64,000 nucleotides of DNA, taken from NCBI GenBank assembly GCA_041483895.1, contig JBGPGO010000011.1, positions 64,001 to 128,000 on the forward strand, read 5' to 3'. Of this stretch, positions 1 through 64,000 are shown piece by piece (within the stretch, counting starts at the first letter, position 1; every line of letters begins with the position of its first letter). The notes below the pieces were generated by a model, which was not told where the DNA came from, did no database searches, and saw only the letters and a list, made by a program, of their open reading frames with translations. The DNA is from Fimbriimonadia bacterium (GTDB lineage: Bacteria; Armatimonadota; Fimbriimonadia; Fimbriimonadales; JABRVX01). The translations under genes were made by a program, and so were the position numbers.

Positions 1-152
1 CTCAGCGGATCGTCTCCTTCCTGCACTCCGTGGCAGGCAAATTGCAGGTATCAGTCCTTCCCAGCCTCCGCTTTCGTGCAGTGTCCCTAACCTTCACGGA
101 GAGAAATGGTACTCGATCCTAAGCACTTTAGATGTGCATCGTAAAGTGATCA

Positions 153-2147
153 TTGGATTTCACGCAAATGTTGGATATCGTGCGATTTGCGATGGTAGAT
201 ATTCATTCCACCCGGGACACGTCCAGCCAGAACCTAGCGATTCAGACTCCTGAATTTGCGGCCGCACTCGCTATGACAGCGGATCAATATCAAGCCCGGT
301 TAGACTCGCTTGTTCGTCAGGGATATCGTCAGACCTGGATCCAAGGACACGGTACAGATTCCGGACCGGCATTGTTCAACGCGATTTGGATTCGTGATCC
401 GGACCCTCCAGCATGGATCGCGGATTTGGACAAGCCCGCAACAGAGTATCTAGCCGCGTTCAAAGAGCGCGCCAAAGCCGATTTGCGTCCTCGCTGCATC
501 TCGTTTTATCGTTCCTTCGGTGAATATCTATTCGCCGCCGTGTGGGACGGGGCCGCGTACGGAACAGTTTGGATCGCCTGCGATGGCGCCGACGATGCCA
601 ATTGTCGAACCGTATTCGAGGATCTGGGTCGCCAAGGATTTAGGCCGGAATTGATAGAGCCCGAACGATTTCCCGCCGATACCAATGGTGCTCTTGACAT
701 CGACGCCAGAAAACTTCATGCCGAAAACTTGTTGGCTGCGGTACACGACAGGCAGCCAGTTGTCTTCTGTGGATATGACACCGAAGCCGGGACTAAGTTC
801 TGCGCGCATTGGGCAAAAGTGAATCGAGAGTTTCACAGAATTGGAAAGTCGCTGCTGACTCCGGCGGATACGGAAACCATTCACAAAACCATCGAAACCT
901 TCATGGCGAAACGCAATATTCCCAATGCATCCCTCGCGATCGCAAACGACGGCAAGCTCAAATTTGCCTATGGGTATCATTACGCATCGGATCATCGCGC
1001 CCCTTCCAATGAATTATCACTTTTCCGAATTGCCAGCATCAGCAAACCGATAACCGGTGCGGCGATCATGAACCTGGTGGAGGATGGCCTGCTTGATCTG
1101 AATGCCCCAGTCTTTCCGTTTTTAGGAATCCACGCCGAACATCCTGGGCAGAATGACATCACAATTCGCCACCTCCTGCAACATCTCGGAGGCTGGAGAA
1201 TCGCCGCCGATATCGACGAATCGATGCTCCGACTTGGCTTCGAGCTTCCGAATCCCGAGGCCGCCAAGTGGATCGATCCGATGTTCCTGGATGACTTCGT
1301 TCCCACCGAACACTTTCCGATAAGCCAACAGCAGATTATCGATTTTGTGGTGAAGAGAACTCTGGATCACATCCCCAGCACGGTATATGAATACTCCAAT
1401 TTTGGCTATTGTCTCTTGGGCCGAGTGATTGAGCAGGTCACAGGAAAAGCATACGAAGACTATTGCAAAGAGAAGATTCTGTCACCCCTCGGAATCGTTC
1501 GCACGAAAGTCGGAAGTACTCTCTTCGAGAAGAAGGACCCGGACGAGGTTCATTACTTCACTCGCGGCGCGGGCCTGTGCCCAAGTGTGATGGGGGGGCC
1601 TCCTCGTCCGGAAGCGATGATGGCTTACGGTGGATTCAATTTAGAAAACATGGATTCCCACGGCGGCTGGATTTCATCCGCGGCAGACCTGGTGCGATTT
1701 GGTTCTTGCTTTGACGATCCGGCCACTTGCAAAATCTTGCGGCAAGATTCCGTCGAAATGATGTTTGCGCCGCCGCCTGCTCCATTCCCCCTCGCGCCTG
1801 ATGCCAAGAGCTGGTATGCGTGCGGATGGAGGGTGGAGATTGACGCAAACGGCCGGATGATGACGAGACACGCCGGCAGCCTACCGGGGACCGCAACCGA
1901 GTTGGTCCGCCGCCACAATAACCAAGGAAGTCGCTGCACATTCTCCGTGCTGCTCAACAAGCGACATCCATCCGCGGATCCGCCCAATGATCTGCCCGGC
2001 TTTCTTGAATACCAATCGAACCCGGATCCAAATCCCGACATCGATTGGAACATCCGCGGCATCGTGGAGGGACTGATCGACAGCATATCCTCTTGGCCCG
2101 ATGGAAATCTGTTTGGACAGTATTATCCGCATCCCCAGGGCATGTGA
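153..2147 (+). CDS. Serine hydrolase, beta-lactamase class C-like, with N-terminal polyglycine-hydrolase-like structural repeats
   Basis: SxxK (FRIASISKPIT), YxN (YEYSNFGY) and HxG (RHAGSLPG) motifs; N-terminal ~50-aa repeats of type QGYR...FNAIW / FAAVW. Start codon uncertain (TTG 153, ATG 168 or ATG 192). Confidence 0.85.
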   Translation: MDFTQMLDIVRFAMVDIHSTRDTSSQNLAIQTPEFAAALAMTADQYQARLDSLVRQGYRQTWIQGHGTDSGPALFNAIWIRDPDPPAWIADLDKPATEYLAAFKERAKADLRPRCISFYRSFGEYLFAAVWDGAAYGTVWIACDGADDANCRTVFEDLGRQGFRPELIEPERFPADTNGALDIDARKLHAENLLAAVHDRQPVVFCGYDTEAGTKFCAHWAKVNREFHRIGKSLLTPADTETIHKTIETFMAKRNIPNASLAIANDGKLKFAYGYHYASDHRAPSNELSLFRIASISKPITGAAIMNLVEDGLLDLNAPVFPFLGIHAEHPGQNDITIRHLLQHLGGWRIAADIDESMLRLGFELPNPEAAKWIDPMFLDDFVPTEHFPISQQQIIDFVVKRTLDHIPSTVYEYSNFGYCLLGRVIEQVTGKAYEDYCKEKILSPLGIVRTKVGSTLFEKKDPDEVHYFTRGAGLCPSVMGGPPRPEAMMAYGGFNLENMDSHGGWISSAADLVRFGSCFDDPATCKILRQDSVEMMFAPPPAPFPLAPDAKSWYACGWRVEIDANGRMMTRHAGSLPGTATELVRRHNNQGSRCTFSVLLNKRHPSADPPNDLPGFLEYQSNPDPNPDIDWNIRGIVEGLIDSISSWPDGNLFGQYYPHPQGM

Positions 2148-2312
2148 TCTTCCCCGTCACCCGTATCATTTCCTAGGGCGCGCATTGAATCTCGAGAGGA
2201 AGTTTTCGATTGCCAATGGCCCTCACAACGGGGGCAGGTCATTGGGACTGGAATATCAAAAGGCATTTAGCCTCCTAATCTGCGAGCGGGCGCCCAGGGT
2301 AAGATTTACGAC

Positions 2313-4043
2313 ATGAGCCTCTTGATTGCCCTTACCATGCTGTTCGCTTCCGGAGTTTTCGTCCAAAGCCCTGACCCCTATGCCAACGAGACGGTGTCGC
2401 AGCGCGATGCCCGCATGAAGTGGTTTCGCGAAGCTCGCTTTGGGTTGTTCATCCATTGGGGCGTCTACTCGGTCCCTGCCGGAACCTATGACGGCAAAGA
2501 AATCGACGGGGCCGGCGAGTGGATCATGCATGAAGGCAAAATCCCGACCGCTCGATACCAAGCCTATGCAAAACAGTTCAACCCCGTCAAATTCAACGCC
2601 GAAACTTGGGTCCAAATCGCGAAGAGCGCGGGAATGAAATACATCGTGATCACCTCAAAACACCACGATGGGTTTGCCATGTTCAATTCGGCGACCTCCC
2701 CTTGGAGTATTACGCAAGCGACGCCGTTTGGCCGCGATCCGCTAAAGGAGCTGGCCGCCGCCTGCAAGAAATACGGCATGAAGTTGGGCTTTTACTACTC
2801 CCAAGCCCAGGACTGGAATCATCCGGGCGGCGCCGCCGCCGGAGGGCATTGGGACAAAGCGCAAGACGGCGACATGACCGAGTACATCAAGAACATCGCG
2901 GCGCCCCAGGTTCGGGAGATTCTCACCAAGTACGGAAAGGTGGCCTGTCTTTGGTGGGACACCCCCTATGACATGACGAAGGAGAGAGCGGACCTGCTTC
3001 TGCCATTGCTCAAGTTGCAGCCAGGGATCATCAACAACAATCGCCTTGGCGGCGGCTATCACGGCGACACCGAGACCCCCGAACAGTTCGTTCCCGCCAC
3101 GGGCTATCCGGGACGGGACTGGGAAACATGCATGACCATGAACGATACCTGGGGGTACAAGAGCACCGATCACAACTGGAAGTCCTCGACGGAATTGATT
3201 CGAAATCTGGTTGATATCGCATCCAAAGGCGGCAACTACTTGCTCAACGTCGGGCCGACGAACTTAGGGGAGATTCCGGCCGCTTCGGTGGAGCGGCTCC
3301 AGGCGATGGGAGAGTGGATGCACGAGAATAGCGAGGCCATCTATGCAACGACGGCAAGCCCGTTCAAGAAACTCAGTTGGGGCCGATGCACGAAGGTGCT
3401 GAACAGATCAGGCGCGACTCTCTACCTTCACGTTTTCGACTGGCCGGCGAATCGAGAGCTGCTGATTCCTGGACTAAAGAACGAGACGTCGGGCGCCTCG
3501 ATGCTCGTCGGCGGTGAGAAACTGGTTGCTAAAAACACCCCGGACGGAGTGGTTATTTCGCTGCCCGCGAAGGCCCCGGATTCTGTCTCCTCGACAGTTG
3601 TCCTCAAGGTCAAGGGTTCGCTGGCGATCGAGCAGCCTGTCATCACTCAAAGCGCTGACAAGTCTCTCTCCCTCCAACCTGCCGACGCGATCCTACATGG
3701 CGCCGGCATCCAAACTGAAGGTGGCGGCGAACACGAGAATATCGGCTACTGGACGAACCCTGGTGATTGGGTCGAGTGGCAATTCAAGGCCCTCTCCTCC
3801 GGGAAGTACGCCTTGTCCGCTGAGGTGGCATCGCAGGCGGGCACGTCAATCGCCCTTACTATGGGAGGGCAGACGCTCAATGTGACGATTCCAAAGACCG
3901 GGAGCTATTCGGACTATCAGCGGCTGACTTTCGGGGAGATCGAGATACCCCGAACCGGTCTGACATCGTTGGCGATTAGAGCGGTTACGAATGGATGGCA
4001 GCCCTTCAACCTGAGAACGATCAACATGGTACCGGTTCGATAA
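2313..4043 (+). CDS. Alpha-L-fucosidase (GH29) with C-terminal CBM6/CBM35-like domain, secreted
   Basis: Signal peptide; WFREARFGLFIHWG, KHHDGF, WWD nucleophile, WETCMT, GNYLLNVGP; C-terminal IGYWTNPGDWVEW jelly-roll. Confidence 0.92.
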   Translation: MSLLIALTMLFASGVFVQSPDPYANETVSQRDARMKWFREARFGLFIHWGVYSVPAGTYDGKEIDGAGEWIMHEGKIPTARYQAYAKQFNPVKFNAETWVQIAKSAGMKYIVITSKHHDGFAMFNSATSPWSITQATPFGRDPLKELAAACKKYGMKLGFYYSQAQDWNHPGGAAAGGHWDKAQDGDMTEYIKNIAAPQVREILTKYGKVACLWWDTPYDMTKERADLLLPLLKLQPGIINNNRLGGGYHGDTETPEQFVPATGYPGRDWETCMTMNDTWGYKSTDHNWKSSTELIRNLVDIASKGGNYLLNVGPTNLGEIPAASVERLQAMGEWMHENSEAIYATTASPFKKLSWGRCTKVLNRSGATLYLHVFDWPANRELLIPGLKNETSGASMLVGGEKLVAKNTPDGVVISLPAKAPDSVSSTVVLKVKGSLAIEQPVITQSADKSLSLQPADAILHGAGIQTEGGGEHENIGYWTNPGDWVEWQFKALSSGKYALSAEVASQAGTSIALTMGGQTLNVTIPKTGSYSDYQRLTFGEIEIPRTGLTSLAIRAVTNGWQPFNLRTINMVPVR

Positions 4044-4368
4044 GAGTTGGTTCTCCTCTTGCAATCCTGAGGGATCACCTTTGATCCTCGCGCATGTATG
4101 TCAGTGCTGGTTAGCGCCGTGATTCGTCATGCCGCGGGCTAGAACCTTGTCTATGTGGAAGATCGGTCGGCCAAGTTTCAGTCCGACAAAGTGCGTGGCG
4201 ATTTCATAGCGGTCTCCGCCGTTTACACTCTTCATATCTAGCGTTTGCCGTCGAACCAGCCCATTCTTCATTAAACCGAAGATATCACAAGTGATATACG
4301 AGCCGCGACGTTTCAAGAATCGATTCACCCAAATAGTTCCCGCCACGGGGCAATTCCGGTCAAATTGA

Positions 4369-5331
4369 TTAAGCAACTGAGCGTCTCTTCAAGCGGTCCA
4401 GAAGCACGGCGGCGAGAAGGATCGCGCCGCTGATGAGATACTGATAGAAAGTGGGAACGCTCTTCAAATCCATAATGTTCTGCACGGTGCCCATGATCAG
4501 CACGCCGACAATCACGTGGTGGATCGAGCCGATACCGCCGGTTAAGGAAACTCCTCCAAGCACACAGGCGCTGATGACCCGCAATTCGAGCCCGACCATC
4601 CCCTTCGGGTCGCCTAGCTGCTGTTGCGCGGCACTCACTACGCCTGCGAGCCCGGCAAGAAACGACTGAAGTGTAAAGATGGCGATCTTCGTCCGCACCG
4701 TTGGGATGCCGGCCAGCCGCGCCGCCTCCCGGTTACCGCCGATCGCCAATGCGTTTCGTCCAAATACGGTCATATGGAGGAGAAATCCGAAGGCCGCGAC
4801 GCAAAGGATGAAGGTCCAGATCGGTACTGGCAGACCGAGAAAGCTGTGGGTACCAAGGCTTGCGAAAACCTCGCTGCCAATCCCAAGCGAGTTGCCGTCG
4901 TGCAACAGGTAGGCCAATCCCCGGACGATCTGCATTGTCGCCAACGTCGTGATTAGGGCGTTGATGCCGAACGAAGCGATGATGATCCCATTAAACAGCC
5001 CGATGCAGGAACAGGCGAGGAGACAGATGGGAACCGCCAAGATGGAGCCACCCATTCGATCGAGCAGAACCGCGGTGAGCATCCCAGCGAACGCCGCCAC
5101 CGATCCGACGGATAGATCGAAGTCGCCCGCCGCTAGGCAGAGCAGCATGCCACAGGAGACAATCCCCGTGGTGGTGACGGAAAGGCCCAGAGAATAGATC
5201 AAGTTCGTCTGGGTGAGAAAGTTGTTCACGGTGAGCGACGCGAAGACGAAGAGCGCGCCGAACAGGATGACCATCCCGCCGTTGTCCCAAAGGTTCCGGA
5301 ACCACTCGGCACGTTTCGATTCGGTCTTCAC
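4369..5331 (-). CDS. araH: L-arabinose ABC transporter permease
   Basis: CUT2 permease motifs (GDFDLSVGS, FGRNALAIGGNREAARLAGI, ISACVLGGVSLTGG); N-terminal WDNGGM as in AraH; follows araFG. Confidence 0.85.
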   Translation of the reverse strand: MKTESKRAEWFRNLWDNGGMVILFGALFVFASLTVNNFLTQTNLIYSLGLSVTTTGIVSCGMLLCLAAGDFDLSVGSVAAFAGMLTAVLLDRMGGSILAVPICLLACSCIGLFNGIIIASFGINALITTLATMQIVRGLAYLLHDGNSLGIGSEVFASLGTHSFLGLPVPIWTFILCVAAFGFLLHMTVFGRNALAIGGNREAARLAGIPTVRTKIAIFTLQSFLAGLAGVVSAAQQQLGDPKGMVGLELRVISACVLGGVSLTGGIGSIHHVIVGVLIMGTVQNIMDLKSVPTFYQYLISGAILLAAVLLDRLKRRSVA

Positions 5332-6836
5332 GATGCCGACTCCGACTGCGGCAGGGCGAGTTCCAAGAGCGCGTCAGCCGTCGCGTTCTCGCGGGTGAGC
5401 TCGCCAACCAGCACACCCTCCCGCATGACGTACACACGGTCGCTCAGACCAAGCACCTCTGGGATCTCGCTCGACGCAAAAAGAACGGCGGCCCCGCCCT
5501 TCGCCAGGTCACGAATGATCCCGTAGATCTCTTCCTTTGCGCCGATGTCGATTCCTCGCGTCGGTTCGTCCAGCAACAAAACTCCCACTTTGTGGCTTAG
5601 CACGCGGCCCAGGATCGCCTTTTGTTGATTCCCGCCAGATAGGTTTTCGATCGATTGCGACAGGCCGGCAATCCGGATACGAAATCGTTCGACCGCCGCT
5701 TTCGCATTCCGTCGCTCGCGCCGGGGGTCGATCACGAAACCAAGCGGCGAAAACCGGTGGCGGACGCCGAGGTTGATATTGTCCTGCACGCTGGCCATCG
5801 GCACGATGCCTTCCGCCTTGCGATCCTCTGGGCACCAAGCCAATCCGCGGCGAAGCGATGCTGTTGGAGTGCTCGTCGCAATGGGACGTCCGTTCGCCTG
5901 CACTCGCCCGCTTCGTCGTTTCGTCGCGCCGTAAATCAGTTTGAGCGCCTCCGTTCGGCCCGCCCCGACAAGTCCGAACAACCCAACGATCTCGCCACCC
6001 CGAACCGAGAGCGTGACGGGGCGCGCGATCCCAGGCCCCATCACATCCGATACATCGAGCGCCACACCGCCGTGGGGTTGGGTCCCAATTGGAGCGATGA
6101 GGCCACCCACCTCTCGCCCCACCATCAGCCGAACCAAATCCTTCTTCGTGACAGTCTCCAATTGGGGAAAGGTCTCGATATGCTTGCCGTCCCGAAACAC
6201 CGTGACCGCGCCGCACAGTTCGAAGATTTCTTCCATTCGATGTGACACATAGAGGATCACTCTGCCCTCATCTCGCAATTGGCGAATCACCGCAAACAGC
6301 CGAGCCACCTCCCTGCCGCTGAGGGAACTGGTCGGCTCATCGAAGGCCAGCACCTTCGCGTCATACGACAGCGCCCGAGCGATCTCCACTATCTGCCGCT
6401 GACCGATGGGAAGGGACCCCAATCGCGCTCGCGGGTTGATCTCCTCTCCTACCCAACGAAGCAGCCGTTCCGCCTCACGTGCCAAGGTTCCGCGGCGGAT
6501 GCAGCCAAACCGGTGAGGCAGGTGACCGAGGAACAGGTTGTCCGCGACGGAAAGATTGTCGACGAGCTGCAGCTCTTGATGGATGATCGCGATGCCGCCT
6601 GCGATTGCCTCGTAGGTGTTGCGAAAATTCCTCTCTTTGCCGCCCAGCCGGATGAGGCCTTCGTCGGCGCGATACGCGCCGCTCAATATCTTGAGCAGCG
6701 TGCTCTTACCCGCCCCGTTTTCTCCGATCAGGGCATGGACGGTACCAGCGCCAACTCCAAACGAGATGGCGTCCAATGCACGGACGCCGGGGAAGCTTTT
6801 CCCGATGCCCTCGAACTCCAGGAACGGTGCGCTCAC
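5328..6836 (-). CDS. araG: L-arabinose ABC transporter ATP-binding protein (two NBDs)
   Basis: GENGAGKST, AFDEPTSSLS, LSGGNQQK, DEPTRGID; 4-nt overlap with the permease. Confidence 0.88.
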   Translation of the reverse strand: MSAPFLEFEGIGKSFPGVRALDAISFGVGAGTVHALIGENGAGKSTLLKILSGAYRADEGLIRLGGKERNFRNTYEAIAGGIAIIHQELQLVDNLSVADNLFLGHLPHRFGCIRRGTLAREAERLLRWVGEEINPRARLGSLPIGQRQIVEIARALSYDAKVLAFDEPTSSLSGREVARLFAVIRQLRDEGRVILYVSHRMEEIFELCGAVTVFRDGKHIETFPQLETVTKKDLVRLMVGREVGGLIAPIGTQPHGGVALDVSDVMGPGIARPVTLSVRGGEIVGLFGLVGAGRTEALKLIYGATKRRSGRVQANGRPIATSTPTASLRRGLAWCPEDRKAEGIVPMASVQDNINLGVRHRFSPLGFVIDPRRERRNAKAAVERFRIRIAGLSQSIENLSGGNQQKAILGRVLSHKVGVLLLDEPTRGIDIGAKEEIYGIIRDLAKGGAAVLFASSEIPEVLGLSDRVYVMREGVLVGELTRENATADALLELALPQSESAS

Positions 6837-6844
6837 GATTGCAG

Positions 6845-7879
6845 TTAGTGCGGAAGCCCTTGGCTATCCAGAATTCGCCTGTAGTTGTCGCGCGTGATCA
6901 GGATTCCGTCGGTGTAGGTGATCTTCGGCGGCTCTTTCCCCTCCGTGAGCCACTTGAACATCATCTCACATGTGTCGAAGCCGTGCCGCTTCGCCTGCAG
7001 AAGAATGGAGCCATACAGGCCGGTCGGCCTCGGCTTTTTGAGGTCTTCCACCGCCGAATCACCGTTGATGCCGATGCCGATCACTCGGCCGGCAGGGATA
7101 TTGAATGCTTCCGTCGCGCGGACGGCGCCCATCACACCCGTGTCGTTCATCGAAGCGATAAGCCAGTTCTTCACGTTCGGGTTTTGCGTGAGCACGACGG
7201 TCGCCGCGTCGCGGCTGCCGGGAATGTCCGTCGTCTTAATCGGCGAGCGAATGATCTTGTCCTTCGGAAATCCACCGGCGATTGCCGCCTCGATCGCTCC
7301 CTCTGTTCGCTCACGCGCCGTGTCGAGCTGATCGTAGGTCAACACCATCATCGAGGTTTCTTCCGTTTTCCATGCGCGCTTCTTCATTTCTCCGAGAATC
7401 AAAGTGCCGACGGTGTTCCCGATCTTGCGGGCACTGATGCCGACGTGAGGCACGTCGAGGAACTTGCCGTCCGGCCCAACCAACTGGTCGTCAACCGTCA
7501 ACAGCTTGAGGTTTCGCTGCTTCGCGCGGGCAACGATCGCGGATCCAAGTTTCACGTCGGGCGTGCAGAGGATGAGCCCCTGGGCGCCCTGCGCCGCCAC
7601 GTTCTCGATCTTAGAGAGCACCTGGTCGCCGTCGGGCGCGCCAATTGTGATTAGCTCGAAGCCGTATTTCTTCGATGCCTCGCCGGCGAACCGCCATTCG
7701 AGCTGAAACCAGGGTTCTTCCGGCTGCTTCACCATGAAGGCGATTTTCACCTTGCCCTGCGGCACTTTGCCCGTTCCTGTGGTGGTCTTGTCCGAGCTGC
7801 AGCCCGCGAACAGCGTGAGGATAGCTACGGCAAGGAGTGGCCGGACTGGGTTGAATGGCGGGATGTACTTGTTTCGCAT
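6845..7879 (-). CDS. araF: L-arabinose ABC transporter substrate-binding lipoprotein
   Basis: Lipobox FAGC; AraF signatures VKQPEEPWFQLEW, CTPDVKLG, MNDTGVMGAVRATE, GIGING. Confidence 0.9.
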   Translation of the reverse strand: MRNKYIPPFNPVRPLLAVAILTLFAGCSSDKTTTGTGKVPQGKVKIAFMVKQPEEPWFQLEWRFAGEASKKYGFELITIGAPDGDQVLSKIENVAAQGAQGLILCTPDVKLGSAIVARAKQRNLKLLTVDDQLVGPDGKFLDVPHVGISARKIGNTVGTLILGEMKKRAWKTEETSMMVLTYDQLDTARERTEGAIEAAIAGGFPKDKIIRSPIKTTDIPGSRDAATVVLTQNPNVKNWLIASMNDTGVMGAVRATEAFNIPAGRVIGIGINGDSAVEDLKKPRPTGLYGSILLQAKRHGFDTCEMMFKWLTEGKEPPKITYTDGILITRDNYRRILDSQGLPH

Positions 7880-7898
7880 TTTTTGATCTTCCCTTTGA

Positions 7899-8214
7899 CT
7901 GGATGCGACCGGTCTCCCGACCGAGTCGCAAGTTCATCGCAAGTTTCCTGGATGCCTCTGGATGCGACCGGTCTCCTGACCGAGCCGCAAGTTCTCAGAT
8001 TGCGCCGATAACCCTCTGGATGCGACCGGTCTCCTGACCGAGTCGCAAGTTCTCAGATTGCGCCGACAACAATGCTACTAACCCTCTGGATGCGACCGGT
8101 CTCCCGACCGAGTCGCAAGTTCTCGGATTGCGCCGACAACAATGCTACTAACCCTCTGTATGCGACCGGTCCCCTGACCGAATCGCAAGTTCTCGGATTG
8201 CGCCGAAAACAATG
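7899..8214 (+). repeat. Tandem array of five REP-like palindromes CTGGATGCGACCGGTCTCCYGACCGAGTCGCAAGTTC
   Basis: Copies start at 7899, 7958, 8016, 8086 and 8156; hairpin TGCGAC-CGGTC/GACCG-A-GTCGCA; linkers are themselves near-identical (TCRGATTGCGCCGACAACAATG...). Confidence 0.9.
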
Positions 8215-8372
8215 GTACGACGAAACAATGCGATTCTCCTGGGCGCCACGCGATTCGAATGGGGCAGCGCACCGGTCCGGAGCCACGATGCTGACGGAAT
8301 CACGACAAAATCTACCTGTGGCAGTGATCCACGGTGTCCTCGCGCTGCTGTACGACATCCGCTCGCCGGCTG

Positions 8373-8720
8373 TTATTCTCCTGGACCACCGGCCGTCTTG
8401 GCGGATTTCAGCATGGTCAAGAGCATCACCATGGGGGCCTTCGCGACAACCCTGTGGGAGAGGTTGGCGGGCATGTACGCCAAACTGCCTGCCGACGCCT
8501 CGTGGACCTCATTGCCGAGGGCCAGGGTCGCCGCTCCACTCAAGATGTGAATGATGGCGGGAACCGAAGCAGTATGCTCCGAGAGTTCCTGACCGGCATC
8601 GAACCCGAAGATGACAATCCGCACATTCTCGTTTGATACCAGCGCGCGGCTCGTGATACCATCCTTCGGGATTTCGACCTCTGCCATCAGGTCAGCAATG
8701 GTACGATTTTCGTCGGTCAT
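8373..8720 (-). CDS. Cupin domain protein
   Basis: FGFDAGQELSEHTAS and YMPANLSHRV cupin motifs. Confidence 0.85.
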   Translation of the reverse strand: MTDENRTIADLMAEVEIPKDGITSRALVSNENVRIVIFGFDAGQELSEHTASVPAIIHILSGAATLALGNEVHEASAGSLAYMPANLSHRVVAKAPMVMLLTMLKSAKTAGGPGE

Positions 8721-8773
8721 GGGCAGCCTCACAGCGATCATAGCTCAAAATGGGACGCCGGGGCGCGGCTGCT

Positions 8774-11314
8774 TTAGCCCGGCTTGTCGGCAATCTTCAC
8801 AACGATGCAACCGCGAACGGGGCGCAAACGAAGCGCCCCAAGCGACTCGGTCAGGAGACCGGTCGTATCCGGAGTAAGCGACTCGGTCAGGAGACCGGTC
8901 GTATCCAGGTGGCTGCCTCCCGGACGCAGTGCCACCATCCGACCGGCGTGGCGGAGTGCGTTCACGCGCACGGTAACCTCCGGTGTCTTTGCGAACGCCA
9001 CAACCAGAAGATGGCCGCCGGGAACTCGAAAGAGATTGGCCTTTGCCCGCCCCGACACTACCTGCACGGGATGAGCCGTAAGCACCCACTTCCGCCCGCG
9101 CAACGCGTTGAATAGGGGGCCGTAGTCCGCATACAGCTTGTCCACTTCGGGCGAGGGAAGGATCGTGTGATCGTTTCCGGGGAGGGGCACAGTTGGAAAC
9201 GCGCCCATATAAAGGTGGCGCTGGAAGTAGGCGTCGGGGTCCGGCTGCAGCGTTGCCGGCTCCGGCGTCCAACAGACCTGCGGCTTGCGGAGGCACAAGA
9301 ACGAGCAGAGATTGAGCTTATATCCTATGTTCCCAAATTCGTCGTAAACACCGTCCACGTGGCGCATCAGATCGGGCCGTTGGATCATGCAGTTGACGTA
9401 GATCACCTTGCCCGCGCGATGCATCGCAGGACCAAGGATGGAAAGCAACGAGATCCAAGACCGATAGAGACTGCGGCGCTTCCCGTCGATCCAAGTCACG
9501 CCGTCGTCCGCGTTCGGATTGAATCGAGAGAGCCAGTCCATGCGGTCGATACAAATGCCGTCGGAAGCCGGGAGCTTCTCGATGTGCCGCTTCGCTTGCT
9601 CCAAAAGGAAACTCCGATAGCCAGGATCGCCGCAATCCATCACCACCGCGCCGCCCCACGTCCACATCGGGCCGGGCGTCCGTAGGATCGCGCCAGGGAA
9701 TCGATCGATGAGAAAACCGGTCGGATCATCCCAGCCGGACGGGTGTGCCCTGTCTCGCTTGGGCGGCAGCTCGATGTTCCCGCCAAATTCGGTCACGTTG
9801 AAGTAGTTGAGGACGTGGAAACCAGAGGCGCGCATCTGCTTAGAGTAGGCCGCCATCTGCCGCAGGGACGTCTTTCCGTACCGCCCCTCATCCGCCGATC
9901 CGTAAGACCCGCCTCCGCCGCCGGCAAATCGGTTCCATTCCTGGTCGTCCGAGGTGACGGGCGGCAGGAAGAGGCCCATGAACGGGAAATCAAGACTGGC
10001 CTTCCAGTTCATCGAAAACCCCATCGCATGGAGTTTGGCCGCATCGAGCGGACCCTCATAACCGGAGTAGGCGCCCCCGCCTCCCACCTCGTAAGTGCGT
10101 GGATTCGGCGGATCGAAGAACTTGGGGTATCGCTTTGCGATCCATCCGAGCGCGCAACGCGGATCGGCCGGGTGTGGCACGAGGTCCATTACAAATTGGA
10201 CATCGTGGTCGCCGAGACGCAAGAATGCGCGAGAGAACGATAGGTCCCACCGCTTGCCGCGCGCGGCCGTCGCGAGCTTCATTTCGATGAGTGTGTCCTC
10301 CGGCGACTCGATGAGACTTAGCGCGCGATCTCCATCCAGGATGGTCATGAGGGGCAATGAGAAACCGTCGTCGCGAGAAAAAAAGCCGCCGTAGTCGAGT
10401 GTCATTTCGCGGAACGGCTTGGGAATGAGCGGATCTTCCCACGCCGCTCCATGCCCCCATGCTGTCCAGAAACGCGTGCCCGACCCCGCCGGCCAGAAGA
10501 GATGGGTATCGACCGGCGTGCTCCAGTTCTTGCTTGACGTATGAATTTTGACCGTCCATCTTATGCTGGACTCGGTCGGGCGAAAACTCTCCGTGACAAC
10601 GCACGCTCTGCCGCCGCAGACTGTGTCGCGGATAAATAAAAGCTCGCCCGACTTCCGGCGCGCCACCTTGGTCTTGCCATTTCGCGCCTCGCCGAAGAGA
10701 GTTGAAAAGCCCGACGCCCGCACCCCCCGGCGACCCAAATTGAGGCCGACGACCTGACCGTCCTTGGAAAGAGCTACGCGGAGACCCTTCGTTCGTACCG
10801 CATAAACCTCTTTTGCTGTGACGTGCGCGGGCGGTGTTGGTCCATCGCCTATCAGCGTCGGATCGCACCAGTCGGCGTGGTCAGCGTAGATTCCATCTCC
10901 CGCGTCCGTCACAACGAGACGCAAGGTCTGCACTCCCAGAATGTCGAGGTCCACTTGCCTTGCCGAATCATTGGGCCGCATGACGCCGCTGTCGAATCGC
11001 TTTTTGCCATCCGTGAACACGAGGAATTGGACGGAGCCGCGGGGATAGTCCTTCGTGAACGCATCCATGCCGACCCAGGCCGTGAAGCGTCGATACGCTC
11101 CTCCGATGAGATAGACAAGGTCGCTCCTCGCGTGGGTGCCGATGCCGTGCTCAAACGGTCGATCGCCAATCTGCAGCTTCCCACCGCTGACGCTCTTATC
11201 GACTCCGAGAGTCCCCCAACCTTGCTCGGCCATCCGGGGATTCACGTGTTCAAGTCTGGCTGCATGTGTAGCGGCGGCGAAAATGACGACAGGGATCATG
11301 GCGAGGAACCTCAT
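8774..11314 (-). CDS. Secreted NPCBM/NEW2-domain protein with a putative glycoside-hydrolase-like TIM-barrel region
   Basis: Signal peptide; NPCBM motifs (QGWG, GIGTHA, LRLVVTDAGDG, DHADW); downstream DGICIDRMD and DGVYDEFG acidic motifs; catalytic family not recognised. Confidence 0.75.
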   Translation of the reverse strand: MRFLAMIPVVIFAAATHAARLEHVNPRMAEQGWGTLGVDKSVSGGKLQIGDRPFEHGIGTHARSDLVYLIGGAYRRFTAWVGMDAFTKDYPRGSVQFLVFTDGKKRFDSGVMRPNDSARQVDLDILGVQTLRLVVTDAGDGIYADHADWCDPTLIGDGPTPPAHVTAKEVYAVRTKGLRVALSKDGQVVGLNLGRRGVRASGFSTLFGEARNGKTKVARRKSGELLFIRDTVCGGRACVVTESFRPTESSIRWTVKIHTSSKNWSTPVDTHLFWPAGSGTRFWTAWGHGAAWEDPLIPKPFREMTLDYGGFFSRDDGFSLPLMTILDGDRALSLIESPEDTLIEMKLATAARGKRWDLSFSRAFLRLGDHDVQFVMDLVPHPADPRCALGWIAKRYPKFFDPPNPRTYEVGGGGAYSGYEGPLDAAKLHAMGFSMNWKASLDFPFMGLFLPPVTSDDQEWNRFAGGGGGSYGSADEGRYGKTSLRQMAAYSKQMRASGFHVLNYFNVTEFGGNIELPPKRDRAHPSGWDDPTGFLIDRFPGAILRTPGPMWTWGGAVVMDCGDPGYRSFLLEQAKRHIEKLPASDGICIDRMDWLSRFNPNADDGVTWIDGKRRSLYRSWISLLSILGPAMHRAGKVIYVNCMIQRPDLMRHVDGVYDEFGNIGYKLNLCSFLCLRKPQVCWTPEPATLQPDPDAYFQRHLYMGAFPTVPLPGNDHTILPSPEVDKLYADYGPLFNALRGRKWVLTAHPVQVVSGRAKANLFRVPGGHLLVVAFAKTPEVTVRVNALRHAGRMVALRPGGSHLDTTGLLTESLTPDTTGLLTESLGALRLRPVRGCIVVKIADKPG
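8841..8908 (-). repeat. Two REP-like copies, 36-bp period, in-frame within a CDS
   Basis: Minus strand GGATACGACCGGTCTCCTGACCGAGTCGCT at 8841-8870 and 8877-8906, translated as DTTGLLTESL twice. Confidence 0.9.
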
Positions 11315-11410
11315 GTGATTGCGATTCGCCGCTTGGTGTTAGACCCCTGCCTCGATGTTGGCTGGGTATCAACCAGGTCAGTCGGCGTCAGCGCATGGTA
11401 AGATCGGTGC

Positions 11411-12664
11411 ATGATGGCCTGCATTGCGCTCATCGTCGCATTGGCAGTCGGGTCCGTCGCGAACGACGGGGACACTCATTTGGAATGGTTTCGCAACGCC
11501 CGAATCGGCATGTTCATCCATTGGGGACCAGTGATCCTAAAGGGTACGGAGATTGGGTGGTCTCGCGGAGACCAGGTTCCAACCGAGGAGTACGACAGCC
11601 TCTACCGGCGATTCAATCCGACGAAGTTCGATGCGGACGCTTGGATGAAGCTTGCAAAAGACGCGGGAATGCGCTATGTAGTCCCGACGGCAAAGCATCA
11701 TGACGGCTTCTGTCTCTGGCCTTCGAATCAGACGGACTATACGATTGCGCACACTCCCTTCAAGCGCGACGTGATGGCTGAGATCGCTCGGGCGGCGAAG
11801 AGGCATGGGATCGCGATGTGCTCGTACTACTCGATCCTCGACTGGCACCATCCGCTGTATGGCACGGACAGCCCAGGCGGGTCGGCGCCCAAGCCGCATC
11901 CCGACATGCCGGCCTACATGAAGTACGTGAAGGCACAGCTCACCGAGCTTGTCCAAAACTACGGCCTGAAGATGCTCTGGTTCGACGGGCAATGGGAAGC
12001 GCCATATACTCCCGAGATGGCAAAGGACCTGCGTGATTTTCTTCGACAGCTAAAGCCCGACCTCGTGGTCAATAACCGCGTTGGAAAGCTGGCTGCGGAC
12101 GGCGACTATGACACGCCGGAGCAAGTGGTGGGCGGCTTCCAGCGTGGCCGAGCCTGGGAAACTTGCATGACCCTTTGCCAACAGTGGGCGTGGAAGCCGA
12201 ACGATACGCTAAAGTCTTTCGACGAGGTCCTCAAAATCCTTGTGCAAACAGTAACCGGAGACGGCAACCTGCTCCTCAACGTCGGACCAACCCCGGAGGG
12301 CGAGATCGAACCTAGGCAGGCCCAGCGGCTGAGAGAGCTTGGGGCCTGGCTGAAGCGATACGGGGAAAGCGTCTACGGTACGCGCGGCGGACCGTACATG
12401 AATGGACCGTGGGGTGGCTCAACCTGCAAGGGAAAGAACGTCTACCTGCATCTCCTCAACTGGAATGGCGGCGAGATGCGCTTTCCCCCGTTGGCGGCGA
12501 AGGTCCTTCGCTCCCGGTGCTTGACGGGTGGCGATATCGATGTTCAACAGAGTCCCGAGGGACTGTCCGTCAAAGCAAGGTCTTTGGGGGCGATGCCGGT
12601 CGATACGGTTGTCAAACTCGATCTCGATCGAATAGCCTTCGAAATTGAACCGATTCGGCGGTAG
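11411..12664 (+). CDS. Alpha-L-fucosidase (GH29), secreted
   Basis: WFRNARIGMFIHWG, KHHDGF, LWFDG, WETCMT, GNLLLNVGP. Confidence 0.92.
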   Translation: MMACIALIVALAVGSVANDGDTHLEWFRNARIGMFIHWGPVILKGTEIGWSRGDQVPTEEYDSLYRRFNPTKFDADAWMKLAKDAGMRYVVPTAKHHDGFCLWPSNQTDYTIAHTPFKRDVMAEIARAAKRHGIAMCSYYSILDWHHPLYGTDSPGGSAPKPHPDMPAYMKYVKAQLTELVQNYGLKMLWFDGQWEAPYTPEMAKDLRDFLRQLKPDLVVNNRVGKLAADGDYDTPEQVVGGFQRGRAWETCMTLCQQWAWKPNDTLKSFDEVLKILVQTVTGDGNLLLNVGPTPEGEIEPRQAQRLRELGAWLKRYGESVYGTRGGPYMNGPWGGSTCKGKNVYLHLLNWNGGEMRFPPLAAKVLRSRCLTGGDIDVQQSPEGLSVKARSLGAMPVDTVVKLDLDRIAFEIEPIRR

Positions 12665-12675
12665 CCTTTAGAGAT

Positions 12676-15600
12676 ATGATTTCAGCATTGATCGGCTTTG
12701 CCCTCATCGCGACTCTTCTTCCAGACCAAGTTCTGTGGCAAATCGGTGGGGCGGCGCTCGCGTTGGCGCCAGACGGCTACCGCCTTTATCAAAGCGACGG
12801 CCTTCATATCGTCGGCCAGTCGAAGGATGTCGCGTGGCCATATGTTCTGCCCGGTCCAGTGGATGCGTGGGCCGGACATCGCAGCCACGAACATGACGTG
12901 TGGTTTGGGTTGAAACGGTTGAAGCCCGGAGCGCGCTGCCGCGTAGTCGTGCGGCTTCGGGATTCGCATTGGAGCGCCCCACCCAAAATCGCTCTCGTCG
13001 TCAACGGCAGTGTCGTCGGTCAATTCCAGACTCCGACCGGCCATAGTGACGCCTCGCTCACGGGCGACGACCGCGAGGCCTCACCGTCCGAGTGGGTCAT
13101 CCCATTGCCGACGGCCCGATTGCGAATAGGAAACAACGTTGTCGGGCTGCGCAACGGCGTCGGCAGCTGGGCGGTGATCGATAGCGTCCGGATGGAAGGC
13201 GATGGGCTGGAGCCGGCCCCTGTCCAGCCGGATGTGCTTGTCGCAGCGCAGGCTCAAGAGCAGGCAATCTACCGCACGGCGACCGGCCCCGTCCAGCGCG
13301 TCAACCTCGAGATCACGAATATCGGCCCGCCGGCAGAAGCAACCTGGAGGCTGAAGGGCGGCGCGAAAGGGACGCTCCGGCTTGCGGCGGGAAGGCAGGT
13401 TGTGTCGCTGGAGACGCCTGCCGCGAAGGCCACCGCGAAGCGCAGATGTGAACTGAAGCTCGGCAACAAGACAGTGGTCAGATCGGTTCTGATCGAGGCG
13501 ATCCGGCCGTGGAAGGTACTGCTCATCCCGCATTCGCACGTGGACGTAGGCTACACCAACTTGCAGCCGGAGGTGGAAATCATCCACAAGAACGCGATGC
13601 TCGACGCCGTGGCCCTTCATCATGAGACGCGCGCATTCCCCGACGAAGCGAGGTATCGCTTCACAGTGGAGACGATGTGGCCGCTCGAACGTTTTCTAAG
13701 CAAGGGGTCGATCGCCGAGACGCAACCGGTCCTGGATGCTATGAAGCAAGGCTGGATGGGTATCGACGCCGCGTATGGGAATTTCTGCTCGGCTTTGATG
13801 CGTCCCGAAGAGTTGATGCGAGCGTTTCGATGGGCCGGGGAGTACCGCGCCAAGTACGGACTTCCGATCAGCGTCTCCAGCCAGACGGACGCGCCGGGCG
13901 TGACGTGGGGAGCGGTGAGCGCCCTACATCAAGCGGGCCTGCGTTATCTCGTTCTTTGGCCGAATAACACCGATCGGATTGGCGGAGCGCGCAAGTTCCA
14001 CGAGGACAGACCGTTCTACTGGGTCTCGCCATCGGGGAAGGAGCGGGTACTCGTCTGGCAGATGGCCGCGTACGGCGTCGCCCATGCTCTGCGTGGTGGG
14101 CGCTTCACCGACCGATTCCACGCGTATCGTTCTGACGATCCGACGCGCGACTTCATCGAACCGTACATTTTCCCGCACCTGCGTTCGCTGGCCGATTCTG
14201 GGTACCCATACGACGTGTATGCAATGCCATGGAGCCTATCGGACAATTGTCCTATCGATGCCGACGCGCCGTATGCTGTGAGGGCTTGGAACAAGAGGTA
14301 CGTGACGCCGAGGATTGTCCTCGCGACGGCCGCCGAAGCGATGCGAGAGTTGGAGGCCAAGTACGCAAAGCGGATTCCGATCCTCCACGGCGACTACTCG
14401 CCGTATTGGGAGGACGGCGCGGGTTCGTCCGCTGCGGAAACAGCTATGAACCGTGCTTCGGCCGACCGTATCGTCCAGGCGGAATCGCTCTTCGCAATGC
14501 TGCGGCCCGCCGCGTTCCCGGCGGCAAAGGCTGGGGAGGCATGGCGCAACGTTCTACTATATTCCGAACACACCTGGGGCGCTTACAACAGCATCAGCGA
14601 ACCGGATTCGGACTTCGTGAGCAAGCAATGGGCGATCAAGCAGTCCTTCGCACGCGAAGCCGACAGACTCTCGCGAGAGTTGGTGGGAGAAGCCGTGGGC
14701 GCGGAGGCCGGTCCTGCCATGGTGGACGTGTTCAACACCAACTCTTGGTCACGGTCCGACCTCGTACTCATTGCCGCGAGCCTCTCGACGGCCGGTGACC
14801 TTGTCGAGGACGAGCGGGGTTCGCCGCTTCCTTCCCAGCGCCTCGCGTCGGGCGACCTGGCGGTTCTCGTCAAGAATGTTCCTGGATTTGGGGCGCGCAG
14901 ACTATCGATCAAGGCCGGCCGAGCGAGCGTGCCGGATCGGCCGGTCGCGGCCAAGAGTACGACGCTGTCCAGCAGCCGATACGAGATTGTTATTGAGCCG
15001 ACAACCGGCAATATTCGATCAATCAGGGATTTGCTTCTCGGAAAGGACCTGATCGATTCCAAGGCCCGCCATGGATTCAACGAATATCTGTATCTGCCGG
15101 GAGCCGATCTCAAAGACCTGAAGACCTCCCGTGGCGCAAAAGTAGCGATTGTTGAATCCGGGCCGTTGGTGGCCACACTGCGGATCACCTCCGATGCTCC
15201 CGGCGCTACGAGGCTCACGCGTGAAATCGCTCTGGTGGCGGGGCTCGATCGCATCGGCATTACCGACCAGATCGACAAGCTGCCCATTCGTGAAAAGGAG
15301 GGTGTACACTTTGCCTTTCCGTTCGCGGTTCCAGACGGTCAGATGCGCGTCGGCATTGCTTGGGGAGTCGTGCGGCCCGACCTGGACCAGATACCCGGTT
15401 CGTGCAAGGAGTGGATGAACACTCAGCGCTTCGTCGACGTATCAAACGATTCGTTCGGCGTGACATGGACCTCGCTGGACGCGCCGTTGATCGAGGTAGG
15501 CGACGTCACGGCGCGCGTTCTTGGCGCTCGCAATAACCCGGACGAATGGATGCGGCATCTGCCGAAGACGCAGACTCTCTATTCCTGGGCGCTGAACAAT

Positions 15601-16017
15601 CACTGGCACACGAACTATCGCGCGGACCAAGAAGGACTCCTCACTTTCCGGTACTGCATCGCATCGCACGGCAAGCTCGACACAAGCGCGGCGGAGCGAT
15701 TCGGCACGGAGCTCTCGCAACCGCTCGTTGTCGCGCCATCGGTGGGAGCGTCCGTCGCTGAGCCGCCGCTGGTTCTCTCGACGAACAAAGTGATCGCGAC
15801 ATCTCTCAAGCCGAGCGAGGACGGAAAGGCGCTCATTCTCCGGCTCTATGGCCCATCCGGTAAAACAGAGCGTGTCAGGCTTCGGTGGCGCAAGGGACTG
15901 CTTTCCGGCTGCTTTTTCTCGGACCTATCGGAAAGGCGCGGCGAACCGGCCGGCGAACCCGTGACAGTCCCTGGCTACGGGGTCGTTACTCTCCGCGCGG
16001 AACTGGCGCGGAACTAG
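12676..16017 (+). CDS. GH38-like glycoside hydrolase with N-terminal CBM-like (PL4 domain III-like) module
   Basis: HSHVDVGYT metal-binding motif, YWEDG, LYSEHTWG, C-terminal NNHWHTNY and LKPSEDG...LRL; N-terminal WPYVLPGP.D.WAG. Confidence 0.8.
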   Translation: MISALIGFALIATLLPDQVLWQIGGAALALAPDGYRLYQSDGLHIVGQSKDVAWPYVLPGPVDAWAGHRSHEHDVWFGLKRLKPGARCRVVVRLRDSHWSAPPKIALVVNGSVVGQFQTPTGHSDASLTGDDREASPSEWVIPLPTARLRIGNNVVGLRNGVGSWAVIDSVRMEGDGLEPAPVQPDVLVAAQAQEQAIYRTATGPVQRVNLEITNIGPPAEATWRLKGGAKGTLRLAAGRQVVSLETPAAKATAKRRCELKLGNKTVVRSVLIEAIRPWKVLLIPHSHVDVGYTNLQPEVEIIHKNAMLDAVALHHETRAFPDEARYRFTVETMWPLERFLSKGSIAETQPVLDAMKQGWMGIDAAYGNFCSALMRPEELMRAFRWAGEYRAKYGLPISVSSQTDAPGVTWGAVSALHQAGLRYLVLWPNNTDRIGGARKFHEDRPFYWVSPSGKERVLVWQMAAYGVAHALRGGRFTDRFHAYRSDDPTRDFIEPYIFPHLRSLADSGYPYDVYAMPWSLSDNCPIDADAPYAVRAWNKRYVTPRIVLATAAEAMRELEAKYAKRIPILHGDYSPYWEDGAGSSAAETAMNRASADRIVQAESLFAMLRPAAFPAAKAGEAWRNVLLYSEHTWGAYNSISEPDSDFVSKQWAIKQSFAREADRLSRELVGEAVGAEAGPAMVDVFNTNSWSRSDLVLIAASLSTAGDLVEDERGSPLPSQRLASGDLAVLVKNVPGFGARRLSIKAGRASVPDRPVAAKSTTLSSSRYEIVIEPTTGNIRSIRDLLLGKDLIDSKARHGFNEYLYLPGADLKDLKTSRGAKVAIVESGPLVATLRITSDAPGATRLTREIALVAGLDRIGITDQIDKLPIREKEGVHFAFPFAVPDGQMRVGIAWGVVRPDLDQIPGSCKEWMNTQRFVDVSNDSFGVTWTSLDAPLIEVGDVTARVLGARNNPDEWMRHLPKTQTLYSWALNNHWHTNYRADQEGLLTFRYCIASHGKLDTSAAERFGTELSQPLVVAPSVGASVAEPPLVLSTNKVIATSLKPSEDGKALILRLYGPSGKTERVRLRWRKGLLSGCFFSDLSERRGEPAGEPVTVPGYGVVTLRAELARN

Positions 16018-18779
16018 TCCTTTCCCTCACTCCGTATCGGGACATGCGGGAGGATCACATCTTTCCGGCGGCTCCCCGGTGTCACGACAAGCCTCACTAT
16101 CATGCCGCTCTTCGCCTCACACTCAACGACGGTATTGCCTGGAGCCCGAAGACGGAAGCGCGCGTCCCATTTCTTCGGCCATGCCGGCAGGACCCGAATC
16201 GCGCCGCCTTCCTCCAGCGAGTCGCACTGCAACAGCATAAGCTGGGTGGTCTCCAACAGGTTGCCGCCGTGGTTCTGGTCGGGCAGCCAGTCGAAGTTCG
16301 GGCCCCATGTCGCCGGCCAGCGGTACGCGGGGTTGGAATTGGCGCACTTGACCTGCAAAATCCGGCCCGCCTCATCGGCTAGGCCGAGCAAGGCGGCGCA
16401 ATTGCCGTCATAGCCCCATCCCACATCGAGGTGGTTGTGCCGCTTTTCGTATGCGGCAGTCGCCTCCCGCAGGAAGTGCGGGCGCGAGAGCGACACCTCG
16501 CGGTATGGCCAGATGGCGTACAGCGCCGGGTTTTCGCAGTTGGTTTCCTTGGGCTCGAATTTCTCCGCAGGTTGGAGTTGGCCCTCGCTCACCGGCAAGT
16601 CCGGGCAGGCGACTTTCATTCGGGCGAAGAACGCCCTTTGTTGGGCGGTCGTCATCGCTTCCGGCAGCCCCGTGAGCCGCCGCGTTACCGCAATCAGCCC
16701 CACTGTCGTCGGCATGTCGTTAACTACCCCCGACCAGTAGGTCTCGACAGCCTGGGCTGGGTCCAGCACGATCTTCCCGTCCTTCTTCGCGAACCGCGTG
16801 TCGAAGTAGCGCAGAACCGCCTCGGCCATCGGCAGCGCTTCCGTCTTGAGGAACTGGGAATCGCGCGTCCAGTCCCACCGGTCCAACATGAGCGAAACCA
16901 ACTCGGGACCTTGATTCCATGCGTACTGCCACCAGGGACACTGGCAATCCTTGGGTTGGAGTCCCTCCCGCTTCCAACCATAATCGCCGCCTGAATAGGT
17001 GCCGAAGACGGTCATTGTCTCCGGAAAGTACACGCCCTCGCATCCGTGATATTTCTTCGAGCGGGATTCGGCGAGCGGTACGGCCTTCTCGTACAACCTA
17101 AAGAGGGGCCGCATCATCTCGAAGTCCCCCGACATCAGCATCGGGTGATACATGTGGCGCACGTTCTGCCACCAATGGCAGTCGCCCCAATTTCGGAAGT
17201 CCGCGTTGTACGGCATCCCCATCGCCTTCGGCTCGACTGTGTAGTAGCCGCCGTTGAATTTGATGGGAAACTCCCCGCGTCCCTGGCATGCCTGAACGAA
17301 GCGCTGCAGGATATACCCTCTAGTTATCGCGGAGCCGGTCATGCCGTCGCGATGAGCGAGGCGCTTTCCATCCAGGTAGATCGCCGCTTCGGCCGTCCGG
17401 GCGTCGTACGTGGCCGCGACGTGAGTCCACCGACCGGCCTCTAAGCAATGGGGGGCCGCAAGGACGGTCTGACCGACGATCAGCCGCAGGCCGTCGCCGG
17501 GGTTGGTGTCGAACAGGAAACCGTCCGAACCACCCGCCGTCACCTTGTCAAATATCCGCCCATCCTTCAAGGAGTCGGACTTGAACCAGGCTTCCAGGGT
17601 GAGGCCTCGATCCAGATCGAGTTTCCCTCCATATTCCATATGGTTGTTGGGTTTGGGAAGGTCGGTCCCCGTCCAGGAGGCAAACCGGCCCTCCGCAATC
17701 GGCGCGACGCCGTCCTTCGATTGGAAGAGCTGTTGGACCTCGCTCTCACTCAACACACGGGTGTAGACGCTTGCCCGGCGCAGTTCACCGGGAAGGAGAT
17801 TTGAACCCGTCGATGCCGCGCCAATGCGCAGTTGGTGCATGTTCGTCGGTATGCCGCCAGAGCTGTCGCCCTCCACAAACACCCACGATCGCGACCAGAA
17901 CTCCTCCCACCACGCTTTCGTAGCAGCTTCCGATTTGGCGGCGTTGGCAGATCGCGCCTCTTCCTGTTTCAGTCCGGTCAGCCATTGATCGACTGTGTCG
18001 GTCTGTGCGGTGAATGTGGCAATCCGCAGGTCGATCGACTTGGTTTGCTTCGATACCAGTGATCGCTCCCCATGAGGCGAGAAACCTGCGCCGTTCATTC
18101 TGCCGCCGAAGGTTCGGTGGAGGATCGGATCAAAACAGCCGGGAAGGCCGGCGAGAGACTGATTCTCGAGGAGCCTTGGCACTACGGAAGTCTCATTCCG
18201 GTGATACCAAGTCACGCCTTCTCCCTTGACGAACACGTCGGGCGTTTCGACAAGCTCGAACGGCGCGTCGTGCACCGCCCAGGCGCTCCGCATTTCGCCG
18301 CCCTCCACAGTATGCGCCTTGTTTCGCCAGTTTTCCACCGACGCCCTAACGATGACGGACGTCGAAGATGAACACAAGACGTGGACGACATTCGCCTCCG
18401 AGTCTACGAACAGCCGGACCTTCAGACCGCCTCCCGAGATGACGATCGCGCCTTCGCGCAGCCGGAGTTCTTGGCGGAAAGCGCCTTGGATCAAGAGTTT
18501 TGGCTGAAAACTTACCCTGATCATTCCAAGTTTCAGGAACCGGCTGATTTCCGAAAGCGCGTCCGTACGGGCAATATGGAACAGCAGGTCTCCAGTTGAC
18601 TCTTCTACCCATGCGTTCAGCACGACCTCGCCGTTTCCCAAGGGCATGCTGCCGGCGGCATCCTGGGAAGGCGTCGCCCACACGACGTTTTGTTTATCCA
18701 GTTCGGCGGGGACCTTATCCGTCGAGAAACCGGTCATCGTCGCCATGATGGAAAGAACTGCTATCGCCAAGAGCTTCAT
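16014..18779 (-). CDS. DUF5703 / GH95-like glycoside hydrolase with inserted LamG-like domain
   Basis: SMPLGNGE, WWQNVRHMYHP, ENPALYAIWPY, RWPATWGPNFDWLPDQNHGG, VLPAWPKKWD; LamG motifs TLEAW and WTHVAATYD. Start set at MKLLAIA (18779), which has a GGAGG RBS. Confidence 0.8.
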   Translation of the reverse strand: MKLLAIAVLSIMATMTGFSTDKVPAELDKQNVVWATPSQDAAGSMPLGNGEVVLNAWVEESTGDLLFHIARTDALSEISRFLKLGMIRVSFQPKLLIQGAFRQELRLREGAIVISGGGLKVRLFVDSEANVVHVLCSSSTSVIVRASVENWRNKAHTVEGGEMRSAWAVHDAPFELVETPDVFVKGEGVTWYHRNETSVVPRLLENQSLAGLPGCFDPILHRTFGGRMNGAGFSPHGERSLVSKQTKSIDLRIATFTAQTDTVDQWLTGLKQEEARSANAAKSEAATKAWWEEFWSRSWVFVEGDSSGGIPTNMHQLRIGAASTGSNLLPGELRRASVYTRVLSESEVQQLFQSKDGVAPIAEGRFASWTGTDLPKPNNHMEYGGKLDLDRGLTLEAWFKSDSLKDGRIFDKVTAGGSDGFLFDTNPGDGLRLIVGQTVLAAPHCLEAGRWTHVAATYDARTAEAAIYLDGKRLAHRDGMTGSAITRGYILQRFVQACQGRGEFPIKFNGGYYTVEPKAMGMPYNADFRNWGDCHWWQNVRHMYHPMLMSGDFEMMRPLFRLYEKAVPLAESRSKKYHGCEGVYFPETMTVFGTYSGGDYGWKREGLQPKDCQCPWWQYAWNQGPELVSLMLDRWDWTRDSQFLKTEALPMAEAVLRYFDTRFAKKDGKIVLDPAQAVETYWSGVVNDMPTTVGLIAVTRRLTGLPEAMTTAQQRAFFARMKVACPDLPVSEGQLQPAEKFEPKETNCENPALYAIWPYREVSLSRPHFLREATAAYEKRHNHLDVGWGYDGNCAALLGLADEAGRILQVKCANSNPAYRWPATWGPNFDWLPDQNHGGNLLETTQLMLLQCDSLEEGGAIRVLPAWPKKWDARFRLRAPGNTVVECEAKSGMIVRLVVTPGSRRKDVILPHVPIRSEGKD

Positions 18780-19050
18780 CGAACCTCCGAGACTATTAGT
18801 ACGACGGCACGCCCTACCCTTCCCAGTCGGCAGAGGCTTCCCCGTCAACAATGAGGTTCGTGACGGATGATGGAGGCAGTGCATTTGCCATTCTCGACAA
18901 TCCTCCCCACCCCGCGACCAACTTTTGTTCATCGGGGATGCTTGGGAGGCAGTCAAAGCCGGGCCGGTTTTCGTCGTGGGAAGGAGCGTACCAATGGGAG
19001 TCGTCTCCGAGCCGGCGCGCAGGGGTGTGGATTCACTATGGTTCAACGCC

Positions 19051-22029
19051 TCAGGGCGATTGCCCCTTCATCAGGTAGTCGATGAGAGCCTGGTACATGT
19101 AGTCCGGCTTATTGAACGACGGCATCTGGGTTCCCGGGCTCACCGCTTGCGGGTCCTTCAGGAACCGGAACATCCAGTCCCGCTTCAGCCTCGCCGGTAC
19201 GAGGCCCAGGTCAGGGCCGAGTTTCTTGACGTCGCCCCCAACCACCATCTGCTTTCCGCCGACCGGATGACAGCTTTGGCACTTCAGATCGGCGAAGTAC
19301 TTGACCCCCGCAACGGCCAACGGATACACCAACTGTTCCGGCGGCGTGTACTCATAAGGTTCCGGCTGGTTGGACAGAGCCATCAGATACTCGGAAAGCT
19401 TCGTCGCCTCGGCATCGCTCAAGCGGAAATCGGGCATGCGGGCGTCTTGCCACCAACGTATTCGAAAGGGCCGTTTCAGGAACTTGAAAAGCCAGATGGG
19501 CTGAACGCGCTCTCCCTCCCTGGTCAGTTCCGGGCCTATTTTTCCTCCCTGGCCCGAGAATGTGTGACAGGCTGTGCAATCGTGTTGTGCGACGAGCCGA
19601 GCGCCCGCCACCAGTGGCGAATTCTCGTCCGCCATGCCCTGTTTATATTCGAGCGGCAGCTCTTGGGAGGTCAGCGAGAGCAGGTAGACCGCGATTGCGT
19701 TCACTGCGGCGGAATCGAGCCCAAACTTCGGCATGCGCGCCTTGAACTTGTCGGTGTCAAACGTCTTTGGATCCTTTATCTTGGCGAGCATCCAATCGTA
19801 CGTCGTTCGTTTGACCCCCTTGGCGTTGCCGAACTCCAGTAGGTCCGGTGTCTTGTCGCCCACGTGGGTAAGATCGGGCGCGGCCATCTTATAGAATCCC
19901 CGGATGTCGTGGCAGCCGGCGCATCCCTTATCGGCGACTAACTTGGCGCCGGCCTCGGCAGCGACGGTGTCGCGAAAGTCGAGGGGCAGGCCACGTCTCG
20001 CCGGCATATCACTTCCCAGCGAGAGCAGGTAGTCGCCTATCAAGACGCATTCATCGCTCGTCAGACCGAACACCGGCATTCTGCCATTCGGTAGATAGGC
20101 CTTGGGATTCTGGAGCCATGCGTAGAGCCAATCGGGCCGAACCTTTCGGCGCAGATTCGTAAGTTCGGGGCCGACAGTCGCTCCCTGGCCGAGTATCGTG
20201 TGGCATCCCATGCATCCCAACGTCTTGACCAATCGTTGTCCCGCCGCCAACCGCTCGGGGGACGGCGTGGGCATGGTGATCGGTCTCTGGTTGGCGCTTG
20301 TCAAGCCCTGTTGGGTGAGCAGGTAGGTCGCCACTTCCCTCGCTTGCTCGTCGCTAAGACCCAGGTTCGGCATTCGGGCATCCAGCGAGTGGGACTTGGG
20401 GTCTTTGACCCATGGCGCCAGCCATTCGGGCCTCAGCTTCTCGGCGACTCGGTCCAAAGCCGGGCCGCGTTTCGTCGTGGGCAGACCAAGGGCCTCCACC
20501 TTGTGGCAGCCGATACAGCCTGAAGCCTGGAAGAGCTGTGAACCCTCCAAGTACGTACTTTCGCCGACCAGTTGCCTAGAGTCTCCGTGGCACTTTCCAC
20601 AGGATGCCTGTACGGTCTCGCCATACAGAAGCGGCCTACCTTTTCCGACCAATTCCCCGTGCGCCTCGGACCGAGAAAGCGGCGTACCCCAACCGCCATG
20701 ACACGTGACGCACCCGAACCTCTCGACGGGATGCCACTGAAGCATCTTGACCGGGTGCGATCGGAACGGCTCCGGTGCGTTCTGGAACGCGGGATTATCA
20801 ATCGCCAAGTGACAGGTCGTGCAGCGGTCGGTGGTTCCGAGCCGCTCGCAGTAGATCTGCTGGACCTCGCGACCCCCGTTCCTGTTCCTCTCAAGGCGAC
20901 CTTCCACCAGTCGCAGGTCTCGCCGCACCGTGGCGACATATTCATCCAACTTCCGCTTCGATTCCTGAAGGCGTTGGTTTTCCTCCGGCGTCCGGCCGTC
21001 GGCCTCGGTCTTGTTGAGCTCCACCACATCTCGGGCCCACCGGGCCATCTGGGCGGCGGCCTTTACGTCGCCCTTTGCGCTTTCGACCTTCACTCCCGCA
21101 AGCGCACTGACGAGCGATTGTTGGGCCTCCTTCAGTTGCAGATCTGCCAGGTTCCGCTCCGCGGTGGCTTCGGACGGAAGCCCGATCATTTCCCTGCTGT
21201 GAAGGCGTTCCGATACCAGCAGATTGCGTCTGGCCGCCTCAACGCTCGAGTCGGCTTCGTCCACGTTCACTTGGATGTTTGCTTCTTCGAACGTGAGGCT
21301 CAGGTCCTCCGGTGCTTTGGCGTTGGGATAGGTGGTCTCGGTCTCGGGTTGGGTAGCTGCAGGCGCCTGAGAGCCTTTCGGGGCTTTCGAATCCTTGAAC
21401 TCCTTGTCAAGCTCGTCCATCTCCTTGGAATTCGCTTGCTGCGCGCCCCCCGGAGTACTCCCCCCTTTGCGCTCGCCTTGGCCTGCAGTCTTGTCATTGG
21501 GAGCTGGAGCGAGTTTGGGAGGTTGTCCTCCGACAGCCCCATTGCCTGAGGAGCTCTTATCTTGAGCGAACTCCTTGTCGAGCTCATCTAGCTCGCTCTT
21601 GGAGGCAGGCGCCGCGTTGGTCGCAGCCCCCGAAACTGTCTTAGGTTCAGTTCCGCCCTCACCGCTCGCGGACCCTTTGGATTGCACTCGCAATTCCGCC
21701 TCACCGAGATCGGCGTCAACCGCTTCCAGCTCTCCGGAAGCTTGGTCGAACGCTGCTTGCTCGACCAGATAGCGTTTCTTGGCAACGAGATAGTCGCCGA
21801 CGTAGTCGGGGTGCTGGAGTTTCCTGAGCAACTCAGCCCGTTGCGACAGAAGAATCTTGCGTTCAAGCACCGCGAAGCGATCCGCATATCTGATCCATTC
21901 CGGATGGGTGTCCACCCACATGGAGATGCCCATGACGATCATCACAAGGACACTGGTGACGAGAAACACGAGGTTCATCTTGAGGCTAGTCTGCGAGGGT
22001 CGCGGCCGTCCTCTCACTGCCACGGCCAT
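19051..22029 (-). CDS. Membrane-anchored octaheme cytochrome c of a Rieske/cytb complex
   Basis: Eight CXXCH motifs (CTTCH, CVTCH, CGKCH, CIGCH, CMGCH, CAGCH, CTACH, CQSCH); the last five are class-I domains with distal RMP/QMP Met; one N-terminal TM helix; start ATG 22029 overlaps the upstream gene end. Confidence 0.9.
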   Translation of the reverse strand: MAVAVRGRPRPSQTSLKMNLVFLVTSVLVMIVMGISMWVDTHPEWIRYADRFAVLERKILLSQRAELLRKLQHPDYVGDYLVAKKRYLVEQAAFDQASGELEAVDADLGEAELRVQSKGSASGEGGTEPKTVSGAATNAAPASKSELDELDKEFAQDKSSSGNGAVGGQPPKLAPAPNDKTAGQGERKGGSTPGGAQQANSKEMDELDKEFKDSKAPKGSQAPAATQPETETTYPNAKAPEDLSLTFEEANIQVNVDEADSSVEAARRNLLVSERLHSREMIGLPSEATAERNLADLQLKEAQQSLVSALAGVKVESAKGDVKAAAQMARWARDVVELNKTEADGRTPEENQRLQESKRKLDEYVATVRRDLRLVEGRLERNRNGGREVQQIYCERLGTTDRCTTCHLAIDNPAFQNAPEPFRSHPVKMLQWHPVERFGCVTCHGGWGTPLSRSEAHGELVGKGRPLLYGETVQASCGKCHGDSRQLVGESTYLEGSQLFQASGCIGCHKVEALGLPTTKRGPALDRVAEKLRPEWLAPWVKDPKSHSLDARMPNLGLSDEQAREVATYLLTQQGLTSANQRPITMPTPSPERLAAGQRLVKTLGCMGCHTILGQGATVGPELTNLRRKVRPDWLYAWLQNPKAYLPNGRMPVFGLTSDECVLIGDYLLSLGSDMPARRGLPLDFRDTVAAEAGAKLVADKGCAGCHDIRGFYKMAAPDLTHVGDKTPDLLEFGNAKGVKRTTYDWMLAKIKDPKTFDTDKFKARMPKFGLDSAAVNAIAVYLLSLTSQELPLEYKQGMADENSPLVAGARLVAQHDCTACHTFSGQGGKIGPELTREGERVQPIWLFKFLKRPFRIRWWQDARMPDFRLSDAEATKLSEYLMALSNQPEPYEYTPPEQLVYPLAVAGVKYFADLKCQSCHPVGGKQMVVGGDVKKLGPDLGLVPARLKRDWMFRFLKDPQAVSPGTQMPSFNKPDYMYQALIDYLMKGQSP

Positions 22030-22721
22030 ACCCACTTCCATTCCGGACCACGGAAGTACACTCCTATGAGAACCAACACCGTCAACATCAGTACAAACGT
22101 AACGAACCATCGTCTGCGAGCCCGTTCGACGCGTTTCTCATCGTCGAACATCGGACTTAGGACCAGTTTCGACAGAAGCAATGCGCTGACGATGAGCAGG
22201 ATGAAAGTTGGAATTCCATAGACCCTAATCGCGTCGGCGAAATCCGGTGCGACGGTGTGAATCCCGTTCCAGATGAGCCCGTCGACCGTCGGCACGGCGA
22301 CCGTGGCGATGAGAAACCCGATGGGCAACAGCACCATCCTCCCGCGGAAGAACGGTATCGCGCAGGCGGTAAAAACGAGCAGACCCGGCACGACCACACC
22401 GGCGATGAATGGCGGCGAATAATGCAGAAGCTCCTGGAGCGAGAGGAAGTACCATGGCGCCTTCGCTGGATTCGGAGTCTTTCCCGGATTGGCGAGTTCC
22501 TCGAGCGGCGAGGCAAAAAGGAATGACACGAGAAGCAGGGCCGCGAACATCAACCCGAACGCCAGGAACTCCCGCGCGACGAGATGCGGATATGTGCTGA
22601 CTCGATCATCGTCCTGTTCGACCGTGTGCGGCGGCCTGCCCTCTATGAACCCGAGAATGCCGTATTCCTTGCCCTCCGATGGGTGCACGGAAGAGGTGTT
22701 ATCCTCGCCAGATTGCGTCAT
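22014..22721 (-). CDS. Cytochrome b6 subunit IV / cytochrome b C-terminal subunit
   Basis: TYPHLVARE, PLEELANPGKTPNPAKAPWYF (PEWY equivalent), C-terminal YFRGPEW; ATGA overlap with cyt b. Confidence 0.88.
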   Translation of the reverse strand: MTQSGEDNTSSVHPSEGKEYGILGFIEGRPPHTVEQDDDRVSTYPHLVAREFLAFGLMFAALLLVSFLFASPLEELANPGKTPNPAKAPWYFLSLQELLHYSPPFIAGVVVPGLLVFTACAIPFFRGRMVLLPIGFLIATVAVPTVDGLIWNGIHTVAPDFADAIRVYGIPTFILLIVSALLLSKLVLSPMFDDEKRVERARRRWFVTFVLMLTVLVLIGVYFRGPEWKWVWPWQ

Positions 22722-23572
22722 TCAAGTCCCCCCGAGAAACCGTCCTTGCGGACGCGCCAGAAATGGTAGGCCATGAGGACAAACACAGCGATCGGCAAGA
22801 AGATGACATGAAACACGTAGAACCGGATCAACGTCGGTTGGTCCACCGAGAAGCCGCCGAGAAGGACGTACCGGACTTTATCTCCGACCGCCGGGATCGC
22901 GCCGGCCATGTTCGTGCCGACCGTGATGGCCCAGTACGCAAGTTGATCCCATGGGAGCAGATACCCAGTGAAGCTCAGCAACATCGTGAGAACCAGCAGC
23001 ACCACGCCGACGACCCAATTCAACTGCCGAGGCGCCTCGTACGCCTTCTGCAGGAATACACGAAGCATATGGAGGCACACCACAATCACCATGGCGTTTG
23101 CCCCCCACCGGTGCATGTTCCGGAGTATCTGACCTAGAGACACGACGTTTCCCAGATCCACCATGTCTTTGTAGGCGTGATCGACCGAGGGCACATAGAA
23201 GAACATGAGCAGGACGCCGGTGACCGTCAGGATGAAGAACAGTCCTGCCGCCAAGCCTCCCAGCCCATAGGTGCAAGAGAACCTGAGGGCGCCTCGACTG
23301 ATCGTTGCCGGGTGCAAGTGCATCCAAGAACTGGTGATCGCGATTTCGGACTGTTCCTTTGGGGTCAACGGGAACGGCTTGGGAAATGCGCACTCCCAGG
23401 CCGTGGAACGGACGATGTCGTTGCGGGCCGCGTTCAGGAAACCCAACGAAAACAGGGTTCGAACCTTACCGAACCACCGCTTGTCAGCTAACTGCCGGCC
23501 CGACTCGGTTTGGGCCCAGGCGCCAGACAGCTTGCGCCACACTCTTCTCTCGTGAACCTGATCGGCGCTCAT
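22718..23572 (-). CDS. Cytochrome b6-type (split) cytochrome b N-terminal subunit
   Basis: Heme b ligands HRWGANAMVIVVCLH and FHVIFLPIAVFVLMAYH (b6-type spacing); SFTGYLLPWDQLAYWA. Confidence 0.92.
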   Translation of the reverse strand: MSADQVHERRVWRKLSGAWAQTESGRQLADKRWFGKVRTLFSLGFLNAARNDIVRSTAWECAFPKPFPLTPKEQSEIAITSSWMHLHPATISRGALRFSCTYGLGGLAAGLFFILTVTGVLLMFFYVPSVDHAYKDMVDLGNVVSLGQILRNMHRWGANAMVIVVCLHMLRVFLQKAYEAPRQLNWVVGVVLLVLTMLLSFTGYLLPWDQLAYWAITVGTNMAGAIPAVGDKVRYVLLGGFSVDQPTLIRFYVFHVIFLPIAVFVLMAYHFWRVRKDGFSGGLE

Positions 23573-24039
23573 GTTCGAAAAGTTTCCCGGTTAGAGAGTG
23601 TTGTCCTCTTGTCCACAATCAACTCCCCACCGGGGCCAAGCGATAGTTCATAGACAGCAAGTGGTTTTGGCGCGGGACCAGCGTAATTCTTACCGTTCTC
23701 ACGATAGCGGCTTCCGTGGCAGGGGCAGAAGAACCCAGTTCCCGAGGCGTCCGTCCGAACCGTACATCCCAGATGAGTGCACACCGACGAAAGCGCAAGG
23801 AACGAATTGCCGTCCCGAACGATGAACACCTTCTGGTCTTCTATATACGTAGCCGTCTTGTCGGGAAAATCCTGAGGCATCCCGGCCTTGAACCGCAGAG
23901 GCTTCCCGAACTGGACGTTCGGGATGAACGAACGGATGGATCCCAGCACAATCAGCGCCACGGAGACGAGGAACGTGATAAGCCCGCCCAGAAAGAACCT
24001 ACGTGACCACTGCTCTTCCCTTTGTGTGTCAAACGGCAC
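23569..24039 (-). CDS. Rieske [2Fe-2S] protein
   Basis: Tat-like SRRFFLGG plus TM helix; CTHLGC, CPCHGSRY, GPAPKPL. Confidence 0.93.
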   Translation of the reverse strand: MPFDTQREEQWSRRFFLGGLITFLVSVALIVLGSIRSFIPNVQFGKPLRFKAGMPQDFPDKTATYIEDQKVFIVRDGNSFLALSSVCTHLGCTVRTDASGTGFFCPCHGSRYRENGKNYAGPAPKPLAVYELSLGPGGELIVDKRTTLSNRETFRT

Positions 24040-25882
24040 GCTGCGCCTCTTCGAATCGTCCCATCCACATGGCGTCGACCGGACATCGTTCGATGCACAA
24101 TCCGCATCGCGTGCATTTTTCCTCGTCCTTCAGCATGACGGACCAACTACCGCCAGTTTCTTTGGACTCGTTCGACATTTCGTCAATAGAAAGTCCATGT
24201 TTGGCTTGGGCGAATTCAGCAACCTTCGAATCGGCATCAATCCTGTCGATGGAGACGATCTTGAGGCATCCGAAGGGACAAATGTCCACGCATCCGCCGC
24301 ACAACACACATTTGGCCGAATCCAGCATAGGGCTGCGGTTGCACTGAAGGCAGCGAGCCGCTTCCGCAACCGCCTGTTCCCGGGTGTAACCCGTTTCCAC
24401 CTCGCTGACCCCGGTTCGTCGGTCCAGCGAAATCGTCGGCACCAAATGGCGCGCCACTCTGTCATACTTTTCCGGCATTTGGTGCATCGGCAATCGAATG
24501 AGACGGGGCCGCTCGGTTTCCTCGTCACTTGGGGCCTGTCCCGACAAGTAGTGATAGATCGCCATTGCTGCCCTGCGACCGTCGGCGATGGCTTCGATGG
24601 CGGTCCGGGCGCCGAACACCACATCTCCGCCGACATACACGCCAGGAACGTTGGTCGCCATCGTTTTTGGCGACGCGTTGACGAAACCGGCAGGTGTCAT
24701 GTCCAACTTGACGTCGTCACCTAAGAACGAAAGGTCCGGCAGTTGCCCTACGGCGAGCAGCACCGTGTCGCATTCGAACAGTTCTTCCGTTCCGTGATCA
24801 AACGTCGGAGCGAAACGGCCTGCCTGATCGAAGACCGATGAGCACCGGACCGTCTCCAAACCGATACACTTGCCGTTGGCCGAGAGAATTCTCGTGGGGC
24901 CACGGGAGTTGTGAATGACGATACCCTCCCGAACGGTTTCGGCGATCTCTTCCTCATGGGCAGGCATCTCTTCCTCGGATTCGAGGCACACCATATGAAC
25001 CTCGGGGGCCCCCATACGGCGCGCCGCCCGCGCGACATCCAGCGCGGCGCCATAGCTCTTGTCGCCGGCGAAATCGATTCCCGCCTCGCGGGCCGCGGTA
25101 CGGGCCACGTCAACGGCGACATTGCCGCCTCCGATGACGACGACCTTCTTCCCGATCTCGACCTTATAGCCCAGATTAACGTTCAGCAGGAAGTCAATGC
25201 CGTTGATCACGCCGTCGGCGTCGACCCCGTCAATCCGCAACTGGCGCCCTTTCTGGGCGCCGACGGCCAGAAACACGGCTTGATAATCATGAAGCAGATC
25301 GGCGAAATTGATCTGCTCTCCGACACGGGTATTCGTCCGGATCTCAACGCCTTTGAGAAGGTTCTCAATCTCTTCCAGGAGCGCGGCTCTCGGAAGGCGG
25401 TATTCCGGTATGCCGAGAAACAGCATGCCACCGAGCTTCTCGGTTGCTTCGAACAGCGTGACTTCGTAGCCCAGCAGCGTAAGATCATGGGCGGCAGTGA
25501 CGCCGCTGGGACCTGCGCCGATGACAGCGACTCGCTTGTTCTGCTTCGGGTGGCGACGAAAATCGCCTCCGGTCCTTCGGCCTCCGGAGGCAAAGTCCAT
25601 GGCGGCTCTTTTCAACGCTCGGATAGAAAGTGGGGCGTCATGACACCCCCTGCGGCAGGCCGTCTCGCAGGGATGGCCGCAAATCCGCGCGCAAATATTT
25701 ACGAACGGATTTGGCTGGCTTGCGATGTCGTAGGCCGCATCAAAATCCCCCGATGCAATGGCTTCGATATACCCCTGCGCGTTCGTATGAACGGGACACG
25801 CAGCACGGCAATTCACAGTCTTTCGAAGCCAGCCTGCGTCAACCAACATCGCCTTGTATCTTTTACCGACGGCTTGTCCCAT
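24029..25882 (-). CDS. FAD-dependent NAD(P)H oxidoreductase (GltD/NfnB/DPD-like) with C-terminal 2x[4Fe-4S] ferredoxin domain
   Basis: CRAACP and CARICGHPCETAC Fe-S motifs; GAGPSG (FAD); GGGNVAVD (NAD(P)H); RCLQC, CVLCGGCVDICP, CTRCGLCIERCP; no signal peptide. Confidence 0.9.
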   Translation of the reverse strand: MGQAVGKRYKAMLVDAGWLRKTVNCRAACPVHTNAQGYIEAIASGDFDAAYDIASQPNPFVNICARICGHPCETACRRGCHDAPLSIRALKRAAMDFASGGRRTGGDFRRHPKQNKRVAVIGAGPSGVTAAHDLTLLGYEVTLFEATEKLGGMLFLGIPEYRLPRAALLEEIENLLKGVEIRTNTRVGEQINFADLLHDYQAVFLAVGAQKGRQLRIDGVDADGVINGIDFLLNVNLGYKVEIGKKVVVIGGGNVAVDVARTAAREAGIDFAGDKSYGAALDVARAARRMGAPEVHMVCLESEEEMPAHEEEIAETVREGIVIHNSRGPTRILSANGKCIGLETVRCSSVFDQAGRFAPTFDHGTEELFECDTVLLAVGQLPDLSFLGDDVKLDMTPAGFVNASPKTMATNVPGVYVGGDVVFGARTAIEAIADGRRAAMAIYHYLSGQAPSDEETERPRLIRLPMHQMPEKYDRVARHLVPTISLDRRTGVSEVETGYTREQAVAEAARCLQCNRSPMLDSAKCVLCGGCVDICPFGCLKIVSIDRIDADSKVAEFAQAKHGLSIDEMSNESKETGGSWSVMLKDEEKCTRCGLCIERCPVDAMWMGRFEEAQRAV

Positions 25883-25889
25883 TGTTCAT

Positions 25890-27275
25890 TTAGAACGCGA
25901 AGCTAAACACCAACCCAAGCGCATTGTTCTTCCCTCCCGCATTCAGATCTTTGGTGTACTCTAGGCCCGCCCAGAAATTCGTCCTCAAATAGTAGGTGAC
26001 GTTGGCCGTGATTGCTTTGCTGAACAACCCTGAGTTCGCTGGGGCATCCAATAAGCTGCCGCCGTTGACGCGGTTGTATTTCAGCACGGCCATCGCCCGT
26101 TGTCCGATCACGCGGTCGAGCTCTATGAAATAGCCGTGCCAATTGACCTTCTCGCCGGTATCGAGCGGATTGTCCGCGCTCCCGGAGAGGTAGCTTGCCA
26201 GCAGGTTATACTGCTTGATCTTCATGCCGGGCGTCTTCTCAATCAGTTCGCCGAAGCTGATGCTGAGATCGACGCCGCCCATTCGGTAACTGTTGGTGGC
26301 GCCCGACTCCACCGTGGTCCGTCCGGCGAAGCCGACAAGACCGATGAAGGAGTCTCCGCCAAAATAGGCATTCAGTCGCGCAGAAAAGTCCCCGGCATCC
26401 CGTGCTGTGGCGCCACCGGCGCCGTTACTGTTGTAGAAACCGACCTCCCATAGGAAGCCCACCAGCGTGTTCATTGGGTCGGCTTCTTCCATTTCCGCCT
26501 TCTCCTTACCTTGGTCCTTACCTTGGTCCTTCGTGGGCTCGACGGAAGCTCCAGTGGAGTCGGAACCGTTGGAGTCACCCACATCCGGCTTTTCATTGTC
26601 TCCGCTAGGCTTGCTGTGGATCAGCTCCTTGCTCACAGACGAACCGAACGTGCCGAATAACCGCACACCCTGATGCTCTTCGGCAAGATTGACGCCGCCG
26701 AGGTCCAAGTCCTGCAAACTATAGCCGGAGCGCGTGAACAGGTCGTGCTCAGTGACGCCGTGCTCAACAGGATCCAACTTGCCGACTTGCAAGTTGGCAT
26801 CGGTTCCACCAAGGTAGGTTGCGATCAGAGAAACCTTCCCAACATCGGTCCCCCCGTCCTCTGTGGACACTTCGCCAAAGAATCCCAAGTCGGGGGCGAT
26901 GGAATCCGCCGCGAAGATTCGGAAAGCCCATGGGCTTTCAATGCTTGTGGGCGTCTGGTTGCCGTTGACGCTTCGATCAAGATTGAGGTCATTCTCTACA
27001 AGGATCGCAACCGGTATCTGATCCAACAAGCTCAGATTCTTGTCCTCGGGAATGGGTACCTTATTGACAGACCTGTCACCGGGCTGCTGGTAGCCATGAA
27101 GCTGAAAGTTCTTTCCAAATGCGTTCAGCTTCGGAACCGCCGTGTGGCAACGCAAACAGGTCGTTTTGTATTTTCTTGCGAAATACGGGATCGCGATCGC
27201 CTTCTGGAGCACTACTGCTTCACCAACTAACAACGTGGCCAGCGTGAGCCAAGCCACCTTTGATCTACAATACAT
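25890..27275 (-). CDS. cyc2: Cyc2-like fused monoheme cytochrome c / outer-membrane porin
   Basis: Signal peptide then IPYFARKYKTTCLRCHTAVPKLNAFG, matching the Cyc2 PxFAR[Q/K][T/Y]-CxxCH-PxL signature; alternating beta-strand pattern ending in terminal Phe (LVFSFAF). Confidence 0.78.
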   Translation of the reverse strand: MYCRSKVAWLTLATLLVGEAVVLQKAIAIPYFARKYKTTCLRCHTAVPKLNAFGKNFQLHGYQQPGDRSVNKVPIPEDKNLSLLDQIPVAILVENDLNLDRSVNGNQTPTSIESPWAFRIFAADSIAPDLGFFGEVSTEDGGTDVGKVSLIATYLGGTDANLQVGKLDPVEHGVTEHDLFTRSGYSLQDLDLGGVNLAEEHQGVRLFGTFGSSVSKELIHSKPSGDNEKPDVGDSNGSDSTGASVEPTKDQGKDQGKEKAEMEEADPMNTLVGFLWEVGFYNSNGAGGATARDAGDFSARLNAYFGGDSFIGLVGFAGRTTVESGATNSYRMGGVDLSISFGELIEKTPGMKIKQYNLLASYLSGSADNPLDTGEKVNWHGYFIELDRVIGQRAMAVLKYNRVNGGSLLDAPANSGLFSKAITANVTYYLRTNFWAGLEYTKDLNAGGKNNALGLVFSFAF

Positions 27276-27364
27276 ATCCTTCTCCTATCCCGAAATGCGG
27301 ATATCGCTTAACATTGGTCCGTGCGCGACCCGCCACCATCGAAAGGGCGGTCACGACACTTCTC

Positions 27365-27970
27365 CTAGGACACTTTGAATACCACCTTGGCCTCTCCTGA
27401 AGCCGGCACCTGCACCGTCTGGGTGGCAGCTGTGAAGTCTGGGTGCCAGACCTTGATCGTGTAGTTGCCCGGGGGAACGTTGGAAATTTTGAACAGACCT
27501 TTGTCATTGGTCACATCGAAAAATGGGTTGGGCAATATCACAATGTATGCCTTCATGTTTGCGTGGATGTGACACCGAATGGGCACGACGCCAATCTTGT
27601 CGAAGGTCACTTCAGACGAGTCGCCCTTCTTGGTTTGACTGACGTTGAAAGTTTTCGTACGCGAGCTTGAGAAAATGTTGTGAAAGAACGGATCTGAATT
27701 GTTAAAGTGAACTTTCGTACCCTTCATAATCGCCAAGACATGCGGGGCGAATTCCTTGTTCTTTTGATTCATATTGGCCCCCCGAGAGGACGGCGAGAAA
27801 GAGCCGGGGACTTCAGTCAGACTAACAACCGCAAATGGGACGCGTGTGGCGGTGCTTCCTTTGACGGATTCGACCATGCCGATAATATCGCCGTTCGCAT
27901 TGGCAATTGTAGTGGCCGCAAGCGCCAGTACAGCCGTAAGTGGAAAATAGAGCTTTTTCGGATGGAACAT
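27365..27970 (-). CDS. Periplasmic cupredoxin-domain protein with carboxypeptidase-regulatory-like Ig domain
   Basis: Signal peptide; type-1 Cu ligands FHNIFS ... CHIHANM; C-terminal NVPPGNYTIKVWHP; GAGGAGG RBS. Confidence 0.8.
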   Translation of the reverse strand: MFHPKKLYFPLTAVLALAATTIANANGDIIGMVESVKGSTATRVPFAVVSLTEVPGSFSPSSRGANMNQKNKEFAPHVLAIMKGTKVHFNNSDPFFHNIFSSSRTKTFNVSQTKKGDSSEVTFDKIGVVPIRCHIHANMKAYIVILPNPFFDVTNDKGLFKISNVPPGNYTIKVWHPDFTAATQTVQVPASGEAKVVFKVS

Positions 27971-27992
27971 TACAATGATACCTCCTCAAGTT

Positions 27993-28051
27993 GCACATAT
28001 TGTTTGTGCGGTCGCGCCGAGGGCAAGCGTAAATTGTCTTACGACGTTGCC
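27993..28051. promoter_or_regulatory. Two palindromes upstream of the respiratory operon (candidate operators)
   Basis: GCACA-N7-TGTGC at 27993-28009; GGCAA.CGTAA-ATTGTC-TTACG...TTGCC at 28022-28051. Confidence 0.35.
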
Positions 28052-28631
28052 TTTGCCCGGCAGCTTCCCTCGATCCAGCTATCCGACCCGCATTCTTGCA
28101 CGCGGCTGCACGGTTTCTCAAGCGGCTTTGGACTAATTCATCGTTAGGCTTGCTCCGTCAGCTTCGCTTGTAATAAGAAATAATGACAGAATTGGTTTGG
28201 CGGTGGGCACGATCAAGAATACCCATTGATGGAGAGGTTGTCAAGCCTACCGAGTAAGCACTGGCGAGCGTCCCCGTCGGCAGCAACCGGCGGGCGCACG
28301 GAGATCCCTGCGAACTCGCGAGGCCGCTGGGGTTACCCGTAGACATGAGCTGCTTACCGTGAATCGGTATCATGCCGAAGTCTCGCTGCCGAAGCAGATT
28401 CCAGTATGGTGGGCCCGCTCGGGGTCTTCGACATGCGGTGAATTCCCCTAACGCAAGGACCGACACCATCGCCGAGATCCCCTGCTCCGGTCTCGGCGGG
28501 CTCTGGTACACCTTCCTCAAACTCGAAGCCACCACCCTCGCACTGATCGCCGAACTATGCTTCGGCCTCGCCGTAAGCCCCGGGTTTGATCGTAACCCTG
28601 ATGGTAGAGAACTGACCGGGGGGGACATTAC

Positions 28632-28805
28632 GTGACGGACCCAATAGGAACGCTCTACACCTCATGGGTTGAGAACCTCGTTCGAGATCTTCAACTCACG
28701 CAAGCCGAAGCCGTTGATGTGGAGGCCAAGCGAGCGGAAAAGCAATTGCCCCGGGACATTCATCGGCCGCTGTCTGCATTTGGTAATCGAGAAGGCGGCG
28801 GCATT
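28632..28805 (+). pseudogene. N-terminal fragment of an AlbA_2/Schlafen-like domain protein
   Basis: EAVDVEAKRAEKQLPRDIHRPLSAFGNREGGGI fits the AlbA_2 pattern E..vE.K...lsAFaN..GG.i; similarity is lost after about 58 codons. Confidence 0.55.
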
Positions 28806-29040
28806 AGGGCCACAGTCGGATCAATAAGGTTGGTGGTCAAGTCGGGCGGCCTCTCAAGGAGCGGATGCATGCAGTCTGGATCGGCTTTAGGCCGAGGGCA
28901 GAGCAGTATCTTCGGCAGACTTTCGACGTCTCAATGGCAAGCTTCCCGCCTGGGTGTGAGTTTAATTCCGAGGGTGTAAGGTATGGCCGGGCTTCCAGTC
29001 TATTGCTTATACATAACACTTTCCCACAAGGAGGCAAGAA

Positions 29041-30252
29041 GTGACATACATAGCAAATTTAGCCCGACGGCAGACTTCGCGGCCGGCGCTGGCAGCCCTA
29101 ATCGTACTCGCGGTCACCGCACAGGCGATGGCGGCAACCTATTCGGTCAACGTCGGTGCCATAAAGGCGAAGTGGGACGATGTGTCCGGAGCCAACTTCT
29201 CCGGCACCGGAATCACCTACTTATATGACGGCCAGGTGTTGATTGTCCTGCCGTCTGGATACGATTCGATCAAGTTCTCGGCGAACTGCTCTGCGGAGAA
29301 CACGTCCTGGTGGTGGTCAAGAGACTTCAAGTTCCAAATCAGAGTTACCGAGGTCAAGGACGGGAACCCGCCGTACATCGATGCGACGACAGCGGCTACC
29401 GGAGGCTTCAATATCGTCGGCCTCTGGGGTAAGAGCAGCGGCACCGTAACGTCTCCCACGGTTTATGTAGGGACCGGAAACTGGAAAATATTCCGTGTAG
29501 CAGTCTATGTGGAAATAGTGAACAAGAAGAACAGCGGATGGATCGGCAAGGGATTCCCTGTGTTCAAGTACCCATCCCGGATTTGTGGCCTAAGCGCATA
29601 CCGGTCGTGCGAGTGGATCCACGAGGCATACCAGCGCCGATGGGCGTTTGAAGCTCTATACAATGGCCAACTGGATATTACTGGGGGTTCATGGATAAGC
29701 ACGGATGAGCTTTGGTACGAATTCATCAATGCCTTGGGCGACGCCGCCAAAGATGATCCCGTCGAAGTAGGTTTCTGGGGCGTTCAAACGCTCCACAATG
29801 TGTTCAATGCATTCATCGCGGAGCTCAATATGTATATCTTGACCCAAGGTTGGAGATCCTCGTGGTGGACGCAGCTCCTGATGGGCGCGACCAACGACAT
29901 GAGGCTCAACTGCGCGAGCGAACAAGGCTACCTCGAACGGCTGTTTTATTCGTTGGACGATAAGGCAACCAAGATAAGCCAAGTCAAATCCATCGTGACA
30001 ACCGAAAGCAGCCTTTTGGCCAAATTCGGGAACTTCTCATATAGCGGCACCACCGTGTACGGCAAAAGTGGTGAGTACATTTTTTCAACGTACCTGACCA
30101 CTCAAAACTACTACCTGATGTTCTTCGGCACGAAGATCACGGACCCGGCCCTTGGCACGCTGAGGAGCCTAATGCAGTACTACTCGAATCTTATCGCGGC
30201 CGACCAGACCATCGTCAATGGACGGACCAGTGACGCGGGCCTGTTGTATTGA
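29041..30252 (+). CDS. Secreted hypothetical protein
   Basis: AGGAGG RBS, GTG start, signal peptide ending AQAMA, 403-aa ORF followed by a terminator-like hairpin. Confidence 0.75.
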   Translation: MTYIANLARRQTSRPALAALIVLAVTAQAMAATYSVNVGAIKAKWDDVSGANFSGTGITYLYDGQVLIVLPSGYDSIKFSANCSAENTSWWWSRDFKFQIRVTEVKDGNPPYIDATTAATGGFNIVGLWGKSSGTVTSPTVYVGTGNWKIFRVAVYVEIVNKKNSGWIGKGFPVFKYPSRICGLSAYRSCEWIHEAYQRRWAFEALYNGQLDITGGSWISTDELWYEFINALGDAAKDDPVEVGFWGVQTLHNVFNAFIAELNMYILTQGWRSSWWTQLLMGATNDMRLNCASEQGYLERLFYSLDDKATKISQVKSIVTTESSLLAKFGNFSYSGTTVYGKSGEYIFSTYLTTQNYYLMFFGTKITDPALGTLRSLMQYYSNLIAADQTIVNGRTSDAGLLY

Positions 30253-30270
30253 TCGCCGCTTGGACCGAAG

Positions 30271-30309
30271 ATTCCCCGTGACGGTCTGCGCCACGGGGAA
30301 TTTTCATTT
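30271..30309 (+). terminator. Intrinsic terminator candidate
   Basis: 10-bp stem ATTCCCCGTG/CACGGGGAAT followed by a T-rich tract, 19 nt after the 30252 stop. Confidence 0.6.
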
Positions 30310-30570
30310 CGAGTGCGCCGGGTGGTCCTCTATAGGAGATCCAATGCTTACCGGCTCCCCATCCCTTGGCAGCAGAAGACCACAATGCCGCCGTGTTGTG
30401 CTTGGCCGGTGGCCTGGTCAAGGACTTTGCCGAACGCCGCTTGCTTAAGGAATGAGCCGCATGGCTCCTGATTCCGATCCACTCTAACAGAACGAATCTC
30501 CCGCTTGTTCTGAACCTCTTGGGGGATTCCTGGGAGCGGACGGTTGGACTTCATCCTCTCCGGACGGCAC

Positions 30571-30981
30571 TCACCGTTGTACGATGATCGCAACGTTTCC
30601 GGTCGCAGGGGTTGTAAACTCCGCTTTCACGCCCACGCCGAAAGGCTCGAAGTCTGCCTGCCCAATAACGGAACCGTCCTCGGAGATCAGCATTGCCCGT
30701 TGAGGCGCCGCGTCTGCCGGTGCGAAGAGGGTTAGAAGCGTTTGATCCCCAGCCGGCGCGGCGTACAGCTCGAGGGATAAATCCGGCCCGTCGACTTTGG
30801 CGCCTACGTCGGGACCTTCCGCGCCTTCCGCCGACATGGCCACAGCCCGGACCGGCGTGAGGCGGGCTTCCGCGCCTTTCTCCATACAGTCACGCAAGAG
30901 CGCAACGAGCCCACCGGTCGCCAACCTGCCCGTTTCGAGGGCAATCGCGACAGCGGCGACGTGAATGAGACCAGGATTCAT
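30571..30981 (-). CDS. Hypothetical protein
   Basis: ORF with a purine-rich RBS (GAGAGAGG) before ATG 30981; no family recognised. Confidence 0.5.
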   Translation of the reverse strand: MNPGLIHVAAVAIALETGRLATGGLVALLRDCMEKGAEARLTPVRAVAMSAEGAEGPDVGAKVDGPDLSLELYAAPAGDQTLLTLFAPADAAPQRAMLISEDGSVIGQADFEPFGVGVKAEFTTPATGNVAIIVQR

Positions 30982-31038
30982 TTCGACTTGCCTCTCTCTC
31001 CGTGCGAACACGATTTGAAGTTGACCGACTCGTCCTCG

Positions 31039-31066
31039 GCTTTCATAAAGATCCTTTACCGATAGC
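31039..31066 (+). other. Degenerate copy of the 28-bp dif-like recombination site
   Basis: GCTTTCATAAA GATCCT TTACCGATAGC; 21/28 identical to the copy at 59282; intergenic under the 30981 start assignment. Confidence 0.55.
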
Positions 31067-31112
31067 AAAGGACCGGCCAATAACCGCTAATCTACGCACC
31101 CGATTCGCCGGC

Positions 31113-31655
31113 TCAGCGTATCTCCACAACGACCGATTGGGTATTCACCGTCCCTCGCCACTCTGCGTTCGATTGCGCTTTGCCGAGGGTGCTGTCATAG
31201 TGAACGCTTACGGAATACTTGCCCGCACGAAGACCGTCGAAATACCAGATGCCGCCAAAGCCATCGTCTCCCTGCAAACGCAATGCGCCGTTGGCCTCCA
31301 GAAGCGATGCAGAGAGGTGAACGACGTACGAGGCGTCTTTGGCCAGGAGCGGTGTTGTTGTCTTCCCGGGCCGAGTTCCGTTGCGGCCGCCGTCAATCCG
31401 TAGGTCTTTTCCGTCGGTGTCCTTGAGAACCATCCGTACCGTGTCGAAGAGCGAAAACGCCTGCGGCTTCGCATCCCGGTTGGTTATCGTGAGCCGCAGG
31501 TCTATCTTTGTCCGACCCCGGTTCTTTGGAGCGTGCCAAACACTATCGGCGGACACAACGAATTCGGCGCCTTGCGCGAGGATAGGCTTAGACGCCACAG
31601 CGCCCTTCATGGAATGCGGTGGCGGCGCGGACACCTGATAGCACCCGGCCGCCAC
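31113..31655 (-). CDS. Hypothetical exported protein, probable lipoprotein, Ig-like
   Basis: Beta-rich ORF with LRLTITN and LRAGKYSVSVHY; the in-frame upstream sequence supplies a hydrophobic stretch and lipobox VAAGC; true start unclear. Confidence 0.6.
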   Translation of the reverse strand: MAAGCYQVSAPPPHSMKGAVASKPILAQGAEFVVSADSVWHAPKNRGRTKIDLRLTITNRDAKPQAFSLFDTVRMVLKDTDGKDLRIDGGRNGTRPGKTTTPLLAKDASYVVHLSASLLEANGALRLQGDDGFGGIWYFDGLRAGKYSVSVHYDSTLGKAQSNAEWRGTVNTQSVVVEIR

Positions 31656-31690
31656 GCAAACAAGGCTGATCCAGATGAACCCGCAGCGTG

Positions 31691-32443
31691 CTACTTTCTC
31701 CTCCTGCGCAAACCCAATACGCCGATTGCGCCGACGGCTAGAGCGGCAAGTGAGCTAGGTTCGGGCACCGGAGTGCAATGATTCTCCCAGCCCCAGAAAA
31801 CTCCACCGTAGATTCTCGCCTGCTTGTTCCCGGTCTCGACCACTAAGTGCAGCTCAGCGTTCCAATAATGGTCCTTGCATCCGTCAGGCCGCTGCGAAAA
31901 GTCGTAGAAGCCGGTGCCGTTCGCAGCGAACCCGTCGTCATAGTACGGAGTCGTGGCTGTAGAGGCAACGTCTACGATATTCTCGACGACGCCGTGACCA
32001 CCGTTAATCGCGTGATTGTCGGTGACGACCTGGATCCAGTGAACTTTGGCCGTCGGATCGGCTCCATGCGCTGCGTACTCGAGGTCAATCTCCGCTCCGA
32101 CAAGTCCGGGCGATCCCACTACGTGGTACGTGTGCACAACCAAGCTATCGTCGGACAGTTCCGCGGCGGCGGATGTAAACTGCCATCCCGCGTAAGCGCC
32201 GGTCAGAACGTCGAAGAAATTGTTTGTGACGGCGCGCTGGTACGTGACTTTGCTCGGAACAAGGTTCGCCTCACAGTTCATGTCGGGGTTGGTACACTTG
32301 TACTTTTCTTGCGGTTTATAGTCGCCGTTGGTCGTGTACCCGAACACGGTGCGGACCTTATAGTCTTCCTTTACGATGCCCGCGTACGAAACCGAGCCGA
32401 TCGTGGCCAATAGCCACATCGAAGTAATTGCAATCTTTCGCAT
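31691..32443 (-). CDS. PEP-CTERM sorting domain protein
   Basis: Signal peptide; C-terminal VPEPSSLAALAVGAIGVLGLRRRRK. Confidence 0.92.
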   Translation of the reverse strand: MRKIAITSMWLLATIGSVSYAGIVKEDYKVRTVFGYTTNGDYKPQEKYKCTNPDMNCEANLVPSKVTYQRAVTNNFFDVLTGAYAGWQFTSAAAELSDDSLVVHTYHVVGSPGLVGAEIDLEYAAHGADPTAKVHWIQVVTDNHAINGGHGVVENIVDVASTATTPYYDDGFAANGTGFYDFSQRPDGCKDHYWNAELHLVVETGNKQARIYGGVFWGWENHCTPVPEPSSLAALAVGAIGVLGLRRRRK

Positions 32444-32849
32444 GTCTAATCCCCCTTCTCCTACAAGTTGGCCAGCCAGTGCAAACGCAAAGGAACCAAT
32501 TCATCGCCGAAGGTGGGGAGAAATACAACAAGCGCAGTCAACAAGAACCGGTGCGGTCTAAGGTCGCAACATAGTAACATTCTTTGGATCGTTTGTCAAG
32601 ATTTGGCTGGGCATTAAGCGCCCGCGGAAGTTCCTACCGGCGACGAACGGCAACAATATCCCCGAGTTCTATGGACTTCTAACCCCGCCCCGGCAACCCG
32701 TCAGCCAAGTAGCCGAACGCCCCTCTGTCGTACGGGTCTGAGCCACCGAATCGACCTGGAGCGTCTGATACTCAGGTTCCCAAGACTAGAATCATGATGC
32801 CCGTTGGACTGGACTTCTGCGTCCACCCCTGGTACATGTCGTGTTCGTT

Positions 32850-33324
32850 CGGGGAGCGGAGACGTGCAGTCCTGCGCGAGGCGACTTCGACCCGGAGGCG
32901 AAGACGCCGGCGGTTCGCGGGAAGGGGCAGGCGCTGATGACGCTCAGCGATAAGGCCATCGAGGTGATCGGCGACTACCTGGCCTGCCGAGATGACGACC
33001 GACCGGAACTGTTCCTCTCCTGCGCTGGCCGGCTTTCAGGCATCTCCGGCGTCGGGCTGGCGTTCATGGCAAGGCACTACGCAAGGAAGGCCGGTATTCA
33101 GAACTTCAGCCTCCACAAGTGGCGGCACACGAGCATCACCGCCTACCTGCACGCCACAAACGGCGACGTGCGGGCGCACAGAAGCCCGCCGCCATTCTAA
33201 GCTGGAGACGCTGATGATCTACTGATCCCTGGATGCGACCGGTCTCCTGACCGAGTCGCAATATGGTGACACATGGGAGGACTTACAGGGACGGGCGACG
33301 AAGCTATTGTCGGAACTGGCCTAG
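32850..33324 (+). pseudogene. Degraded tyrosine recombinase catalytic domain, paralog of 59990-60643
   Basis: High nucleotide similarity to ~60185-60643; HKWRHTSIT retained; in-frame deletions, a 1-nt frameshift near 33187 and a REP insertion at 33222. Confidence 0.88.
33222..33261 (+). repeat. Single REP-like copy inserted in the recombinase pseudogene
   Basis: CTGATCCCTGGATGCGACCGGTCTCCTGACCGAGTCGCAA, absent from the paralog and flanked by TA on both sides. Confidence 0.88.
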
Positions 33325-33529
33325 AGCCAGGTATTAAGAGATCAACCTCTGAGTAGATTCATCCCGGCTTGCAGGCTTCTCCCGACGGAGATGACATGGG
33401 CGAACAATCATCGTTTCCTTTACAATCCGCAATCGCGAACGAGGGCTCACGTATGTATTTCGTTCCGCGAGCTAAACTACGCACGTCCTTCGCCCCTCCG
33501 TGGCATAGAAACACCCCCGAAGTGGTCGG

Positions 33530-36130
33530 ATGCTAGCCGCTCTTATTATACTGTCGCTGCCGGCGTTCGACTTCATCAAGAGTGTCGAGGGCTGGCAGCC
33601 GTACCACGACGTGTCCCGGCTCTCGGGGACGCCCGAGGGAATGCTTATCGAGATCAGCGGCATGGACCCGTACGTGGGAGGCCCGCCGAGCGACTTCCCG
33701 GCTGGGCAAGCGCTGTGGGCAAAGCTGAGGCTCAAGTCCGATCAGGGCGGCGACGGACAGCTTTTCTGGTTTACCGACGCCAAGCCACCGAGCGAAGAGA
33801 CGTCCGTGCACTTTAGCGTGCCGAAGCCCGGCGAATGGTGCGACGTGCGGATGAAGTTGCCGGCGCTGGGGCCAGGTACGCGCATCCGGCTCGACCTTCC
33901 AGGAACCGGCGGCAAGTGCGTCTTTGCATCGCTTGTATTTGAGCCGCGCAACATGCCGATAGCGCCGAAGTGGCTGCCACTTCTTTCGCCGCAGTACACG
34001 GACCCGCAGCAAGCTGCGTCGGGAAGTCTCGCCCTCGTACACGACGGCGAGACCTTCGGCGGTTTTCACCTGCTGGTGGACGGCGAACTCATGGCGATCG
34101 GAAACGATCGGCCGATGATCGGATACCTCCACGGCGAGGAGACGCGGTGGTTGGACGTGGCCAAAGTCGCCAAACCGTCAACTTGGCTGGAAACAAATGG
34201 CGTTGTGGCCGACGCGAAGTTCACGGATTCGGATGGCGCGAATTGGCACATCACGCAGGTTTTCATCGAGGGTAAACCCGGCAGCTTCGATGTGGTCACA
34301 AGCGTCACGGTGGATCGAGATAGGGAGGTGGTCTTCCTTCCGATGCTGACACTGCTGCCGGGAGTTAACAGTTATGGAGCGAAGAAAGGCCACGCGTTGT
34401 TCGCCGGCCTCGAATATCTGGATGATGAGCCGAGCAGCTCCGAAGCGGACATCACCGGACCGGGCGCCAAGCGCCAGGTTCCGGATGCGGAGAAGATCAC
34501 GATCCCGCTGATGGCGGTTCAGGCCAATGGCCACTATATCGGCGTCATCTGGGACCAGAAGCCGGAGTTTGCGGCCGTTTTCGATTCGCCGGACCGGCTG
34601 TTCGGATACGGTGGGCACGTCATGTCCCTCGTGTTCCCGGCGGGGGTCGAACGCGAGCCCGGGTCACTCGTTCCGTACGACACCGCGCTTCTCGCAGCAA
34701 ACAAGCCGCTCGTCTTGAAAGCGACGATCATCGGCGGCAAGGGATCCAGCGTCGTTCCGGCGGTACGTCAGTACATTGCGCTGCGCGGCCTGCCCGTCGT
34801 GCCCAAGACCGGTTTGGACATGCAGGCCTACGTTCGGTTCGCGGCGGGTGGATGGCTAGATTCGCGTTTGCGCGAAGGCGACAAATATCGGCATGCCTAC
34901 TGGCCCGGCGCCACGAGCTTCGGCCCGGGGGCAGTGGCAGGAGTCGGCGTATGGGAGGAGTGGCTGGCGCGGCAGACGACCGATCCAGCATTGTCGAAAC
35001 GTCTCGACGAATCGGCAAGAGGCGCTGTCGCGCAAGTTCAGCCTGCCGACACCAACGCCTCGGACGTCTCGCATGTGCGCTATCCCGTCGCTTCTCTTCT
35101 TTATGGGCATGTCGAGGAGAACGCCGAGCGCGCGCTCGCCGCCGGTCGTGAGCTTGTAAAGCGCTTTGGACCGAACGGCTCGCTTCTCTACAAGCCCACC
35201 GGACCCGACTACGGCAAGACGCATTTCGCCAAGGACGCCAACGGACATACAGCCAGCGTCGTCCGCGCACTGCTCGAAGACGCCATCTTCTGCGGCGACG
35301 AGGCGCTGATTCGCGACGGCCTGCGACTGCTGCGTGCGATGGACAAGTTCGCAGACTCGGCCCCCCGCGGCGCGCAGACCTGGGAGGTGCCGCTTCACAC
35401 CCCTGACATCCTGGCGTCCGCCGAGCTTGTGCGCGCGTACACCATCGGCTATGAGCTGACCGGAGAATGGCAGATGCTCGATAGGGCGAAGTACTGGGCG
35501 TGGACCGGCGTGCCGTTCGTGTACCTGGTCAACCCGACTCCGGGCCCCGTCGGGCTTTACGCCACAATCCCCGTCTTCGGCGCGACCAACTGGACCTGGT
35601 CCTGGTTCGGCCTGCCCGTGCAGTGGTGCGGGCTGGTCTACTCGGACGCACTCTATCGGCTGGTCCGCCACGACCCTAGCGGCCCGTGGAAGCGGCTTGC
35701 CGACGGCATCACGGCTTCCGGCATTCAACAGAGTTTCCACGCGACCGACCACGACCTGCAGGGACTCCTACCCGATTCGTTCAACCTCCGCCCGCAGACG
35801 CGAAACGGCGTGGCCATCAACCCCGGGACCGTGGAGGCGAACGCCATTCGCCTGTTCGGCGGGCCGGAGCTATACGACTTCCGATCGCTGCGCAAAGCCG
35901 GGCTGCTCGTTCACGCCCCCGGGGAGATCGCGGGGATTCGCGACACCAAAGGCGCGGCGTCGTTTACGGTGAAGGGCTGGTCCAACCACCCATACTATAT
36001 CCTCATCTCCGGCCTGAAAAGGCAACCGACCGTGCGCTTGAACGGGCAGGCGGCCACTGACGCCGAGTTTGCGAACGGACGCCTAGTTGTGAAGGTCGAA
36101 GGCACCGCGAAGATCGCCATTGTCCTTTAG
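33530..36130 (+). CDS. Large secreted hypothetical protein, possibly carbohydrate-active
   Basis: Short N-terminal hydrophobic segment; CBM-like N-terminus (RIRLDLP); C-terminal helical region with PRGAQTWEVPLHTPDILAS and WFGLPVQWCGLVY; family not named. Confidence 0.75.
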   Translation: MLAALIILSLPAFDFIKSVEGWQPYHDVSRLSGTPEGMLIEISGMDPYVGGPPSDFPAGQALWAKLRLKSDQGGDGQLFWFTDAKPPSEETSVHFSVPKPGEWCDVRMKLPALGPGTRIRLDLPGTGGKCVFASLVFEPRNMPIAPKWLPLLSPQYTDPQQAASGSLALVHDGETFGGFHLLVDGELMAIGNDRPMIGYLHGEETRWLDVAKVAKPSTWLETNGVVADAKFTDSDGANWHITQVFIEGKPGSFDVVTSVTVDRDREVVFLPMLTLLPGVNSYGAKKGHALFAGLEYLDDEPSSSEADITGPGAKRQVPDAEKITIPLMAVQANGHYIGVIWDQKPEFAAVFDSPDRLFGYGGHVMSLVFPAGVEREPGSLVPYDTALLAANKPLVLKATIIGGKGSSVVPAVRQYIALRGLPVVPKTGLDMQAYVRFAAGGWLDSRLREGDKYRHAYWPGATSFGPGAVAGVGVWEEWLARQTTDPALSKRLDESARGAVAQVQPADTNASDVSHVRYPVASLLYGHVEENAERALAAGRELVKRFGPNGSLLYKPTGPDYGKTHFAKDANGHTASVVRALLEDAIFCGDEALIRDGLRLLRAMDKFADSAPRGAQTWEVPLHTPDILASAELVRAYTIGYELTGEWQMLDRAKYWAWTGVPFVYLVNPTPGPVGLYATIPVFGATNWTWSWFGLPVQWCGLVYSDALYRLVRHDPSGPWKRLADGITASGIQQSFHATDHDLQGLLPDSFNLRPQTRNGVAINPGTVEANAIRLFGGPELYDFRSLRKAGLLVHAPGEIAGIRDTKGAASFTVKGWSNHPYYILISGLKRQPTVRLNGQAATDAEFANGRLVVKVEGTAKIAIVL

Positions 36131-36273
36131 CATCGTTCCGTTACCGCTCATGTCCACGTTCGCGATCCTCTTGCCCTCGTACCCCAGGGTGACGGGTTGC
36201 TTGCAGACCGTTCGGGGCGATCTCGCTGGAGAGCTTTTCCCCTCAGCAACGATGGGATGGCATAGTTAATTCA

Positions 36274-36301
36274 CCTATCGAAAATCGCCATTATCGGTAC
36301 C
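36274..36301 (+). other. 28-bp dif-like recombination site A
   Basis: CCTATCGAAAA TCGCCA TTATCGGTACC; intergenic. Confidence 0.75.
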
Positions 36302-36416
36302 AACACAACATGTACCAAGGGTCTGCTAGCAAATCCAGTCGTAGGAGAAAACGTCGGCGCCCGCGCCTGGAATTGCTACGGCATACAGTTTCAGAAGGCT
36401 ATGGTTCGGTGGCAGT

Positions 36417-37571
36417 TCACTTGCTCAAAGGGACCAGAATCGTAACAACGAAAAGTATGCCAGCCGCTAGAAGATAGGGCGACATGGGCAGCCAATCGAA
36501 CAACAGTCCGCCCAGAATTGGCCCGATCAAGAATCCCAATGAGCGGCTTGACTGAAGCATGCCGAACAATTCCCCCTGGCGATCAGGGGGTGTCAGATTG
36601 CTCGCAAGCCCGCTAATGATAGGATTGGCTCCACCCACTCCAACGCCATGTATCGAAGCAGCGAGCACAAGCATTTTCATGCCAGGCATAAAGGGCATCA
36701 TCGCTATTCCGCTGCCTTGGAGGAAATACGATGCGCGTAACGCGACGTGCTCGGAGCAATGACGCAAAACGAACGGCAAGAAGAATCCTTGAATGAGCAT
36801 TGCAACCGTCGCCTCTACCCCCAAGATGAAGCCGAATTCCAGTTGACCGTAACCAAATCTAAGATGAATCAATCGCCCAAACGTCCCTTCCAAACATGCT
36901 AGGGCGAACCAGCCAATGAGGGCGACGAGGAACAGTCGCATCAGTTCAGGATGACTTCTCAGGAACGAAACGCGATTCGGGGTTGAAGGAGGGCGGCTGT
37001 CCCCGATCGGAGCGACGGAAGGCAGTGCAACACCAAGCCAAAGCGCACCGATGAACGAAGCCGATGCGGCTACCAGACCGATCGCCATGTTGCCGCCGAC
37101 TTGGGCAAGCCAACCGCCGATTACCGGTCCCAAAATCAGTCCGGCGGTTACCGATGCGCCGATCCTGCCCAACCCAACCGTGCGCTCGCCACTCGCCGTC
37201 GCATCGGCAACATATGCTTGCGCCAGGACGACGTTCGCTCCGCCCAATCCAGCAAGAACCCTGGCAGCCAACAGCCAACTCATGTCGGTGGCAAATGCAT
37301 ACACGATCATTGATACCGCTGAGATGAGCGTACATACGACGAGAATTGGCTTTCGACCCACGCGGTCGCTCACACGACCCCAGCGCGGCGATGCGCCAAC
37401 TTGGACAAGAAAGTAACTGGACAATGCAGTTCCGATAAGCCACCCCGGTGCTCCGAAGCTCTCCGCTCGCAGTTGGAAGTCCGGGAACACCATCCCAAAT
37501 CCGATGAGGTCGAGAAAGACGGCAAGGAGCAGAGTAAACTCTGTACGGTTCGAATGATGTTGCTTGTTCAC
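36417..37571 (-). CDS. MFS transporter, TetA/DHA1-like
   Basis: VFLDLIGFG, motif A GRVSDRVGRKP, motif C GLILGPVIGG; multiple TM segments. Confidence 0.88.
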   Translation of the reverse strand: MNKQHHSNRTEFTLLLAVFLDLIGFGMVFPDFQLRAESFGAPGWLIGTALSSYFLVQVGASPRWGRVSDRVGRKPILVVCTLISAVSMIVYAFATDMSWLLAARVLAGLGGANVVLAQAYVADATASGERTVGLGRIGASVTAGLILGPVIGGWLAQVGGNMAIGLVAASASFIGALWLGVALPSVAPIGDSRPPSTPNRVSFLRSHPELMRLFLVALIGWFALACLEGTFGRLIHLRFGYGQLEFGFILGVEATVAMLIQGFFLPFVLRHCSEHVALRASYFLQGSGIAMMPFMPGMKMLVLAASIHGVGVGGANPIISGLASNLTPPDRQGELFGMLQSSRSLGFLIGPILGGLLFDWLPMSPYLLAAGILFVVTILVPLSK

Positions 37572-37703
37572 CTACTGAAGCCTTTGGAAGCGTCGGGCAT
37601 GCCGTGGCCCAGCGCAGTCGAATTCACGGAGCGAACCACGCTCTTGAATTGCCGATCAGAATGCGTTCGCCAGGATCGGTAACAAATGGGCACACCATAT
37701 GCG

Positions 37704-40700
37704 TCAAAGTTCTTCGGCCTTTACTGCGTCCTTTTCGAATCTTAAATAGAGTACTGGCAGTACGAATAGCGTGAGCAGTGTCGCCGAGATTATGCCGCCA
37801 ATTACGACCGTGGCGAGGGGTCGTTGCACCTCTGAACCGATGCCGGTGTTGAGCGCCATCGGGATGAAGCCAAGCGCCGCGACAAGCGCGGTCATGAGCA
37901 CTGGCCGCAGTCTCTGATTTGCCCCTTCGCGTACGGCGTCCGATACTTTCAGCCCACTCTCGCGTAACCGATTGATGGCAGAAACCATCACGACGCCGTT
38001 CAGTACCGCAACGCCCGAGAGAGCGATGAACCCGACACCAGCCGTGATGCTAAGTGGCATTCCACGAGCTGCCAACGCAAATACGCCACCTGTAACCGCC
38101 AATGGTACACCTGTAAAGATGAAGACGGCGTGCTTCACCGATCCAAACGTCGTGAATAGCAGAACGAAAATTAGCGCGAGAGCGATCGGAACCACAAGAG
38201 CCAATCGCGCCGACGCCTTTTGGAGATTCTCAAACTGTCCGCCCCACGCCAAATAGTAATCTTCCGGTAACGACACCTTCGACTTTATGGCGCCTCGTGC
38301 AGCTTGGACGAAGGAGCCTAGATCGCGCCCTCGCACGTTGAGTTGAACCACTACTCTGCGCTTGCCGTTCTCCCGGCTGATCTGGGCTGGCGCATGCACC
38401 GTCGCTATCCGTGCAACGGTGGAAAGCGGTACGCCGGCACCGGAAGGAGATCTCACCTGCAGCGCCTTGATGGCTTCCACATCGTTGCGAACATCCTCCG
38501 GTAGCCTAATCGTCAGCGCGAACCTCTTGTCACCCTGGACGATCTGCCCCACAGGTTCGCCACCAAGAGCAACGGCGACCATGTCTTGGATGTCATCCAC
38601 GTTCAAGCCGAGCCGCGAAATGGCATCCCGATCTATCTCGATTTGCAGGACCGGCACTTCATCGACCTGCTCGACCTCGACGTCTTCGGCGCCGGGAATT
38701 GCCCGCACGACGTCGGCAATTTCGTCTGCCTTTGACTTCAGTGTTCTCAGGTCCTCACCGAACACCTTGATGCCAATGTCCGCCTTTACTCCGGAAATGA
38801 GCTCCGAAAAACGCATCTGGATCGGCTGCGTGTAACCATAGCCCTGCCCCCGCACAACAGACACTCTTGAATCGATTTCTTCAATCAGTTTCGCCTTCGT
38901 CATCCCCGATCGCCACATGCGCGTCGGTCTGAGCATCACAAAGCTGTCCGTCAGACTGAGGGGCATGGCGTCAAAGGCGATTTCTGGCGTTCCGCTTTTT
39001 GAAAAAACCATCGCAACCTCGGGTAACTTGAGGATCTCCTTCTCCATCGCGGTCACGAGCTTCACGGTCTCTTCGGCATCGACTGTCCTCAGTCTGACCG
39101 GCTGGACTAAGATCGAACCTTCGTCGAGTTGCGGAATGAACTCCGATCCGAGTTTGCCGAACTGCAGGAACGCCGCACCGAGCAGAAGAGCCGCGCCTCC
39201 AAGCACCACTGCGCGGCGATGCATTGCGAATCCTAGCGTCCGGCGATAAGCGCGGCTTAGGAACTCCATCAAAACGTTCCGTCCTTCGCGCGTGTTGCCG
39301 GAAAGGACCATGCTGGCAAGCGCCGGGACAACTGTCATCGTAAGAATGAGAGCGCCTACGAGAGCAAATACGACGGTGAAAGCCATCGGCTTGAACATCT
39401 TGCCTTCGGTGCCTTGTAGAGCCAAGATAGGGAGGTACACGACCGTAATAATTGCAACGGCAAACGCAGTCGGCTTAGCAACTTCGCGCGAGGACTCCCA
39501 GACCGAATGGCGAACCTCTTGGCGGGATAAGGCGCGGCCCAAGCGCTCCCGAGCTTCCGCCAAACGTCGAACAGCATTCTCAATCATTACGACCGCGCCG
39601 TCAACGATCAGTCCAAAGTCGATAGCCCCGAGGCTCATCAGATTGCCAGAAATGCCGAATTGGTTCATGCCGACGACGGCGCACATCATAGACAGAGGGA
39701 TTGCCAGAGCAACAATGAGGGCGCCGCGCAAGTTGCCAAGGAGCAAGAGCAGAATTGCAATGACGAGAATTCCGCCTTCAAAAAGGTTACGTTCGACTGT
39801 TGCGATTGTCGCATTCACTAGTTCCGAACGGTTATAGGTCGTTGTTACAGTGACGTCTTTGGGAAGCTGCTCCTTGATGTCTCGAAGCTTGGCATCCACG
39901 GCATCAGCGACAGTTCGACCGTTCGCTCCCTTCAGCATCATGACCACGACGATAAGTGTTTCTTTGCCGTCTTTGCTGCTTACTCCAGTCAGAACCGGCG
40001 TCCCAAACTTAACTCCGGCAACGTCGCGAATGAGGACGGGGACCCCTCCCTCGCTCCTAACAACAATGCGCTCGACATCGCTCTCATTTCGAGCCAGACC
40101 GACACTGCGGACGAACGTACGCTCTCCGCCTTTGTCAATCACACCACCGCCGGCGTTCCGATTGTTCCTCTCAAGCGCGGAGGCGATCTCGCTGACCCCG
40201 ATTCCACGCGCTTGCAAGGATTGTGGGTTCACTACGACCTGAAACTCCTTAACACTGCCGTCCGCGGAACTCACATCGGCGACGCCGGGGACGGTTCGTA
40301 GCTGAGGCGCGATGAGCCAGTCTTGGAGGCTCCGGAGCTCCATCGCGTTGCGCTTATCACTTTCGACCGAATACATGTAAATATCGCCAAGGCCAGTCGA
40401 GACCGGGCCAAGTTGAGGAACGTTCACGTCGGGAGGCAATTGTGACTTGACGCTACCGAGTCGTTCATTCACCAGTTGTCTCGCGAAATATGTATCGACA
40501 TCGTCGCGAAAGGTGACCGTAACCTGCGATAGACCGTATTGGCTCTGGCTTCGCACGCCCTCGACACCCGCGATGCCGGCCATCGCCGTCTCAATGGGGA
40601 ACGTGACGAGGCGCTCGACCTCCTCAGGACCCAGCCCTCCCGTCTGCGCGTTGACCTGGACCTGATTGGTAGTAATATCGGGCACTGCGTCCAAGTTGAG

Positions 40701-40799
40701 CCGTTGCCAGGAGATCGCCCCCGCACCGACTAGCACGGCAACTCCGGTGACAATCAAGAACTTTTGAGTCAAGCTAAAGTGGATCAGTCGATCCAACAT
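37704..40799 (-). CDS. czcA: Heavy-metal efflux RND permease (CzcA/CusA family)
   Basis: DAVPDITTNQVQV, GNLMSLGAIDFGLIVDGAVVMIEN, EGKMFKPMA, RLRPVLMTA, EVQRPLATVVIGG. Confidence 0.9.
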   Translation of the reverse strand: MLDRLIHFSLTQKFLIVTGVAVLVGAGAISWQRLNLDAVPDITTNQVQVNAQTGGLGPEEVERLVTFPIETAMAGIAGVEGVRSQSQYGLSQVTVTFRDDVDTYFARQLVNERLGSVKSQLPPDVNVPQLGPVSTGLGDIYMYSVESDKRNAMELRSLQDWLIAPQLRTVPGVADVSSADGSVKEFQVVVNPQSLQARGIGVSEIASALERNNRNAGGGVIDKGGERTFVRSVGLARNESDVERIVVRSEGGVPVLIRDVAGVKFGTPVLTGVSSKDGKETLIVVVMMLKGANGRTVADAVDAKLRDIKEQLPKDVTVTTTYNRSELVNATIATVERNLFEGGILVIAILLLLLGNLRGALIVALAIPLSMMCAVVGMNQFGISGNLMSLGAIDFGLIVDGAVVMIENAVRRLAEARERLGRALSRQEVRHSVWESSREVAKPTAFAVAIITVVYLPILALQGTEGKMFKPMAFTVVFALVGALILTMTVVPALASMVLSGNTREGRNVLMEFLSRAYRRTLGFAMHRRAVVLGGAALLLGAAFLQFGKLGSEFIPQLDEGSILVQPVRLRTVDAEETVKLVTAMEKEILKLPEVAMVFSKSGTPEIAFDAMPLSLTDSFVMLRPTRMWRSGMTKAKLIEEIDSRVSVVRGQGYGYTQPIQMRFSELISGVKADIGIKVFGEDLRTLKSKADEIADVVRAIPGAEDVEVEQVDEVPVLQIEIDRDAISRLGLNVDDIQDMVAVALGGEPVGQIVQGDKRFALTIRLPEDVRNDVEAIKALQVRSPSGAGVPLSTVARIATVHAPAQISRENGKRRVVVQLNVRGRDLGSFVQAARGAIKSKVSLPEDYYLAWGGQFENLQKASARLALVVPIALALIFVLLFTTFGSVKHAVFIFTGVPLAVTGGVFALAARGMPLSITAGVGFIALSGVAVLNGVVMVSAINRLRESGLKVSDAVREGANQRLRPVLMTALVAALGFIPMALNTGIGSEVQRPLATVVIGGIISATLLTLFVLPVLYLRFEKDAVKAEEL

Positions 40800-40845
40800 A
40801 TCGTTTGACCTCCCTTGGGTGGGCGAGGGATTGATGTCGCACGTT

Positions 40846-41100
40846 TCATATGTGGCTGACCCAATCTTCGTTGGCTGACCGGTCCTTGCCGATCGCCCGT
40901 AAACGGTATCGATTCAACGCGACACCTGCCCACACCAATTCAACCACACCAAATGGCCAGGCCCCTTGCAAAAAACCATAGGTCGCGGCTAGCAGGCATG
41001 AGACGGCGAATCCGAGGACGAACCACGTAGCCCGGGCCTCCATCGCATAGCAAATTACCATTGCCGTGCAGGCAAACAGACCGAATGCAGTGAGTAGCAT
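40846..41100 (-). CDS. Small membrane protein (about 3 TM)
   Basis: Hydrophobic 84-aa ORF with YGFLQGAWPFGVVELVW; starts 3 nt after the MFP stop. Confidence 0.75.
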   Translation of the reverse strand: MLLTAFGLFACTAMVICYAMEARATWFVLGFAVSCLLAATYGFLQGAWPFGVVELVWAGVALNRYRLRAIGKDRSANEDWVSHI

Positions 41101-41102
41101 CG

Positions 41103-42641
41103 CTACTCTTCCCCTTTCAACTGGTCCTTCTTGGATTCGCTGGTAAGTACGAAGGTGCCCTTGATCGCGACTACCTCGCCGTTATTGAGACTGTCAAGAA
41201 TCTCGACATAGCCGCCGTCGGCAACGCCGACGGTCACTTCACGGCGCTCAAACTTGCCATCGCGGCCGACAAAGACGACGTTCTTGTCGGCGTCCTTGAT
41301 GACCGCCGTCGACGGAACAGCGAGTACCGATCGGGATCGCCTAAGACCGATCCGCACGGTCACAAACATGTCAGGTTTGAGCGCGCCACCTGCGCCGGTG
41401 ATGAGGCACTGGACGGGCATGGTGCGGGTCTTCGGATCTAGGCGGCTTGCCACTATCGCGACGACTCCGTGAAAGGAGCGATTTTCGAGCGATGAGGCGG
41501 TAACAACGCAGTTCTCACCAAGCGATACCTTTGCGATGTCCTTCTCCTGGACGTTGGCCGTTGCCCAAATGCTTCCGATGTTCTCGATCTCCATCAGCGT
41601 TTGGGTGCGATCCACAGCCTGCCCGAGGGTTACGTCGATGTGGATAATGGTTCCCGAAACCGGAGCTATGATGGCGACTTGACCGAGAGATGTGGCTCCT
41701 CCTCCGCTGGAAGCGCGATACGTGCCTTGGGCGTTGCGGATCGCTTTTTCGGAATTGGCAAGCGCTGCCCGGGCGGCGTCAATCTTTATGATCGCCTTGT
41801 CCCGTTCTAGCTGGCTTGAGCGAACTTCGGCTTCACCAGCCTGCAGTTCGCGTGCATTGAGCAGCCCTTTTTGAGCAATGGATTTTTCACGCTCATAGCC
41901 TGCCTTGGCCAGCTCTACCCGGGCTCTGCCCTTGTCCACCCGATTCTCGTCGAGTTGAACGTCGAGGCGGGCGGTTTCCCATTCGGATTTCGAAACGAGA
42001 CCTTCTTTCAAGAGTCGCTCGTCTCGCTCCAACTGCTTGGTGTGGTAGTCCAATTGCCGCTGTGCTTCCAAGAGGTCGCTTTGAGCGTCGTTGAGTTCGC
42101 TTTGCGCCAGTTGTAGCGGTGCTTGGCTAAATGCGCCCTCCTTGGCAAGTTCACGTTGGCGCTCCAAATTCGTTTGTGCTGACTGGAGCTTTGCCTCGGC
42201 AAGCTTTGCCTCTGACCTCGACTGATTGAGGTCCGCCGCCGCCGCATCGCGTGACCGCTGGGCCTCGGCAACGGACTGCCACGACTGGGCGAGTTCCGAG
42301 GATTCAATCACCGCGAGAGTTTGGCCTTGCCGGACCACGTCGCCAAGTTGAACATTCAATCGGATCAGTCGTCCTGCGACCGGTGGTGTCACAACAGCCC
42401 GATTCTTATTCGTGCTGGTCATGACTCCGGGCACAGTCAGACTCTCTTGCATGCTCCGCAAGCCGGCCGGGGCGACTTCGATGCCAGCAATCCGCTGGGC
42501 ATTCGACGAAATCTCAATGGACTTGCCTGCGCTTTCAGCAGGATCGGGTTTGGTATCCGCCTCAGGAGTTTTCGATCCGCAACTGGACAAACCGACTGCG
42601 ACAATAGTAAGCGCCAGTAATTCAATTCGCTTCAATTCCAA
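41103..42641 (-). CDS. czcB: RND periplasmic adaptor (MFP) lipoprotein with extended coiled coil
   Basis: Lipobox LSSC; lipoyl motifs GDVVRQGQTL and IIAPVSG; LDPKTRT, LKPDMFV. Confidence 0.85.
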   Translation of the reverse strand: MELKRIELLALTIVAVGLSSCGSKTPEADTKPDPAESAGKSIEISSNAQRIAGIEVAPAGLRSMQESLTVPGVMTSTNKNRAVVTPPVAGRLIRLNVQLGDVVRQGQTLAVIESSELAQSWQSVAEAQRSRDAAAADLNQSRSEAKLAEAKLQSAQTNLERQRELAKEGAFSQAPLQLAQSELNDAQSDLLEAQRQLDYHTKQLERDERLLKEGLVSKSEWETARLDVQLDENRVDKGRARVELAKAGYEREKSIAQKGLLNARELQAGEAEVRSSQLERDKAIIKIDAARAALANSEKAIRNAQGTYRASSGGGATSLGQVAIIAPVSGTIIHIDVTLGQAVDRTQTLMEIENIGSIWATANVQEKDIAKVSLGENCVVTASSLENRSFHGVVAIVASRLDPKTRTMPVQCLITGAGGALKPDMFVTVRIGLRRSRSVLAVPSTAVIKDADKNVVFVGRDGKFERREVTVGVADGGYVEILDSLNNGEVVAIKGTFVLTSESKKDQLKGEE

Positions 42642-43831
42642 CCTCCGACGACTATTCCGGCAGCCCGGTAATCTGAGATGCTTGCTTCGGCAACCCGTTG
42701 TTCGGCCTGGACTGAACCCTCCTCGACTTCCCGCAGGGAGCGCGTCGCCTCGAGAACATCGATCAGAGTGGACGCCCCTTCCTCGTAACCGATTCGCGTT
42801 TTATCAACAAGGTTTCGGGCAGATTCCAGAATGTTACGATAGCTCTCGACTTGCGTTTTCGCGGACAGCAACTCTTCGCGAGTCGCCGATAATTCCGCTA
42901 CCGCCGTAAGCCGAATATCTTCGAGCGCCTGTTCGTTCGCTAGCGCCTTGGTTTGTGCCGATCTAACTTCGTTTCGAGCGCGTCCGAAATCGAACACCGC
43001 CCATGATAACTGTATGCGCGCACCGAAGCGAGCGCCTCCTTCATGCCACGGCAGCCTCAGTCCCTGAATCTCAAGGTCAGGCCTAACGCTCGCCTTCGCA
43101 ATACTCGCCTCGGCCTTGGCTGCTTGCACATCGGCTTTGGTGAGGAGAACGTCTGGTCGCTGGGAGATATCGACCGTTGCCAATTCACCCAATGTTGGAA
43201 AAGCGTTGACTTCCTCGGCGGCCACGGTGACTCCAAGCTGCGCAGACAGACGTTTCAGTGCGACAAACTTCTGGCTACGACGCAGATCGCTATTCTGTTG
43301 GGCGCGCATGACTTCGATTGCTGCCCGTGTTTGCTGCACCTCAGCGACCTTGCCTTCCTCGACCCTTCGGTCTACCGCCGCCTTCAGTTGTTCTGCGTTC
43401 TGTAATACGGAATCCGCCGTAATCGACAGCTTGACTGCCGAAACGGCTTCGGTCAGCGCCGTCAGCACGTCTGTCTGGAGGTCAATTAGCTCGCCGCGAT
43501 ACGCTGCTTCGGCCTGTTGGACCAGGGCCGCGCCACTCTGCCTGCCGGCTTTCGTTCGCCCAAACAGGTCAATCGGCTGTGAGATGAAGGCATCTTGGTC
43601 TGTCGATCCTATGTCGCGATCGGTCGAATATCCGACCCCAAGTTTCGTAGCCAAATATGTTCCAATGGCGCGAGCGCTGATCCTGGCTTGTTCAACCCGT
43701 AACTTTGCCGCTTGCAATTTAGGACGATGTTGCGCGGCCAACTGCAAAGCTCGTTGCGCGTCGATGGCGTCCGGTTGAGCCCATGCCGCCCGGACAAAAC
43801 AAAAACAAAGACTTATGACCGTGGTATTCAA
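42632..43831 (-). CDS. czcC: TolC/CzcC-family outer-membrane factor
   Basis: Signal peptide; QPIDLFG, RPDV, GYEEGASTLIDVLEA; TTG start with GGAGGAG SD. Confidence 0.85.
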   Translation of the reverse strand: MNTTVISLCFCFVRAAWAQPDAIDAQRALQLAAQHRPKLQAAKLRVEQARISARAIGTYLATKLGVGYSTDRDIGSTDQDAFISQPIDLFGRTKAGRQSGAALVQQAEAAYRGELIDLQTDVLTALTEAVSAVKLSITADSVLQNAEQLKAAVDRRVEEGKVAEVQQTRAAIEVMRAQQNSDLRRSQKFVALKRLSAQLGVTVAAEEVNAFPTLGELATVDISQRPDVLLTKADVQAAKAEASIAKASVRPDLEIQGLRLPWHEGGARFGARIQLSWAVFDFGRARNEVRSAQTKALANEQALEDIRLTAVAELSATREELLSAKTQVESYRNILESARNLVDKTRIGYEEGASTLIDVLEATRSLREVEEGSVQAEQRVAEASISDYRAAGIVVGGWN

Positions 43832-43835
43832 ATGA

Positions 43836-43963
43836 CTGCTCCTCCGTTTCGTTAGCTTTGGCCTAGAACGTCAGGCGGGTCAAAACCGAGCGGCTCTAGG
43901 CGAACATCAAACGATGGGAGCGAACAGGAGGGGCACGGGATAATTGCGTTCCCGGAGGAGCAG
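43836..43963 (-). promoter_or_regulatory. SD-sequestering RNA structure (translational attenuator) for czcC
   Basis: mRNA CUGCUCCUCCG (43963-43953) is an exact 11-nt complement of CGGAGGAGCAG (43846-43836), which contains the czcC SD; nested GCCUAGA/UCUAGGC stem spans the leader stop. Confidence 0.7.
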
Positions 43964-44330
43964 GTGGAAGACTGTGCGTCGATTCGACTTCGGTCGGGCC
44001 GCTCGATTTCCGTGGCTCGAGAATCGGTCCGCAGTCAACGGAGAGGCAAACTGGGTTGCCATTCCGCTGCTGGGCCGCTGCCCTAAGAGCCGCCACGTCA
44101 TGGTTACAGAATTTGAGCTGGCAGCACAACCGACAACTTGTTCCGTTCAATCCTGATATCGCGTTGTTTCCGGTTGCCAAGACAACGAGGGACATGCTAG
44201 AGCAAATTTGACATGGGGTATCGTCAGGTCCGTAGTACTCGGCCTTACAGATGTGTGCCGTTCCGAGTAGAACAAGCACCGAACAGACGAATGCCCTTAT
44301 CGCTCTCAAGTTGCTGCCGATGATTCGCAA
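43896..44330 (-). CDS. Cys-rich exported leader protein with C-terminal RAPP motif (DUF2946/CruR/CutF-like)
   Basis: Signal-like N-terminus; CQIC, CRLCC, CNH; PPAPP...SRAPP near the C-terminus; directly upstream of czcCBA. Start is TTG 44330 or 44309; TTGACA-N18-TAACCT promoter candidate at 44359-44330. Confidence 0.7.
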   Translation of the reverse strand: MRIIGSNLRAIRAFVCSVLVLLGTAHICKAEYYGPDDTPCQICSSMSLVVLATGNNAISGLNGTSCRLCCQLKFCNHDVAALRAAAQQRNGNPVCLSVDCGPILEPRKSSGPTEVESTHSLPPAPPGTQLSRAPPVRSHRLMFA

Positions 44331-44522
44331 GGTTATCGTTAATGGTTGGCTAGTGTCAACTCATTTTGTCGGGTCTGATGAGAGATCCAATGCATGTCGG
44401 GATAGCACAGCGAATGGTCCTCTTGGATACCAAGCAGTTTGGATGGTCGTGAAAGCGCGACTCGACTTGGCTCCCTTGCAGCGGGACCCCTCTGCCGCAG
44501 ATGATTTCGACCAGCTAGGCTT

Positions 44523-44550
44523 CCTATCGAAAAGAACCATTATCGATAGG
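44523..44550 (+). other. 28-bp dif-like recombination site B
   Basis: CCTATCGAAAA GAACCA TTATCGATAGG; arms are 10/11 inverted; 8 bp from the CHAT gene stop. Confidence 0.8.
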
Positions 44551-44558
44551 AGCACGAG

Positions 44559-47500
44559 CTACCTCCAATCTCCGGTCAGAGTAAACGGTGCCCAGTAGTA
44601 CGGGTGAGGATGCTTCTTCGCCGTCTCGACCATCGCCAGACGCAGAGCCTCGTCCGTCGCCTTGCCCAACTTCCGGTTTCGGTGGAACGCGACCATCAGA
44701 TCGGCGGTGGATGCGTCGCTGACCTGCCACAGGCTTGCGACAACCGAGCGAGCCCCGGCAAACGTTAAGGAGCGAGTGAGGCCCACAATCCCTTCTCCGC
44801 GTACGTTTTTGCCTTGCCCTGTCTCGCATGCTGAAAGGACGACAAGATCGGCGCTCAGATGCAGTTCACCTGCAATCTCCCACGCCTGCAACGCGCCATC
44901 GTCGTCCGTCTCATCTTCCTTGGGCTCCATTTTCGGAACAGTCAGGAGAAGGCCTGAGGACATCGGAATCAATTCGTTGAGATAGCCGTGAGTGGCTAGA
45001 TGGATGACTCTTGCGCCGGCGAGCTTGGTGCGGAGATTCGCTTCAGATGCCTCTTCGCCGATAAGCGGTTTGACGCCATAGAGCGCCGCCACACTCTTTG
45101 CTTCCACCGATGTACCAGGCAAATATGGAGGCGGACTGGCGGATCCCCAGAGGTAAGAACGCGCCGATCGATCTGGTGAATCATTCTTGGCGGATGATTG
45201 CGATCTTGTGAAGTACGCTCCTCCTAGAACGCACGCTCCTCGACCTCTTGGCGACGGCTGTGCGGCGGAGCGCGCGAAGAGGGCGATTGATGGTGTATAG
45301 GTAATCGGTATCGAAAGGCCGAGGTAGGTCCCGTTTACCCTAAACGCCGCGAACGGCACATTCCAGAGCGGGCCGTCCGGCGTTATGATGATTCGCTTCG
45401 CGTTCAGCACCATCGGACCCAGTGCCTTTGGAATAAGAATCTTGCCGAGGGTTTGCAGGTCTGCCTCTAGATTCGTGGCAGGCTTCGTGTTAGTGATGCT
45501 CTTTACTCCCCGTGCATTCTGTCCGGGGGCCATGGCAAGCCCTACTTGTACTCTGTCGACTAGCCTTCGCAGGCTATCTTCTTTCAGATTGATTACATAC
45601 GTCTTTGGTCCCCATTTCCTTCCGATCGCGATGACAACTGGTCCGTCTGGGGTGACAGCGTAACCGAGATAGAGCGAATGCGGGGGGAGGGACTTCTGAA
45701 GCTGGGCAGTCGTCAATTCGGGAACGAAAACTTCAGGACTTTGCCGTTTGATCTCTCTGGCCAGCGATTCTGCCTCCACTCGCGTCTGCGTGGCCTCCGC
45801 AAGTTCCAGATCATATCGGGCCTTCAAATCGCTCGCATCAGTTGCCCGACCTTCGCGTTTGGCAACAATCTGGCGGATGCTATCTTGCTCGGCATGCTTC
45901 ATCAGTCGGTCTTTCCTGAAAAGGAGATCTTGGTACCGCCGGTAGTTGGGAGATGATTTTGCTTTAGAGCTCAGAACCCGATCGGTTAACACCTGTCGGA
46001 GCGCCTGCGCCTGCATCTCTTGCAGGGTTGTGAACGCGGTTGCGAGCGACAGAAGGCATTGAGATCGTACCAAACGCTCGCCAATCAGGATCGTATTCAC
46101 AGCAAACGACTGACGAGACTCGTCGCCAACGGCCGAGTTTGACTGTCTTCTGACGATGCGCCAGGCTTTGCCGAACATGACCTCGGATTGCCGGATTTCC
46201 CCGCGCCGTAGAGCCAATATCCCAAGGTTGTCATAACTGACAGCTAGATCAAGACTGTCCGGCGCTTTGACCTTCCTGATCTCCAGCGCTTGGCGGAACC
46301 GCATCTCTGCGACGGCCATGTTGCCGCGATGGGATGCGGTAACACCGATATTGTTGTAACTCCTGGAAAGCTCAATGCTGCCGGGGGCTTGGCGTTCCCA
46401 GATATCAAGCGATTTCCGGTTCCAGTCGTCGGCTGCGCCCAAATCCCCTCTATCGTTTGCAACGCTGGCGAGATTGTTGTACGTATATGCGAGATCGATG
46501 CTGCCTGGCGCTTTCGACTCTCTGATCGCAAGTGACTTCCTGTGCCACGCATCTGACGCCTTGAGGTCACCGAGCGTGTCTGCATTCGTTCCGAGATTGT
46601 TGTAGATCAGTGACAGCTCCAGACTTTCCGGGAGTTTGCTCTCCCATATCACGAGGGCTCTTCGATACCACTGATCGGCGGCTTGAAAATCTCCCCGGTC
46701 CGCTGCCACGTTCCCGAGATTATTGTAGCCTCCACCGAGGCTTATGCCATCAGAATCATTTTTCTGCCAGATCGCGAGGGCCTTCCTGTCCCATTCTTCA
46801 GCATCCTTAAGATCCCCGCGGACCTCGGCGTCTTGGCCGAGATTATTGTAGATTGTTGCCAGGTCCAAGCTATCCGGCGCTTTGCGATCCAGTATCGTTG
46901 TTGCCTTCAAATACCATTCGTCGCTGCTCCTAGTGTCGCCGACCAAACGTGCCCAAGCTCCGAGGTTCTTATATGTTGTTGCGAGATCCAGGCTATCAGG
47001 CGCTTTACGCTCGACAATAGCCAGGTCCTTCTTGTACCATTCCCCGGTAGCATGTTGATCCCCGATATCCCTTGCCACGTTGCCGAGATTGTTATAAATG
47101 GCACCCAGAGCGAGGCTGTCCGGCGCAATGGACTCCTGGATAGACAGGGCCCTTCGGTACCACGCCCCTGCGCCAGGAAAGTCTTTGAGTTCCTCGGCGA
47201 TTACGCCGAGGTTGGTGTAGCATGCCGCAACATCGGTGGTTCCAGGCGCCTTGCGCTCCCTAATCGCAAGCGCCTTTCTATACCACTGTTCGGCCGCGGG
47301 CAAATCTTTGCGGGCCCACGCCGCAGCGCCAAGATTATTATAACTCGCCGCGAGATCGAGGCTGTCGGGCGCTTTGACTTCCCTGATCTCGAGTGCTTTC
47401 CTCATCCATGCCTCTGCCCCATCCACGTCCCCATGTCGCCACGCCAAATTGCCTAGCGCATTCATGCTCCAAGCCTCCCAAATGCTGCGGCCCGCTGCGT

Positions 47501-48143
47501 CGTCGATGGCAAGGCGTCTTCGGAGGTTGTCTTCTCGAGTCGAATCTTGATCGGTTAAGGTTTCGTTCAGGAGATCTCTGGCGCGCGACTCGCCGGCACT
47601 ATCCTCAAGTTCTTTGAAGAGAGCAACTGCGCGTTCGTTGTGTACGTGTGCCCTGGCGTCATGTCCCGCTGCATGCCACGCCGCTGCAGACCGGAGGAGC
47701 AGCCAGGCTGCGCCTACAGACTTCCCTTCTTCCTCCGCCGCCTTCTCGAACAATCCTCCAGCGGCGTCCAGCTTCGCCTCTCTTGCCAAAAGATAAGAGG
47801 CCAGGGAATGTGGTGTCAATTGCGGTCGCGAAGTGACTCCAAGCGAACCCAACGGTACATTGACTAGTCGCTCCACTGTCACTTGACGCAGCCGCACTTC
47901 GACATTATCCTTGCCAAATGAATTCTCTTCGCAAGCGAGCAACGAAATAGGAGTCAATAGCGGTTGGTTGTCATAGGTGAGAATGACATCTCCAACCACA
48001 ATCCCGGCTTTGTCAGCGAGCGAGCCTTTCGCGACGGTCTCCACAATGATGCCGATCGGCACATCGGCCCAATTGAATGACATATCGAGAATGACAAGAC
48101 AGACTGCAAGAAATCTCACTGGTACTCCTGGGGCGACAGGCAT
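44559..48143 (-). CDS. PDZ-TPR-CHAT (caspase-like) protease
   Basis: N-terminal hydrophobic segment; PDZ (GSLADKAGIVVGDVI); about 11 42-aa TPRs (LA..YNNLG); CHAT dyad HLATHG and LSACETG; HPYYWAPF. Confidence 0.92.
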   Translation of the reverse strand: MPVAPGVPVRFLAVCLVILDMSFNWADVPIGIIVETVAKGSLADKAGIVVGDVILTYDNQPLLTPISLLACEENSFGKDNVEVRLRQVTVERLVNVPLGSLGVTSRPQLTPHSLASYLLAREAKLDAAGGLFEKAAEEEGKSVGAAWLLLRSAAAWHAAGHDARAHVHNERAVALFKELEDSAGESRARDLLNETLTDQDSTREDNLRRRLAIDDAAGRSIWEAWSMNALGNLAWRHGDVDGAEAWMRKALEIREVKAPDSLDLAASYNNLGAAAWARKDLPAAEQWYRKALAIRERKAPGTTDVAACYTNLGVIAEELKDFPGAGAWYRRALSIQESIAPDSLALGAIYNNLGNVARDIGDQHATGEWYKKDLAIVERKAPDSLDLATTYKNLGAWARLVGDTRSSDEWYLKATTILDRKAPDSLDLATIYNNLGQDAEVRGDLKDAEEWDRKALAIWQKNDSDGISLGGGYNNLGNVAADRGDFQAADQWYRRALVIWESKLPESLELSLIYNNLGTNADTLGDLKASDAWHRKSLAIRESKAPGSIDLAYTYNNLASVANDRGDLGAADDWNRKSLDIWERQAPGSIELSRSYNNIGVTASHRGNMAVAEMRFRQALEIRKVKAPDSLDLAVSYDNLGILALRRGEIRQSEVMFGKAWRIVRRQSNSAVGDESRQSFAVNTILIGERLVRSQCLLSLATAFTTLQEMQAQALRQVLTDRVLSSKAKSSPNYRRYQDLLFRKDRLMKHAEQDSIRQIVAKREGRATDASDLKARYDLELAEATQTRVEAESLAREIKRQSPEVFVPELTTAQLQKSLPPHSLYLGYAVTPDGPVVIAIGRKWGPKTYVINLKEDSLRRLVDRVQVGLAMAPGQNARGVKSITNTKPATNLEADLQTLGKILIPKALGPMVLNAKRIIITPDGPLWNVPFAAFRVNGTYLGLSIPITYTPSIALFARSAAQPSPRGRGACVLGGAYFTRSQSSAKNDSPDRSARSYLWGSASPPPYLPGTSVEAKSVAALYGVKPLIGEEASEANLRTKLAGARVIHLATHGYLNELIPMSSGLLLTVPKMEPKEDETDDDGALQAWEIAGELHLSADLVVLSACETGQGKNVRGEGIVGLTRSLTFAGARSVVASLWQVSDASTADLMVAFHRNRKLGKATDEALRLAMVETAKKHPHPYYWAPFTLTGDWR

Positions 48144-48234
48144 ATGGATATTGTATTACACTATGAGGTGAAGCGGCTCCCTTGGGTTACTTTCTGCTTC
48201 CGAGTTGGTGGCAGAACTGCTCAATTTGCTCGTA

Positions 48235-48262
48235 GCTATCGAAAACAACCATTATCGATAGG
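48235..48262 (+). other. 28-bp dif-like recombination site C
   Basis: GCTATCGAAAA CAACCA TTATCGATAGG, followed by 31 bp shared with site D. Confidence 0.8.
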
Positions 48263-48340
48263 TCTTGGGATTGCTGCGATGCTGGCGTCCTGGCCGTACG
48301 CCGGCAGTATGGCCCGTGATAGCCGATCGTGGCGGCTACG

Positions 48341-48728
48341 CTACCCTGCGTGCGTCGTGGGAGCATCCTGAGCGGTTGTCTGGTTCGCCGCTTGCCAATG
48401 ACTTGGGCGCTGTGGATGCAAGCGCTCTCCTTCCAGAGATACGTTCGGATAGTGCGGTAAGAGCAACTCGGACAGTTCGCTGATGCGCGGATCCGAGTGG
48501 AGCGTCTTCGGATTCGATAGCATGCCGACCATGCCGTCGGTCATCGCTTCGCACAAGGCGTTCTGTCCATGATATCGATGGCTGAGGTGCCGGGCGTATT
48601 CCTCAGAGCAGCCAGTCGGCCCGCCTTTGCCATCCCGCAAGGCGCTTTCCGCCGCTTCCCTTGCGAAGCCCACGGCCAACTCGGCAATCCTTCGCGCGAC
48701 GGCCGCGTCGAATGCCGGCGGTGCTGTT
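48341..48728 (-). pseudogene. 3' remnant of an unknown gene truncated by IS21
   Basis: Frame is open from the IS left end (TAPPAFDAAVARRIAELAVGF...) to the stop at 48341; no matching 5' half seen on the other side of the IS. Confidence 0.45.
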
Positions 48729-48860
48729 TGTAAACGGCGGAGAGAAACTGTACCACTGAGGCGGCGGGTACCAACCCGAATCGCCGGAGCAAAATTGTAC
48801 CGGCCTTGACGGCCTCTTCCAGACTTCGGATTGAAATCCGGAGGATGGGGAGGCGAAAGG

Positions 48861-50356
48861 ATGTACTCAGTGGAAATCTACGTAAGAGTTCGGCGCGCCG
48901 TCGTTGTGGAAGGCCTGAGCCAAAGGGAGGCCGCGCGGCAATTTGGAATCCATCGCGACACCGTTCGCAAGATGCTCGCCTTTTCTCTTCCTCCCGGCTA
49001 CCAGCGCAAGGAGCCGGCGGCAAAGCCGAAGATCGGCCCGTTCACGAGGGTCATCGACCAGATTTTAGAAGAGGACCTTGGCGCCCCGAAGAAGCAGCGC
49101 CACAGCGCGCATCGGATCTATGAGCGCCTCACCGAAGAGCACGGCTTGGCGGTGGGTACACCATCGTCAAGGACTACGTTCGGGAGCGAAAGCTGGTGAA
49201 GGAGGAGATGTTCGTTCCGCTTTCCCACCCTGCCGGCCATGCGCAGGCGGACTTTGGAGAAGCTCTTGCTGTAATCGGCGGCGTACAAAGGAAAATTCAC
49301 TTCTTCGCGATGGATCTGCCTTTTAGCGACGCCTGTTTCGTGAAGGCATACCCGTCAGAGACGAAAGAGGCGTTCTTAGATGGCCACGTGTCGGCGTTTT
49401 CGTTCTTCGGCGGCGTTCCGCAGTCCATTCTCTACGACAACACGAAGATCGCGGTGGCGCAGATCGTGGGGTCAGGAACGAGAGTTCGCACCAAGGCGTT
49501 CACGGAACTCGTCAGCCATTACCTGTTTGGCGATCGGTTCGGCAGGCCGGCCAAAGGCAACGACAAGGGGAAAGTGGAAGGTCTCGTCGGCTACGCCCGG
49601 CGCAACTTCCTGGTCCCCATCCCTCGGTTTGCAAATTTTGAAGAACTCAACCACCACCTGGAGGAGCAGTGCCAAAAGCGCCGTGAAGACCGCCTGCGGG
49701 GAAAGAGCGCCATGATCGGCGAGCGGCTCGTTCTCGACCAGGATGCATTCCTGCCGCTTCCCACCGCCGAGTATGATGCTTGCGACAAGCGGGTGGCCCG
49801 GGTCAGCTCGCTCTCCCTGGTTCGGTACAAGGGCAACGACTACTCCGTCCCCACCCGCTACGGCCACCTGGAGGTTCTGGTAAAGGGGTTCGTGCATGAT
49901 GTCGTCATCTCGTACAAAACAGATGTCATCGCCCGGCACGTTTGTTCCTACGAAAAGGAGGACTTCGTCTTCGATCCGCTGCACTACCTTGCGCTCCTGG
50001 AAAGGAAGGTTGGCGCGCTGGAGCAGGCGGCGCCTCTTGCCGGTTGGGATCTCCCCGAAGAGTTCGCATCCCTGCGCCGCCTTCTGGAAGGCCGGATGGG
50101 AACAAACGGCAAGAGGGAGTACGTGCAGGTGCTGAGGCTTCTGGAAACCTTCTGCGCCGAAGATGTCGTCGTCGCCGTGCGGGCCGCCCTTTCGCTTTCG
50201 GCGATCAGCTTCGATGCGGTAAAGCATCTTCTTCTTTGCCGAATCGAAAAGAGGCCGGAAAGACTCGACCTTTCGCTGTATCCGCATCTTCCCAAAGCCC
50301 TGGTTCAGACCACGAAGGCCGCGAGCTATCTCGCCCTGCTGACGGAGGTGGCCTAA
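48861..50356 (+). pseudogene. istA: IS21 transposase IstA, frameshifted near 49148
   Basis: HTH (SQREAARQFGIHRDTVRKM), AQADFGE, YDNTK, KGKVE; restoring 1 nt at CACGGCTT^GGCGGTGGGTAC gives the conserved GGYTIVKDYVR. Confidence 0.9.
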
Positions 50357-50357
50357 G

Positions 50358-51113
50358 ATGGACCAATCTCCGCAAGTTCTGCTAACCCATCACCTCAAGG
50401 CTTTGAAGCTACCGACCTTCCTTCGGGAATATGAGAAGACGGCGTCGCTATGCGCGAGCGCGAACGAAGGCCACGTGCGCTACCTGTTTCGCCTGTGCGA
50501 GCGGGAGCTGATCGACAGGGAGCGCAGGATGGTGGAACGAAGGATCCGGCAGGCGCGCTTTCCCGCCGTGAAGGGTCTCGATACCTTCGACTTCGCCGCC
50601 ATCCCTTCTGTAAACAAATCGTTGGTCGTGGAACTCTCGAGGTGCGAGTGGGTTCAAAAGAAAGAGAACGTGATCGCTCTAGGCAACTCCGGAACGGGAA
50701 AGACCCACGTTGCCTTAGGGCTCGGCCTTGCCGCTTGCCAGAAGGGCCTTGCCGTCGGCTTTACCACCGCGGCCGCTCCGGTGCACGAATTGATGGAAGC
50801 CAAGGAAGAAAAGAGGCTGCTGCGCTTCCAGAAGCAGCTTGCCGCTTGCCGGCTGCTCATCATCGACGAACTGAGGTTCGTGCCTCTGTCCAAGACCGGG
50901 GCGGAGCTTCTCTTCGAGGTGTTCAGTCTTCGGTATGAACGAGGCTCGGTTCTCGTGACCAGCAACCTGCCGTTCGACGAGTGGACGGAGGTGTTCGGCT
51001 CCGATCGCCTGACCGGCGCTCTTCTTGATCGTCTCACACACCACGTCCACATCCTGGAGATGAACGCCGAGAGTTACCGCCTGACGCAAAGCAAGAAGCG
51101 AAAGGCAACTTGA
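50358..51113 (+). CDS. istB: IS21 helper AAA+ ATPase IstB
   Basis: GNSGTGKTH, LLIIDEL, TSNLPFDEW, LLDRLTHH. Confidence 0.93.
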   Translation: MDQSPQVLLTHHLKALKLPTFLREYEKTASLCASANEGHVRYLFRLCERELIDRERRMVERRIRQARFPAVKGLDTFDFAAIPSVNKSLVVELSRCEWVQKKENVIALGNSGTGKTHVALGLGLAACQKGLAVGFTTAAAPVHELMEAKEEKRLLRFQKQLAACRLLIIDELRFVPLSKTGAELLFEVFSLRYERGSVLVTSNLPFDEWTEVFGSDRLTGALLDRLTHHVHILEMNAESYRLTQSKKRKAT

Positions 51114-51289
51114 TCGCACGAACCTAGATCGGCTTGAAAAAGCCTGGCCTGTCCATTGAAGATTCAAACACGATGACTACGACCAGAACAACCCGCCGCC
51201 TCAGTGGTACAGTTTCTCTCCGCCGTTTACAGCTCCAGTGCCTTTCGGCAGGTAGTGGCTTACATCACCATTGGAGGAGGCACTAATGA

Positions 51290-54200
51290 TCAGTCATCTC
51301 CCGCCATACCGAAGTTCATGACGACGATCGTTAGATCGTGCATGTCAACAGATCCGCCACCATCAAGATCGTTTGGACTTGGTCCCTCGCCAAATGAGAG
51401 AAATATCGCATTCAGATCGCGGATGTTGACAACGTTATTACGCTCGGCGTCACCATTCTCGAGAGTGATTTCGATTCCTGAGACGCTTCCATTGGTTGCA
51501 TCAATCGGCACAACCCTTCGCAACCAATGGCCGGGTTTTGCCGCGAGATCGAGCGCCGCCGCCGGAACGGGAATCGCAAACTCCCCGTTAGGGCGAATCA
51601 CGGCATCGAAATCGCCAAAAGCAGCCCTCGAACCAAGTTCGCGAAGCTCGAAACGGATGCGATCGGGAGGAATACCCACGAAGTCGTTGAGCAAAATAAT
51701 GCCGGTGGCCGTCGTTGAAACGTATTCACTTGCCCCGACGTCGACATGATGGCCAATCGTCCTCGGCAGCAGATCGACATCCCATCGCGGTGGGACGGTG
51801 GCATCATCCAGCCCCGTATCGATGCATGTAGATGCCGCGGAGAGATGGTAGTCGCCGTTGGCTATATCGATGAACAGCGGATCAACGGATACGTTGCCAT
51901 TCTTGCCAACGGGGCTCTTGATGCTCGGATCATAGTCTTTCGTCCCATTACCATATATGACGCTGTTCCACCAATTCGCAGGAGGTATGGAGTTCGAATC
52001 TTGAACTCCTTGATTGTTGAAGGCAATAACGTTGTTCGCAAGGAAGAGCGGCGACGAGGAGAGAACCAAACCGTATGTCCATGGGTTTTTTGCAACCGTA
52101 CAGTTGATGAATTCTCCATGACAAACGGAAAAGCTCGCTCCACCTCGATTTCCGTAAAAAAGTGAATCGTGGACAGCGATGTTACTAAGCCGCGAATAGA
52201 GTCCTACGGAACCATTATTGATGAAATACAGGCTAGATACTTTCGAGCCGGAGCTATACAAATAGACAGGGATGCCGCCATTGGACACAAAGACGTTGCG
52301 GCTGATAGTCGGTGAGGCTCCTGAGACGTTGATGCCCGCGCCAACGCCTTGTCGAGATCCTTTCGTAATAGTAAACCCGTCGATTACCGTATCTGGTAGA
52401 GCCCCCGGAGACACATCAATAATGCTCTTCGTCGAACCGCCTGCCCCATCGAGAATTGACTGATTTTGCGATGACAGAAATCGGTCTTCTAATTCCCATT
52501 CTGTCCCCAGAAAGCCTCCATAGAGCTTGACAGATGAAGGCAGGGTAAGGTTCTCCTTGTATGTGCCTGCTGTAACCCAAACTTCATCTCCCGGCGCACT
52601 GATCGCGAGCGCCGCAGCCACTGTTCTCTTCGCTGTTTGCCACCTTAGCCCGTCAGCCGCATCGCTTCCAAGCGGTTTTACATAGATGGTCTTGGATGGA
52701 GATGGCCCTACCCAAACCGTACCATCCGATTCATCGGCGCCAATGTCTACGTGCGCTCCCAATAATCGCACTTCGTCATCGATATCGCTGCCGGATGAGT
52801 CTACGTCGCTGCCGCCATCGATGCACGGCGAGCCGGGCTGAATATGAACATCTTTGGTGTATCGATTCGCGATCAATGGATCTTCGGATATGTTGCCGTC
52901 GACTCCGATGGGATCCGAAGCGAATCCGCTCAAATTGGCCCAACCGTTGTCAAAGACATCATTGTTGTGAAAATCGAGCAACGCAACCTTGTCAAGATAG
53001 ACTCCAGAAGCATTATGGGAGATCAGGTTATTCGCCATGGTGAGATTGGTGCCGGAGAATGCGACTGCGCCTCTCGGGGCCGAATTCAAAACAATCGTAT
53101 TTCCAATCAGGGTAGCATTCCCTGAGAGGTAGAGCGCGCCTCCGCCGGCTCTAGCACGATTGCCGGACGCTACAGAATTTATCAGAGTGAGGCCGGCACC
53201 AGGCACACAGTAAATTGCAGGGCCGCTATCTGCCACGTTGTCCACGAGTTTGCAGTTCGTGCAGATTAGATAGCCGCCGTTGACGAACGAAATGCCTGCG
53301 CCAACGGCACCGAGGCTTCCTCCTTGTGATGTGTTGCCTTGGACAACGACATGATCAAATGTTCCGGACGTCGAGATAAGTTGGTTAGGGCCATAGTTGA
53401 ATCCATTGGCACCATCAACATCACTGTTATTTGTAATGGCAGAATACGATATTCTTATCAGACTATCATTTACGTTGAGCCCACAACCCCTTGCGCCTTT
53501 ATTGTCTGAAATAACCAGATTGACCATCGTCTCAATGGAATTCTGGATGAGCAATCCGCCTGTGACACCGTTCCGAATCGTGAAGCCATCGAGATATCCA
53601 ACGCCATTGACAAGGCTAAGAACCTGGCCCGACCTACCACCATCGATAGTCGTTGGATTCGCCACCCAATCGCGCTTCGAACGGTCGGATTCATTTCCCG
53701 CAAACCCGCCGTAGATCGATATTAGGCCTGAGGCAATCGGATGTTCTTGGTAAATTCCACCGCGAATCCAAACCTCGCCGCCGTCCGGCAACGCATCGAT
53801 CCCTCCTTGGACCGTCTTCTTTGCCGATGCCCAGGACAGCCCATCGTTCAAGTCATTTCCGTTCCCGCCGTCAACTCGCACCACGGCGGACGGCAGTGTT
53901 ACCGTATGATCTTCGTACCACTCGTCAGCACCGATATCGACCGCCGCGCCGGAAATGCGGTTCTCGTTGTCGATGTCGGCAAAGCCGGGAAATACATAGG
54001 AATTGTTGCCGGCGTCGATACACGGCGAACCGTGGCCCAGGTGATAGTCTCCCACCCATATGCCTGGGATTATTGGATCGACGGAAATGTTCCCACTGGT
54101 TCCGGTAGGATCGGCAGTTCCGGAATAATTTGTTGCATTCGCATAGACATTGTTGTTGGCATATGTGCCCGCGCTATAGGCATATATTCCGCCGCTGTTG

Positions 54201-57200
54201 TAGGCGACCAGGTTATTTGCGATAGTATCATTCGTTCCATAGTTCGTGATTGCAAAAACGTAGGGGTATCCGATTTGTGCGGCACCGTGATTGCTGATTA
54301 GAGTATTGTTCGTAACGGAACAGGTTGTTGCTTGGTACAACCCAATGGCTCCGGACCCTTCGTAGTTGCCGATCAGTACATTGTTCGCGACTTGGCCATT
54401 GGTTGTCACATCGAGAAGTACCGTGTAGCCGTTCGCGGAGCTATTCCAAGCGAATATATTACCGCTAATTCGTGGTGTTCCACGCAGACTCGACAACGCA
54501 CTCGCGGGAAGAGATTGTGTTGTGCTTGTATTATGCGCTACCACGTTTCTTGCAAACAAGACGGTCGAACTGCCTAAGTCGACGCCTGCGACGGCTATGG
54601 TTGAGTTGTTATATGATATCGTATTGTTTTGAATCGTTCCGCCGGCCTTGTCCAAATATGCCAATCCGGTGCCCTGATTCCGGGAGATAAGATTTGAATC
54701 GATCAGACCAGCTCTAAACTTCGCTGTGACGCCTGGTATGGAATTATCAATAATCTTGCAGGAGATCAGCCTGCTCGCTGCTCCCTGCATAACGACAGCA
54801 GTCCCAGTCTTGATTTGACTTGTACATTCCCGGACTACGCAATTGGCGATCTCATTGCTAGAGTAAAGTGCATAGATACCCGCACCAGGAAAGACTCCTG
54901 CATTTCCACGCTTAATCGTAAATCCGTCAAGCACAGAGAGATGCTCCCCGGCCGCGACATTGACCGCCGTGCCACGACCTTCGGCATCGATGATTGTTGG
55001 ATTGGTCTCAAAATTCCGTTCCGAGCGATCCGATTCCGACCCTGCGAATCCTCCGTACAGCGCAACAAAGACCGGTAATCGGATCATCTCGGGGTACGTG
55101 CCCTTCATCACCCAGGCCTCACCACCGAGATCTGTCGCGAGATCTAGGCCAGCTTGGATTGTCTTCTTGGCGGTTTCCCACGTCAACCCGTCATGAGAGT
55201 CATCTCCGTCAGGTCGAACATGGATGATGGCAGGATTCGTGTTCCATAGCGTGCCGTCACTTTCGTCCGCTCCAATATCCACAGCCGGCCCAAGTATGCG
55301 AGATTGCCCATCATAGTCGCCATAACCCGGCATCGCGTCGGAGTTATTTCCTGCGTCAACGCAAGGGGATGTCGGCTGCAGATGAAAATTGCCGAACGGC
55401 AAACTTGCAATCAGTGGCTCTGCTGCAATGTTGCCATCGGTTCCGGTTGGATCGGTAACGCCGGACCAGTTCGCTCCACTATTTCCAAATACGTCATTTG
55501 AGTGAAATGTCGATGCTGGAGCGCTTCCTGAGGCCAGCACGCCACCGCCGCCATTGAATGCCACAACATTGTTCGAAAAAAGAGCGGTCGATTGACGATA
55601 GTGAATTCCACCAGCTCCAGTCGTTGCCGTGTTTCCGGCTATGGTATTTCCGACGATGATTCCTCCGGAAACACTGCTCAAATATAGCCCGCCGCCACCA
55701 TCCGATCCATTTCCGACAATCCAGTTGTTCGCAATTGTGGCCGGTCCCCCAACATAGACACCGCCGCCATTGAGCGCGGAATTGCCGCGGATCAGATTCT
55801 GAACAATTGTGGGTGCGGAAAGCCCGGTGACTTCGATACCGCCGCCTTCGCCCGGCTTTGCCGGGTTGACATTGTTCGACAGAATATTTCGCGCTATCAC
55901 AGGCGAGGCCATATTGCAGATTATTCCGGATCCTGAGCACCATTCAATCGCACAGTTCTGAATGGTGGGGGATCCAGAACGGCAATAGATTCCACCGCCT
56001 GTCCCATTGCGCACTCGGAGTCCGTCCATGACTCCACTTACCGCAATGACCTCAATGCTCAATCCCGCGAACGATCCGTCAATGATAGTGGGATTCGCCT
56101 TCCAATCGCGATCATTACGATCGACTTCGTTCCCCTTGAATCCCCCATAGATTGAGAAGATGTCCCGGAGAACTAGATTCTCCTTAAAGGTGCCACCGGC
56201 GATCCAAATCTCCCCATCTCTCTCGGAAGCTTCCATAAGAGCAGAGCCGATGGTTCTCTTCGCCGTTGCCCAGCTAAGTCCGTCGTCCAGGTCGTTGCCA
56301 TCAGGTTTGACAAATGTTACAGCCGGTCCGCCGTGCCAATTTGTGCCATCGGACTCGTCGGCGCCGATATCAGGGCCCAAACCCTGAATCCGCAACTGCC
56401 CGTCCATATCGACCCAGCCGCCATCAACGAATGCCGGCGCACCGGCGTCAACGCAAGGGGAGGCAGCCTGTAAGTGGTAGTCTTGATTCTGCCAATTGGC
56501 AAACTGGGGATCTGCGGAAATGTTGCCGTTCGTGCCAGTCGGATTGGGCATTCCCGCGAAATTGGTATACCCGTTCTGCCATACATCATTATTTGAAAAG
56601 ATCGGAGCGATTCCGCCCTCCACCAATTCGATGCCGGTCGTGTTGTGTGCGATCACGTTGTTGGCTATTGTTGCTTGCGCGCCGGCAAACGCCAGTCCCG
56701 CCCCATTTGTCGCAATATTGCCTACGATGGTATTGTTGACAACTTTCGTGCCAGCCAAAGTGGAGCTCAGAGCGATGCCGGGCTTATTTGCGAATACCAG
56801 ATTGTTTGCAATTTGGGCAACGGCATCGCCGCCGATCACAACGCCGCCGCCCGGATCTCTGCCAAAGTTGCGAGCGATCACGTTGTTGAGTATCGAGCTG
56901 GCGCCACCATTGCAGATCACTCCCATGCCGTTATCGGCTATCCGATTGCGCAGAATCGTTGCGATTACGTCTTCACCAACCGTAACGCCGCCATACTTGC
57001 AGTTCGTAATAAGATTATCCTCAATCACAACATGCGAGTTTCCATCGCAGCTGAGTCCGACGGCGTCTACACTGATATCGCTTCTACCGTTGATCGTGTT
57101 GTTTTGGAGCACAGCCGAACAGGATTCAAGCATTACTTCAACCGATGGGTTACCTTCGAAGTGGCAATTGGTGACCGTTGGGCTCCCCAGATTTCCATGC

Positions 57201-58912
57201 AGGCAACCATACTGCCAGCTGTTGCCGGACGAAACTATGGTACAGCCATTGATCGTGGCGGCAGTCATCAGCGCATTGATCGCTCCGCGATCGTTGTACT
57301 TCATTGGTCGCACATCGAACCCATCGATTACATCTTCACTCCCGCTCGGATCGATGTTCAATGTGCCTTCAGCGATGATGCAGACATGATTCTTGGGGTC
57401 CCTATCGACGCGATTGGATTCCGTTCCGGCAAATCCGGCATATAAGTGCGTAAAGCAGCGTGCGGTTACTGTTTCCGAATACTGTCCTTCGGCGACCCAG
57501 ACTTCGCCAAAGTTTGACAATGCCAATTCGATTCCGGCCTGAATCGTCTTCTTCGCGCTGGCCCAGCTGGAACCATCGTTGGTATCGGCGCCCGCCGGCG
57601 AAACAAAAACGACTGTTGGCTCAGTCGGCCAAACGATTCCATCCGATTCGTCTGCACCGATGTCCACATGGCTTCCGAAAATGCGCGACTGGCCGTCCAT
57701 ATCCTGCCATGAAAGATCGACAGAAGAGTCATCTCCGGTATCAACGCATGAAGACGCAGGCTGGAGGTGCAAGTTGCCGTAAGCCTCGAGCGCAAATCCC
57801 GGATCGACTGAGATGTTGCCGTTGGTTCCCGTCGGATCACCGAGACCTGAATAGTTGTATAGAAAGTTCCCAAATACGTCGTTCGTGAAAAACTTGGCGG
57901 ACTTGGATTTGTAGTCGACTCCGGCAGAATTGTATGCTATGACATTATTTGCGATGGTTGCAGAATTTGTTCCAATATTGATAACACCGCCGGTTGCCGA
58001 GTAGTTGCTGACAATCGTATTATTTACAATTTTTGCATTCGATCCCAGGCCATTAATGATCGCCCCACCCGAAAACGCTCCGTTACCAATCATGATGTTG
58101 TTGGCGATTACGAGTGCGGCGCTGCCACCGTATTCGATTGCAGCGCCGGAATCCGCGATGTTCGATTGAAAGTAGTTCGCGAGGATCATGGCTGCCGAGG
58201 TGTTGGAATAGATGACACCACCTTTCGTCGCATATAATCGATTGCCTGTCGAACAGAAACGATTGTGGACGATCATGGCGGTTGTATTAAGAAGGTAAAT
58301 GCACCCGCCGAGGTTTTCGGCAAAATTAAAGCAGAACGAATTGTCCTTGATCGTAGGAGATCCGCCAGAAATGTAAATGCCACCTCCATTGGTTGCCGAT
58401 GCTCCGATCGCGTTGGCGACTACGACGGCTGCTGAGTTCATGAGCGATATGCCGCCTCCGTTTCCGTGTACGACATTGTTGGAGATTGTCGGAGAGGCGT
58501 TCGAACACAAGATGCCAGGACTGCCCGCCGTGGAAAGAGACATCCCATCAATAACCGTGTCTAGGCCGGCGCCGGTTGCAACAGTAATACAACTACCGGA
58601 CGAGGGCTTGATACGAGAAGTATTAACGCTAGGATTCCTTTCGGACCGAATCAGTTCTGTGCCCGCGAATCCACCGTATATCGAAACCCCTCCAGTGAGC
58701 GAGACCTTTTCGGAATAGTCTCCGGAGGCCACCCAAATCTCGTCGCCGGTATGGGCTGCAGAGACGGCCCCTATGATCGTCTTCTTGGCAAGGCTCCACG
58801 ACGAACCATCATTCGCGTCACTCCCGGTCGGAATGACGCGGACGATCATTGCGTTCATTGAGTTGGCAATCAGCAAAAGGACTGATATCGCAATCCAAAC
58901 ACGGATGTTCAT
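51290..58912 (-). CDS. Giant secreted protein: six DUF1565 + right-handed beta-helix + choice-of-anchor-Q-like modules, C-terminal dockerin-like domain
   Basis: Six G.D..DG..W..AK.T[IV] starts and six SxC[VI]DxG...DIGA[DS]E-type ends; C-terminal GDAERNNVVNIRDL / DLDGGGSVDMHDL duplicated Ca-binding loops; signal peptide. Confidence 0.88.
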   Translation of the reverse strand: MNIRVWIAISVLLLIANSMNAMIVRVIPTGSDANDGSSWSLAKKTIIGAVSAAHTGDEIWVASGDYSEKVSLTGGVSIYGGFAGTELIRSERNPSVNTSRIKPSSGSCITVATGAGLDTVIDGMSLSTAGSPGILCSNASPTISNNVVHGNGGGISLMNSAAVVVANAIGASATNGGGIYISGGSPTIKDNSFCFNFAENLGGCIYLLNTTAMIVHNRFCSTGNRLYATKGGVIYSNTSAAMILANYFQSNIADSGAAIEYGGSAALVIANNIMIGNGAFSGGAIINGLGSNAKIVNNTIVSNYSATGGVINIGTNSATIANNVIAYNSAGVDYKSKSAKFFTNDVFGNFLYNYSGLGDPTGTNGNISVDPGFALEAYGNLHLQPASSCVDTGDDSSVDLSWQDMDGQSRIFGSHVDIGADESDGIVWPTEPTVVFVSPAGADTNDGSSWASAKKTIQAGIELALSNFGEVWVAEGQYSETVTARCFTHLYAGFAGTESNRVDRDPKNHVCIIAEGTLNIDPSGSEDVIDGFDVRPMKYNDRGAINALMTAATINGCTIVSSGNSWQYGCLHGNLGSPTVTNCHFEGNPSVEVMLESCSAVLQNNTINGRSDISVDAVGLSCDGNSHVVIEDNLITNCKYGGVTVGEDVIATILRNRIADNGMGVICNGGASSILNNVIARNFGRDPGGGVVIGGDAVAQIANNLVFANKPGIALSSTLAGTKVVNNTIVGNIATNGAGLAFAGAQATIANNVIAHNTTGIELVEGGIAPIFSNNDVWQNGYTNFAGMPNPTGTNGNISADPQFANWQNQDYHLQAASPCVDAGAPAFVDGGWVDMDGQLRIQGLGPDIGADESDGTNWHGGPAVTFVKPDGNDLDDGLSWATAKRTIGSALMEASERDGEIWIAGGTFKENLVLRDIFSIYGGFKGNEVDRNDRDWKANPTIIDGSFAGLSIEVIAVSGVMDGLRVRNGTGGGIYCRSGSPTIQNCAIEWCSGSGIICNMASPVIARNILSNNVNPAKPGEGGGIEVTGLSAPTIVQNLIRGNSALNGGGVYVGGPATIANNWIVGNGSDGGGGLYLSSVSGGIIVGNTIAGNTATTGAGGIHYRQSTALFSNNVVAFNGGGGVLASGSAPASTFHSNDVFGNSGANWSGVTDPTGTDGNIAAEPLIASLPFGNFHLQPTSPCVDAGNNSDAMPGYGDYDGQSRILGPAVDIGADESDGTLWNTNPAIIHVRPDGDDSHDGLTWETAKKTIQAGLDLATDLGGEAWVMKGTYPEMIRLPVFVALYGGFAGSESDRSERNFETNPTIIDAEGRGTAVNVAAGEHLSVLDGFTIKRGNAGVFPGAGIYALYSSNEIANCVVRECTSQIKTGTAVVMQGAASRLISCKIIDNSIPGVTAKFRAGLIDSNLISRNQGTGLAYLDKAGGTIQNNTISYNNSTIAVAGVDLGSSTVLFARNVVAHNTSTTQSLPASALSSLRGTPRISGNIFAWNSSANGYTVLLDVTTNGQVANNVLIGNYEGSGAIGLYQATTCSVTNNTLISNHGAAQIGYPYVFAITNYGTNDTIANNLVAYNSGGIYAYSAGTYANNNVYANATNYSGTADPTGTSGNISVDPIIPGIWVGDYHLGHGSPCIDAGNNSYVFPGFADIDNENRISGAAVDIGADEWYEDHTVTLPSAVVRVDGGNGNDLNDGLSWASAKKTVQGGIDALPDGGEVWIRGGIYQEHPIASGLISIYGGFAGNESDRSKRDWVANPTTIDGGRSGQVLSLVNGVGYLDGFTIRNGVTGGLLIQNSIETMVNLVISDNKGARGCGLNVNDSLIRISYSAITNNSDVDGANGFNYGPNQLISTSGTFDHVVVQGNTSQGGSLGAVGAGISFVNGGYLICTNCKLVDNVADSGPAIYCVPGAGLTLINSVASGNRARAGGGALYLSGNATLIGNTIVLNSAPRGAVAFSGTNLTMANNLISHNASGVYLDKVALLDFHNNDVFDNGWANLSGFASDPIGVDGNISEDPLIANRYTKDVHIQPGSPCIDGGSDVDSSGSDIDDEVRLLGAHVDIGADESDGTVWVGPSPSKTIYVKPLGSDAADGLRWQTAKRTVAAALAISAPGDEVWVTAGTYKENLTLPSSVKLYGGFLGTEWELEDRFLSSQNQSILDGAGGSTKSIIDVSPGALPDTVIDGFTITKGSRQGVGAGINVSGASPTISRNVFVSNGGIPVYLYSSGSKVSSLYFINNGSVGLYSRLSNIAVHDSLFYGNRGGASFSVCHGEFINCTVAKNPWTYGLVLSSSPLFLANNVIAFNNQGVQDSNSIPPANWWNSVIYGNGTKDYDPSIKSPVGKNGNVSVDPLFIDIANGDYHLSAASTCIDTGLDDATVPPRWDVDLLPRTIGHHVDVGASEYVSTTATGIILLNDFVGIPPDRIRFELRELGSRAAFGDFDAVIRPNGEFAIPVPAAALDLAAKPGHWLRRVVPIDATNGSVSGIEITLENGDAERNNVVNIRDLNAIFLSFGEGPSPNDLDGGGSVDMHDLTIVVMNFGMAGDD

Positions 58913-59281
58913 ATTCGGACTCCTTGCTAAGGGCTCTCGACGCTGGCAGTCCGCGCTAATTTCGGAATGCCAATCAACGCAATCCGATTACCTGTTCGAT
59001 GCCTCTTTCAGTTCGGATCAGCCCCAATGGCATAGGTGAGTGGTCCACTCACCCATCAATCTCCGTCAGTGCATAGTCAGACCGGCTCCCCAACAGTGCG
59101 GTCAGTCATGATACTAGGCACTGCTGCACGTTTGTAAGCAAGTCGAGATTTACTATGACCGCCAAATGTCTACGACTCCAATCCTCACAGGATTGTCTCA
59201 TTTGATGCTGTCCATGGAAGGACTCTAAGAGGGACGTGACGTAAGAATCGCCTCTGCTGGCACCATCGTAAGGCAAAGAAC

Positions 59282-59309
59282 CCTATCGTAAAGAACCATT
59301 ATCGATAGG
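59282..59309 (+). other. 28-bp dif-like recombination site D
   Basis: CCTATCGTAAA GAACCA TTATCGATAGG, followed by TCTTGGGATTGCTGCGAAGCTGGCGTCCTGG shared with site C. Confidence 0.8.
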
Positions 59310-59445
59310 TCTTGGGATTGCTGCGAAGCTGGCGTCCTGGGAGGCAATTCCGCGGCAAGGCGGCTCAAAGGCGGTGGTTGGCGCAGAATTACCACCGGTG
59401 GCGCTGTGAACGAGCCGTGTGCGGAACTTGGGCCTTCCTCGCTGT

Positions 59446-59850
59446 CTAGGCCAAGGTGGCGAAGATTAGTCGCTCGTGCCCAACAATGTGGCCGTCCACG
59501 AGAACGTCGAACCGATACCGGCCGGGCCCTTCAATAATGGTCGGTTCACCGAGACCAAAGGGGAGCTTCACCCATTGGCGACCCTCGAAAGCGTCGACGG
59601 GTGGATGCAGGTCCACATCGAGCGTCGCCGTCATGAGGCGGCTGCCGTCTTGGTTTATGAGGACAACGTCAACCTTAGCGGTCCGACCGCTTTCGCTCGG
59701 TTCATATTCAATCTCGGAAGCGAATGTCATAGGAGGCAATGGGCAAGGATATCGGCTCGGCGTGACCCGATCGAATAGGCCAACCAATGCCACGTTGCCG
59801 TTGGGCGATACTGATTCGTTTTCGCAGAGCTTACATAGTGTTGTTTTCAT
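59446..59850 (-). CDS. DUF6941-like protein
   Basis: LCENESVSPNGNVALVGLFD...YP...GPGRYRFDVLVDG pattern. Confidence 0.65.
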   Translation of the reverse strand: MKTTLCKLCENESVSPNGNVALVGLFDRVTPSRYPCPLPPMTFASEIEYEPSESGRTAKVDVVLINQDGSRLMTATLDVDLHPPVDAFEGRQWVKLPFGLGEPTIIEGPGRYRFDVLVDGHIVGHERLIFATLA

Positions 59851-59989
59851 AGCGATCCAGTTCCGTCAATGACATCCGGCTCCTTCAAACCTTCTCCGCT
59901 AACGTTCGCGCTTCTCGGGATGCAGCCGCTCTCCATCCAGACTTGTCGTGGGCAACACGATCTAAGTTACTGGCGTACAGTCGGCCCGC

Positions 59990-60643
59990 ATGGAGTGGCC
60001 GGAAACCGGGCGCCAGGTCCAGCTCAGGGCGAACAGGACGGGCTTCCCGGACACGAAGCACGACGATCAGGTGCATAGCTTAGGCGTGGCCTTTCGGACG
60101 GCAATGCATTATACTGACGGCACCACCACCGTCAAGGGCAAGCGCGACGCGGCGATCCTTCGGCTGTTCTGGGAGCTGGCGCTGCGGCGTGCCGAGATCT
60201 GCAATCTTTCGCGGGCCGACTTTGACCCCGAGGCGAAGACATTGGCGGTTCGCGGAAAGGGTAAGGGGACGCAGAAGGTGCTGATGACCCTGAGCGATAA
60301 GGCCATCGAAGCGATCGGCGATTACTTGGCCTGCCGGGACATCGACCGACCGGAACTATTCCTCTCTTGCACACGCGACGGCGATGGCCAGCTGTCCGGC
60401 ATCACCGGGGTTGGGCTGGCGTTTATGGTGAAGCACTACGCGAAAAAGGCGGGAATCTCAAATTTCAGTCCGCACAAGTGGCGGCACACGAGCATCACCG
60501 CCTACCTGCACGCCACAAACGGCGACGTACGGGGCGCTCAGAAGCTCAGCCGCCATTCTAAGCTAGAGACGCTGATGATCTACGACGACGCGCGTGAGGA
60601 CCTTCAGGGACGCGCAACAAGGTTGTTGTCGGATTTGGCTTGA
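59990..60643 (+). pseudogene. Tyrosine recombinase catalytic domain lacking its core-binding domain, fused to a terminase-like remnant
   Basis: RDAAIL, LRRAE, GKG, HKWRH, SRH and catalytic Y (LMIYDD) are intact; only ~45 aa precede box I, and they contain FPDTKHDDQVHSL. Confidence 0.8.
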
Positions 60644-60651
60644 CCGGACCG

Positions 60652-61077
60652 TCACGAGCGCTTGGATTTCAGCCGGTCAGGATTGAATCCCAGTTTGCGC
60701 ACTACCGTTTGCCTGCTTTTCTCTGCTCTCGCGGTCAGTTCTCGGCGTCGTTCCCGAACGTAGTCCTTCACAATCGTATAGCCGCCTTCGAAGCCGTATT
60801 CGTCGCATAGGAGTTGATAGATCCCGACGGCGGTGCAACCACTTCCGAAAACACCCTGGGCTTCTGCTTCGAGGATCTGATCGACAATTGGCGCTACGGC
60901 ATCCAGCTTCGATTCTCTCGTCGCTTGATCCTGCCGATATCCTGGTGGACGCTCGTACGTCAGCATCTTGCGGACAGTGTCTCTGTGCAAGCCAAACTCC
61001 CGCGCTACCTCCCGAATGCTGAGGACCTTCTTGTTGATCGCCCTTTTGACGTCCTTGTAGACATCAGCCGCGTACAT
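60652..61077 (-). CDS. Stand-alone IstA N-terminal HTH region (truncated IS21 transposase derivative)
   Basis: SIREVAREFGLHRDTVRKML...PPGYR...GFEGGYTIVKDYVRERR followed by an unrelated basic tail and a stop; no DDE domain. Confidence 0.75.
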   Translation of the reverse strand: MYAADVYKDVKRAINKKVLSIREVAREFGLHRDTVRKMLTYERPPGYRQDQATRESKLDAVAPIVDQILEAEAQGVFGSGCTAVGIYQLLCDEYGFEGGYTIVKDYVRERRRELTARAEKSRQTVVRKLGFNPDRLKSKRS

Positions 61078-61097
61078 GCGCCCTCTCGGTTTCGACG

Positions 61098-61119
61098 CTC
61101 ATGGCGGCATTTTACCGGC
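61098..61119 (+). repeat. 22-bp direct repeat, copy 1 (copy 2 at 62041-62062)
   Basis: CTCATGGCGGCATTTTACCGGC vs CTCATAGCGGCATTTTACTGGC, 20/22 identical. Confidence 0.7.
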
Positions 61120-61171
61120 TGTAAACACGGGAGAAAAATGCAGCCACGGGCGGGGAGCAAGAGTGTGCCAC
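61120..61171 (+). mobile_element. Orphan IS21-type terminal repeat
   Basis: TGTAAACACGGGAGAAAAATGCAGCCAC...GGAGCAAGAGTGTGCCAC resembles the end and sub-terminal repeat of the IS at 48729. Confidence 0.6.
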
Positions 61172-61255
61172 TTATCGGCGAGTTGATCGGGCCAAACTCA
61201 ACCAGGGCCGAGAGTGCAGAGGTAACATCCATACTTCCATCAGAGGAGGGAGTTA

Positions 61256-62047
61256 TTGGGTGCGATGCAAATGATCCCATGCAAGAGATTCCGAGCAAGT
61301 ATGTGGAAGCGAACAAGAGAAGTTTCGGACGAGTTCATTTATACCGTCCGACTAACCATGATGCATACGGCGCTCGGCGTTTTCATCGACCGTGCCAAGC
61401 AGGACGACGATCCCAACAAGTGGGAAGCTCAGGATATGCCCGAAAAGCTCGATCTGTTCGCCCGTCAGATGCATCTCTACGGCGAGATAATCAATCAACT
61501 TTTCGGCGATACCGCTCCACGTAGAGGAGCTTGGCCTCACGAAGTAGCAGATGCCAAGTTCCGCATCTGGGCTAAGGTTATCGCAGACGCCAACCTGCAA
61601 CTCAGTCAAGCCCGTAAGGAATTGCTCGAGGGAAAGGATGCTGCGTGGGATATAGTAAAGGCTGTTCGCAACCAACTGGGCGCGCATTTCGACATCGAAG
61701 TCATCCGTAGCGGGCTTGATCGCTGGCAAGAGCAACCACCTGACCAAAAGGCACACGCTTTCTACACGGGCCTGACTGAGGGCGACGACGCCGATCACAT
61801 CTTTCCCTTATCGCAGGAAATCATCGGATCTTTCCTCTGCGGTCTGGGTACGGAAGACCAATATTTTGACCGCATGGACAAGCTAATTCCTCCTCTACAC
61901 AACTACTTGAAAATGCTGATCGCCGACCGGATCATGGCACTTCAGAAAAGCGGAGAACTGGAGTTGATTGAAGGTGAAATGCACGCTGACATAGGTCTAT
62001 GGCACCCGGACCACTACAAACGAATGATTCGCGATATGACCTCATAG
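61256..62047 (+). CDS. Hypothetical helical protein with a HEPN-like (AbiU2-type) RNxxxAHxD motif
   Basis: AGGAGG RBS with TTG start; helical-looking sequence with KAVRNQLGAHFD. Confidence 0.6.
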   Translation: MGAMQMIPCKRFRASMWKRTREVSDEFIYTVRLTMMHTALGVFIDRAKQDDDPNKWEAQDMPEKLDLFARQMHLYGEIINQLFGDTAPRRGAWPHEVADAKFRIWAKVIADANLQLSQARKELLEGKDAAWDIVKAVRNQLGAHFDIEVIRSGLDRWQEQPPDQKAHAFYTGLTEGDDADHIFPLSQEIIGSFLCGLGTEDQYFDRMDKLIPPLHNYLKMLIADRIMALQKSGELELIEGEMHADIGLWHPDHYKRMIRDMTS

Positions 62048-62075
62048 CGGCATTTTACTGGCCAACCGCCATTGA

Positions 62076-62103
62076 CCTATCGAAAATCGCCATTATCGAT
62101 AGT
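62076..62103 (+). other. 28-bp dif-like recombination site E
   Basis: CCTATCGAAAA TCGCCA TTATCGATAGT; same spacer and ATTnA left flank as site A. Confidence 0.8.
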
Positions 62104-62241
62104 GAAAATCCGGGCAAGACAATTACGAGACTGCGGCAAGCACCCATAGGCTTGGAGCGATCCACAGGAATTTGCTCAGGGACTCACCATCCCGGGCGGC
62201 AACCGAGGCACGGGCCTGATCCGGTCATCTCTCCAACGATG

Positions 62242-62934
62242 CTAGCCCTGAGCGAAGATAATGGTTGTGTCAGGGGAAACCACCAGATGGTCTTCGTCAA
62301 ACTCCTTGTACACGTCATAGGGACCGTCGATTCGGAGAAGCAACGGTGCGTCTGATGCAATGCCCGGTCCGATGATTACGCGCGTCGCATCATTCAACGG
62401 CCCTGGCTCAAGAACATGCACTCCGTTCCATTTTCGATCGCTTTCTCGAATCAACGGTGGAGTTTCAAGAAGTCTCTTGGCAAAAAGGTAGGGATTTCGA
62501 ACCAGGTTGGCAACCAGTCTACCTTGAGAGTTGTCTAGTTCAATAGTCGCGTTGATTCGCACGAGTCCTATTTCCTCGTCGATACCCAAAGTAAAGCTGA
62601 CTCCGCTTGGCAGGTCCACATCTACGCGATCTGGTAATGCCCGAGCACAAACGAGTGAGCTGGGAGCACCTCCGTTCAACCGAACTGGCATGAGTTGTGG
62701 GCCATGTCCAAAGGGGTACATGACGACAACAGTGAAGTCCTCGGCTAGCGAGTATTTGGTTCTTTCCCGCCAGTCATTTGGTTCGAACACTAACGAGAGG
62801 AATTCGTCCCAAGAACAGCTCCATGACCAAGGATTCGTCGGTGGGCGCTCTTTCCAGGTTTCCGTTACGAGATTAGCGTTACGTGCCTGCCTTTTCATGA
62901 TCTTACCTCGAGGGGTTCGAGTTAGCTCGGACAA
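62242..62934 (-). CDS. Hypothetical protein
   Basis: 230-aa ORF overlapping the upstream gene end; start may be 62898 (ATG). Confidence 0.55.
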   Translation of the reverse strand: MSELTRTPRGKIMKRQARNANLVTETWKERPPTNPWSWSCSWDEFLSLVFEPNDWRERTKYSLAEDFTVVVMYPFGHGPQLMPVRLNGGAPSSLVCARALPDRVDVDLPSGVSFTLGIDEEIGLVRINATIELDNSQGRLVANLVRNPYLFAKRLLETPPLIRESDRKWNGVHVLEPGPLNDATRVIIGPGIASDAPLLLRIDGPYDVYKEFDEDHLVVSPDTTIIFAQG

Positions 62935-63599
62935 TAGCCCTTTATGACGTACGTATCAAGGCTCACTGTGTACTGGCCCGAACCGGTGAGAACTGCTTTC
63001 CCCATTGCTAATTCACATACAGTGCAAGGTGACACTATGGGTCCGACATACAGCACACGAATTTCATCCGGATCCGATGTCGAGGAAAAGGTGAGTTGGC
63101 CCGAGGTCGGGCTCGCGAATGCATATGACGGGAAGCTGGTGTCGCTGGGGCTGGAAACAACCCGCAGCTTGACCGTGCCGGCGCTAATCGCGTCGTTCGT
63201 GTAATCGTATGGCTTATTCACGAGGGCCCAACATGCCGGTCCAGCCGTTGAAGCCGAACCCAGCTCGAAGTGAACGTATGCGAGACCCATATTAGAAACG
63301 ATGGTGACGAACACGTCGCCAGATGGAGCCTCTTGAAACGGCGTACCAGGCATCGATGTGGCACGACCGCGAATTGAAACGAATGGAGTCGTTTCAATCC
63401 CTTCAACGCTGACAATGCTGTCGCCAGCGTCTTCTCCAGTCGGCGGGAAGATAAGCATGCTGAACGGTACGGGGAGCGTGTGATCGTTGTCGTCTTCCCA
63501 AGTCGCCTGATCCGTAAGAAGAGTTGCGATGTCGGACCAAGCGCACTGCACGGCCCAAAGAGTATCGTCCGCAGATACGCGTGCTATTGATAAAGGCAT
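62922..63599 (-). CDS. Hypothetical beta-rich protein
   Basis: GGAGGA RBS before ATG 63599; 225-aa Ser/Thr-rich ORF. Confidence 0.65.
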   Translation of the reverse strand: MPLSIARVSADDTLWAVQCAWSDIATLLTDQATWEDDNDHTLPVPFSMLIFPPTGEDAGDSIVSVEGIETTPFVSIRGRATSMPGTPFQEAPSGDVFVTIVSNMGLAYVHFELGSASTAGPACWALVNKPYDYTNDAISAGTVKLRVVSSPSDTSFPSYAFASPTSGQLTFSSTSDPDEIRVLYVGPIVSPCTVCELAMGKAVLTGSGQYTVSLDTYVIKGYCPS

Positions 63600-63675
63600 G
63601 ATTCCTCCGGTTCATTTGCTAAACACAGATTAAGAACCGACGACAGAAAGGGATTCTTACGACAAATGGCGGAAA

Positions 63676-64000
63676 TTACGACAAAATAGTCGAGATCAAC
63701 TGGCGCCAACCGAGCTTTCGGTAAGTAATAATATCACTTTGTCGTTCGCATGTAAGCTTTTCCATGAACGCCGCCAACCTATTATTTGCATCCTTTCGCA
63801 ATCTAGATGCTATCTCCGAATGGATCTTTGCCGCGGCAACTAGGCAGATTGCACAGTTCTCTTGTTCGCCAAGCCTTTCTAGAACAGGTGCAGCATCAAG
63901 CAAAGCTTTGCCACAATGAAACGTTCGATGCCCTTCCGATGCAATCCGTACCCCACGAAGGAATGCCTGCTTGGACCCAACCAGATCCCCAGCTTCCGAA
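63676..64000 (-). CDS. C-terminal part of a helical-repeat (TPR-like) protein, cut by the window edge
   Basis: Frame is open from the edge (SEAGDLVGSKQAFLRGVRIA...) to the stop at 63676. Confidence 0.5.
   Translation of the reverse strand, partial: SEAGDLVGSKQAFLRGVRIASEGHRTFHCGKALLDAAPVLERLGEQENCAICLVAAAKIHSEIASRLRKDANNRLAAFMEKLTCERQSDIITYRKLGWRQLISTILS

Follow-up and report, generated by a model that had tools for sequence, protein, structure and literature searches.

The seven genes packed at positions 19051–27970 of a 64,000-nucleotide stretch of Fimbriimonadia bacterium DNA (the window) raise the question of how, and in which direction, a bacterium that reads as a heterotroph could move electrons between its quinone pool and the cell surface. 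The original prediction combined a Cyc2-like outer-membrane cytochrome and a cupredoxin with a Rieske/cytochrome b complex in one operon. A literature search found no description of such an operon, as had been supposed.

Gene content of the operon

All seven ORFs lie on the minus strand. The spacings from the first to the last gene are +89, +7, −11, −4, −4 and −97 nt, the last being reckoned from the first ATG of the octahaem cytochrome c ORF, whose true start probably falls on an ATG/GTG codon within 22041–22017. The widest gap is thus 89 nt, as predicted, and the predicted gene identities agree with the motifs, Pfam domains and eight CXXCH sites. A sequence scan placed no terminator-like sites within any intergenic gap. 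In general, the scan was uninformative because its counts match those of shuffled sequence (5 promoters observed and 5.4 expected; 17 terminators and 14.2, respectively).

The first gene (27365–27970) encodes a periplasmic type-1 copper protein of 201 aa, in which a cupredoxin is fused with a CarboxypepD_reg-like domain (PF13620). The ligand set of a type-1 (blue) copper site, H97, C133, H136 and M139 (His...Cys-x2-His-x2-Met), is kept by all 13 homologues aligned. The profile matches were a weak halocyanin domain and CarboxypepD_reg. No rusticyanin model matched at E ≤ 0.001, the presence of one in the libraries being unconfirmed. The original comparison with rusticyanin is thus better worded as one with a cupredoxin that carries a fused domain.

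The second gene (25890–27275) encodes a protein of 461 aa without a Pfam or NCBIfam match. Cyc2 proteins are defined by AXPXFAR[Q/K][T/Y] shortly before a lone CXXCH, by PXL after it and by a 16-stranded OprO/OprP-like porin that follows the haem domain, with a cleavable signal peptide and a length of at least 365 aa. The window protein carries the consensus motif, one CXXCH (C40, C43, H44), PXL in the form PKL and a C-terminal Phe; the strict motif was present in 24 of 30 close homologues. Its AF2 model is a barrel (pTM 0.69) with a low-confidence haem domain (residues 21–59, pLDDT < 50). The top Foldseek matches were all 16-strand porins, the best being OprP 2o4v (Z 23.6, rmsd 3.2, 303 aligned residues), so that the beta-barrel on which the original prediction depended is indeed predicted. 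A hydrophobic stretch at residues 11–29, a candidate signal peptide, was recognized by hydropathy alone. Based on motif and modelled fold, the gene is assigned to the Cyc2-family fused monohaem cytochrome-porins.

The link between these two proteins is supported by complex prediction, which scored 0.73 where the best control reached 0.00; the score mark was attained by 116 of 157 solved pairs and 2 of 215 mismatched pairs. The runs shared at least 57% of contacts, with partner pLDDT of at least 90. Cyc2 residues 35–42, beside C40/C43, contact cupredoxin residues 134–138, which include the ligand H136. In the prediction, the copper site thus docks on the haem segment of Cyc2.

The third gene (24029–25882) encodes a cytoplasmic GltD/NfnA-like FAD/Fe-S oxidoreductase of 617 aa with Fer4_20, Pyr_redox_2 and Fer4 domains and with a pair of [4Fe-4S] motifs at each terminus; its nearest solved relative is 9bov/9bp5 (E 7e-87). 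The protein itself lacks the NADP motif; among 120 homologues, YRR was found in none and the xLE motif in 116. The proposal of an NAD(P)H-linked oxidoreductase can thus be narrowed, the cofactor likely being NAD(H) rather than NADP(H).

The Rieske [2Fe-2S] protein (23569–24039; 156 aa, one TM helix) best matched 9rk4 (Kuste4569, E 1.6e-27) and 9rk3 (Kustd1480, E 1.4e-19) in the PDB. Its S-R-Y sequence contains the Ser/Tyr pair that marks the putative high-potential type, the Ser being kept in 8/8 relative loci. The next two genes encode a four-helix cytochrome b6-like subunit (22718–23572; 284 aa) and subunit IV (22014–22721; 235 aa, weak PF00032 match), with four and five hydrophobic segments, respectively, by hydropathy. 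Subunit IV has APWY at the Qo motif, as in all eight relative loci. According to the alignment, cytochrome b lacks the CxGG of a covalent haem cN: the Cys position is Gly here and in 35 of the 41 closest homologues, and basal members of the group retain the Cys. H85 is invariant in 81/81 loci, and the basic C-terminal residues R273/R275 in 27/27. We infer that H85 may coordinate a haem b at the dimer interface and may correspond to Kuenenia His43/His62.

The last gene (19051–22110) encodes a membrane-anchored octahaem cytochrome c composed of a TM helix, a long helical stalk, a three-haem domain and five class I His/Met domains. Besides the eight CXXCH, three extra His and five Met are invariant in 10/10 sequences, and the three-haem domain is likely bis-His ligated. 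Its AF2 model has a pLDDT of 63.6 and a pTM of 0.40, the three-haem part being of low confidence.

Conservation and relation to known systems

Of 228 Fimbriimonadia genomes, eight, from two families, carried the seven-gene block intact. All six GTDB loci had the seven genes in identical order, three of them ending at a contig edge inside the first or last gene, and a further complete locus (L175) was found. None of the three flanking window genes tested was shared by any of the eight relative loci. Among class genomes holding the operon-type cytochrome b, Cyc2 co-occurred in eight of nine, the ninth being cut by the contig start. Thus, the Cyc2 and cupredoxin genes stay beside the Rieske/cytochrome b genes in relatives.

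The core had been called anammox-type. It does resemble the complexes Kustd1480-1485 and Kuste4569-4574 of Kuenenia stuttgartiensis (Hauser et al. 2025, PMC12954380), sharing a four-helix cytochrome b with a separate five-helix subunit IV, a FAD/Fe-S NAD(P) oxidoreductase gene inside the operon and a Ser-bearing high-potential Rieske, for which the Kuenenia proteins are the nearest PDB matches. NfnABC entry 9bp5 is the closest solved relative of both flavoproteins, and the hexa- or octahaem cytochrome c that replaces cytochrome f in Kuenenia is similar to the window protein in haem count and long helices. In contrast to Kuenenia, the window system lacks the haem cN cysteine and an HAO-like subunit and belongs to a heterotrophic host, and cupredoxin and Cyc2 genes head its operon. 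Furthermore, APWY occurs in many phyla. Subfamily G (Dibrova et al. 2017, PMC5600118), or the APWY complexes (Kao and Hunte 2014, PMC4122944), are described in the sections cited here as patchily spread over phyla and as sharing with the window APWY, a split cytochrome b, a neighbouring NAD(P)-binding Fe-S oxidoreductase and a Mid+/high-potential Rieske; these same sections make no mention of an outer-membrane cytochrome or a copper protein, both of which the window operon encodes. Armatimonadota does not occur in the text of Dibrova et al. The core is therefore of this known, widespread kind and is not anammox-specific, an assignment from the APWY motif of subunit IV, the cytochrome b tree of this analysis containing no named reference sequences from either study.

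The Geobacter extHIJKLMNOPQS cluster (Cbc6; Jahan et al. 2018, PMC5877670) also combines an OprP-like porin with a Rieske protein, cytochrome b and multihaem cytochromes. ExtP is the best NCBIfam model for the window cytochrome b, and ExtQ is subunit IV-like. However, the window proteins, unlike the Geobacter equivalogs, score under the cut-offs of ExtP (278.2 < 290 bits), ExtQ (52.7 < 150) and ExtS (82.9 < 100). In that description, ExtI is a porin with no haem mentioned, and the cluster includes a rhodanese and a selenoprotein but lists neither a cupredoxin nor an NAD(P) flavoprotein.

As to Cyc2, the Acidithiobacillus ferrooxidans protein, Mariprofundus Cyc2PV-1 and Leptospirillum Cyt572 (Keffer et al., 10.1101/228056) share with the window protein the motif, the single CXXCH and PXL; the 16-strand OprP-like barrel (predicted here) and a length above 365 aa are likewise common to characterised Cyc2. 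The partner genes differ, being a quinol-site complex and a flavoprotein in the window and a terminal oxidase in known Cyc2 systems. The A. ferrooxidans rus and petI operons (Cyc2, rusticyanin, Cyc1/CycA1, aa3, bc1) follow the same logic of outer-membrane haem, blue copper, cytochrome c and Rieske/cytochrome b, and both directions have been proposed for this pathway. There, two operons, a canonical bc1 and NADH from complex I are used, whereas the window has everything in one operon, in which the copper protein is of another kind, an oxidase is missing and the flavoprotein is part of the set.

Direction of electron transfer

The description of the host as a sugar-degrading heterotroph agrees with the glycoside hydrolases on the operon flanks (Pfam) and with the failure to find RuBisCO in the 95%-complete genome, RuBisCO being the carbon-fixation enzyme searched for. 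An IS21 element and integrase-like genes are also located near the operon. The genome contains menaquinone genes, NuoF, two DmsE-type multihaem genes followed by candidate porins, and one haem-copper oxidase (caa3), which sits in an alternative complex III cluster.

It was originally suggested that the operon forms a self-contained wire, either for electron uptake with reverse or bifurcating transfer or for export. According to our calculation, raising an electron to NAD+ from a carrier at +200 to +300 mV takes 2.6–4.1 charges per electron, and the complex provides one membrane crossing; the complex alone thus cannot lift Fe(II) electrons to NAD+, and self-contained uptake by reverse transfer to NAD(P)H is excluded. 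Instead of running as a straight wire, the circuit branches three ways at the quinol site. With the products of the seven genes, the host could exchange electrons with compounds outside the cell. We consider the outward direction more likely than the inward one, export in any form having slightly better than even chances.

We tentatively favour the following pathway, at somewhat short of even probability. The Rieske/cytochrome b complex would split the two electrons of menaquinol. One would leave by way of the Rieske protein, octahaem cytochrome, copper protein and finally the haem of Cyc2; the other would pass to the flavoprotein, which may assemble on the cytochrome b dimer via the interface haem held by H85, and reduce NAD+. 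Re-oxidation of this NADH by complex I would raise the proton yield. The calculated potential of the outer acceptor must exceed +180 to +330 mV. This speaks against the pathway, since humic quinones and Fe(III) oxides mostly fall below this range at neutral pH and Cyc2 of Mariprofundus has a potential of only +208 mV; candidate acceptors would be oxidised manganese or Fe(III) bound in organic complexes, in acidic surroundings poor in oxygen.

Forward bifurcation to NAD(P)+ was published as a proposal for Kuste4569 (+303 mV) and Kustd1480 (+335 mV) and is still unproven in anammox; the main difficulty, according to Hauser et al. (PMC12954380), is leak to quinone. Here the leak may be smaller because haem cN is absent. 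The missing Cys does not prove a dead Qn site, since bc1 complexes reduce quinone without haem cN and the Cys is commonly lost (29 of 81 loci across the clade). Since the operon has no oxidase, and a relative without Cyc2 (L166) has the same core next to a cupredoxin and a haem-copper oxidase, Cyc2 may take the place of the terminal acceptor module; this pattern comes from few loci, with a single oxidase confirmed by family scan. At locus L147, an uptake-type [NiFe] hydrogenase and its cytochrome b, the putative quinol source, precede a Cyc2-bearing core. In A. ferrooxidans, an outward route from bc1 through rusticyanin to Cyc2 has been proposed from omics for anaerobic Fe(III) reduction.

Uptake is possible but doubtful. 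In this case, Cyc2 would take electrons from dissolved Fe(II) or from humic-iron shuttles in reduced form and pass them via the copper protein to the octahaem hub, and from there to the caa3 oxidase or back through the Rieske protein to menaquinone, NADH giving the second, low-potential electron (confurcation). Every characterised Cyc2, including all those assayed in vitro, is an Fe(II) oxidase with the same motif. The cited part of Kao and Hunte (PMC4122944) regards APWY complexes as running in reverse. A green sulfur bacterium-like (Chlorobaculum-like) contig has the same parts plus a ferredoxin, and Cyc2 is read there as the electron inlet of a phototroph. The device could reverse, given high NADH and an outside donor, because the quinol-site reaction is near equilibrium; the predicted Cyc2-copper contact is compatible with either direction. 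On the other hand, one crossing is insufficient for NAD+, and by reasoned bookkeeping confurcation translocates fewer charges than NADH via complex I with Fe(II) electrons going directly to the oxidase. The oxidase is in the genome but, in contrast to the rus operon, not in this operon, and with no RuBisCO found a lithotrophic reductant is not evidently needed.

It is less probable, and in our view unlikely, that the flavoprotein oxidises NADH, feeding the b haems and inner-site menaquinone reduction with a Q-cycle outlet via Cyc2, as a self-contained, low-yield chain balancing redox in anoxic sugar breakdown. The likely NAD(H) specificity fits a catabolic donor, and such a route is strongly downhill, so near-equilibrium tuning would be unneeded. 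Furthermore, at locus L038 (G156) a cupredoxin-Cyc2 pair is accompanied by a membrane Fe-S protein resembling NapH and by a flavoprotein homologous to that of the window, with no Rieske/cytochrome b beside it, an arrangement that hints at NAD(H) being connected directly to the outside module. However, Hauser et al. (PMC12954380) point to the large energy loss where complex I exists, and NuoF is present; haem cN, which would mediate quinone reduction at the inner site of b6f-type complexes, is absent here, and high-potential chain electrons still require an acceptor.

Lower still is the probability of co-regulated but separate circuits, with the core feeding the caa3 oxidase and cupredoxin-Cyc2 acting as a portable cassette for another periplasmic partner, peroxide removal, metal handling or sensing. 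The pair does occur with other membrane modules (L038, L039), and Cyc2 was present in only 2 of 19 well-flanked metagenome relatives of the core. Of 40 Armatimonadota Cyc2-like genes that are more distant, 13 have a two-haem gene beside them, the one examined being a CcP/MauG peroxidase, and the function of cluster 3 Cyc2 is rated most uncertain in the literature. Against this stands a gene order that does not vary among eight genomes from two families, with junctions that overlap or span 7 nt. In addition, other Cyc2 lineages adjoin the same core on the Chlorobaculum-like and one Opitutaceae-like contig; since three distinct Cyc2 sequences pair with three distinct cytochromes b, repeated recruitment of Cyc2 to this core is suggested.

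Finally, a chance neighbourhood or assembly artefact, to which the nearby mobile-element genes and the lack of a match in two same-family genomes (0/2) might point, is very improbable and is refuted by seven other genomes that keep the same genes in the same order between unrelated flanks.

Organization of the operon and its host

Every individual part of the operon at window positions 19051–27970 is already known; as a whole, the operon is a real, conserved and apparently undescribed variant, with a predicted haem-to-copper interface that is apparently new. All ORFs of the originally predicted run of seven co-oriented genes with gaps of at most 89 nt were recovered on the minus strand between 27970 and 19051: the cupredoxin comes first, followed by the Cyc2-like porin, flavoprotein, Rieske protein, cytochrome b, subunit IV and octahaem cytochrome c. 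The intergenic spacings are +89, +7, −11, −4, −4 and −97 nt, and Pfam/NCBIfam scans directly confirmed five of the seven ORFs. GC3 of the seven genes (0.63–0.76) lies within the genome's 5–95% range. A promoter/terminator scan of the operon gave counts at chance level. Consensus boxes for Rex, FNR, CRP and Fur-like regulators were sought in about 400 nt upstream of nine loci, and none beat shuffles (lowest fraction 0.08), so regulation gives no clue to direction.

The original prediction knew of no description of the Cyc2/cupredoxin and Rieske/cytochrome b parts in one operon. In agreement, none was found in the accessible portions of the open-access literature, and the available text of PMC10654088, 10.1101/855817 and 10.1101/2022.05.06.490989 describes no operon of Cyc2 and cupredoxin with the core (Rieske protein, split cytochrome b/subunit IV, flavoprotein and multihaem cytochrome c). 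The nearest published cluster is Geobacter extHIJKLMNOPQS, which combines a porin, Rieske/cytochrome b and multihaem cytochromes; however, its accessible description (PMC5877670) lists neither the cupredoxin nor the flavoprotein found in the window operon. Membership in the Geobacter ext equivalogs was rejected by the NCBIfam scan. The core itself is of a known kind, subfamily G, noted together with such oxidoreductases in many lineages (PMC5600118).

The host is a member of Armatimonadota from the order containing Fimbriimonadaceae but from a separate family, its RpoB being 65–67% identical to those of Fimbriimonas/Fimbriimonadaceae genomes, to which the named homologues also belong. The host genome (95% complete) encodes a single haem-copper oxidase, located within an alternative complex III cluster, as well as NuoF and the futalosine route to menaquinone; neither RuBisCO nor cytochrome bd was found in it. 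Further candidate parts for extracellular electron transfer lie at C9:156874-160904, C18:1689-4174 and C3:61291-64317 of this genome. They include two DmsE/MtrA-type multihaem genes, each followed by an ORF of 550–620 aa without a family match (candidate porin), and a multihaem–cytochrome b561 fusion adjoining a NapC/NirT-like gene.

Porin, copper protein and inner-membrane core

The porin has the AXPXFAR[Q/K][T/Y] motif, one CXXCH, PXL and a length above 365 aa, the features by which Cyc2 is defined (Keffer et al., 10.1101/228056). The anticipated beta-barrel was borne out: the AF2 model is a barrel (mean pLDDT 68, pTM 0.69; haem domain below 50) whose best structural matches are 16-strand porins, headed by OprP 2o4v (Z 23.6, rmsd 3.2, 303 aligned), the same template named for Cyc2 by these authors. 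Pfam and NCBIfam gave no family match for the porin, a PDB sequence search with the Cyc2-like alignment returned nothing meaningful, and an Atlas feature search found only unnamed or porin clusters, mostly from Acidobacteriota. The profile search retrieved 2,990 representatives at E ≤ 0.001 and just 17 at 1e-30. In the phylum sample, 77 of 401 genomes had some porin match. Among the neighbourhoods of 40 such matches, none carried the full set, three had a cupredoxin, one a homologous flavoprotein and two a divergently placed Rieske/cytochrome b pair. A two-haem gene adjoins the more distant Armatimonadota Cyc2-like genes in 13 of these 40 loci (among L041–L060); nine rows of the Cyc2 tree are labelled 'CcP', and the family scan, which covers locus L045 alone, identified its neighbour as a CcP/MauG peroxidase. 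A Cyc2 from one Armatimonadota MAG has been assigned to cluster 3 (PMC9671151).

The copper ligands H97, C133, H136 and M139 of the cupredoxin are identical in 13 of 13 homologues. A joint prediction of the copper protein with haem and the mature porin scored 0.73, and the best of three controls 0.00. Of 157 solved complexes, 116 pass the mark applied, as do 2 of 215 mismatched pairs; these rates are only approximate for this run because it used its own alignments and a ligand. The runs share at least 57% of contacts, with partner pLDDT of at least 90, and the surest contacts join porin residues 35–42, beside the haem cysteines, to cupredoxin residues 134–138, around the copper ligand H136. 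This predicted contact has the geometry expected for direct electron transfer; the modelled interface also takes in porin residues 64–70 and cupredoxin residues 93–98. Since no solved Cyc2 was found by sequence, and a 2026 review (PMC13741234) states that none exists, recall of a similar complex is unlikely. The host genome has a second cupredoxin of the same type at C12:35359-38969, where the genes that follow encode a HAMP-GGDEF-HD signalling protein and a 306-aa product without assignment. A CusA/CusB/TolC-like RND efflux set is located at window positions 37704–43831, about 10 kb from the operon.

Among solved structures, the Rieske protein is closest to 9rk4 and 9rk3, which are Kuste4569 and Kustd1480 of the anammox bacterium Kuenenia, with midpoint potentials of +303 and +335 mV (PMC12954380). 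The window protein carries a Ser/Tyr pair, which is regarded as a high-potential signature (PMC4122944). Subunit IV has the APWY motif and five hydrophobic segments. The octahaem cytochrome c was modelled (pTM 0.40) with a stalk of helices, five His/Met domains and three haems whose ligation is likely bis-His. The top solved match of the flavoprotein, 9bov/9bp5, was also retrieved for the Kuenenia enzyme. At the NADP-motif site, xLE is present in the window flavoprotein and in 116 of 120 homologues, and YRR, typical of NADP-specific relatives, in none of the 120; by the DsrL rule (PMC7596348), this motif points to NAD(H).

The window cytochrome b has no cysteine for haem cN; Gly takes this position in 35 of the 41 closest homologues and Cys in 72 of the next 79. 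Loss of this cysteine was dropped as a special mark of Cyc2-linked complexes, as it is missing in 29 of 81 wider loci, most of them without a visible Cyc2. Natural loss in the clade, with retention in basal members, offers a ready comparison for the role of the haem. H85, identical in all 81 loci, is, by putative equivalence, a candidate ligand of the interface haem proposed for Kuenenia. The host genome has three further cytochrome b genes: with a Rieske gene, behind a type II DMSO-family molybdoenzyme and an FeS/haem fusion (C7:123969-129949); with a Rieske and a nine-haem cytochrome (C15:33029-35975); and fused to cytochrome c (C8:7287-8591). Together with alternative complex III, these form an unusually large collection of quinol-site complexes.

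Direction of electron flow

The midpoint values used were −70 mV for menaquinone and −320 mV for NAD+, and a Rieske potential of +260 to +335 mV was assumed. Forward bifurcation was then computed at −155 to +70 meV per quinol, i.e., near equilibrium, and its acceptor has to lie higher than +180 to +330 mV. For an electron that starts at +200 to +300 mV, the computed cost of reaching NAD+ is 2.6–4.1 charges. The straight wire from the surface to NAD(P)H in the original prediction is contradicted by this cost, which also excludes a direct backward passage of electrons from Fe(II) to NAD+ inside the complex. Based on the energetics, the complex would be a reversible three-way junction.

The reading we favour, with some reserve, is forward bifurcation of menaquinol with export through Cyc2: one electron would pass outward via Cyc2, and NADH would be formed from menaquinol. 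Bifurcation has already been put forward in print for the closest relatives, and for A. ferrooxidans it has been suggested that Cyc2 can carry electrons outward (PMC8790237). Export is also favoured because the operon contains no oxidase, and Cyc2 occupies the place of the oxidase in L166, a locus having the core, a cupredoxin, a ferredoxin and a haem-copper oxidase without Cyc2. In addition, locus L147 (1837–14160) sets a distinct Cyc2 behind a quinol source, its genes encoding an uptake-type [NiFe] hydrogenase and, immediately after it, a monohaem cytochrome, flavoprotein, Rieske protein, fused cytochrome b, hexahaem cytochrome and Cyc2. Possibly from Opitutaceae (the name comes from one neighbour's cluster), it is a candidate H2-to-outside electron chain.

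Against export, APWY complexes have been proposed to operate in reverse (PMC4122944), Chlorobia Cyc2 has been interpreted as an inlet (PMC8125076, PMC12285243), and every Cyc2 tested so far is an Fe(II) oxidiser, the potential of one being only +208 mV (10.1101/228056). Uptake, with electrons entering inward through Cyc2, is possible but somewhat less probable. NADH-fed export, in which the electrons leaving through Cyc2 would come from NADH, is unlikely.

Occurrence of the block and related arrangements

The closest cupredoxin–Cyc2 pairs in two other Armatimonadota families (L038:4067-11972 and L039:5998-11670) are followed by a NapH-like membrane Fe-S protein and not by Rieske/cytochrome b; L038 adds a homologous flavoprotein, and L039 extra cupredoxins and a ferritin-like protein. 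Such loci would suit an uncoupled cassette, with the pair not in one circuit with the core, but the integrity of the block within its clade speaks the other way and we consider this improbable. A chance neighbourhood can be dismissed almost entirely: the synteny proposed for the seven-gene set held in all six loci of the GTDB scan (same order, 42–68% identity) and in a further locus, L175. Within the class, close Cyc2 was found in 8 of 228 genomes (E ≤ 1e-25) and close cytochrome b in 9 of 228 (E ≤ 1e-60). Six of the positive genomes are apparently those of the GTDB scan, one is the window's own, and the last Cyc2-positive one carries L175. In the ninth cytochrome b genome, the contig begins inside the flavoprotein gene and the assembly has no Cyc2 match. 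This reverse test, from cytochrome b to a Cyc2 neighbour, covers the class only within Armatimonadota.

Neither of two same-family genomes matches the operon, and three flanking window genes are absent from all eight relative loci. The unrelated flanks and patchy presence suggest that the block moves or disappears as a unit. No sign of a mobile vehicle was seen among plasmids and viral contigs: the plasmid search gave one weak N-terminal match for the porin and none for cytochrome b at 1e-50, and two viral loci had cytochrome b only.

The metagenome scan for the core confirmed at least 598 of 601 stretches, and the best 80 were kept. A Cyc2-like gene stands at three of these 80 loci; among the 19 flanked by 5 kb or more on each side, two have one. 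One Cyc2-bearing locus, L095, belongs to the window's own clade. Another, L143 (7209–15306), encodes Cyc2, Rieske protein, a stand-alone 2x[4Fe-4S] ferredoxin, APWY cytochrome b, subunit IV, octahaem cytochrome and cupredoxin, with thioredoxin, DUF3570, ApbE and DsbD genes downstream. Its cluster members are named Chlorobium and Chlorobaculum, and its cytochrome b cluster has 144 members. This could be a second Rieske/cytochrome b complex of green sulfur bacteria, linking Cyc2 to ferredoxin; our literature search found no published description of such an arrangement. The porins of L143 and L147 align to the window porin across the first 60–70 residues only and are placed elsewhere in the tree. 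Their cytochromes b are also placed apart, that of the window falling in an 11-row clade (SH-aLRT 98, quick tree). Low pairwise porin similarity and separate tree positions suggest repeated recruitment of Cyc2, the trees being quick ones with weak deep branches and an unrooted history. Two haem-less ORFs with no Pfam match, L119:5217-6839 and L157:5240-6778, resemble porins at the C-terminus and lie upstream of flavoprotein–Rieske–cytochrome b genes.

We tentatively propose a recurring, undescribed module in which a quinol-bifurcating complex would end, on the outside, in a Cyc2 porin. Through this family, known only as iron oxidases, heterotrophs may respire high-potential acceptors outside the cell and at the same time form NADH from menaquinol. 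On at least three occasions the core may have acquired a different Cyc2 lineage, with a ferredoxin in place of the NAD enzyme in green sulfur bacteria. The cyc2 genes are commonly taken as iron-oxidation markers in metagenomes; if those beside the core export electrons, marker counts would credit some of the redox cycling of iron and humics to the wrong process. NAD(P)+ reduction by Rieske/cytochrome b bifurcation has stayed a proposal because it was tied to slow-growing anammox bacteria. The available text on Kustd1480-1485 (PMC12954380) proposes no high-potential outlet, for which the operon supplies a candidate. Its small soluble pieces (copper protein, Rieske protein and flavoprotein) and the predicted interface make the bifurcation proposal testable.

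The window is a variable region, containing an IS21-type transposase and IstB pair, a phage-integrase-family ORF and a KfrA-like ORF (49196–51113 and 59990–62047). The glycoside hydrolase downstream of the operon (16014–19046) was rejected as a member of the system, being missing from 8 of 8 relative loci. Two ORFs have no Pfam match: one of 866 aa (33530–36130) and one of 403 aa (29041–30252), which is oriented divergently to the operon and is missing next to it in relatives. The window also encodes a 2540-aa protein of repeated right-handed beta-helix domains (51290–58912) and a PDZ-TPR-CHAT protein (44559–48143).

Follow-up and report, generated by a model that had tools for sequence, protein, structure and literature searches.

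Which recombinase, if any, acts on the co-oriented, dif-like 28-bp sites that divide this stretch of DNA into gene modules, and have these sites been used? The stretch (the window, 64,000 nt) belongs to contig C11 of a sediment bacterium, probably a member of the Fimbriimonadia (G000). Positions without prefix follow the numbering of the window, while those prefixed C2, C4, C7, C11 or C16 are contig positions in the same genome.

Seven direct sites in one island

The five sites originally proposed at 36274, 44523, 48235, 59282 and 62076 were recovered with zero to three mismatches to the consensus, and 100 of 100 shuffles gave no match. The degenerate site proposed at 31039 scored 25.7 bits with a genome-wide matrix trained on 26 sites from which it had been excluded; three column-shuffled matrices gave no hit of at least 20 bits. 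All six sites have the same orientation, as claimed, and the spacers of sites A and E (TCGCCA), B and D (GAACCA) and C (CAACCA) are those predicted; that of the degenerate site is GATCCT. A seventh site (F) was found at C11:133049, 5 kb past the window end, and all seven sites of the island are direct.

31039..31066, + strand: site 0, degenerate, leftmost found; spacer GAT-CCT
36274..36301, + strand: site A; spacer TCG-CCA; hybrid, sharing left arm and spacer with site E and followed on the right by the R1 recombinase promoter flank
44523..44550, + strand: site B; spacer GAA-CCA; perfect consensus
48235..48262, + strand: site C; spacer CAA-CCA; right flank R2, which marks a backbone end
59282..59309, + strand: site D; spacer GAA-CCA; right flank R2, backbone end
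62076..62103, + strand: site E; spacer TCG-CCA; between convergent genes

Sites C and D do share their right flank, with identity at 30 of 31 bp and not over the full 31 bp as had been stated, and the right flank of site C is 81–82% like that of site F over 400–500 bp. The left flank ‘ATTnA’ ascribed to A and E is at background level (7/20 in the nearest bin). Division of A/E and B/D into attL/attR classes was rejected, as their flanks are at background.

Cargo modules and backbone ends

The intervals contain the following genes.

31113..32443, − strand: cargo, a 180-aa ORF and a PEP-CTERM protein
33530..36130, + strand: cargo, an 866-aa probably secreted protein without Pfam family
36417..44330, − strand: cargo, an MFS transporter, a CusA/CzcA-type RND efflux operon and an upstream ORF
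44559..48143, − strand: cargo, one TPR-CHAT gene whose end lies 9 bp from site B
48350..48730, − strand: partial copy of the 226-aa backbone-end ORF, interrupted by IS21; 80% to C11:133162-133839
48729..51231, + strand: IS21-family element (istA, istB) with 41-bp perfect inverted repeats
51290..58912, − strand: cargo, a 2540-aa beta-helix protein
59446..59850, − strand: DUF6941 gene, with a 63% paralog on C4 that closes the backbone there, ahead of the site
60652..61077, − strand: N-terminal relic of an IS21 transposase
61256..62047, + strand: cargo, a 263-aa ORF, family unconfirmed
62104..64000, − strand: start of the next module, which extends to site F (C11:133049)

The predicted partitioning of cargo by the sites is supported, but the contents had been incomplete: the C–D interval also holds the IS21-family element, which is a later insertion, and the truncated backbone ORF, and the D–E interval an IS21 relic. 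A ‘HEPN-like’ gene found no support in Pfam or NCBIfam. The window consists of four cargo-only or mostly cargo modules and three backbone ends (at C, D and F). Beyond site F, outside the window, an integrative backbone is followed by tRNA-Arg at C11:142348. An att repeat of this tRNA of at least 12 bp closing the island was not found within 90 kb. An atlas search with the 226-aa backbone ORF returned only unnamed hits, all below 0.9.

Sites in the genome and the host dif

The matrix scan of the genome revealed 28 sites in eight clusters, seven of which are located downstream of tRNA genes. The spacers read NNN-CC(A), with CC invariant in all 28 sites and nine different first triplets. Two sites have the conserved arm type on both sides. 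Neighbouring pairs are direct in 17 of 20 cases. A crude longest-ORF caller placed five of the 28 sites inside ORFs, several of which look, by inspection, like over-long starts or antisense frames. Single-gene modules can fit tightly between sites, as at C2:54749-56725. Relative to the sites, cargo genes are found in both directions, with gaps of up to 370 bp before their starts; a strict cargo orientation was looked for and not found.

The host retains XerC, XerD and a separate, single-copy dif (C16:36687), which differs in sequence from the 28-bp sites. Its contig carries no 28-bp site, and so the sites do not show the integration at host dif that is typical of IMEX.

A recombinase gene linked to the site

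The sites are accompanied by a family of Xer-like recombinase genes, of which the genome has eight copies or fragments, all chromosomal. The search for a full-length copy suggested in the original prediction yielded three, all outside the window (one on C4, at C4:150749-151696, and two on C7, one of them at C7:66568-67515). In the window there are two relics and two promoter-like flanks.

32804..32845, + strand: orphan R1 recombinase promoter-like flank, matching the intact C4 copy at 81% over 43 bp
32856..33323, + strand: recombinase relic 1, reduced to the 3′ half, which is frameshifted and carries deletions and an inserted repeat
36302..36343, − strand: R1 promoter-like flank, fused to site A and facing backwards into the end of the 866-aa gene
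59990..60643, + strand: recombinase relic 2, catalytic domain with five of five motifs, first ~135 residues missing

A GGG-CCA site is located just before the start codon in all four recombinase copies that have a 5′ end, and in every intact copy it lies between promoter and start codon. The genes are bracketed by inverted sites; upstream of relic 1, a deletion has removed the inverted site together with the gene's 5′ half and left the promoter flank (~32804–32845). In the phylogenetic tree these recombinases form a clade apart from host XerC/XerD (support 98/95; identity 26–29%). Their relatives include homologs from cyanobacterial plasmids, in agreement with the cyanobacterial kinship noticed at the outset.

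The position between a promoter-like flank and the ribosome-binding site is where an autorepression operator would lie. That the sites are merely operator boxes of a DNA-binding regulator is nevertheless scarcely credible: eight of the 28 are located between convergent genes, which speaks against a promoter box, the sites are grouped in islands, one half of the spacer never varies, and flank homology breaks at the sites (see below).

The arms change with the recombinase

We compared two related genomes of another genus (G001, G002). Their recombinase homologs (71% in G001) are accompanied by a site in the same position, whose arms have changed and whose spacers read NNN-CCA, whereas their dif differs from that of G000 in only one of 24 bases. 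Because the arms have changed, the site pattern of G000 gave no hits in either genome. G001 has three sites and G002 two. One convincing site was found in each of six further genomes of the phylum, and large arrays were seen in G000 only; a clear upstream site is missing in 15 of 23 loci of the phylum. Among more distant homologs, 25 of 44 loci match a consensus site, in 24 of these 25 once and just upstream of the gene. A homolog is present in 120 plasmid records. The usual state in relatives, including cyanobacterial plasmids, is one gene with one co-diverged site, like a plasmid resolvase.

The backbone-site junction is conserved as well. The backbone-end ORF stands beside the conserved arm in G000 (twice on C11, and on C4 via DUF6941), G001 and G002, and in all three genomes the backbone is bounded by a site at one end and by a tRNA att at the other. 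Synteny at tRNA-Arg is lost in G001 and G002, which are too diverged for an empty-site comparison. A viral collection gave no hits for the site or for a homolog, and a metagenome scan gave one exact hit.

The site probably belongs to a recombinase carried by mobile islands. We favour, with a probability of about two in three, a system like the dif modules of Acinetobacter in which the sites are targets of the island-encoded Xer-like tyrosine recombinase and not of host XerC/XerD. It probably runs without the host's own machinery. Several observations count against this reading: large arrays in one genome only, the lost synteny at tRNA-Arg in G001 and G002, the missing att repeat of tRNA-Arg, the CGATAA that the arms share with host dif, the lack of joints at sites among those listed from the metagenomes (see below), the two broken recombinase copies in the window, and a different cargo gene, with no intervening site, between each recombinase copy and its TCG site.

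That the sites form true dif modules served by host XerC/XerD, the linked recombinase being incidental, is quite improbable. The sites do follow the pattern of the pdif table (PMC13141974), with 11-6-11 geometry, one conserved and one variable arm, and the variable spacer half beside the variable arm. Their arms also share the inner CGATAA with the left arm of host dif, so that host XerC could contribute. However, none of the sites contains the host XerD arm TTATGTTAA, confirming that they are not the host dif; the arms vary together with the element recombinase while dif hardly changes; the same arm type stands on both sides in two sites; and orientation is mostly direct, not alternating.

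Traces of past recombination

In five pairs of sites, flank identity falls across the site from 13–19/20 to 3–5/20. On C7, a 45-bp copy of the tRNA-Asn att is inverted between two inverted sites with reverse-complementary spacers. These breaks in homology, the hybrid site A and the inverted att repeat indicate that recombination at the sites happened in the past. The spacers are identical in the C7 inversion, and site A implies partners sharing four of six positions. The R1 promoter flank is joined to GGG sites four times, to TCG sites twice and to a TGT site once.

Could the sites be mere leftovers? Related elements may have piled up at the tRNA through a phage-type integrase, their resolvase sites serving dimer resolution only and their backbones decaying. 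The island does hold three backbone ends (C, D, F) along with two recombinase relics, clusters adjoin tRNAs, and elsewhere the unit is one gene with one site, all of which would fit. We consider such passive stacking unlikely, since there are no repeated tRNA-Arg att copies, single genes sit tightly between sites (the CHAT gene and C2:54749-56725), and neither the hybrid sites nor the C7 inversion could have arisen without recombination at the sites.

An invertible switch or shufflon, altering expression by flipping segments including the recombinase promoter, would explain the inverted sites around recombinase genes, the inversion footprint and the R1 flank joined to other half-sites. It is highly improbable given that the seven sites of the island are all direct and that crossovers fall between genes, producing no variable gene ends. 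Metagenome contigs were mapped to window positions 30001–50000, a range that ends before sites D and E, from 4 of 22 listed runs, those with larger word shares, at a depth of ~5, at which rare circles are beyond reach. Besides 185 loose ends, eight joints were listed; none of the eight was at a site, and hence none changed strand there; the contigs listed bridge sites 0, A and B in the same arrangement as in G000.

A proposed course of events

Under the favoured reading of an island-encoded recombinase, the unit of gene and upstream site would descend from a plasmid-type dimer resolvase. It may have been taken up by tRNA-targeting integrative elements, ordered as integrase, primase, ParB-methylase, small ORFs and then the site, which would have multiplied inside these elements in G000. 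One enzyme would bind both arms. Because all spacers share CC(A) beside the conserved arm, the first strand exchange, in the order assumed here, could pair any site with any other. The variable triplet probably favours certain partners; alternatively, mismatches may be tolerated or resolved by replication. One-site circles, either cargo modules or whole elements, would co-integrate at resident sites, and segments between sites could be deleted or inverted. New genes may be captured in this way once they have acquired a first site. The window would then be the accumulated product, with seven direct sites and two dead recombinase copies, served, if at all, in trans by the three intact copies.

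A more far-reaching version is possible, although doubtful: an active, self-contained cassette platform independent of integrons and host Xer, in which a repurposed plasmid resolvase recombines any site with any other through the shared 3-bp half-spacer, and individual modules, captured host genes and their promoters among them, move in and out of tRNA islands as circles with one site.

The original prediction had offered single-recombinase, integron-like capture or tandem accretion. The single recombinase, the Xer geometry and the cargo partitioning stand, and both alternatives appear to contribute (cargo-only modules on the one hand, three stacked backbone ends on the other). Strict integron likeness is not supported: with these stacked ends and one lost inverted site, the window is not a clean integron-like array. 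Overlooked at the outset were the integrative backbone and its tRNA beyond the window, the intact recombinase genes elsewhere, and the constant CC(A) part of the spacer.

The findings suggest that dif-module logic arose separately from a mobile-element resolvase. Cyanobacterial plasmids with one site, G001 and G002 with two to three and G000 with 28 form a natural series for studying that change. The NNN-CC(A) spacer set makes it testable how much spacer identity Xer-type recombination needs. The work also assigns a cognate site to a recombinase family that is widespread on cyanobacterial plasmids. The series of recombinase-site pairs, which differ in their arms, might be of use as orthogonal tools.

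Comparison with known systems

Integrons are defined by IntI, attI and attC and carry a co-oriented array of unrelated cargo, with a short invariant part of the crossover region. The array in G000 is likewise co-oriented with unrelated cargo, and its crossover region too is constant over a short part only. In contrast to integrons, its sites are double-stranded and Xer-type, several recombinase copies lie inside the arrays, and the modules are multi-gene or have their own promoters in mixed gene orientation, unlike single-gene promoterless cassettes. The IntI model TIGR02249 scored 23 bits against a cut-off of 265.

With plasmid resolvase modules the system shares the adjacent gene and site, cyanobacterial plasmid homologs having one site each. 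Those modules comprise one gene and one site per replicon, whereas G000 has 28 sites and eight gene copies or fragments on the chromosome. XerS/difSL and XerH/difH (PMC5357621) also combine one recombinase with an adjacent, imperfectly symmetric site, but serve chromosome dimer resolution at one locus, while G000 keeps XerC, XerD and a separate dif. The XerS model gave 58.5 bits (cut-off 267).

Pipolins resemble the islands in tRNA integration, in the pairing of a phage-type integrase with an XerC-like recombinase and in variable cargo; the available portions of the reports describe no internal site array of the kind seen in G000 (PMC7385651, PMC11551731). Primer-independent PolB was not among the best hits listed in a scan of 176 ORFs from the window and the clusters.

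The main texts of the open papers searched hold no description of this site or system. The closest parallel is the dif module system, said to occur in Acinetobacter alone and to rely on host XerC/XerD (PMC13141974). Its pdif/xrs sites on Rep_3/OrfX plasmids and chromosomal islands (PMC13141974, PMC12907356, bioRxiv 10.1101/2024.04.09.588662) are likewise 28-bp 11-6-11 sites separating accessory modules. There, too, the conserved backbone ends at a site, spacers vary and mismatches beside the variable arm are tolerated, and co-integration, deletion and inversion take place. G000 differs in that its sites do not copy host dif and its apparently single recombinase is element-encoded. Neighbouring sites are direct in 17 of 20 pairs instead of alternating C/D and D/C, and the backbone is a tRNA-integrating element instead of a Rep_3 plasmid, with modules of up to 11 kb.

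Sites in the window and across the genome

The five predicted consensus sites (28 bp, 11-6-11) lie where they had been placed, with no match in 100 shuffles of the sequence, and the sixth (site 0) is degenerate as claimed (25.7 bits with the genome-wide matrix). The left-flank class proposed for sites A and E was not upheld, its resemblance being no better than background. The window corresponds to positions 64001–128000 of contig C11 in genome G000, and a seventh site on this contig, F, has the same orientation as the window sites.

31039, site 0, degenerate
36274, site A
44523, site B
48235, site C
59282, site D
62076, site E
Contig C11, 133049 (outside the window), site F
32856–33323, relic 1, broken recombinase copy
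59990–60643, relic 2, broken recombinase copy
48729–51231, IS21-family element with 41 bp perfect inverted repeats
60652–61077, IS21 relic

Both IS21 features had been overlooked in the original prediction; in the complete element istA is apparently split into overlapping ORFs (48831–49199 and 49196–50356).

Genome-wide scanning with a matrix trained on 26 sites gave 27 positions of at least 25 bits and 28 of at least 18 bits, while three column-shuffled matrices gave none of at least 20 bits. We grouped the 28 sites into eight clusters on six contigs. For seven clusters a tRNA 3' end lies at most 18 kb upstream (1.3 expected from random placement; p ~5e-5, the threshold having been chosen after the distances were seen). 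Spacer positions 4–5 are CC in all 28 sites and position 6 is A in 25, with nine different triplets at positions 1–3; the orientation of three sites was assigned from the spacer itself. Neighbouring sites are directly oriented in 17/20 pairs genome-wide, and convergent gene pairs flank 8/28 sites. The genome contains a few further decayed sites; decayed or half sites beyond the clusters lie at C12:64962, C9:80612 and C34:228.

The recombinase family

The full-length recombinase sought behind the relics exists as three intact copies (~90% identical; one on C4, two on C7), accompanied by five fragments, two of which are the relics. The catalytic motifs (R-K-H-R-H/W-Y, the residue set given in PMC5357621) are complete in the one intact C7 copy examined and in relic 2, itself truncated by ~135 residues at the N-terminus. 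No NCBIfam model reached its own cut-off with the recombinase. In a 36-row tree the family forms a clade separate from host XerC/XerD and two phage-type integrases; its closest named homolog belongs to a Fimbriimonadia bacterium. A site with spacer GGG-CCA lies directly 5' of the start codon in all four copies having a 5' end, followed outwards by a conserved promoter-like flank, R1.

Relic 1 carries an inserted short palindromic, REP-like repeat (33232–33260; its 20 bp core occurs 73 times in the genome). On C1, CBASS-like defence genes (SIR2-SAVED and SMODS; L002:15982–18695) adjoin a truncated recombinase copy.

Backbone ends and cargo

Right of site F follow a 226-residue ORF, a ParB-methylase, a DUF3854 protein, which we take to be a primase, a phage-type integrase and tRNA-Arg. 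G001, from the same family and a different genus, has tRNA-His, integrase (58% identical), ParB-methylase, the 226-residue homolog and then a site whose conserved arm faces the backbone. In G002, of like affiliation, the homolog occupies the equivalent position. The ORF occurs in 3/228 genomes searched of the class. Sites also terminate related backbone pieces on C4 and C7. Within the window, a truncated 226-residue ORF comes after site C, and after site D comes DUF6941, which on C4 is the final gene of the backbone; together with site F, this gives three backbone ends in the island, besides cargo-only modules. Both suggested routes, module capture and tandem accretion of elements, would contribute, while strict integron likeness is not supported.

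One module consists of a single gene (C2:54777–56724) that, together with its promoter, shares 83% identity with a gene lying away from any site (C1:439694–441549), a match consistent with possible capture in either direction. Other site-bounded cargo (L005:5969–14513, L006:4695–12361, L009:8121–11087) consists of an entire kdp operon for potassium uptake and genes for type I restriction-modification. Elsewhere in the window are clustered fucosidases, further glycoside hydrolases and a sugar ABC transporter (153–19046), and an operon for a 1019-residue multi-domain cytochrome c, cytochrome b, a Rieske protein and a flavin/Fe-S oxidoreductase (19051–25882). Sequence shared 3' of three tRNA genes (Lys, Glu, Glu; C2:61026–61082, C2:258836–258875, C4:170197–170253), its C4 copy overlapping the end of a serine recombinase region, suggests a second integrase family acting at these islands.

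Traces of recombination

Five site pairs with a common right flank are identical at 13–19/20 positions just right of the site and at 3–5/20 just left, three other pairs serving as controls. Site A is a hybrid that agrees with site E in left arm and spacer and continues on the right into the R1 flank of GGG sites. R1 was counted beside four GGG sites, two TCG sites, one of them decayed, and a single, decayed TGT site. On C7, a 45 bp duplicate of the tRNA-Asn end lies inverted between two sites with reverse-complementary spacers. Flank breaks, hybrid site and inverted duplicate all point to past recombination at the sites. Of the six recombinase 3' ends that have a site downstream, five are followed by TCG (7/28 overall; the nominal p of 0.001 is too strong, the copies being related), so the triplet travels with the module to its left. 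The orphan R1 before relic 1 shows that an inverted site has been lost there by deletion, which makes the uniform orientation in the window partly secondary. In contigs of four sediment metagenomes (depth ~5), compared over 30001–50000, the arrangement was unchanged, with no joint at the sites.

We favour co-integration, deletion and inversion at the sites by the element's own enzyme, at a probability of about two in three. Passive stacking of elements is a considerably weaker candidate. That host Xer recombines the sites is improbable: at two sites both arms are of the conserved type, which suits a single enzyme better than a XerC/XerD pair. A switch is slightly less probable still, and a purely operator role of the sites very improbable.

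In strand exchange, the bases beside each cut have to pair. Under recombination by the element's own enzyme, any two sites could undergo the first exchange through their shared CC(A) next to the conserved arm, and the variable triplet would control the second. According to PMC9226527, each Xer subunit is responsible for swapping one pair of strands, and replication resolves the junction in some IMEX. A mismatch beside the XerC arm is described as tolerated in pdif sites (PMC13141974), and co-integration as favoured by xrs sites (bioRxiv 10.1101/2024.04.09.588662).

Homologs and host dif

G001 and G002 likewise carry a site just before the recombinase gene, with altered arms and NNN-CCA spacers. 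Among more distant homologs a consensus site was matched at 25/44 loci, singly at 24 of these. The predicted likeness to cyanobacterial enzymes was supported by homologs on 120 plasmid records, those listed being cyanobacterial. Four of five cyanobacterial genomes have one site match, and one has a weak second match. Cyanobacterial loci, several on plasmids (L028–L056), show one conserved 11-6-11 site each, directly 5' of the recombinase; on plasmids this is probably a hitherto undescribed resolution site. Across the phylum, 44/400 other genomes have a homolog; 8/23 loci have a clear upstream site, and six of these eight, searched genome-wide, gave one convincing site per genome. Usually, therefore, a single gene goes with a single site, the pattern that a plasmid-type resolvase would lead one to expect; large arrays occur in the present genome only, among those examined. 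In one phylum family (L072, L076, L080, L081, L084) the recombinase, possibly domesticated, stands behind a conserved neighbour gene and has no clear upstream site. An 8.4 kb metagenome contig (L071) resembles a small satellite, with HTH and replication-like ORFs; a recombinase end (102–749) resembles the island family by eye, and a CCG-CCA site almost identical to ours lies 6.4 kb downstream (7154–7181).

The host has separate genes for XerC-like and XerD-like proteins. A candidate host dif of different sequence occurs once (C16:36687–36714), and once each in 23/41 genomes searched of the order, the present one counted; this holds without one unpublished genome in the survey. Its spacers vary between genomes, and the pattern search gave no match in one family (f2). 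The site arms follow the recombinase rather than host dif.

Comparison with known systems

Our literature search, supplements aside, found no description of such a site or system. PMC8138268 names a recombinase subgroup 'Cyan', which may include the present family, and dif prediction is reported as unsuccessful in cyanobacteria (PMC3025954). The system is neither an integron, an IMEX nor a XerS/XerH module, and, with no PolB family among the best hits listed for 176 ORFs scanned in the window and clusters, it is not a pipolin as described in PMC7385651 and PMC11551731. In its working it resembles the dif modules of Acinetobacter, which also form chromosomal islands (PMC12907356), but it lacks two of their defining features, resemblance to host dif and alternating orientation.

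Follow-up and report, generated by a model that had tools for sequence, protein, structure and literature searches.

The window analysed here, a stretch of 64 000 nucleotides, contains a czcCBA-type efflux operon that is preceded on the same strand by a small leader open reading frame (ORF) ending 64 nt before czcC. The question raised by this locus is whether codons of the leader double as an anti-Shine–Dalgarno sequence, such that the position of a ribosome on the leader decides whether the czcC Shine–Dalgarno (SD) sequence is exposed, and which codons these are. A sequence-only reading had assigned this role to a run of proline codons, PAPP. That reading is right in kind, with the wrong codons named; the arm under family-wide selection lies at and after a second motif, RAPP, closer to the end of the leader. 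The leader is most likely an addition, without a Pfam family of its own, to the published RAPP/CutF-like class of metal leaders that stand before efflux operons.

The leader and its operon

Features are on the minus strand unless stated otherwise. The czcC SD region (43846–43836) forms a duplex of −9.5 kcal/mol with the 3′ end of the genome's own 16S rRNA and, as had been stated, ends 4 nt before the TTG start of czcC at 43831 (spacer TCAT); TTG is the usual czcC start among related loci. The operon comprises a czcC-like outer-membrane efflux protein (43831–42632; PF02321, E = 4.6e-33), a czcB-like periplasmic adaptor (42641–41103; PF16576, with TIGR01730 above and TIGR00999 below cut-off), an 84-residue hydrophobic ORF that separates czcB from czcA and matches no family above cut-off (41100–40846) and a CusA/CzcA-family heavy-metal RND pump (40799–37704; TIGR00914, 1293.8 bits against a cut-off of 701). 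In the PDB the pump is nearest to ZneA (748.6 bits versus 665.6 for CusA). Its nearest CzcA relatives among named records (66–69%) carry the titles Chthonomonas, Chthonomonadales/-aceae, Fimbriimonadaceae and, in one case, Synechococcus. On its upstream side the leader is adjoined by a gene for a 1194-residue PDZ-TPR-CHAT protein (48143–44559). Beyond this, ORFs at 48831–51113 on the plus strand are presumably an IS21-type istA/istB pair, of which the istA-like gene is apparently divided into two ORFs at 49196–49199.

The leader ORF (44330–43896) has 144 codons from TTG 44330 and ends LPPAPPGTQLSRAPPVRSHRLMFA. An alternative start at TTG 44309 (137 residues) would better match the N-termini of relatives. 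The first TTG is overlapped by a candidate promoter (44359–44330), made up of a perfect TTGACA and, 18 nt further on, a weak −10-like hexamer; its use would move the start of the leader to TTG 44309. This candidate was not called by a promoter consensus scan, which gave no sites; one plus-strand terminator-like match was at chance level. The layout is a hydrophobic N-terminal helix, Cys motifs, a C-terminal PP-x5-RAPP and a nine-residue tail. The helix codons (44306–44259) would specify a Sec signal or membrane anchor; the Kyte–Doolittle 11-mer mean reaches 2.7 in this leader and is at least 2.0 in 59 of 61 leaders, and the AlphaFold model has a helix at residues 3–24 (pTM 0.38). The Cys/His codons (44255–44106) encode H26-x-C28, C40xxC43, C66xxC69C70 and C75, a putative metal- or disulfide-binding sensor. 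We infer that these motifs are metal-binding sites; the columns HxC, CxxC, CxxCC and C are near-invariant in 43 aligned leaders, and the His residues of the family motif HGDCHDCC are absent from the window leader. Residues C70, P125, R132, P134 and P135 are invariant in the alignment, so that R, P and P of RAPP are kept in 43/43 leaders, and the tail varies. The RAPP codons (43937–43926) are the putative arrest site, with the P site on 43931–43929 in the RAP/P register adopted from PMC10951233.

Profile scans gave no match of the leader to any Pfam or NCBIfam family. Membership of DUF2946 (PF11162, the family of CruR and CutF) by HMM was rejected at both family and locus level: none of the 43 aligned leaders matched, nor did any of the 25 tested among 150 listed family representatives, and a whole-genome scan at E ≤ 1 gave no match at the czcC leader locus. 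A riboswitch was likewise rejected, the Rfam covariance models giving no match at E ≤ 1 over 43500–44700. A single-protein search with the leader returned 49 candidates, none of them significant. The ESM Atlas placed it with unnamed clusters and with DUF6769 at 0.94 on only 112–126 shared features, which is a lead only.

Pairing of leader codons with the czcC Shine–Dalgarno region

The exact 11-nt complementarity between the PAPP codons and the SD region is as had been reported: 43963–43953, CTGCTCCTCCG, is the reverse complement of 43846–43836, CGGAGGAGCAG. The 11-mer lies within the PAPP codons at 43964–43953 (CCT GCT CCT CCG, P123-A124-P125-P126) and is the arm of a locus-specific extra helix. 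The 7-bp inner stem over the leader stop was also correctly described (GCCUAGA, 43901–43895, with UCUAGGC, 43867–43861, the TAG being in the 5′ arm). A second CUCCU had been placed in the RAPP codons; the motif is present (CTCCT at 43930–43926) but the implied pairing register is wrong, as the competing helix joins 43927–43917, the end of RAPP and the Val-Arg-Ser codons, to 43845–43836 with one bulge. This RAPP-side arm runs on into the body of a long hairpin (43914–43849), in which 43914–43910 pairs with 43853–43849, and then into the inner stem.

RNAfold applied to 43820–44000, the check proposed with the sequence-only reading, predicts the PAPP:SD helix with 10/11 pairs in the minimum free-energy structure. 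The fold has z = −1.88, and 5/200 shuffles were equally good. In four folding windows the ten core pairs have probabilities of 0.62–0.99 and the terminal C-G pair 0.24–0.36, so the helix dominates the naked ensemble; the competing partner at 43927–43917 pairs with a probability of up to 0.26. As isolated duplexes the arms differ in the same direction (PAPP −24.1 versus RAPP −18.5 kcal/mol). Synonymous recoding of the last 30 codons produced a match of at least 11 nt in 21/20000 trials with genome codon usage and in 86/20000 with uniform usage. Across the genome, matches of at least 11 nt were found for 9/3256 long ORFs, and for 5/764 ORFs with a strong SD, the czcC leader included; most of the other matches are local hairpins or repeats. 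The PAPP match is genuine and, for a single locus, unusual.

Related loci were gathered by two CzcC searches, one of 61 genomes (54 matches at E ≤ 1e-3) and one of 228 genomes (93 matches at E ≤ 1e-30). From the second, 60 loci were chosen by hand, the weakest, contig-edge and same-score duplicate matches being omitted. Of 90 loci, four had no CzcC match on re-search and four had no R[AGS]PP leader; the omission of L089, whose start was uncertain, left 81 loci, three of them with a manually re-called start. De-duplication at 75% arm identity reduced these to 61. Distant TolC homologues (L022–L026; 27–29%) were retained in the locus set. An unpublished genome is counted only in the genome tallies of the CzcC searches, and none of its loci was used. 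An R[AGS]PP leader precedes czcC in 82/86 loci with a CzcC match. A profile search with the leader gave 171 family representatives at 50% clustering; among the 150 listed family proteins the terminal motif R[AGS]PP is present in 146, and PAPP occurs in the last 40 residues of none.

At the amino-acid level the 61 loci retain the upstream proline pair, which lies five residues ahead of the Arg and takes the forms TGPP (31), NAPP (10), HGPP (5), NGPP (3) and PAPP (1) among others. The 11-nt match is unique to the window among the 81 loci, the next best being 7. A CzcC search of metagenome and genome contigs gave no confirmed relative; CzcA searches reached relatives of 69% identity at most, and PAPP was absent from the upstream site of all the leaders listed for them. 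The nearest relative retaining a leader (L032; CzcC 61%) has no PAPP-type pairing (recoding p = 0.35), keeps the RAPP-arm pairing (p = 0.007) and has a stop-covering stem similar to that of the window. The nearest CzcC relative of all (L031, G170:C148:3700-4900; 64%) has no RAPP leader, and the ORF directly upstream of its czcC is one we take to be an ArsR/SmtB-type repressor; this arrangement suggests that transcriptional and leader control have been exchanged for one another. The runs listed for the source genome are 19 DNA and no RNA runs. Four of the DNA runs had no variant letters at the places covered, and therefore provided no strain variants for a co-variation test.

Co-variation was examined with a swap test, in which each 5′ block was paired with its own SD region and with that of every other locus (61 loci). 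The block that begins at the first RAPP proline pairs far better with its own SD region (−15.04 versus −9.77 kcal/mol swapped; 0/20000 permutations as good). The block equivalent to PAPP shows no such preference (−9.45 versus −9.37 kcal/mol; 7777/20000), and for a control block taken further 5′ the values were −9.29 versus −8.56 kcal/mol (272/20000); these permutation counts are overstated because kin are not independent. Synonymous recoding of each locus gave p ≤ 0.05 for the RAPP block in 26/61 loci and for the PP block in 3/61, as many as chance would give. Of these three the window has the lowest p (0.007), an unremarkable value for one among 61 loci. When the RNA was folded only between the Arg codon and the czcC start, a design that leaves out the PP block by construction, at least six SD-window bases were paired at offsets of 0–30 from the Arg codon in 51/61 loci. 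The RAPP-side arms are entirely different in sequence between loci, with complementarity and offset from the Arg codon kept; in the window this family-conserved anti-SD arm is 43927–43917, at offsets 10–20. At the two RAPP prolines the codon is CCT in 30/61 and 32/61 loci, compared with 107/560 Pro codons upstream, and CCT-CCT is found at RAPP in 5/10 loci with an AGGAG/GGAGG SD and in 12/51 others; slow decoding could be an alternative cause of this bias. When 31 short-tail loci were aligned with MAFFT, RNAalifold detected no consensus structure, so column-wise covariation proof was not obtained; the arms are out of register in the alignment, and for this reason the alignment-free swap and recoding tests were used.

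The RAPP-side arm is thus under family-wide selection, seen as both co-variation and synonymous-codon selection. That leader codons serve as the anti-SD is supported for RAPP and the codons after it, and is not supported for the PAPP prolines as the switch, for which the expected covariation was not found by swap or recoding in the 61 loci. The perfect PAPP match catches the eye, but PAPP:SD pairing is not the conserved switch. Its likely neutrality follows from the composition of the two partners, as Ala-Pro codons complement the common family SD GGAGCA and few synonymous choices complete the match.

Ribosome position and the proposed switch

The cost of opening the czcC SD window was computed for the 61 loci with the footprint of one ribosome, −12/+15, masked. 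The median cost is 10.9 kcal/mol for naked RNA; it is 11.0 when the ribosome sits on the upstream PP and falls to 5.6 when it sits on RAPP. A drop of at least 3 kcal/mol occurs in 42/61 loci for the RAPP ribosome and in 1/61 for the upstream-PP ribosome; the 19 loci in which the former is absent are mostly of a class with long tails. The claim that ribosome position on the leader decides SD exposure is backed family-wide, as a modelled result, by the footprint calculations together with the swap and recoding tests.

We consider it probable that the leader is a RAPP arrest peptide of the CutF/CruR type, stalling on which turns czcCBA on. The Cys-rich leader would be exported or targeted to the membrane, and its ribosome, to judge from the motif, would stall at RAPP. 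With no ribosome there, the codons at and after RAPP would form the 5′ arm of the long hairpin, whose 3′ arm contains the czcC SD, and czcC is predicted to be shut. In the model, a ribosome with RAP in the P site covers the 5′ arm and frees the SD, so that a stall would mean that the pump is on; the fixed distance of the co-varying arm from the stall codon predicts the same. The stall would most likely be prolonged by metal that binds, in the periplasm, the Cys motifs of the nascent leader, by analogy with CutF; metal is the likely input because the downstream genes encode an efflux pump and because of this analogy. From the type of pump, Zn, Co or Cd is slightly favoured over Cu as the inducing metal. 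The PAPP 11-mer would be an extra arm specific to this locus, able to replace the family arm in ribosome-free mRNA and adding ~3 kcal/mol.

The same RAPP switch might instead answer to a non-metal input, as a SecM-like monitor of Sec export or disulfide formation or through CruR-like Rho-dependent termination. The original description of RAPP peptides was as monitors of protein localization (PMC7897499, PMC10987492), CruR is reported to act through Rho, and the loss of the family His residues from the window leader points the same way. We regard this as unlikely, however, since the SD-covering helix co-varies, a feature superfluous to a switch working through Rho alone, and the downstream operon is a heavy-metal pump.

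The window itself was modelled with three folding windows and three footprints. Opening the SD costs 13.8–17.3 kcal/mol in naked RNA and still 11.0–13.8 kcal/mol with a ribosome on PAPP, because the RAPP-arm helix then replaces the PAPP helix; in the footprint model a pause on PAPP cannot open czcC. With a ribosome on RAPP the cost is 2.2–5.6 kcal/mol if only RNA 3′ of the ribosome folds, and 10.6–15.9 kcal/mol if PAPP may pair across the ribosome, so opening by a single RAPP stall depends on whether such pairing takes place. It is probably strained, by our own estimate, as PAPP ends only ~10 nt outside the footprint on the 5′ side. With one arm masked the cost is 10.5 or 13.8 kcal/mol and with both masked 5.7, the footprint of two ribosomes gives 4.6–8.1, and a terminating ribosome with PAPP free to pair leaves the SD at 15.0–15.2 kcal/mol.

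These masking, two-ribosome and termination values favour an arrangement of two interchangeable arms, 27 nt apart, in which one stalled ribosome would remove the RAPP arm alone and a second, waiting in the queue nine codons upstream, would cover PAPP, so that czcC would open only after a long stall; or else PAPP would simply curb leakage from ribosomes that pass or terminate. The nine-codon spacing, about the length of one ribosome, would suit it. The two-arm arrangement is nevertheless unlikely as an account of the locus: the second arm is found at a single locus and shared by no relative (1/81), the spacing is a family-wide protein feature older than the match, the pairing across the ribosome would be strained as estimated above, and one locus at p = 0.001–0.007 among 61 is unsurprising. 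We found no paper on queue-gated SD release in the open-licence literature. There is a small chance that czcC opens only with a stalled and a queued ribosome, the switch then reading collision, that is, stall duration; if the second lock were functional, this would be an unusual leader in needing queued ribosomes to switch. Taken by itself, the PAPP match is, on balance, neutral or due to chance, with a useful second lock a less probable but still serious possibility and a primary switch improbable.

The last of these was rejected because the SD stays shut with PAPP covered and the 61 loci show neither co-variation nor synonymous selection of the PP block. In its specific form, in which it is the PAPP codons that act as anti-SD and an EF-P-type proline pause on PPAPPG exposes the czcC SD, it could draw on the rarity of the exact match for one locus (0.1–0.4%), the stronger duplex and its dominance in the naked ensemble, the conservation of the upstream PP as amino acids and the stalling of CutF at a proline run under EF-P control, as reported in a preprint (bioRxiv 2025.02.05.636593). 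It is nonetheless a very doubtful reading, given the family result, the high opening cost under a PAPP-bound ribosome and the nearest leader-bearing relative, which dispenses with the PAPP pairing and keeps the RAPP arm.

Plain translational coupling, with the leader an ordinary periplasmic metal-binding protein and RAPP no site of regulated stalling, stays alive as a rival because in short-tail loci (e.g. L012–L017) the SD is opened to the same extent by a ribosome terminating on the leader and by one stalled at RAPP, and CzcI of Cupriavidus is reported to have no C-terminal proline motif (PMC9973294). It deserves very little credence, as R, P and P are invariant while the tail varies, RAPP/RGPP is excluded from proteomes save in such leaders according to PMC12992588, and long-tail loci keep two mutually exclusive helices and, in the six modelled, are closed by termination.

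The long-tail class, with 13–18 residues after RAPP, has L005, L006, L008–L011, L037, L042 and L043 among its members, and further L048–L050, L053, L059, L069 and L073. Its layout is attenuator-like, a segment of the leader tail and the czcC SD competing for one intergenic segment, and both helices are conserved in 15 aligned loci. The alternative helix is 99.3% paired in these and mostly invariant (34/500 shuffles as high), a sign of weak covariation. For six long-tail loci, in a model in which only RNA 3′ of the ribosome folds, termination closes the SD (10.3–13.6 kcal/mol) and a RAPP stall eases it (4.9–7.9 kcal/mol).

Known arrest leaders and further loci

The RAPP/CutF-like class is in print, with few members that have a defined RNA switch; the present family adds about 60 natural variants whose anti-SD arm co-varies with the SD while its distance from the stall codon stays fixed. 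Stalling on CutF of Rhodobacter capsulatus unfolds a stem-loop over the cutO SD (PMC9973294), and the copper-induced stalling involves EF-P (bioRxiv 10.1101/2025.02.05.636593). The window leader resembles CutF as a small Cys-rich leader with a C-terminal PP motif and a predicted stem-loop hiding the next SD, export being presumed in our case. Of the properties that define CutF-like ORFs in that work (PMC9973294), it has a length of 144 residues from TTG 44330 (<150 required), a proline pair at P134-P135 of 144, a PF02321 gene on the same strand 64 nt downstream (≤1000 nt, typically metal homeostasis) and the conserved Cys/His motifs, whose binding role is putative; for the N-terminal signal peptide that also belongs to this definition, the hydrophobic helix is a candidate. 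An SD-hiding stem-loop released by a stalled ribosome is predicted in silico. The commonest neighbours of CutF-like ORFs are outer-membrane efflux protein genes annotated CusC/CzcC (PMC9973294). The two differ in that the CutF stem-loop is described as intergenic, whereas the anti-SD of the czcC leader lies within its own RAPP-and-tail codons, and in their targets, a multicopper oxidase and czcCBA. The string 'Armatimonad' is absent from the main text of PMC9973294.

Small secretory or membrane ORFs with R[AG]PP near the C-terminus form the RAPP type of arrest peptide, and the window leader ends in RAPP followed by nine residues. CruR of Bordetella pertussis (BP2923, Pfam DUF2946; PMC9426467) arrests at RAPP (PMC12992588) and is, like this leader, a CxxC-containing uORF with a C-terminal RAPP before a metal-transport operon. 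CruR, however, precedes an importer, its stall is relieved by copper and it acts by Rho-dependent termination, whereas the window leader precedes an exporter, with SD sequestration predicted and a stall meaning ON; CutF and CruR themselves act in opposite directions. In the source data of PMC12992588, TolC genes show an enrichment of RAPP uORFs on their upstream side (530 versus 380 for AAPP, 5.5-fold), and these 530 cases before 'TolC family protein' genes have the same gene arrangement as the window. The word 'stem-loop' does not occur in the main text of that paper, and the strings Fimbriimonad and Armatimonad are absent from those of its supplementary files that were searched.

The RAPP/RGPP peptides of the ApdA/ApdP type stall in the RAP/P register assumed here (PMC7897499, PMC10951233, PMC10987492). 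In SecM and in uDF_RQH, the secDF leader, a stalled ribosome disrupts an SD hairpin as proposed for czcC, which stem mutants demonstrated in the case of uDF_RQH. The ApdA/ApdP, SecM and uDF_RQH leaders head sec/yidC genes, whereas the window leader heads czcCBA; for ApcA, ApdA and ApdP no SD-covering hairpin is predicted (PMC10987492, PMC7897499), in contrast to the hairpin with co-varying arms of the czcC leader family. No paper on this family was found in the open-licence literature.

Small ORFs of similar kind were noted elsewhere. Among czcA-like upstream regions (L091–L250), 136 of the 152 with enough flank have a small Cys/His ORF with PP near its end, by a loose filter. Most of the small ORFs upstream of the first czc gene in L094–L250 end in W/F-Q-P-P and some in RAPP/RGPP; by record title these loci are mostly from Bacteroidota.

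The source genome itself has a second leader (contig C9, minus strand, stop near 155651, ORF about 155651–156047), which was missed by tblastn with the czcC leader as the query. It is His/Cys-rich with a hydrophobic N-terminus, ends in RGPP plus seven residues and stands 27 nt before a gene for a 466-residue protein, presumably an outer-membrane porin or receptor; its DUF2946 match is weak (E = 0.3) and below cut-off. The codons after RGPP pair with the downstream SD in the same geometry as in the czcC leader, and the SD-opening cost is 15.8 kcal/mol naked, 3.4 with a ribosome on RGPP and 15.8 with a ribosome nine codons earlier. On the minus strand of contig C1 of the same genome, the gene for a secreted protein that ends in what we take to be a VPEP-type sorting motif (start near 310979) has a perfect 15-nt SD complement ~130 nt upstream, inside a short repeated element.
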